Assembly (NCBI GenBank): GCA_964016885.1
Contig: OZ024751.1
Location: forward strand, 31,496,001-31,560,000
Source of the DNA: Eledone cirrhosa
Lineage: Eukaryota
Reading direction: 5' to 3'
Length of the DNA stretch: 64,000 nt
Shown here: positions 1-64,000 of the stretch, piece by piece
Layout: every line of letters begins with the position of its first letter
How positions within the stretch are numbered: position 1 is the stretch's first letter
Notes under the pieces: generated by a model
Told to the model about the DNA's origin: nothing
Databases searched by the model: none
What the model saw: only the letters and a program-made list of their open reading frames with translations
Made by a program: the position numbers and the translations under genes

Positions 1-693
1 CTCTCTTATTACTAAAGCTGGTTAAAATAACGATGGTATATATATATATACACACCATTTATGTTAGGAGTTTACCAATGGGTAGAACTGGTAGTTTGGC
101 TTGGTAAACAATGATGGAATAAATAAATTAAAGCACTCAATGTTATGCAAATCATCCATCGTAGGTGTGGTATCCTGTGGCTGGTGCAGGAACAAAGTTA
201 AGTATTCATTAAAACAATAATAGAAGGCCGGACTGGAAAATTTACTTTAGAATTTTAATTCTACGAAAACACTATAGATATTTCGATGGCCCAGCTCTAT
301 TATCTGATTATGATGCAAGACTAGACGGTTTCATTAGGTGTTATTTGTGGAATTATATAACAGGATTATGTTAAACCCAAACAGAGAATAGAAGATATAT
401 ATATATATATATATATATATGATGATGATATACAGAAAAATCAACATACATAGGTGTGTGAGTACATAAGAAAGAGATAGAGAGAGATAATGTGTGAGTG
501 GATGTATGTAAAGTATCCTATATATATATATATAGAAACATTTATCATCATCATCATCATCTTCGTTTAATGTCCATTATCCATGCTAGCATGGGTTAGA
601 TGATATATAGATGAATATAATATGATAGAATAAGGACCAGTTTCAGGTAGTTAGGAATGAAAAAGATTAAAGCTATTTTCTCTTGTGTTTTAG

Positions 694-812
694 GCAGAGA
701 ATGGGAGTCAATTATACCAGAAGATGATCGATTAAGAGTTGAAGAGGAGGAGAAACAAAAGCATATGGTGCAATTGACTTTACCTCCTCGAGTGAGAAAA
801 TCTATACATCAG
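694..812 (+). CDS. CHD1: CHD1 exon ([39 protein letters not shown])
   Basis: tttag acceptor, cag|gtatga donor, conserved WE.IIPE motif. Confidence 0.9.
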
Positions 813-3800
813 GTATGATTAATTGGGTTTATTGTTAATTGTGTGTATATAGAAAGTAGAAGAATGTCTAACTGGGTTTATTGTTCCTATTATAATACTG
901 ATGTATGTATTGACCATGATACTAAGGCTATAGAAGTTCCCATGAGGCTTTGGAGCTTACTTTAAGTTATGGTCACTTCAACTTCTATGTGTGAGAAGTA
1001 CTGAAACATGGCAACTATGTATACCAGGAACCCTTGCATGAGAGGAGTTGACTTCCCCTGCCGGAAACCTTTTTTTATCTGAACATAACTAGAACTTTTC
1101 CTCATTGTTATTTATGTAAACAATGAAATTCTATTATAATGAAATTCACTGAGTATTAAAAAAATTTGTTGTAACGAAAATTTCTTTATAACGAGATCAA
1201 CCAAAGCAAATTGAGCATTTGTTTGTTATTACCTTTGGGGGATCGAAAAAAAATTTGTTATAATGGTATTCGTTATAATGGAATTTTACCTGTAATAGTA
1301 AAATTGTTTAATTATATGTGTGTTAGGAATAAAGTGAGACAAACTAAATAAAGGGTTTTATTTTCTCCCAATAATGTTGAACAGATTCAGATGGATTCTG
1401 ATGAGGAAAAGAAAGGGCGGAAGAAAGAGAAAGATAGAGATGACACAGAAAGTTCTGAAGATGATGACGATGACAAACCTCGCAAAAGAGGTCGACCAAG
1501 GACTGTAAACAGGGATACTATCAAGGGTTTCACTGATGCCGAAGTTCGTAGATTTGTCAAAAGCTACAAGAAGATTCCTGATGCTATCAACAGGTGAATT
1601 TGTTGTTGTTAATTTGAAGGGTAGGGGTGGTAAGTTGGTAGAGTCGTTGAAGTGCCGGATGAAATGCTTTGTGGCGTTTGTTTCAGTTCATTATGTTCCG
1701 AGTTCAAATTCTGTCAAGGACAGCTTTCCTTTTCATCCTGCTGGAGTTGATAAAATAAAGTACCAGTCAAGTACTGAAGTCAATGCAATTGACTTCCCAA
1801 AATTGCTGTCCTCCTACCAATGTTAGAAACAGTTATTTTGAAATAGAATAGCAGTGAGATTAAGGGAGCAATCTAATAATATCAGAAACCATATTTATTA
1901 TTATTATTGCCGAGGTTAACTTTGCCTTTCATCCTTACAGGGTCGATAAAATAAAGTACCAGTAATACACTGGGATAATTGCTGGCCTTGTGCCAAAAGT
2001 AGAAATAATTATTATACTAGTTTACTTGACCAAAATATAAACATGATGGTTTGGTGGTTAGTGAGAGGAAAAATATCTAACGATATCTGATTATGAGACA
2101 TGGATATCTGATTATGAGACATAGATATCTGATTATGAGACATAGATATCTGATTATGAGACATGGATATCTGATTATGAGACATAGATATCTGATTATG
2201 AGACATGGATATCTGATTATGAGACATGGATATCTGATTATGAGACATAGATATCTGATTATGAGACATAGATATCTGATTATGAGACATAGATATCTGA
2301 TTATGAGACATAGATATCTGATTATGAGACATAGATATCTGATTATGAGACATAGATATCTGATTATGAGACATGGATATCTGATTATGAGACATGGATA
2401 TCTGATTATGTGACATGGATTATGAGAAATTGTAAAATATGGAGATTACATGAGGAAGAGGGGCTAACCAAGCTGGGTCTTTTGAAACAATTTAACTTTT
2501 TACTGAGTTAGGTGAAGATATTGAAAATGAGAGTAATTCTGGTGGGGTTAACATATTTTAGCTTCACTGTTTTTTGTTTTGTGTGCAAACAAATCTTAAT
2601 TAAATTTACTCTAAATTACAGATTAGATGCAATATCTCGAGATGCTGAACTGCAAGAGAAATCTGAAACAGATTTGAAACGACTAGCTGAGTTATTGAAA
2701 GAACGCTGTGAAAATGCTATGACTGAACACAGAGAAAGATTGGAAGAGGACCCAAATTTTGAAGGTCAATCTTAACAAAGGCTGAAATATGTCACTTTTT
2801 TCTTCTTTCTTCTTATGGGAATAATTTATTGATTTTTGAAGTCATCCAGGGTTTCCTACATTTTATTTTAATTTTAATTGTGGATTATGGTTTAAACAAA
2901 GTTATTGTTGGACCTGCATTGTTTCCAATGATAAATATTCCAGCTGATTCAGTCAATGGAACAGCTTGCTTGTGAAATTAACGTGTAAGTAGCTGAGCAT
3001 TCCACAGACACATGCATCCTTAATGTAGTTCTTAGGAAGATTCAGTATGATGCAATGTGTGACAAAGTTGACCCCTAAAATTACAGATACAACTCATTTT
3101 TACCAGCTGAGTGGACTGGAGCAACATGAAATAAAGTGTCTTGCTCAAGGACATAGTGGACTGGAGGAATGTGAAATAAAGTGTCTTGCTCTAGGACTCA
3201 ATGGACTGGAGCAATGTGAAATAAAGTATCTTACTCAAGGACACGGACTGGAGGAATGTGAAATAAGGTGTCTTGCTCAAGGACACAGTGGACTTGAGCA
3301 ATGTGAAATAAAGAGTCTTACTCAAAGACACAATGTGTTGCCCAGTCTGGAAATCGAACTCACAAACCAATGACTACAGCTCTAAGCAAAGTATAATTCA
3401 CTAAAACCTATCACTAGTAGTAGTAGTAGTAGCAGCAGTAGTAATAGTAGCCTGCCTCACCATATTTCAAATGCTCTCTAAACATGACAGTCCAAGCATT
3501 CCAGAGGTGTTTCACCATAAGTCTTTAGATGACCAGACAAGAGGTTAACATGTTGTAGCCTTAATTTTCAAGGGTCATGGTTACCTAGATTTATGGTTGT
3601 TGTTGATGTATAGCTCCAGATCAGTCATGTAGATTAGAATCACTGGGTGAAGAATTGCCAGGTGATGCCAGTAGAAAGAAAGTTAGAATGAAGGAAAACT
3701 TAGGCAGAGGTGGTTAGGGCTGAAAATCACAGAGGAAATGGTGAAGGAACACTATCTGTAGGGGATGGTTGTGCTTGGCAGGGCACATCCAAACCTTGCG

Positions 3801-6800
3801 GGCATGGAAAAGTGGATGTAAAGTAATGACGACAACGATGATGATGTTAATAGTTTGGATAACGCTAATATTGTTAATGACAACTCATCTCCGATGTTTA
3901 GATGTTGAGAAACCAGTATTTCAATTTCATATGCAATAATAGTTACAGCAGCTTATTTTTCTCTGTTCTTCCTTTTATAACAGTTGGAAAACGAACACAT
4001 CGGGGCCCTTCATTCAAATTATCTGCAGTCACCGTTAATGCTCAGGCAGTTTTAAAAATACAACAAGAATTGGAACCTTTATCTTCATGTTTGAAAATAA
4101 AAGATGGCAAAAAGATGTAAGTTTATTCACATCAGATTGTTTTTCTAATCAAACAATAGGATGGGAAAGAAAAAACAATTTCAAAACTAAAGACTGTTAA
4201 TGAAATTTGTTAAAGTCTTTCAGCTGTAACGAGGGGTGCATTTTGGGGCAGGCAGATAAGTGAGAGGGTAGGGCATTTGTTTGGTATATGTCTGTTTCTT
4301 AGAATTGATGAAGTAAAATCATTTCTTGGTATCTTTGTGTGTGTAAGTAGATATCTATATCTAGAAATGATGTCCCATTTAACCCATGCCAGCGTGAGAA
4401 AAGTGAATGTAAAAACTGATGATATGTAAACCTTTCTCGATCTCTCATATATATATATATGTATATATATTTAACCCATTAGCATTTACATTACTGTATA
4501 TTTACTATTAAATATTCACTTTATTTCACATAATATCGAATCTATGAGATTTTGATATTATTTATTTTGAGAACAGTATCTTATGAGTGGTTGGTTACAG
4601 CTGGTTTGAACAGAAAGAAGTGAGAGAATTCTGGCCGGATATGGCCAATTTAAATGCTAAATGGTTAATCTATTGTATTTGTATGTGTATATATATATAT
4701 AATAAATAATTGTGATGGTTGTTATTAATTATTTCAGTTATGAAATCAATGGCCGTGTGAAGTTGGTTCACTGGGACTGTATCTGGGAAATTGAAGATGA
4801 CATAAATCTACTTGTTGGCATTTATGAATATGGCGTTGGAAGTTGGGAAGATATCAAAATGGACCCAGAGCTTAATTTACGTGATAAGGTATATTCCCAA
4901 CTCAGTCTCTCCTTCTCTCTAGATATATTCCCAACTCTCTCTCCCTCTTTAGGTATATTTCCAACTCTCTCTCCCTCTCTAGGTATATTCCCAACTCTCT
5001 CTCCCTCTCTAGATATATTCCCAACTCTCTCTCCCTCTCTAGATATATTCCCAACTCTCTCTCCCTCTCTAGGTATATTCCCAACTCTCTCTCCCTCTCT
5101 AGATATATTCCCAACTCTCTCTCCCTCTTTAGGTATATTCCCAACTCTCTCTCCCTCTCTAGATATATTCCCAACTCTCTCTCCCTCTCTAGATATATTC
5201 CCAACTCTCTCTCCCTCTCTAGATATATTCCCAACTCTCTCTCCCTCTCTAGATATATTCCCAACTCTCTCTCCCTCTCTAGATATATTCCCAACTCTCT
5301 CTCCCTCTCTAGATATATTCCCAACTCTCTCTCCCTCTCTAGATATATTCCCAACTCTCTCTCCCTCTCTAGATATATTCCCAACTCTCTCTCCCTCTCT
5401 AGATATATTCCCAACTCTCTCTCCCTCTCTAGATATATTCCCAACTCTCTCTCCCTCTCTAGATATATTCCCAACTCTCTCTCCCTCTCTAGGTATATTC
5501 CCAACTCTCTCTGGATCAAAAGAAATCCAAGGCAGTACATCTGTGTGAGATAACAGGCCACATGTTGCCTAGAGAGGCAGCAATGTTAGACTTAATGGAT
5601 CCCCACACTATTTGTAGCTTTATGGGTCGCCACTATATTTGTTGATTTAATGGGTCTATACTCTATTTATAGATTTAATGGATCCCCACATTATTTGTAG
5701 CTTTAATGGGTCACTGCTATATTTGTAGATTTAATGGGTCTCCATTCTGTTTGTAGATTTAATGGGTGGTTGATGATCCCTTTGTTAAGTTCAACCACCT
5801 TTGTAGATATGTATTCTATTTCGTCCTATCAGGGTATTTGTCTCTTATTCCACGTAACAGGGTCACACCCTTGTGGGGTATTGCTGGTTTAGTTACCAAT
5901 GGCCTGATTGTGAAGCAAGTAGCACTGGTTTTTATAATTCCCAATAGCAGATCATTGGATATCACCTGACATTTATGTTAGTGTTTCACGCTAAAGATAG
6001 TATAACTCTTTATTTTTTCTGATTTTTATAGATTTTACCTGATTCTGACCAAAAACCTCAAGGTAAACACCTTCAAACGAGAGCTGATTATCTCATAAAA
6101 CTTCTGAAGAAGCAAAATGAAGTAATACCTGCTCCCATTACTGTAAGTCTTCAATATTTCTATATTACATCTCTTCTTCACCAAATATTATGTAGTTATT
6201 ATTATCACAAAATATATATATGTCCAACCCATGCAAGCATGGAAAAGTGGACATAAATACAATGATGATAATATATATATATATATATATAGTAGAAGCA
6301 AAATTTCATACATTTAACATGTATGTGTAACCATTAGTTTCGGGGTCCAGTTATGGCCACCACTGTATATTGGAGGAGGCACTTTGATCTTTCATCTACG
6401 GATTTCTACACACACGCACACGCATAGTAGGTCCTGAATCTGAACACCAGCATCCTTGGATATGACATCTAGATCCGAGAGCTTGCTGTGACCCCTTCGT
6501 CTTGACACAGGTGCAGGTTTCCAAAGAACCAAAGAGGACACAACTTGATTTGAGGCCCGATGTCAATGACCAGCAAACCTCACCTAAATTCTATGTAAAA
6601 CATTAGTTATATGTGGTAGACCACCATATATCTCTTGGAGAGTTTTGTGTTCCCTCCAGCTAACACTGAATTTAAACCCAACCTTTTGAACTCCAATTCC
6701 ACCCCAACTAACTCCACAAAAATATTTATAAAGAGTTACTTAATAATTATTTGAAAATATTGGATTAAAATTAAATCTACTTGATGTACCAAATATTGAA

Positions 6801-9272
6801 ATAATTGTTTTGTTGAATTTAAGAAAAAGAGATTCTTTAACCCTTTAGCATTTACTTTACTATTATATTTTTGTGGTAAAGGCTTTATCTCACGTAATAT
6901 GGAATCTACAAGATTTTGATGATGATATTATCTATTTTGAGAACAATACCTTAATGTCAGTATGAGTGGTGGGTTATGGCTGGTTTGAACAGAAAGGTGA
7001 GAGAATTCTGGCCAGATATGGCTGGTTTAAATGCTAAAGGGTCCATACACTTCGGTGTATTTCCACTCATGTTTTTTTACTGATAATTTTCAATTTGTAT
7101 GGAAATTTATCTCTATTTTGAACTCTTGCTGTCAGTATGTCCGTCCATCTGTTTATCTATATCTATCTTCTATCTCCCTACATCTATATCTATCTTCTAT
7201 CTGTCTGTATGTTTTTCCATCCATCTGTCCTATCTATTATGTATATGTGTATATATGTGTGTGTGTATGTATATATAATATATATGTCTTTGTGTATATA
7301 TATATATATATATACATATATGTGTATAAGTGTGTGTGTATGTATGTATATATATATATATGCGTGTGTGTCATCATCATTTTACGTCCTCTTTTCCCTG
7401 CTTGCAAGGGTGGGACGGGTCTTATTCAGCACAGCATCTCTCCACTTGTCACGATCCTTTGTAATCTCCACCGTGAGCTTCAGCGATCTGAGGTCTGTTC
7501 TCACCACCTCCGCCCATGTTTTTCGTGGTCTACCTCTAACACGACTTCCTTCAACTGGCATTTCCTGGCACTTCTTCACCCATCGGTCATCCTCCATGCG
7601 CATCACATGTCCATACCACCTCAGTCTCCTCTCTCACACACTACATTCTAGCCCTCTCAGACAGTTTCTCTCTCAACACATCCATGCTGGGTCGTTCACG
7701 CACATTGACATTGCACATCCAACGGAGCATGCTTGCCTCATTTCTCTCCAGCCGTCGCATATCCTCTGCAGTTGCTGCCCATGTCTCACTACCATGCAGC
7801 ATCGCGCTCCTCACACAGGCATCATACAACCGGCCTTTCGTAAGCAGGGAGAAACCCTTCTTCGTCGGCAGAGGAAGCAGCTCCCTAAATTTCTTCCAAC
7901 ACGTGCTTATTCTAGATACTATGGCCTCGGAACACCCCCCTCCCATGCTAATCTGATCTCCTAGGTACATATTTCTCCCTACCTGTTAGTTTGCCTGCTA
8001 TCCCACTACATCTCTTCTGTACCCAGGATTGGGTGCATTTTATAGAATTTATGCCAGTTCCTTTTCTGCATATCGAACATGTCCATTTCCCTGATGGAAT
8101 CAGAGTTTTGTCCTCTTTTCTACTCGTAAACACTTTTGTCTTAGCTAGGTTCACTCTCTGTGTGTGTGTGGAAAGCCACCTCATGGTACGACAACCAGAG
8201 ATACCAGAGTGTCATGTTTGTGGACGCTACCCCTGGAGGGAAATTAGCTAACCAGTGTAGAAAGGCCCTGAGAAAGACCCACTTAAAAATAAAGGTGGTA
8301 GAAAAGCCAGGAACCACCATAAAATCCCTGATCAGCAAAACCTACCCTTTTAAGAAAACCCACTGTACCAATAGGAAATGTATCATATGTAAGGTGAACT
8401 CCCGGATAAACTGTAAAACTAGAAACGTAGTCTATAGCATAAGATGTACAGAGGGTACTTGCAGAAACATGACAACAACATACATAGGTGAGACAGCTCG
8501 TAGCATAGGTGAAAGGATAGACCAACACTGGGGGGAACTAAAAGGACGAAAAAATGGGTCAGTACTATACGAACATGCTAGACAACAACATGACGGTAAC
8601 ATAGACAACATAGAAATTAGAATAATATCTAAACATAGAAATGACCCAGCAGATAGGCAAATCAGAGAGGCCAGTGAAATAGAAATTAGAAGACCAAGGC
8701 TAAACAGAAAGAATGAATGGAATAACAACAACACCCAAGCAAACAACACTGACCTAAGAGAAGTATAAATAAGTAAGTAAATAAAATAAAATAAATAAGA
8801 TAAATAAATACATACACAAGCACAATAACAACAAGCACATAAACACACACTAGTCACCCATCACACAGCAAACAAAACACTATAGACACATGCAAACGCA
8901 TGCGCAAAGAAGACAAAATAAAATAAACAAACAAGCAAATAAATAAATAAATATATAGACAGACTGAATAAAAATGGCGTAGACATACAATACAACAGGA
9001 GGAAAATATAACACCACTGACGATGTTGCAGATGTGCAACGAAAGATTTATGATAAACTATATATATGTGTTTGTGTCTATATTGTATCTGTATTATTTT
9101 TAACCGTTGGTCAGTCAATGGCAACATTGAGGACCGAGTAAGTTAGATTACCGATATAAAAGACAGCGAGAAGCGAAAACCAACCAAACAGTGAGTGTGT
9201 TCTGTTATTAATTCTGGCAATATTACACAAATATGACCCTCCCCAAGTATAACAATATATATATGTATATAT

Positions 9273-9360
<88 letters not shown>

Positions 9361-9361
9361 G

Positions 9362-9394
<33 letters not shown>

Positions 9395-9535
9395 GTATAT
9401 ATATATGTGTATATATATATGTGTATATATATATGTATATATATGTATATATATGTATATATATGTATATATATGTATGTATATATATGTGTATATATAT
9501 ATGTATATATGTATATATATGTATATATATGTATA

Positions 9536-9578
<43 letters not shown>

Positions 9579-9791
9579 GTATATATATATATATATACTC
9601 TTTCCAAACTATATATGGAACACTTGTGATTATTTATGCCCTTGAGAAGCCCAACTGGGCGAAACGTACGTAGGTGATATTTTAAATAAACATGTTTTAA
9701 CGGTCTATTCTCCGATTTTTACTTTCCCACGTGTATATATGTATATATATATATGTATATATATGTGTATATATATATATATATGTATATA

Positions 9792-9838
<47 letters not shown>

Positions 9839-12466
9839 GGAGGCACATGGCTTAGTGGTTAGAGCATTGGGCTTGCAATCGAAAGGTTGTGAGTTCAATT
9901 TTCAAACCGGGTGATGTGTTGTTTCCTTGAGCAAGACACTTTATTTCACATTGCTCCAGTTTACTCAGCTGTAGAAATGAGATGATAGGACTAGGGTCCC
10001 TATCATTCCACTGCAAAGTGGTCGTGGAGGTGCCACGGCAAAAAAGCACCCAGCCCACACTGTAAATGAGGTTGGTGTTAGGAAGGGCATCCAGCTGTAG
10101 AAATCAAGCCAGAATCAGTTCCCGTCCCACCCTTGCAAGCAGGGAAAGGCGGACATAAAATGCTGCTGCTGATGATGATGATGTTATATATATTCTGTTG
10201 TAATTTGCAGTTGGCCCCTAAGATAAAGAAACAGAGGAAAAAGAAACCCAAGTCAGCTGAAATAGTTGCTGAAATTAATGAAGCTGGTGACATGAGTGCG
10301 AAAGAGGAGACCAATGATAGTTTCCCTGACAGTGTGAAAAGTGGGAAGAAGAAAAGGAAGGATGAGAAAGAAGAGAAGTCTGATGAGAAACAAGATGATG
10401 AAAAGAAAGACGATAAAAAAGAAAAGAAAGAGAAGAAGAAAAAAGAGAAAGTCAGTTTCTTTTTCATTTATTTTGTATTTATTCTTTTACCATCTTCAAC
10501 TGATCCGGCTGGATCCTCAAGTGAGACCAGCCAAGCTCATGGATGTTATCCAACCATCTTGCTTAGAGTCTACTCCTGGCTCTCCTGCCTGTTGGATTTG
10601 CCCGTAAGATCTGGCCAGTGATTCTTTGCTGAGACATTCTAACAACACTAGCCTGTACTATTGGAGCTGTGATCTCTCAATTCAGAGAAGTAGTGGCTCT
10701 ACTTTGAGTGACTCTCTGGTCTCAGTGCTACGCACTCTATCGAGTAATGTTACTCCAAAGACCCTTCAAAGGAGCCTTATTTCAGCTACTTGTATTCACG
10801 TTCATATTCTTTCAGTCATTACCTAAGATTCATGACCACAGATAAGAGTTGACATGAATACTGAATTGAAGATAGCGAGTTTGGCTTTCACACCTATCTC
10901 CCTTCTGATGACCGAATGCAATAATGTGCCAACTTCAGCAATTCTTTTTTAAACTTGTTCCACTCCCATATTTACCAAAAGTTTCTATGATCTTCAATAA
11001 TAATTATAACAGAAATATTTCTGTTTCAAAATTAATGTCCATGAACAATTATCATTTATCTCTGTCTTTCATATCAAAATGAAACCTTTTTTTTCAATTT
11101 GTATTTGATTGTGAAATGAGTCCAACATTGTAAATATAAACTCTCCCTTTCTTTTCTAACATTTCTTTTAGAAAAAGAAAAATGATGGCCCAATGCATTT
11201 CACAGCATCTTCTGAACCTGTTGCCATATCAAAAGAAGCCATGGATGTTGACTTACCTCCAGAGGTGTTTACTGAGGTCAGTTTTGTTGACAATTGAACC
11301 TGGATCAAATTTTTGATATGTGGTCACCTTACCAATCTAGCCTCACTATCTCACCAATCTACCCTCCCTATCTCACCAATCTAGCCTCACTATCTCACCA
11401 ATCTACCCTCCCTATCTCACCAATCTACCCTCACTATCTCACCAATCTACCCTCCCTATCTCACCAATCTACCCTCCCTATCTCACCAATCTACCCTCAC
11501 TATCTCACCAATCTACCCTCACTATCTCACCAATCTACCCTCACTATCTCACCAATCTACCCTTACTATCTCACCAATCTACCCTCCCTATCTCACCAAT
11601 CTACCCTCACTATCTCACCAATCTACCCTCCCTATCTCACCAATCTACCCTTACTATCTCACCAATCTACCCTCACTATCTCACCAATCTACCCTCACTA
11701 CCTCACCAATCTACCCTCACTACTTCACCAATCTACCCTCACTACCTCACCAATCTACCCTCACTACCTCACCAATCTACCCTCACTACTTCACCAATCT
11801 ACCCTCACTACCTCACCAAAGATTCATTACCTCACTAATCTAGTCTCGTCTACTTGACCACTCTAACCTCCATTACCTGACAAACTATCAAACCTAGGCA
11901 AGCATTAAATGATGATGATGATGATTGAGAATGTTATTTTGTTGATGTTAACTCTAGGTCAGCCCACATTGTGCACACCTAGGATTAAACACATTCCAGA
12001 TATGGTCATCTTGTCCTTCTTTCATGCATCGCATACCTAAGACTCCTATTATCTAATGTGTTCTTACCTTTCCAAGACAATGGAATTTGGTTTGAAGCTT
12101 GATTTCACTGTAACCAATCTAGATAGTCTATTTTCCATGCTGGTAATAATCGGATGGGTTGTTTTAAGACTAGACTGATCAGGTGACAATGTTTTGTTTG
12201 TATGTTCCATTTTTAAATGGTTTCTATGGTTGAATGTCTTTCCTAATGTTAACCACTTTACAGAGCATACTGGGTACATTTTAATGTGGTACCAGCACTA
12301 TCACTTTATAAAGTAGCTGGGTGATTTTTATAATGGCATCACTATTACCACTTTACAAAGCATATTGGGTACATTTTATTATGGCACTATTACTACCACT
12401 TTACAGAGTGTAGTGGGTGTATTTTATTGTGACACCAGTACTACCAGTGTATATATATACACACAC

Positions 12467-12499
<33 letters not shown>

Positions 12500-15400
12500 C
12501 ACACACACATACATGTGTGTGTGTATGTTGTTATCAATAATAGTTGAATAATTTATAGCTCTTGTACCATTGACTCTGCAGTGCAAGGAGAAGATGCGAC
12601 CGGTAAAGAAATCCCTGAAGCAGCTGAGTAATCCAGATGAGAGTTTATCTGAAAAAGAACTCCTGAATCAAACCCGACAGTGCCTGCTCAAGATTGGTGA
12701 CCATATCCATAACAGACTTTCAGGTTATAATAATCCAGAGAGAATCAAGGAATGGCGAAAGTAAGTTTGACCACTGACCTTCTTTTCTCTGATGAGTTTG
12801 CTGTGATGGATGTGTGATGTTAATAGATGTGAATGACAAAGCATGGATGAGCTGAGAGAAAAGAGGAATTAGATGTAGTGTGCAGGAGAGGAGACTGCAC
12901 TGGTATGGACATGTGATAACATGAATGACAAAGCATGGATGAGTTGAGAGAAAAACTGCACTGGTATGGACATGTAATATATATGGATAGTGATCGTGGG
13001 ATGAAGAAGTGCCGAGAAATCTCAGTGGAAGGAAGCTACAATTGAGGGAGATCAAGGAAAACCAGGGCAGAGGTAATGAGAGCTGATCTCAAATCACTTA
13101 ATCTCACAGAGGAGATGACAAGTGGAGAGATGCTATGCTGGAAAAGACCTGTCCAACCCATGCAAACATAGAACAGATATGAAACAATGATGGTAGTGAT
13201 GATGAGGGGGGGGGGGGGGGCTGGAAAGGGAGATGTAAAACAATGATGGTGCCTATATAAAGTAACAGCAGGATGTTGTTACTTTATATAGGCAGGAAGG
13301 AGTGAAGTGGTATATATATATTGTTACCTGACAGTAGTTAAAGACCAGTGTGGCTACAACCCTGGCTGAAAGGCTTTAAAAGACCAAACAACTACTTGCT
13401 TTTATTCTAATATACTCACAGTTCAAATCTTTCGTACATCGGATTTGCCTTTCTTTCATCTGAGAATTGATAAAATAAAATAAAACCTTTTCTTTCAGTT
13501 ATTTGTGGATATTTGTATCAGAGTTTGCTGACGCTCCACCTAAAAAGTTGTATAAATTGTATCGAACTGCTGTAAAGAAGAGAGAAGAAGAACAAGAACA
13601 GAAAGAAAAGGTCAGTTCAATTCTTTTCTTACCGTATTTCCAATGAAAAACACTGCCTATGGTTTTCAAATTAATTTGAAAATAATTAAGAATTTGGAGG
13701 GATTTAGTAATGTAACTAATATTCTGTTTACAAAGCTGGTGTTTGGAACATAACTTAACAAAGATACTTATATATAAAATTATGATGGGAAGGCTTTTAG
13801 ATATAAACACTTTAAAATAAACGTTTTTGTATGATAGAACCAGGGGTGGTTTCAAGTGGTTTGGTATCAAAAAGGGTTAAGTTACGAGAAGGTTTTTGTT
13901 CTATGACAATAATCATCAGCAGTCTCACTGATGGCACTTGATCCACATCTACAACATACGTGTTGGTCTACCATGTTATTAACACTACACACTACCTACT
14001 ACTATATGTATATATACACACAAACAACATGTTGGTCTACCATGTTAGTATCACTACAAACTGCCTGCTACTATATATATATATATATATATATGTAGGT
14101 GTCACGACAAAAAGCATCCAGTCCACGCTGTAAAGTGGTTGTGTAGGTGTCATGACAAAAAGCACCCAGCACACTCTGTAAATGTGGTTGGTGTTAGGAA
14201 GGGCATCCAGCCGTAGGAACCAAGCCAAATCAGTTCTGAGTGAGCGAATCATGGTCCCCTGACTTGATCCCTCACAAATGGACAGCCCGTCCTACCCATG
14301 CTAGCATGGAAGATGGACGTTAAATGATGATGATAATGGTATACACACACACACAACATAAACAATGTGTTGGTCTACCGTGTTACTAACACTTCACACT
14401 ACCTGCTACTTCATATCTTTAAATACTGTGTGTGTGTACATACATATATATATAATCGATGGAAGCCGCGTAGTGAGGAGACCCAAGAAGACCCGGGATA
14501 AGGTGATAAAAGCCGACCTTACCCAATTGCATCTCTCAAGAGCGATGACACAGGACTGTGACCTGGTGTCACGCAGTAATACAGAAGACCCGACTTCCCA
14601 GGGGTACAAACCGAAGCTGAAGCATATAGACAATGTGCCCACCCTCCCACTGCAAAGTGGTCGTGGAGGTGCCACGGCAAAAAAGCACCCAGCCCACACT
14701 GTAAAGTGGACGTGTAGGCGCCATGGAAAAAAAGCACCCAGCTTTCACTGTAAATGAGGTTGGTGTTAGGAAGGGCATCCAGCTGTAGAAATCAAGCCAG
14801 AATCAGTTCCCGTATGAGCAAGACAAGGTCAGCCGACTGGACACTGCCCACAACAGGACAACCCGTCTAACCCATGCTAGCGTGGAAGAATGGACGTAAA
14901 ACGATGATGATATATATATATATATATATATGCACACAACATCCAATATGCTGGTTTACCATGTTACCAACACTACACACTGCCGCTACTCCATATCTAT
15001 ATTGTTCTGTTATATATAAACTACTATTTTCTCTCTAATCCATGTTTATACCAACTGTGTGACTGGCTCTCTTCTAGGATATATAAAATATAGCACTTAG
15101 TTATGTAAATGTTTTTCTATCTACTGAACTAATTTACCACCATGTCACTTTCTGTCTGGTTGGCACATTGCTTCTCAAAACACTACACACACGGACACCA
15201 CACACGCACACACACTCTCTCTCTTCTGTCTTTATTGTAAAGTTTAACTCTATTTATAATGGTGATGATGATGATGTCTAAAGTAATATATATTTATCTA
15301 TGATGTCTAAAGTAATATATATTTATCTATGATATCTAAAATTTTATATATATATCTATGATGTCTAAAGTTTTATATATTTATCTATGATGTCTAAAGT

Positions 15401-16205
15401 TTTATATATTTATCTATGATGTCTAAAATTTTATATATTTATCTATGATGTCTAAAGTTTTATATATTTATCTATGATGTCTAAAATGTTATATATTTAT
15501 CTATGATGTCTAAAATTTTATATATTTATCTATGATGTCTAAAGTTTTATATATTTATCTATGATGTCTAAAGTTTTATATATTTATCTATGATGTCTAA
15601 AGTTTTATATATTTATCTATGATGTCTAAAGCAATATATATTTATCTATTCAGAAACCAAAATTTCCTGAAAACAAACAATTATCTAACTACAAAATTGC
15701 TAAACGACCTAGAGTTCAAAATGAACGGAAAGATGGTGGCAAGAGAACCTATAGTTCTGATCATTGGGGTGACAAAAGTAGAGACAGGTAACTCTCTCTC
15801 TCTCCCCTCCAAGTGCGAACCTAATATAACTGTTTATTTTTGCATCCTTGTGTTTGTTTTGTTTCCTTTATTAACTTTATATATATATATATATGTCTTC
15901 TGATATAGCCTTGGGTCTGCCATAGAATTTTCTATGAAATTTGGTAAACAAACAGTTAGGAAGACTGTTGAATTTGTGTGTGTCTGTGTATGTATTCATT
16001 TTACACACACAGATTCACATTGGACAGGTTTCCTAAGAGTTTTAACATGTGTCACTGGCATCAGATCTTTATTGAACCAAAATGCATTGTGATATTTAAA
16101 TCCACTAAGTTACACCCTTCTATGTAGGGAGATGATGGGATTGATGGGGTGATACGAAGTAGAAAGACGGGACATATATAAATATTTCTATGTGTGTGTG
16201 TTTGT

Positions 16206-16253
<48 letters not shown>

Positions 16254-17449
16254 CTGTAAATGTGGCTATATGTGTGTTTGTATGCATATATATATATTAT
16301 ATATATATAAAAATATGAGTCCCAGGTTTAATCAGGGTAACCACAGTTAAGGTACTCAATGCATTAGTAGAGTGTAAACATCATGTTTAATATATGGCTT
16401 CTACAGGTCTAGAACTGTTTCATTCAAAAGAAATCCTGATGATTTCTTTTGAACGAAACAGTTCTAGCCCTGTAAAAGCCATTTCTATATTAAACATGAT
16501 ATATATATATAATAATAATGAGTATAGTACCAGGAAAAACAGGAATAACTAGAGAAGAAGAATTGGTTAGAAGGAGAAATTTATTGAGAGTTCATTCCTT
16601 AACATATGTTTCTGTACAATATCCACCTACATGTGCTGACTACAAAATCTTATGCTTAATCGTATGCATTACGTAATAAATGATTGCACTTTCATCAGAA
16701 AGAGAAAAATTGTTATAGTCCAAGGCGAGGTCGTCACATTTTCGTAAAAGTTTTACTTACAGCGAACTGATCCGAGGTACATGCTATATATAGATGCATA
16801 CGTGTGTGTGTGTGTGTATGCATATATATATATATATATTTGTTTTGCAAGGTTTTTTACATGAAATAGTGTCGAAACAAATATTGTTATACTTGGGGAG
16901 GGTCATATTGTTGTAATATAGCCAGAAATAATAACAGAACACACTCACTGTTTGGTTGGTTTACGCTTCTGTATCTTTTATATCTCCATAGTTAATTTAT
17001 TTGACAATTAATGTTTATCATTGATTGACCAGTAGTTAAAAATACAGATATAAATATATATATATAAAGTCTATCAAAGTTCTTTCGTTGCACATTTGTA
17101 ACATCATCAGTGGTACTATTATGTTTCTTCCTGTTGTATTGTATGTCTACACCATTTTTATTTTTATTTATTTAAATAAATTAAAATTTAATTTATGACT
17201 ATATTTGTTGTATCTCTTCCACAGTACATCGTCTCACAGCAATGGTCCATGGCACAGCTCTTCCAATTCTAATCTTAATCATCCAACATCATTCCGTAAT
17301 TTATTAGGTAATTCAGGGAGAGAATCAAACCGCCATGATTCTCTTCCATCTTCTAATATGAACCCTCATCCAGAGAGATGGCAACATTCTAGTCCTTTGT
17401 CCAGAACAGGAGATCAGAAAAGAAACAGGTATGTATGAACAATGTGTGC

Positions 17450-17495
<46 letters not shown>

Positions 17496-20400
17496 GTGTT
17501 TGTGTGTGGAAAGTCAACAAGGAAAACATGCAGAAGAACAATAGTACAATGATGATATATGTCAGTTTTAACATGTGCCAAAGAGTCCCAATGTTTTGGA
17601 TGTTAGTCCTTCATTGGAAGATAGAATCGAGGATAGAAGAAATAGGAAGGTAGACGAAAGTTAGAAATGAATACTGTAGCTTGTTGTTGTTGAGCAAATG
17701 TGGTCGGTCTCTAATAGAGATGTGAACTGAAAAATAAGTCAGTAGAGCATTCTGACACAGGATAGTATATGTCTCAATTTATTGATAATATGATCAAGAT
17801 GGTAACTAGAAGAAGAACCAGAAGAGAAGGACTTGGGTGAGTAGGTGATTTTGATGGGTGGAACAGTGATGATAGCTATATGTTTGCTGGAGAGAGAGAG
17901 AATGATGACAGCTACATGTTAGCTAGTGAATGAGAGAGAGAGTGATGACAGCTACATGTTAGCTAGTGAATGAGAGAGAGAGAGAGAGTGATGACAGCTA
18001 CATGTTAGCTAGTGAATGAGAGAGAGAGAGTGATGACTAGCAATAGAGAGAATTGCAATGGTAGGGTGTGTAGATGTAAATCTTAATACATACATCACAT
18101 GTCATGATGAGAGAGACGTAGAGTGAATTGAATACAGACATGTCTGATGCAGTTCTATGTTACATATGGTATCCTAGTGCAAGGAATAGGAAAGATGGCA
18201 ATGGAAAGGTGTGAAAGAAACTGGACAGGGTGCAGCCAATGAAGAGGCATATTGAACAGTCATTAGATATATCAGGACTATATTGAACAGTCATCAGATA
18301 TATCAGGACTATATTGAACAGTCATCAGATATATCAGGACTATATTGAACAGTCATCAGATATATCAGGGTCATATTGAACAGTCATCAGATATATCAGG
18401 GTCATATTGAACAGTCATTAGATATATCAGGACTATATTGAACAGTCATCAGATATATCAGGACTATATTGAACAGTCATCAGATATATCAGGACTATAT
18501 TGAACAGTCATCAGATATATCAGGGTCATATTGAACAGTCATCAGATATATCAGGACTATATTGAACAGTCATCAGATATATCAGGGTCATATTGAACAG
18601 TCATCAGATATATCAGGACTATATTGAACAGTCATCAGATATATCAGGGTCATATTGAACAGTCATCAGATATATCAGGGCCTTATTGAACAGTCATCAG
18701 ATATATCAGGGTCATATTGAACAGTCATCAGATATATCAGGGCCATATTGAACAGTCATCAGATATATCAGGGTCATATTGAACAGTCATCAGATATATC
18801 AGGGTCATATTGAACAGTCATCAGATATATCAGGGTCATATTGAACAGTCATCAGATATATCAGGACTATATTGAACAGTCATCAGATATATCAGGGCCT
18901 TATTGAACAGTCATCAGATATATCAGGACTATATTGAACAGTCATCAGATATATCAGGGCCTTATTGAACAGTCATCAGATATATCAGGACTATATTGAA
19001 CAGTCATCAGATATATCAGGGCCTTATTGAACAGTCATCAGATATATCAGGGTCATATTGAACAGTCATCAGATATATCAGGGTCATATTGAACAGTCAT
19101 CAGATATATCAGGGCCATATTGAACAGTCATCAGATATATCAGGGCCATATTGAACAGTCATCAGATATATCAGGATCATATTGAACAGTCATTAGATAT
19201 ATCAGGGCCATATTGAACAGTCATCAGATATATCAGGGCCATATTGAACAGTCATCAGATATATCAGGACTATATTGAACAGTCATCAGATATATCAGGG
19301 TCATATTGAACAGTCATCAGATATATCAGGACTATATTGAACAGTCATCAGATATATCAGGGCCCTATAGTATGGAATGTCAACTATTTGACAAGGGACC
19401 CTATAGTATGGCATGTCAACAGTCATCACTGTTTTTTGTCATTTCCTTTGTAGAGATCAGTCTTTATCCGATGTCTTCCTTCATCTGCTTCTTCCACGTA
19501 CCCTGCACTTCTTTATGCAGCTGCCACATCATTCATACGCATCAGTGTATATATATTTATGTATGGATGTGTGAGTGTGTATATATTTATGTATGGATGT
19601 GTGAGTGTGTATATATTTATGTATGGATGTGTGAGTGTGTATATATTTATGTATGGATGTGTGAGTGTGTATATATTTATGTATGGATGTGTGAGTGTGT
19701 ATATATGTATGTATGTATGCATACAACAGACTTTTGTACAGTTTTCACCTACCTAATTCTATTTACAAATAATTGACCAAGCTGTAGCTATAGTATAAAC
19801 TTAGCCAAGACACCCCACAGATGGATTGAACCCAAAACCATGTGGTTGTAAAGTGAAAACCTTAACCACACAGCCATGTCCTGTGCCAAGTTATTTTGAT
19901 TAACATGCAGTTACCTTAAATGTGTGAGTTCACTTGGGTACTGTTGATATTACAGGTATGATGTTGGTTCCAACACTTACAACCGTGTCTCACATTCTCA
20001 GCCTGATATGTACCGAGGATATCATGGTGGTGACCATCACCACAGGTTGGTATATTTTTCACTTCTGTGTTTTTTTAACTTCATTGCATTTCCATGCCCC
20101 TCCCCCCTTCTTCAGTATGTGAGCACCCTACATCTACTATATATTTTTATCTTTGTTCTCTACACTGTTTCCTCTTTTAACATCATCATCATCATAGACT
20201 GGTCAGTACTCAAGTGAAGCCTCTGACCTCCAGGTGGGCCAGTGGCCTGACATATAATACCACACTTTACTCAGTGAAGTGAACTCTCTGACATGAGATA
20301 CTACACTCTATTCAATCAAGTGAAGCCTCTGACCTTCAAGTGGGCCAGTGGCCTGATATGGGATACTACACTCTACTCAGTGTATTTTATTGTGGTCGCT

Positions 20401-21505
20401 ATATTGATTTCTAATTCAAGCTCAGGCAAAATTGTTTAAATCACTCCCAGTATTTGACTGGTACTTTATTTTATGAATCATGGAAGATGAAAAGTAAGTT
20501 GACCTTGGTGGGATTTGAACTCGGAATGTAAAGAGCCGGAACAAATACTGCAACACTGCCACACCACCATCAACACCATCACTACCAACAACAACACTAC
20601 CACCATCACACTCTGTATTTGTTCAGTATTATGCTTTTTTCTTGTTTTGTTTATTGCCTTATTTTTTTGAGTTTTTTCTTTTCTTTTCTCTCTGGAAAAG
20701 TCTGCAAAGTTCTCATCATCCTCTCAAGCAAGGTTTTTCTATTTTTTAGATTTAACCATGATCGGCGGGATCGAGATCATGTATCATTCCAAGGCAGTAA
20801 TTCAGGTTATAGTTCACATAACAGATTTGATTCTCACAGTCGCAGCGGAGATTTCAGGTACCACCACAGATCTGACATGAAGCATCATCATTTAGGAAGT
20901 TCTGATCGCGCTGATAAAACGTGAGTAATCAGTCAAATACATTTCTACATAATACAAATTTATTGAAATACAAGATTTTTCAAAATACATTAACAGTGTG
21001 CATCCAGTTTAGAATAAGTACACTGTAACTCTGCATGTCATAAGAAGTGGTTAAAAGAGTTGGTGTTAGAAAGGGCATCTGACAGTAAAACATTATCTCA
21101 AAAAATCCCGGCCAACCCATGCCAGCATGGAAAAGTGCATATATATGGTTGTGTGTTAGGAAGGAAATCTGCCTCAAAAAATCCTGTCCAACCTATGCCA
21201 GCCTGGAAAAGGGAAAATAAAACGATGATGATTAACTATTTACAGAGTTGAAGTTTCCTTTTCTAGTGATATTTGGAATTAGAGATGAACAATAAATGAA
21301 TGACGTAGTGAAAAGTAGAAGGACAATGTCTGGTGTTGTTTTATGTTGTTAATACTTAGTTTATTGCTGTTACAGCCACATGCCATATCAAGACAGGAAG
21401 AGACGAAGCGATGATCGTAAAGACTACCACTCTAGCAAAGAGAGAAAGATGGATATGCCTTCTCGTTCACAAACCCTACCACAGGATTCCAAACCTCATA
21501 ACTGA
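694..21505 (+). CDS. CHD1: Chromodomain-helicase-DNA-binding protein 1 (CHD1/CHD2 family), 3' part, 15 coding exons; 5' part lies upstream of the window
   Basis: Exons 694-812, 1385(or 1391)-1593, 2622-2764, 3984-4116, 4738-4888, 6032-6142, 10211-10450, 11172-11276, 12582-12760, 13499-13610, 15654-15787, 17225-17428, 19956-20045, 20750-20920, 21376-21505 all have AG/GT borders and join in phase. Recognised CHD1 motifs: [98 protein letters not shown]. Confidence 0.93.
1385..1593 (+). CDS. CHD1: CHD1 exon, AT-hook-like KRGRPR and start of SANT-like domain
   Basis: Acceptor at 1385 or 1391 (both in frame), donor cag|gtgaat, [16 protein letters not shown]. Confidence 0.9.
2082..2425. repeat. 21-bp minisatellite (gatatctgattatgagacatr), about 16 copies
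   Basis: Direct inspection. Confidence 0.95.
2622..2764 (+). CDS. CHD1: CHD1 exon ([21 protein letters not shown]...)
   Basis: tacag acceptor, g|gtcaat donor, phases 2 to 1. Confidence 0.9.
2935..3375 (-). mobile_element. SINE with internally tandem-amplified core (5 x about 42 bp)
   Basis: Repeated ggactggagcaatgtgaaataaagtgtcttgctcaaggaca. Confidence 0.7.
3984..4116 (+). CDS. CHD1: CHD1 exon ([20 protein letters not shown]...)
   Basis: aacag acceptor, gtaagt donor, phases 1 to 2. Confidence 0.88.
4471..4668. mobile_element. piggyBac-type MITE
   Basis: TTAA-cccattagcattt...aaatgctaaatgg-TTAA; same family at 6837-7042 and 45876-46296. Confidence 0.72.
4738..4888 (+). CDS. CHD1: CHD1 exon, SLIDE-like domain ([28 protein letters not shown])
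   Basis: ttcag acceptor, aag|gtatat donor, conserved motif. Confidence 0.92.
4889..5512. repeat. 30-bp minisatellite (agrtatattcccaactctctctccctctct), about 21 copies
   Basis: Direct inspection; starts at an exon donor. Confidence 0.95.
6032..6142 (+). CDS. CHD1: CHD1 exon ([27 protein letters not shown]...)
   Basis: tatag acceptor, gtaagt donor, conserved [12 protein letters not shown]. Confidence 0.92.
6837..7042. mobile_element. piggyBac-type MITE
   Basis: TTAA-ccctttagcattt...aaatgctaaaggg terminal inverted repeats. Confidence 0.72.
7375..8155 (-). mobile_element. 5'-truncated RTE-clade LINE (RT C-terminus, Cys/His finger, 3' end with (GAT)n tail)
   Basis: [38 protein letters not shown]; near-identical to parts of 47130-47530. 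Confidence 0.88.
8160..9260 (+). mobile_element. Penelope-like element fragment: GIY-YIG endonuclease ORF (8160-8768) plus 3' region
   Basis: NVVYSIRC...[16 protein letters not shown]...EHARQQH...REASEI...LN, preceded by a Cys-rich linker CTNRKCIIC (Neptune-like); downstream sequence recurs at 16845-17170 and 63090-64000. Confidence 0.87.
9255..9835. repeat. (TA)n/(TATG) microsatellite blocks
   Basis: Direct inspection. Confidence 0.95.
9633..9680 (+). ncRNA. Minimal hammerhead-ribozyme-like motif (U3-A8 variant)
   Basis: UUGAGAA-gccc aacu gggc-GAAA-cguacg-UA; palindromic stem III; AATAAA follows. Confidence 0.55.
9838..10185 (+). mobile_element. tRNA-headed SINE with RTE-derived 3' tail
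   Basis: A-box-like tggcttagtgg, B-box-like gagttcaatt, core ccttgagcaagacactttatttcacattgctcca, tail cccacccttgcaagcagggaaa...gatgat; copies at 50340-50655 and 50760-51110. Confidence 0.8.
10211..10450 (+). CDS. CHD1: CHD1 exon, Lys/Glu-rich linker
   Basis: tgcag acceptor, gtcagt donor, 240 nt, phase 0. Confidence 0.85.
10495..10930 (-). mobile_element. Degraded RTE (Expander/Rex3-like) LINE 3' fragment
   Basis: Minus translation [25 protein letters not shown]...[10 protein letters not shown]...KVEPLLL.IERSQL with stops. Confidence 0.7.
11172..11276 (+). CDS. CHD1: CHD1 exon ([17 protein letters not shown]...VFTE)
   Basis: tttag acceptor, gag|gtcagt donor, P.H.TA..EP motif. Confidence 0.88.
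11330..11820. repeat. 22-bp minisatellite (accaatctaccctcactatctc)
   Basis: Direct inspection. Confidence 0.93.
12582..12760 (+). CDS. CHD1: CHD1 exon, CHCT (DUF4208) domain
   Basis: [15 protein letters not shown]...[12 protein letters not shown]; tgcag and gtaagt borders. Confidence 0.92.
12800..13200 (+). mobile_element. Degraded RTE LINE 3' fragment
   Basis: ELREK...[12 protein letters not shown] remnants and (GAT)n-type tail. Confidence 0.65.
13499..13610 (+). CDS. CHD1: CHD1 exon, end of CHCT domain (YLWIFVSEF...KKLYKLY)
   Basis: ttcag and aag|gtcagt borders, conserved motif. Confidence 0.9.
15271..15650. repeat. 29-bp minisatellite (atgatgtctaaagttttatatatttatct)
   Basis: Direct inspection; abuts an exon acceptor. 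Confidence 0.93.
15654..15787 (+). CDS. CHD1: CHD1 C-terminal tail exon ([10 protein letters not shown]...KSRD)
   Basis: ttcag and ag|gtaact borders, open frame, phases 0 to 2. Confidence 0.75.
16590..16706 (-). ncRNA. Hammerhead-ribozyme-like motif with long stem II insert
   Basis: ucuuu-CUGAUGA-aagugcaau...auuguaca-GAAA-cauaug-UU-aagga, then AATAAA. Confidence 0.55.
16845..17170 (-). mobile_element. Penelope-like terminal segment (diverged copy)
   Basis: Reverse complement of about 8940-9260. Confidence 0.75.
17225..17428 (+). CDS. CHD1: CHD1 C-terminal tail exon (Ser/His-rich)
   Basis: cacag and ag|gtatgt borders, phases 2 to 2. Confidence 0.78.
18249..19365. repeat. 31-bp minisatellite, about 36 copies
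   Basis: atattgaacagtcatcagatatatcagg-(act/gtc/gcc). Confidence 0.95.
19546..19710. repeat. 30-bp minisatellite
   Basis: gtatggatgtgtgagtgtgtatatatttat x5. Confidence 0.9.
19956..20045 (+). CDS. CHD1: CHD1 C-terminal tail exon ([10 protein letters not shown]...GDHHH)
   Basis: tacag and ag|gttggt borders, phases 2 to 2. Confidence 0.72.
20750..20920 (+). CDS. CHD1: CHD1 C-terminal tail exon ([10 protein letters not shown]...)
   Basis: tttag and gtgagt borders, His/Arg/Asp-rich like metazoan CHD1/2 tails. Confidence 0.8.
21376..21505 (+). CDS. CHD1: CHD1 terminal coding exon ending ...DSKPHN-stop
   Basis: tacag acceptor, in-phase TGA at 21503-21505. Confidence 0.78.
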
Positions 21506-21922
21506 AGGCTTCCATTCAGCTTTTGTTGTGAAATATTTCTTTTGCTTTTCCTGAGGAATAAATAACCGGCGCTTTAGGACTTGAGATGTGAGGTACTACT
21601 TGACTTGGATCGGTCATTTCATCTCAAGACAAGAGAAAAACAAACAAACAAATAAAAAGAAACTGATCATTTCATATACACACACATATGCGCATGTGTG
21701 CACACACACACATATATAAATACATACACACACACATAACGTGGTGTGTGTAACTGTATAAAACATATCTCTCTTATTTGGCTGTGGATGTCTTTGGCAT
21801 CATTGAATCTCCCACTCCCACATATTCCCAATAGAAAATTGCACCCTCTTAAAACAATGTCTTCTGGCCTGGTGACACCAGTGAAATCTGCTGCTGCTAT
21901 CACGTCTTCACATTATTTACAC

Positions 21923-21973
<51 letters not shown>

Positions 21974-22536
21974 TATAATCAGTTTCTTGAATTGCAGTTA
22001 ATGCAGACATAAACCACGTTCTGCATAAACATATTGAATTGATATCTTTCTCATCTGGTTATATACAAGGAGCTGTTGCCTGATGGATGTGTACACACAT
22101 GGAGAATATGCTTGTAAATGTATAACATAGTCCTACATGTCATGTGTTCTGGAGTAAATTGCTTCTTCCTCCATTCACAATGTTGAATGTATGTGTCTGT
22201 CTACTCTCCCATTCACAGCTCCTTCATCTATAATCAATCCCCCATTCACAATAATGTAGAGTGTATGTGTCTGTCCACACTCCCTTTCACAGTTCCTTCA
22301 TCTATAACCAGTCCCCCATTCACAATCAGTCTGCACAATTCACTATTAGTTTTGTTTATTTTTTTCAAACTCTGTAGCTTATTTCAAGCTGAAATTTTAA
22401 CCTAACTCCTAATTTATTTATTTTTTCTATCTTTCTCCCTTTAAAAAAAAAAAAAAAATTACATTGCTGCCCTATTAATGAAAACTTCCAAATTATATAT
22501 GCACCATTAAGTTGGTAGTTCAAAAAGAAACTAAAC

Positions 22537-22567
<31 letters not shown>

Positions 22568-23737
22568 TTGCACACACACACACACACATAATATATATAT
22601 ATACATACACACAAAATTTGAAGAAAAAAAAAAGACAAACACAAGAACCGAATGTTGTTGTAAAAACAAAACTATATATTGTATCTAACAAATTTGGACC
22701 ATCGAAGACAACATGTACTATTACTATTATTGTTGTTGTTGTTTTTAGTGGTGGTGGTGGTTAGATAAATGTGAAATAATACAGAACAGTTGATTGACAC
22801 ATGGAAACAAAGAGAGAAGCTATTGTATAAATATATCCAACTCAGTATATCTTGTTTGCTTCTTAAGAAATAATTCAGTTGAATTTCTCAACTAAACAGA
22901 GAAGAATAACTGAACAATGCACAATTATAATAACCCTTTCATTGCCATATTTCTTCTCATGAAAGATGAAAGAAAGACTCTGTATATGATATCAAATAAA
23001 AATTTGAAGGGATTTAGTAATATAACTAACTTTCTCGTTATTAAGATGGTGTTTCAAACCCCTCTTCCTCTTTCCTGTTCTCCCAAATAAATACATATTT
23101 GGAGGGATTTAGTAAGATAACTAACCTTTTTTGTTATTAAGCTGGTGTTTTGAACTCTTACTCTCGCCCTTTCCCCCAAATAAATACATATTTGAAGGGA
23201 TTTAGTAATGTAACTAACTTTCTCATTTTTAAGGAAGCTCTCTCCCACTCTCGCTTTCCCCAAAAATAAATAAAAATAAAATAAAAAAATTTCAACAACA
23301 AAATAATGCTGCAAAAGTAAATGTAGAAACATTTGCTCCCCCCAAAGAATTTTCACAAACAAACCTTACATCATCATCATCAATTAACGTCTATCTTCCA
23401 CCTTAGTATGGGTTAGACGGGTTTGTCCCAATTAGAGGCAAGTTGGGTCGTGTGACTGTCTCGCACTCATATAGGAGAGTTTCTGGCTGGTTTTCTACAG
23501 CTGGATGCCCTTCCTAACGCCAAACACATTGACAGTGTGTGCTGGGTGCTTTTTGCTGTCTTTTACACGTCCACTTTAGTGTGGGCTGGGTATTTTGGGG
23601 CTGGTTTTCTACAGCTGGATGTGCTTCCTAACGCCAACCACATTTACAGTGTGTGCTGGGTACTTTTTGTTGTGACATCTTTTATATTGTTACTATTATG
23701 TGTGCAATGTACTGACAACACACACACGCACACTGTA

Positions 23738-23768
<31 letters not shown>

Positions 23769-26697
23769 CATAAATAAAATGCTGGAGAGAACAATAATAA
23801 CCTTCTCTCTACTGGCTTGTAATCAGCATAACTAATCACCTATTCCTTCTCTTGATTGGTTTGCTTGCTTTTTATTCAATATATATATATATATGTGTAA
23901 AGAAGTGCCAAGGAAGACCATGGAAAATATGGGCAGAGGTGGTTAGAGCTGACCTGAGACGTAGGACCATGACAAAGAGAGAGATGCTGTGCTAAAGAGA
24001 ACCTGTCCCACCGTAGCAAGCATGAAAAAGTAGACTTAAAATGAGGATAGTGCCGATTGTGCATTATTGCATAATAAATACAGACAATGGATGTGATACG
24101 CTATCTTGCTGCATTAAGTGTGGTGGCCGAAACTCGAGTACAAGTATAAATTTATGATACCCATTTACATGTGTTGTATCGAGGCAAATAACTTTGTGTC
24201 TACTCTAGGATTTACCTATTGAGTACATGTGTATATGTATGTTTATATATATGTATGTATATATATGCCTAGCTGTTGACTAGTGAGTCTCTGATGGCAG
24301 ATTGTGAATGGCTACTAGATATAGGAATTAGCTGTAAAATAAACAGGCAGAAATGTCTGATAAATACGCACTCCCGGACCATAAGGCGGCATGATTCAGT
24401 GATGAGCTGATGACATTACTGTCTGAAAAATGTGCCAATAACTGTGTACCTGTGACAAGGCAAGAAAGGGCTGCCTTAAATAAGTCCTATACTCATCCAC
24501 GTGCCTGACGAACAGGCACCGAGTTGACATTGTTAGATATACCACTCATGCATGCTGCAGCCTACTACCCCAACCTCTATTCCTTTGGGAGGCCACAGGG
24601 CAAAGTTGTGAGCCAAGTATATGTGATACAGGGTGCAAACTGGACCTCCTTAAACAATGCAGGCCAGTCAGTGACAAGGGTCAGCAAATCCTCTACACAA
24701 AAAAATAAAGCCCACTGGTAATTGCAATGAATGAAAGAGTCAGATCTGGAAAACTGGTAGTCCCTAGTGTCGGAAGTTGCACAGTAGCGGTGACATTAAG
24801 ATGACTGTTAGAACCAGTGAATCGACAACGCACTCACTTGTACATCATCATCATCATCAACGTTTAACGTCCGTGTTCCACGCTTGCATGGGTTTGGACG
24901 GGAGTAGTCCCACTTGAGGCAAGAGTGATTGTCTTGCTTGCATAGGACTGTCTGGCAGGACACACTGGATGGTTCTTTGTGGCGTCCCCATTCAGAGTGA
25001 CCTGCATGCTGAAAAGCTACATATTACACGAGGGGCCTCAGATATGGCTATCATAGGATAGTCTACCAGAACTGGTCAGATCTGGAAGAGTAAGCCTCAA
25101 TAAAAATCCTGCGTGTCTTATAGTAATCAGTAGCTCATTCAATGATCATCAGTATATTTAGCTGACCTTGGCATTGTGAACACCAGTGGCTTTGCAGATG
25201 ACAACTATTAATTCGACAATGCGTTGACACAAATGCTCCAGTGATGAAGAAATCTATGAGCATGCAAGTATGGCAAGTCATTAGAAAAAGCAAAATGAAT
25301 TCTTCACCTTTGATGGAGGGATGACTCAAGAAGATATATATAGATATCAATATATACATATACATTTTTTTTCCTCTACTTTATCAAACAAAAGAAAATT
25401 TTATGTGAAAACGAAATTTTTGCCACGAACGATAACTCGTCTCTGACTTAAATCCAAATTTCGGGTGTGTAGTTTTCATACACACTTGTTATTACTAGCT
25501 AGTCCTTTTTATTTTGTCTTGTTTTGCGGTCTTTGACCGCTATTTCTAGCATATCCTTCCTTTTTCTGGCCCCAGCATTGCCAGTCTAAAAAAAAGAAGA
25601 GCTTGAAATAAACCTGTATCAAGTCAAAAATTTAAAACAATTTTATTTTCAATTAATTTATTGAATAAATATAAAAATAAAAGGGGTAATAATGGTTTCT
25701 AACTTAGGTAGAAGAAAGGCCAACACTTTGGGACAAGGGAACATTGTATTACATTGAACCCCTGTATGCCACTGGTAATTTATAATATTGACTCCCCACA
25801 TACAAACTCAATGGAAGCATGAAAAGAATGTTAACCTTGGTGGAATTTAAACTCATAATGTAAAGGCCAAAACAAATATCACAAAGTATTTTATCTTTCG
25901 CTCTATTGATTCTGCCAATCCACCACCCTAATAATAATGTTCATACTTTTGGCACAAGGTCAGCAATTACACCAGTGTATTACTGGTACTTTATTTTATC
26001 AACCCCATAAGGATGAAAGGCAAAGTCAACCTCAGTGGATTTGAACTTAGTACGTAAAGGACCATAACTCTATGCTGCAAAGCATGGCGTCCGACCCTCG
26101 ACCGATACTGCCAATCCACCGTCCTCACATGATGACCCTAATAATAATTGTTTTTACTTTTGGCACATGGCCAGCAATTACCCAGTGTATTACTGGTACT
26201 TTATTTTATCGACCCCGTAAGGATGAAAGGCAAAGTCAACCTCGGCGGGATTACCCTAATAATAATGACTTCTAATTTAGGCTCAAGACCAGCACATGTT
26301 GGTGGGAGGGAGAAATCTATTATATCAGCTGCAGTACTTGACTCATTCTTTATTGTACTGACCTCCATAGCATTTGATCTCAGAATGGAAAGGGCCGTAA
26401 CTATATGGTGCAAAGCCTTTTTACTAAAACTCTACTGAATTTGCCAACCCCCCCACCCTTTATAATAATAATTATTAACAAAATGTAGACTGAATCATAT
26501 TTTATGCACCGATTAGAATAGCTGTTAAAATACTGATAAAATGCCAGGTACAGATGAGATAATCAGGATTTCAGACTACTGCTATGTACAAAGTAATTAG
26601 TAAAATCCCAATGGAGGGCCTACTGTACCAACTCTGCACCTAAACATGCATTGAATACTATCTTGATCTGCTGTCTTCCCAGTCTCCCTCTCTCTCC

Positions 26698-26751
<54 letters not shown>

Positions 26752-27328
26752 TCAAGTGACAAACCAAAGGTGATACTTCAAATCATTTTATTAACATCTA
26801 CACATGTTTCCATTTTAATGTAATTAGGTAACACTATATATATATGTAAATATTATACAAATATATTATATAAATATATGATATATATATATATTATACA
26901 TTTATATATTATATATCATCATCATCATTTTGTGTCCGCTTTTCCTTGCCTGCAAGGGTGGGATGGGTCCTTTTCAGCACACCATCTCTCCACACATATA
27001 TATATTTTTTAATGTTACCTGATTACATTAGAATTGATACAAGCATAGATGTTAATAAAATGATTTGATTTTCATTTGAATTAGTATATATATACACATA
27101 CACACACACATATAGTTGTATGCACCCACATATATTTAAATAGATATGCATGAACAATGTGCAACAAAACAATTTGGATATTGCTCAAATATGGTGAATA
27201 ACAATCACAATTTGGCTGCCCAGTATCAATAGAGATATATTATTATTTATACAAATGATAGGTTCTGGGCAAAATATATCACAGAATGCTTAAAACGAAT
27301 TATTATTGGATTGGTAGACCTGTTAAAG

Positions 27329-27637
27329 CAGTGGTTCCCAACCTTTTAGGTACCATGCCTCACCTCAACATCTAAAAAATTGTTTCCCCCCATCCCCTTT
27401 GATATGAAAACAGCAATCATCAACTGCAAAGTGTATACAAATTGGTGTATAGGTGGTGCCAGATACACAATAACATGTGGAAAAGGAGGTGAGACAGGAG
27501 TTTCTGACAGTAATGTGTATCAAAGGTGCCTTGGTGTAAAAGTAATAAAGTAAAACCTTAGGTTTGTTCTCATTAACATCATTTTCAAATGGCCACCTTA
27601 AATATTCAGGGTGTGTGCCCCACATTGGGAATCACTA
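27329..27637. mobile_element. hAT (Charlie-like) MITE
   Basis: TIRs cagtggttcccaa / ttgggaatcacta; 8-bp flanks tgttaaag / tgttagag. Confidence 0.7.
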
Positions 27638-28891
27638 TGTTAGAGCATCAAACAAAATACCGTGTGTGAAGTGGTGTGTCCCTTTATGTCAAATGATAAC
27701 TTAGCCTTTCTATAAACAAAAATTGACAAAATAAGTATCAGGTGGTGACCATACTCTGGGGTAACAAACCTTGAAAGTTCTACCTAAGTTTGGCCACTGT
27801 CTGTTGGGTGAAATCACATCAGAAATAACAGTTTAAAATGTTCCATAGTTCCCCACCTGGCTGTGTAGCATTTTGCTGTTACATATCTTGATCCTATAAT
27901 GTAGCAGTGCTAGTATCATGATAACAAGTACCCAGGCCACTCTGTAATGTGGTAGTGCAGGTGTCATGATAACAAGCACCCAGTTCACCCTGTAATGTGG
28001 TAGTGCAGGTGTCATGACAACAAGCACCCAGTCCACCTTGTAAGGTGGTAGTGCTGGTGTCAAGATAAGCACCTAGTTCATCCTGTAACATGTTAGTACT
28101 GGTGCCATGACAACAAACACCCAGTCCACCATCTGAGGTGATAGTACTGGTGCCACTACCAAAAGCACTCCATCCACTCTGTGAGGTGGTAGTGCCAGAG
28201 TCATAATAAAAAGCTCTGAGTACATGCAGTAAAGTTGTTGACATTATGAAAAGCATCCAGTTGTAGAATCCAAGCCCAAAAGAGAACATATGAGCAAGAT
28301 GTGGTCACCTGACCTGTCAAGCCACACTACATGACAACATGTTTAGCCGATGCAAGCATGGACAATAGTTGTAACATTGTGATGATGATGATATCTATAA
28401 CCACTGAAAATGTCCCATAGTTCTCCAGCTGTCTCTAACATTTGACTGTTACATGTAACAACCAAATGTTACATGCAACACTATGAAATTAGAAATAACA
28501 TTTAAATATGTGCCACAATCCCCCAGCTGTCTGTAACATTTGGCTGTTACATATAACAACATCCTAACCCCCTACAGATCAAAGAACTTAGGTTACACAT
28601 GACAGATAAAAAAGTTACTGCTGTTATTAATATTGCAGTCATAAGAGCTATTGGTCTGATCAAAACATCCCAGTAATAACAGGAGAAAGGATATAGGTGT
28701 AATTATATATATATAAATGCAAATTGGTTAAAGCTGTGTAATTTTGGGCTTCCAGATGATATTTTGGTCTTAAAAGGGTTGAACATTCCAATAATAGAAT
28801 ATAAAGTATGTAAAATATGACATTTGCAATAGTTACTATAATTTGTCACTAGCTGAATAATACATTCAGCTAGCTTATAGCTTCTCTTAGT

Positions 28892-62125
<33,234 letters not shown>

Positions 62126-62649
62126 TTCTCATGTAATTGTTTTCAGTTTCATCGATAGACAAAATTTATAAACACATATTTAGGAAGTGGCTCTCCTCGT
62201 AAACGGTGAAGTAGCAAAGAACTTTCCGTGAAATAAATATTCCGCTTACATTATCTGAAAAAATTTGGGGTTTCATTCGTTTGGCAAGTAACTTAACCTG
62301 AGACTGAATATTGAAACTGAAACAATTATTGCGGGAACAGTAATTTTAGCCATTGAATAAAAACATACAAAAACGGTTAACTTTACTTTATATTTATTAT
62401 TTAGTTCCTGCTGTCAAAAATTTTCGTTACACTGTGGAGTTAAAAGATTTTGTGTGTTTTTAAATAACTAAAATAATTCTTCTCAATCAAGAAAAATTCT
62501 TCCGAAGTTCCCTGATTAGCTGAGATTTCTAACAGTGCTCAAAAACTGTGATTACTCAGCGGAACTACAGTCAGGACATTAACTATGTAATTAGGTAAAA
62601 AATGTTCTTATCTTGTTTACTTTTCCAATATATATATATATATATACCA

Positions 62650-62825
62650 ACACCAACTCTGCCCTCCCACCCCTACCAAGTTCCCATCTACCTCTCGCTC
62701 TTCCCCCGAACTCCATAACTTCAGACTTGTCACCATCAACGTTGGCACCATGAAAGGTAGACATGGAGAGACTGTAGAGAAATGCTTGAACGAATGAAAG
62801 TCGATGTGTGCTGTGTACAAGACAC
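62650..62825 (+). mobile_element. RTE LINE endonuclease N-terminal fragment
   Basis: RLVTINVGTMKGR...VDVCCVQ. Confidence 0.65.
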
Positions 62826-62974
62826 ATATATATAAGCGTATATCATTGTCATCATATGTGCATGTATTTCACTACGGTTCTTAAAGACAACCTTAACGGT
62901 TGGAGGAAGCTCCAACCGTTAAGGTTGTCTTTTTTCAGGGTATGTCAATATTTATTTATAAAACTAATCTGTAT

Positions 62975-63045
62975 TGTATTTTATCTGATGAAAGCGCACC
63001 ATAATTTGCCTTGGTGGCCCTTGAAATATGTATAATAAAATAAAT
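62975..63045 (+). ncRNA. Type I hammerhead-ribozyme-like motif, canonical core
   Basis: uauuuuau-CUGAUGA-aag..cacca/uggug..cuu-GAAA-uaugua-UA-auaaaaua; 8-bp stem I. Confidence 0.65.
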
Positions 63046-63089
63046 ATGGTTTTATAAATATAGTTTCCATTTATTAATATATTGTATAT

Positions 63090-64000
63090 ATATAACGACG
63101 ATGAATTAGTTTTGCGAGGTTTTTGATATGAAATCGTGTGTCGAAACAAATATTGTTATACTTGGGGAGGGTCATATTTGTGTAATATTGCCAGAATTAA
63201 TAACAGAACACACTCACTGTTTGGTTGGTTTTCGCTTTTCGCTTCTGTGTCTTTTATATCGGTTAATTTAATTTATTCGGTCCTCAATGTTGCCATTGAC
63301 TGACCAACGGTCAAAAATACAGATACAATATAGACACAAACACATATATATAGTCTATCAAAGTTCTTTCATTGCACATCTGCAACATCGAAAACGGTTC
63401 AGTACTATACGAACATGCCAGACAACAACACGACGACAACATAGAAATTAGAATAATATCTAAACATAGAAATGACCCAGCAGATAGGCAAATCAGAGAG
63501 GCCAGTGAAATAGAACATAGAAGGCCAAGGCTAAACAGAAAAAATGAATGGAATAACAACAACACCCAAACAAACAACACTGACCAATAAATAAATAGAT
63601 AAATAAATAAATAAATAAATACATACACAAGCACAATAACAACAAACACATATAAACACACACTAGTAAAGATAGAATACATTAACCAATACACAGTCAC
63701 CCAAACACGAACACACATCAAACAAAACACTATACACTATAAACGCATGCGCAAAGAAGACAAAAAAATAAAAAGTAAAAATAAATAAATATATAAACAG
63801 ACTAATTAAAGATGGCGTAAACATACAATGCAACGGGAGGAAACAATAACACCACTGACGATGTTGCAGATGTGCAACGAAAGAACTTTGATAGACTATA
63901 TATATATGTTTGTGTCTATATTGTATCTGTATTTTTGACCGTTGGTCAGTCAATGGCAACATTGAACACCGAATAAATTAAATTAACCGACATAAAAGAC
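63090..64000 (+). mobile_element. Penelope-like element 3' end preceded by an inverted terminal copy
   Basis: 63391-64000 matches about 8550-9165 directly (EN C-terminus EHARQQH...RPRLN); 63150-63390 is the reverse complement of about 9020-9255. Confidence 0.85.

What the first reader, a model, noticed from the sequence alone, without database searches (positions are those of the whole stretch)
262..63045. Diverse population of minimal hammerhead-ribozyme-like cassettes scattered through the locus
Seen: about nine motifs of the form CUGANGA-stem II-GAAA-short stem III, at about 262-345(-), 9633-9680(+), 16436-16465(+), 16590-16706(-), 26800-26830/27015-27045, 48985-49035(-), 49426-49455(+), 61565-61605(-) and 62975-63045(+), plus a decayed one at about 17585-17620(-). 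Stem III is often palindromic (ACGUACGU, ACAUAUGU, AACGUU). Most lie beside (TA)n tracts and several are followed shortly by AATAAA or ATTAAA. Stem II sequences are unrelated, which implies at least six separate families in 64 kb. Known: Penelope-like element pseudo-LTRs carry minimal type I hammerheads with palindromic stem III that are thought to cleave as dimers. Inference: these are solo pLTRs or non-autonomous retrozyme-like elements mobilised by the GIY-YIG Penelope element seen here. The class is known; this density and diversity inside host introns may be undescribed for this lineage.
Basis: partly seen in the sequence, partly recalled or inferred. Interest (0 to 1): 0.72.

Follow-up and report, generated by a model that had tools for sequence, protein, structure and literature searches.

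The report
Hammerhead-tipped ends of Penelope retrotransposons
The motifs are mostly decayed end-pieces of nine abundant repeat families, seven of them traced to Penelope-type jumping genes, each carrying a predicted self-cutting RNA of a kind already known, and this locus holds no more of them than the rest of the genome.

Summary
All 11 listed sites exist and belong to 8 dispersed repeat families; a ninth family (4 copies) was missed. Only 5 of 11 keep both core boxes. At 26.8/27.0 kb the real 5' box is cut off; at 49426 the CUGAAGA is made by a fold-back junction (native copies read CAGAAGA). The hammerhead fold is real at family level: 16 full motifs in 599 kb of sampled genome against 0.7 shuffled, compensatory stem II changes in one family, 2,452 exact intact copies of another. 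Seven families sit in pseudo-LTR position on protein-coding Penelope-like elements: five Hydra-clade, one Neptune-like, one Nematis-like. Only the last belongs to the window's GIY-YIG ORF. Two families have no partner found. Density in the window (3.1 per 100 kb) equals the sample (2.7). Solo copies, inverted pairs, U3-A8, U10.1-U11.1 and an octopus Hydra element with a hammerhead are all in print; this scan noted the same on other windows of this genome. Left open: one family reached at least 16,533 copies with a fixed U4A core change, so it may spread without cutting. Cleavage untested. New members of a known kind; low interest.

The parts
270..343 (-). Family H hammerhead, long stem II; this copy has G5A. 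Family continues downstream to the window start; Hydra-clade pseudo-LTR (one linked place)
   Evidence: (L189/L312)
8145..8768 (+). 5'-truncated C-terminal GIY-YIG-type ORF of a Nematis-like PLE (clade label from recalled features); parent of family I
   Evidence: no Pfam hit
9013..9054 (+).
9598..9735 (+). Family B solo pseudo-LTR end between (TA)n tracts; hammerhead 9636-9678 with U3-A8 core, 4-bp stem II, 8-nt palindromic stem III; identical to the commonest form (28 of 34 copies)
16341..16510 (.). Family D head-to-head fold-back insertion with a tail on the left arm; hammerhead 16433-16480 (+): boxes intact, 4-bp stem III, stem I broken here (upstream strand replaced, G1.1A), buried in a 42-bp hairpin
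16595..16704 (-). Family F hammerhead with about 80-nt stem II region, A.A at the base of stem II, palindromic stem III; no partner ORF established
17071..17114 (-). Decayed family I copy
17586..17621 (-). Decayed family A copy (both boxes changed)
26778..26836 (-). Family G 3' half, inverted partner of 27007-27068; the family's 5' core box is cut off
27007..27068 (+). Family G 3' half; 5' box missing and GAAA changed; Hydra-clade pseudo-LTR
   Evidence: L201/L311
48891..49130 (-). Family A 3' end ending in (TA)n; hammerhead 48998-49033 with G12A; Neptune-like parent
49271..49500 (.). Family E palindromic insertion (67-bp arms, tail on the left); hammerhead-like 49422-49472 (+) whose CUGAAGA spans the fold-back junction; native family core is CAGAAGA; Hydra-clade pseudo-LTR
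61462..61654 (-). Family A copy; hammerhead 61568-61604 with A6U
62883..63095 (+). Family C copy with short fold-back at its 5' end; hammerhead 62977-63043, boxes intact, interrupted stem II that covaries across subfamilies; no partner ORF found
63249..64000 (.). Family I inverted pair (63249-63390 minus, cut inside the hammerhead; hammerhead 63851-63893 plus) around an endonuclease fragment at 63390-63533

Best explanation
These cassettes are copies of nine dispersed repeat families, seven of which are shown to be the pseudo-LTR ends of protein-coding Penelope-like retrotransposons, likely left behind when target-primed reverse transcription into (TA)n stopped early, and their hammerhead is predicted to process the parent element's RNA rather than to do anything at this locus. 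Shown: family membership, position of the motif before and after the ORF (direct repeats 3326 nt apart in L166 and 3259 nt apart in L379), variable 5' truncation, inverted pairs, optional tails, (TA)n flanks. Inferred from PMC11167929 and PMC4209133: the element's enzyme nicks both target strands and starts copying at two sites just downstream of the hammerhead, so the hammerhead is the first thing copied and survives in even the shortest insertions; two such copies joined head to head give the hairpins at 16.4, 49.4 and 62.9 kb. Families with a palindromic stem III (A, B, C, F, G, H) would cut as dimers; D and E have a 4-bp stem III and could fold as monomers. After insertion the copies decay; 6 of the 11 listed sites have lost a core box and two more are buried in hairpins. 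C and F are assigned to PLEs by anatomy only.
For: Dispersed families; exact genome-wide counts A 2,452, D 20,009, E 16,533, reversed-pattern controls 0. ORF links by loci (some loci overlap): B Hydra ORF upstream in 24 of 37, E 18 of 104 up and 5 down, D 5 of 87 up and 4 down, I 29 of 45, A 8 of 64, G 3 of 26, H 2 of 27; 927-codon open frame in L167 with RWK, DKT/DRT, CxCx5C, CxxC, CxH as given for Hydra in PMC8557442 section 11. Descriptor 16 in 599.4 kb against 0.7 shuffled. Family C: 97.1% of cells paired, 6 of 9 stem II pairs change on both sides, 0 of 500 shuffles reach the score, slid controls 38-51% paired. D: loop II varies freely inside an invariant 34-mer.
Against: No cleavage or expression data. 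Rfam shows no hammerhead family among the 150 listed of 195 matches. Minimum-energy folds of 11 motifs mostly show only stem II and are no better than shuffles for 8 of 11. Covariation is weak for D (1 pair) and not significant by pair count for G (99 of 500 shuffles), and I drew these structures from the same sequences. C (0 convincing links in 59 loci) and F (3 of 26 loci with nearby PLE fragments of mixed kind) have no established parent. G and H rest on one or two places each. Clade labels for A and I rest on recalled motifs, not a tree.
Confidence: 0.88

Rival explanations
1. Some families, most plausibly C and F, are short protein-less elements (retrozyme- or SINE-like) with their own RNA, copied in trans by Hydra-clade enzymes.
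For: No parent ORF found for C or F; many C copies are head-to-head pairs that meet at nearly the same point about 70 nt upstream of the core; both have the AATAAA-type hexamer seen in the Hydra-linked families; tandem hammerhead arrays exist in this genome (L234, L277).
Against: No window copy is tandem. The same idea for D and E failed once unbiased copies were read: both share long upstream sequence and flank ORFs. Some C copies share sequence beyond the usual apex (L011, L296), and F copies share 150-340 nt upstream.
Confidence: 0.25
2. The motifs are chance matches in AT-rich, hairpin-prone DNA.
For: Strict descriptor finds none in the window; boxes plus stem II alone are only 5 against 1.7; most folds are not better than shuffles.
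Against: 16 against 0.7 in the sample; thousands of exact copies with zero controls; compensatory changes; 14 unrelated families in the fetched loci share the same core geometry.
Confidence: 0.02
3. The cassettes have been kept by the host as intronic ribozymes that cut or tune the pre-mRNA of the two genes.
For: Several lie in introns of a CHD1/2-like gene (Pfam hit; spliced contig in run X4); B (9636) and I (9013) have intact boxes on the sense strand.
Against: 6 of 11 listed sites have lost a box; density equals the genome sample; B is a young copy 98-99% identical to its siblings and would need a second copy to form stem III.
Confidence: 0.03

Closest known systems
Minimal hammerheads of metazoan PLE pseudo-LTRs (Cervera and De la Pena 2014, PMC4209133; parts 1-2 of 4 read)
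   Same: Type I order, short stem I, long stem II, extra base between 9 and 10.1, palindromic 15.2-16.2, U3-A8 variant, several families per genome, mostly single motifs from truncated elements, inverted pairs 100-700 bp apart.
   Different: D and E have a 4-bp stem III with a loop; D, E, G start stem II with U.U; E has U4A; F and H have very long stem II regions. Estimated total here (about 80,000) is above the 2,000-9,000 given there, with different descriptors and genome sizes.
Hydra clade of C-terminal EN+ PLEs, including Hydra-1_Obim (Craig et al. 2021, PMC8557442; passages, section 11 and supplement rows seen)
   Same: RWK, DKT, CxCx5C linker, CxxC and CxH in the endonuclease, (TA)n targets, canonical hammerhead, tails and inverted 5'-truncated copies; an Octopus member with a listed hammerhead.
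   Different: Elements here are about 3.3 kb rather than under 3 kb, have clear pseudo-LTRs, and at least five families with different hammerheads; the listed Hydra-1_oBim hammerhead is none of the nine families.
PAc, Poseidon element of Anolis (Frangieh et al. 2024, PMC11167929; passages read)
   Same: Tail defined by two start sites of reverse transcription; both target strands cut and extended; hammerhead upstream of the start sites.
   Different: Different clade; there the ORF starts inside the hammerhead. Their result that cleavage is not needed for insertion in vitro fits family E but was not tested here.
Metazoan non-LTR retrozymes (PMC7229834, passages; bioRxiv 10.64898/2026.07.22.740005, part 1 of 5)
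   Same: Type I hammerheads in non-coding repeats related to PLE pseudo-LTRs.
   Different: Retrozymes are tandem 170-400 nt units; the window copies are single or inverted, and 7 of 9 families are parts of coding elements.

Membership tests
Type I hammerhead (minimal PLE form) | Core C3-U4-G5-A6-N7-G8-A9 (or U3/A8) and G12-A13-A14, A15.1-U16.1, H17 in type I order | tested here: met
   Met by the commonest forms of A, B, C, D, F, G, H, I; met by only 5 of 11 listed window copies
Type I hammerhead (minimal PLE form) | U4 in family E | tested here: not met
   70 of 71 native copies have A4, none U; the first 100 of 16,533 exact matches all have A. E is hammerhead-shaped, not a consensus hammerhead
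Type I hammerhead (minimal PLE form) | Stems I-III supported by covariation | tested here: met
   Clear for stem II of C; weak for D, partial for G; not tested for A, B, E, F, H, I
Type I hammerhead (minimal PLE form) | Palindromic stem III allowing dimer | tested here: met
   A, B, C, F, G, H (some through G.U); not D and E (looped stem), doubtful for I
Type I hammerhead (minimal PLE form) | Self-cleavage after H17 | not testable with these tools
   No assay; contigs cannot show RNA ends
Penelope-like element pseudo-LTR | Motif flanks an RT plus GIY-YIG ORF as a direct repeat | tested here: met
   B (L166) and E (L379) both sides; D, G, H ORF start downstream; A and I endonuclease upstream
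Penelope-like element pseudo-LTR | Same, for families C and F | tested here: inconclusive
   No consistent ORF within 1.5 kb in 59 and 26 loci
Penelope-like element pseudo-LTR | 5' truncation, inverted copies, optional tail | tested here: met
Hydra clade | RWK, DKT, CxCx5C, CxxC and CxH, no CCHH, (TA)n insertion | tested here: met
   Read from L166/L167 (B; RWK, DKT or DRT) and L379, L339 (E, D; RWR, DKT); 44% identity B to E partner; G and H by similarity only; no tree
Neptune (family A) and Nematis (family I) clades | CX2-5CxxC linker before a C-terminal GIY-YIG domain; clade placement | tested here: inconclusive
   Linker seen in both translations; weak GIY-YIG hit for the A partner, none for the window ORF; split between the two clades is recalled, no reference sequences compared
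Non-LTR retrozyme | Tandem units each with a hammerhead | tested here: not met
   No window copy is tandem
Non-LTR retrozyme | Circular or monomeric RNA | not testable with these tools
   No run on record as RNA; only contigs

The most novel reading that the evidence does not exclude
Family E is a Hydra-clade retrotransposon that reached at least 16,533 near-identical copies with a hammerhead fixed for U4A, U.U at the base of stem II and a UU cleavage site while keeping all three stems: either a natural core variant that still cuts, or a mass expansion with a non-cutting ribozyme fold that serves as a structural signal. With D (intact core, same architecture, 20,009 copies) it gives a natural matched pair for asking what Penelope hammerheads are for.
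Probability: 0.4. Interest if true: 0.5.

Novelty: new member of a known kind. Interest (0 to 1): 0.27.

Why it matters
As a locus it matters little: it shows the ordinary debris of Penelope-like elements. The useful points are genome-wide. This octopod-type genome likely holds on the order of 10^5 such motifs from at least 14 families, which repeat annotations seen here do not mention, and it offers natural core variants (U3-A8, U10.1-U11.1, U4A) on young, very abundant elements. The role of the PLE hammerhead is still open; a family that thrives with a changed core would bear directly on whether cutting is needed in vivo.

Tried and rejected
Strict descriptor: 0 window hits; loosened afterwards, so the window count of 2 is after tuning, while the 599-kb sample was not used for tuning. 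Rfam scan: no hammerhead among listed matches, only (TA)n-driven miRNA hits. Energy folding does not recover the hammerheads. Idea that D and E are tiny elements with a fixed 5' end: rejected, it came from querying with hairpin copies; unbiased copies share up to 1.4 kb upstream and flank ORFs. Idea, prompted by earlier notes, that D or E are non-circularly permuted hammerheads: rejected, both read in ordinary type I order once a looped stem III is allowed. One mobiliser for all families: rejected. Higher density in the window by family search (25 against 8 per 100 kb): discounted because the seeds came from the window. Upstream extension of C was swamped by overlapping loci and gave nothing. 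Sequencing runs: no RNA holder listed; contigs laid on 7900-17800 gave exon places but nothing on cleavage. Look-ups of earlier notes by D and E sequence and near this window were empty. One script timed out and one crashed midway; both were redone. Luense et al. 2017 (PMC5785218) is not held and Figure 5 of PMC3088659 is an image, so U4A may already be described; only parts of the PMC8557442 supplement were seen.
Full report
Setting. The window is G000:C11:31496001-31560000 of a 3.0-Gb animal genome, 36% G+C, without N, rich in (TA)n and minisatellites. The repeats and proteins point to an octopod (inference). It holds a CHD1/2-like gene on the plus strand.

What is at the coordinates. All 11 listed sites exist. 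Searching the own genome with each showed a dispersed family: first-look candidates A 2286, B 1347, C 1008, D 2383, E 142 (hairpin form), F 537, H 1474, G 27, and I 1375 (lower bounds). Family I (9017+, 63855+, 17114-, 63389-) was not in the finding. Only 5 of 11 sites keep both core boxes. Reading the families corrected three sites. G: the family's 5' box is CTGAGGA, ten-pair stem II follows, and both window copies are cut inside stem II, so the supposed box is loop II. E: native copies read CAGAAGA in 70 of 71 cases and never U at position 4; the U appears only in fold-back copies, 15 of 26 arms. D and E: stem III is a 4-bp helix with an 8-9-nt loop, not a short palindrome, and stem II starts with U.U. 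In the window both sit in long hairpins.

More than chance. A strict descriptor found nothing in the window or in 15 shuffles. With stem I loosened it found 2 (B and I) against 0.02 in 50 shuffles. In 60 stretches of 10 kb taken at fixed positions (599.4 kb; 20 from C11, 40 from other chromosomes) it found 16 against a shuffled sum of 0.7. A broader descriptor gave 3 in the window against 0.2, and 53 in the sample against 1.7, 26 of them in two tandem arrays. Exact counts in the whole genome: 2,452 for the intact 34-nt hammerhead of A, 20,009 for D with a free loop II, 16,533 for E; reversed controls 0. Across 305 fetched loci 115 full motifs fell into 14 families, 102 with G10.1-C11.1 (weighted by my own queries). 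Covariation: C, 41 of 54 distinct copies aligned, 97.1% paired, 6 of 9 stem II pairs changed on both sides, 0 of 500 shuffles, slid controls 38-51%. D, 33 of 70 copies (mostly those keeping the upstream strand), 87.9%, one such pair. G, 21 copies, 87.0%, six such pairs but 99 of 500 shuffles reach that count. The structures were drawn from these sequences. Against: no hammerhead among 150 listed of 195 Rfam matches, and energy folds unremarkable for 8 of 11.

Density. Window 3.1 per 100 kb against 2.7 in the sample; 4.7 against 8.8 with the broader descriptor. The locus is ordinary. Scaling 16 per 599 kb gives about 80,000 motifs (roughly 46,000-130,000 by Poisson limits; my arithmetic, sample not random). 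Published counts with other descriptors: about 2,000 plus 1,300 in Schistosoma, 4,000 in coelacanth, 9,000 in Xenopus (PMC4209133), over 6,000 in 16 families in Acropora and 126,247 in axolotl (PMC7229834 passages).

Parents. B: hammerhead, ORF, hammerhead 3326 nt apart in L166, and a 927-codon open frame in L167 with the Hydra marks of PMC8557442 section 11. E: direct repeats 3259 nt apart around a Hydra ORF in L379, 44% identical to B's. D: Hydra ORF starts about 150 nt after the motif in L325 and L339, and copies share up to 1.4 kb upstream. G and H: Hydra fragments from the N-terminus to the endonuclease follow the motif in L311 and L312; one or two places each. A: a different endonuclease lies 400-560 nt upstream in L021, L025, L169, with RT in L309; Neptune-like by recalled motifs. 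I: the window's ORF 8145-8768, upstream in 19 of 24 loci; Nematis-like by recalled motifs. It barely aligns with the Hydra protein, so it is not the common mobiliser. C and F: no consistent ORF in 59 and 26 loci.

Mechanism. Shown: anatomy and positions above; (TA)n within 130 nt at 11 of 13 sites against 24%; AATAAA/ATTAAA within 45 nt of the predicted cut at 8 of 13 against 5.4% (background is window-wide). Inferred from PMC11167929 (passages): the enzyme cuts and extends both target strands and starts at two sites downstream of the hammerhead, which explains tails, head-to-head pairs and why short insertions keep the hammerhead. Inferred from PMC4209133 and PMC6765202 (passages): palindromic forms cut slowly as dimers in the parent transcript. 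The solo copies here are likely inert. Cleavage was not tested.

Comparison and novelty. PMC4209133 already describes solo minimal hammerheads, several families per genome, U3-A8, the extra base and close inverted pairs. U10.1-U11.1 is reported in PMC3088659 (passages). Hydra-1_Obim of Octopus bimaculoides, inserted in (TA)n and with a listed hammerhead, is in the supplement of PMC8557442. Searches for hammerhead with Penelope and octopus or cephalopod returned no paper that counts such motifs in an octopus; a 2026 repeat annotation of Octopus vulgaris has no occurrence of 'ribozyme' or 'hammerhead' (PMC13282606). 'U4A' does not occur in the text of PMC3088659, but its figure and Luense et al. 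2017 could not be seen. PMC5680766 (passages) added nothing; the 2026 retrozyme preprint (part 1 of 5) ties retrozymes to PLE pseudo-LTRs. Earlier notes of this scan report the same kind of thing on other windows of this genome; they gave the Hydra-1_Obim lead, which I checked, and are not counted as support.

Verdict. Real features, partly misread at single sites; new members of a known kind; the locus is not special. Interest 0.27. The boldest open reading is family E, a very abundant element with a fixed U4A core (probability 0.4 that this is an undescribed active variant or a true case of spread without cutting; interest 0.5 if so).

Noticed in passing
window 49271-49500; L116-L140: Fold-back copies of family E carry a fixed one-base difference between their arms near the apex, and the tail lies on either arm; this fits two cDNAs annealing at a short palindrome, with both daughter strands seen (inference).
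   Followed up: partly
L234 (7 copies) and L277 (19 copies): Tandem arrays with one hammerhead per unit and U.U at the base of stem II, retrozyme-like.
   Followed up: no
window 62940-62950 (+); L005, L021, L025 about 190 nt upstream of the core: Pyrimidine run plus CAG|G, like a 3' splice site, upstream of the hammerhead in families C and A; recalls the intron end next to the D. virilis Penelope hammerhead.
   Followed up: no
window 1358-20924 (+): CHD1/2-like gene (Pfam PF23588 at 4706-4888); a 5332-nt contig of run X4 joins exons 10211-10411, 12580-12760, 15652-15783, 17221-17433, so that unlabelled run looks like RNA.
   Followed up: partly
window about 46850-53000 (-): Short exons that read like a MAP kinase kinase (recalled likeness; no Pfam hit).
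   Followed up: no
window 47259-48681 (-), 51299-52135 (+), 7641-7985 (-): Fragments of an RTE-like LINE reverse transcriptase (label recalled from translations).
   Followed up: no
window 18248-19368: 31-nt minisatellite with CTGATGA in most units on the minus strand but no GAAA or stems; not a hammerhead.
   Followed up: yes
window 33627-39237: 21-nt minisatellite of about 269 copies, one of many long arrays in the window.
   Followed up: no
window 50590-50838: Long inverted repeat of a common short repeat end around (TA)n; source of the top Rfam miRNA hit.
   Followed up: no
L314:135-5162 (-): 1676-codon open frame of beta-propeller-like appearance beside a family I copy that recurs about every 57 kb on C2.
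   Followed up: no
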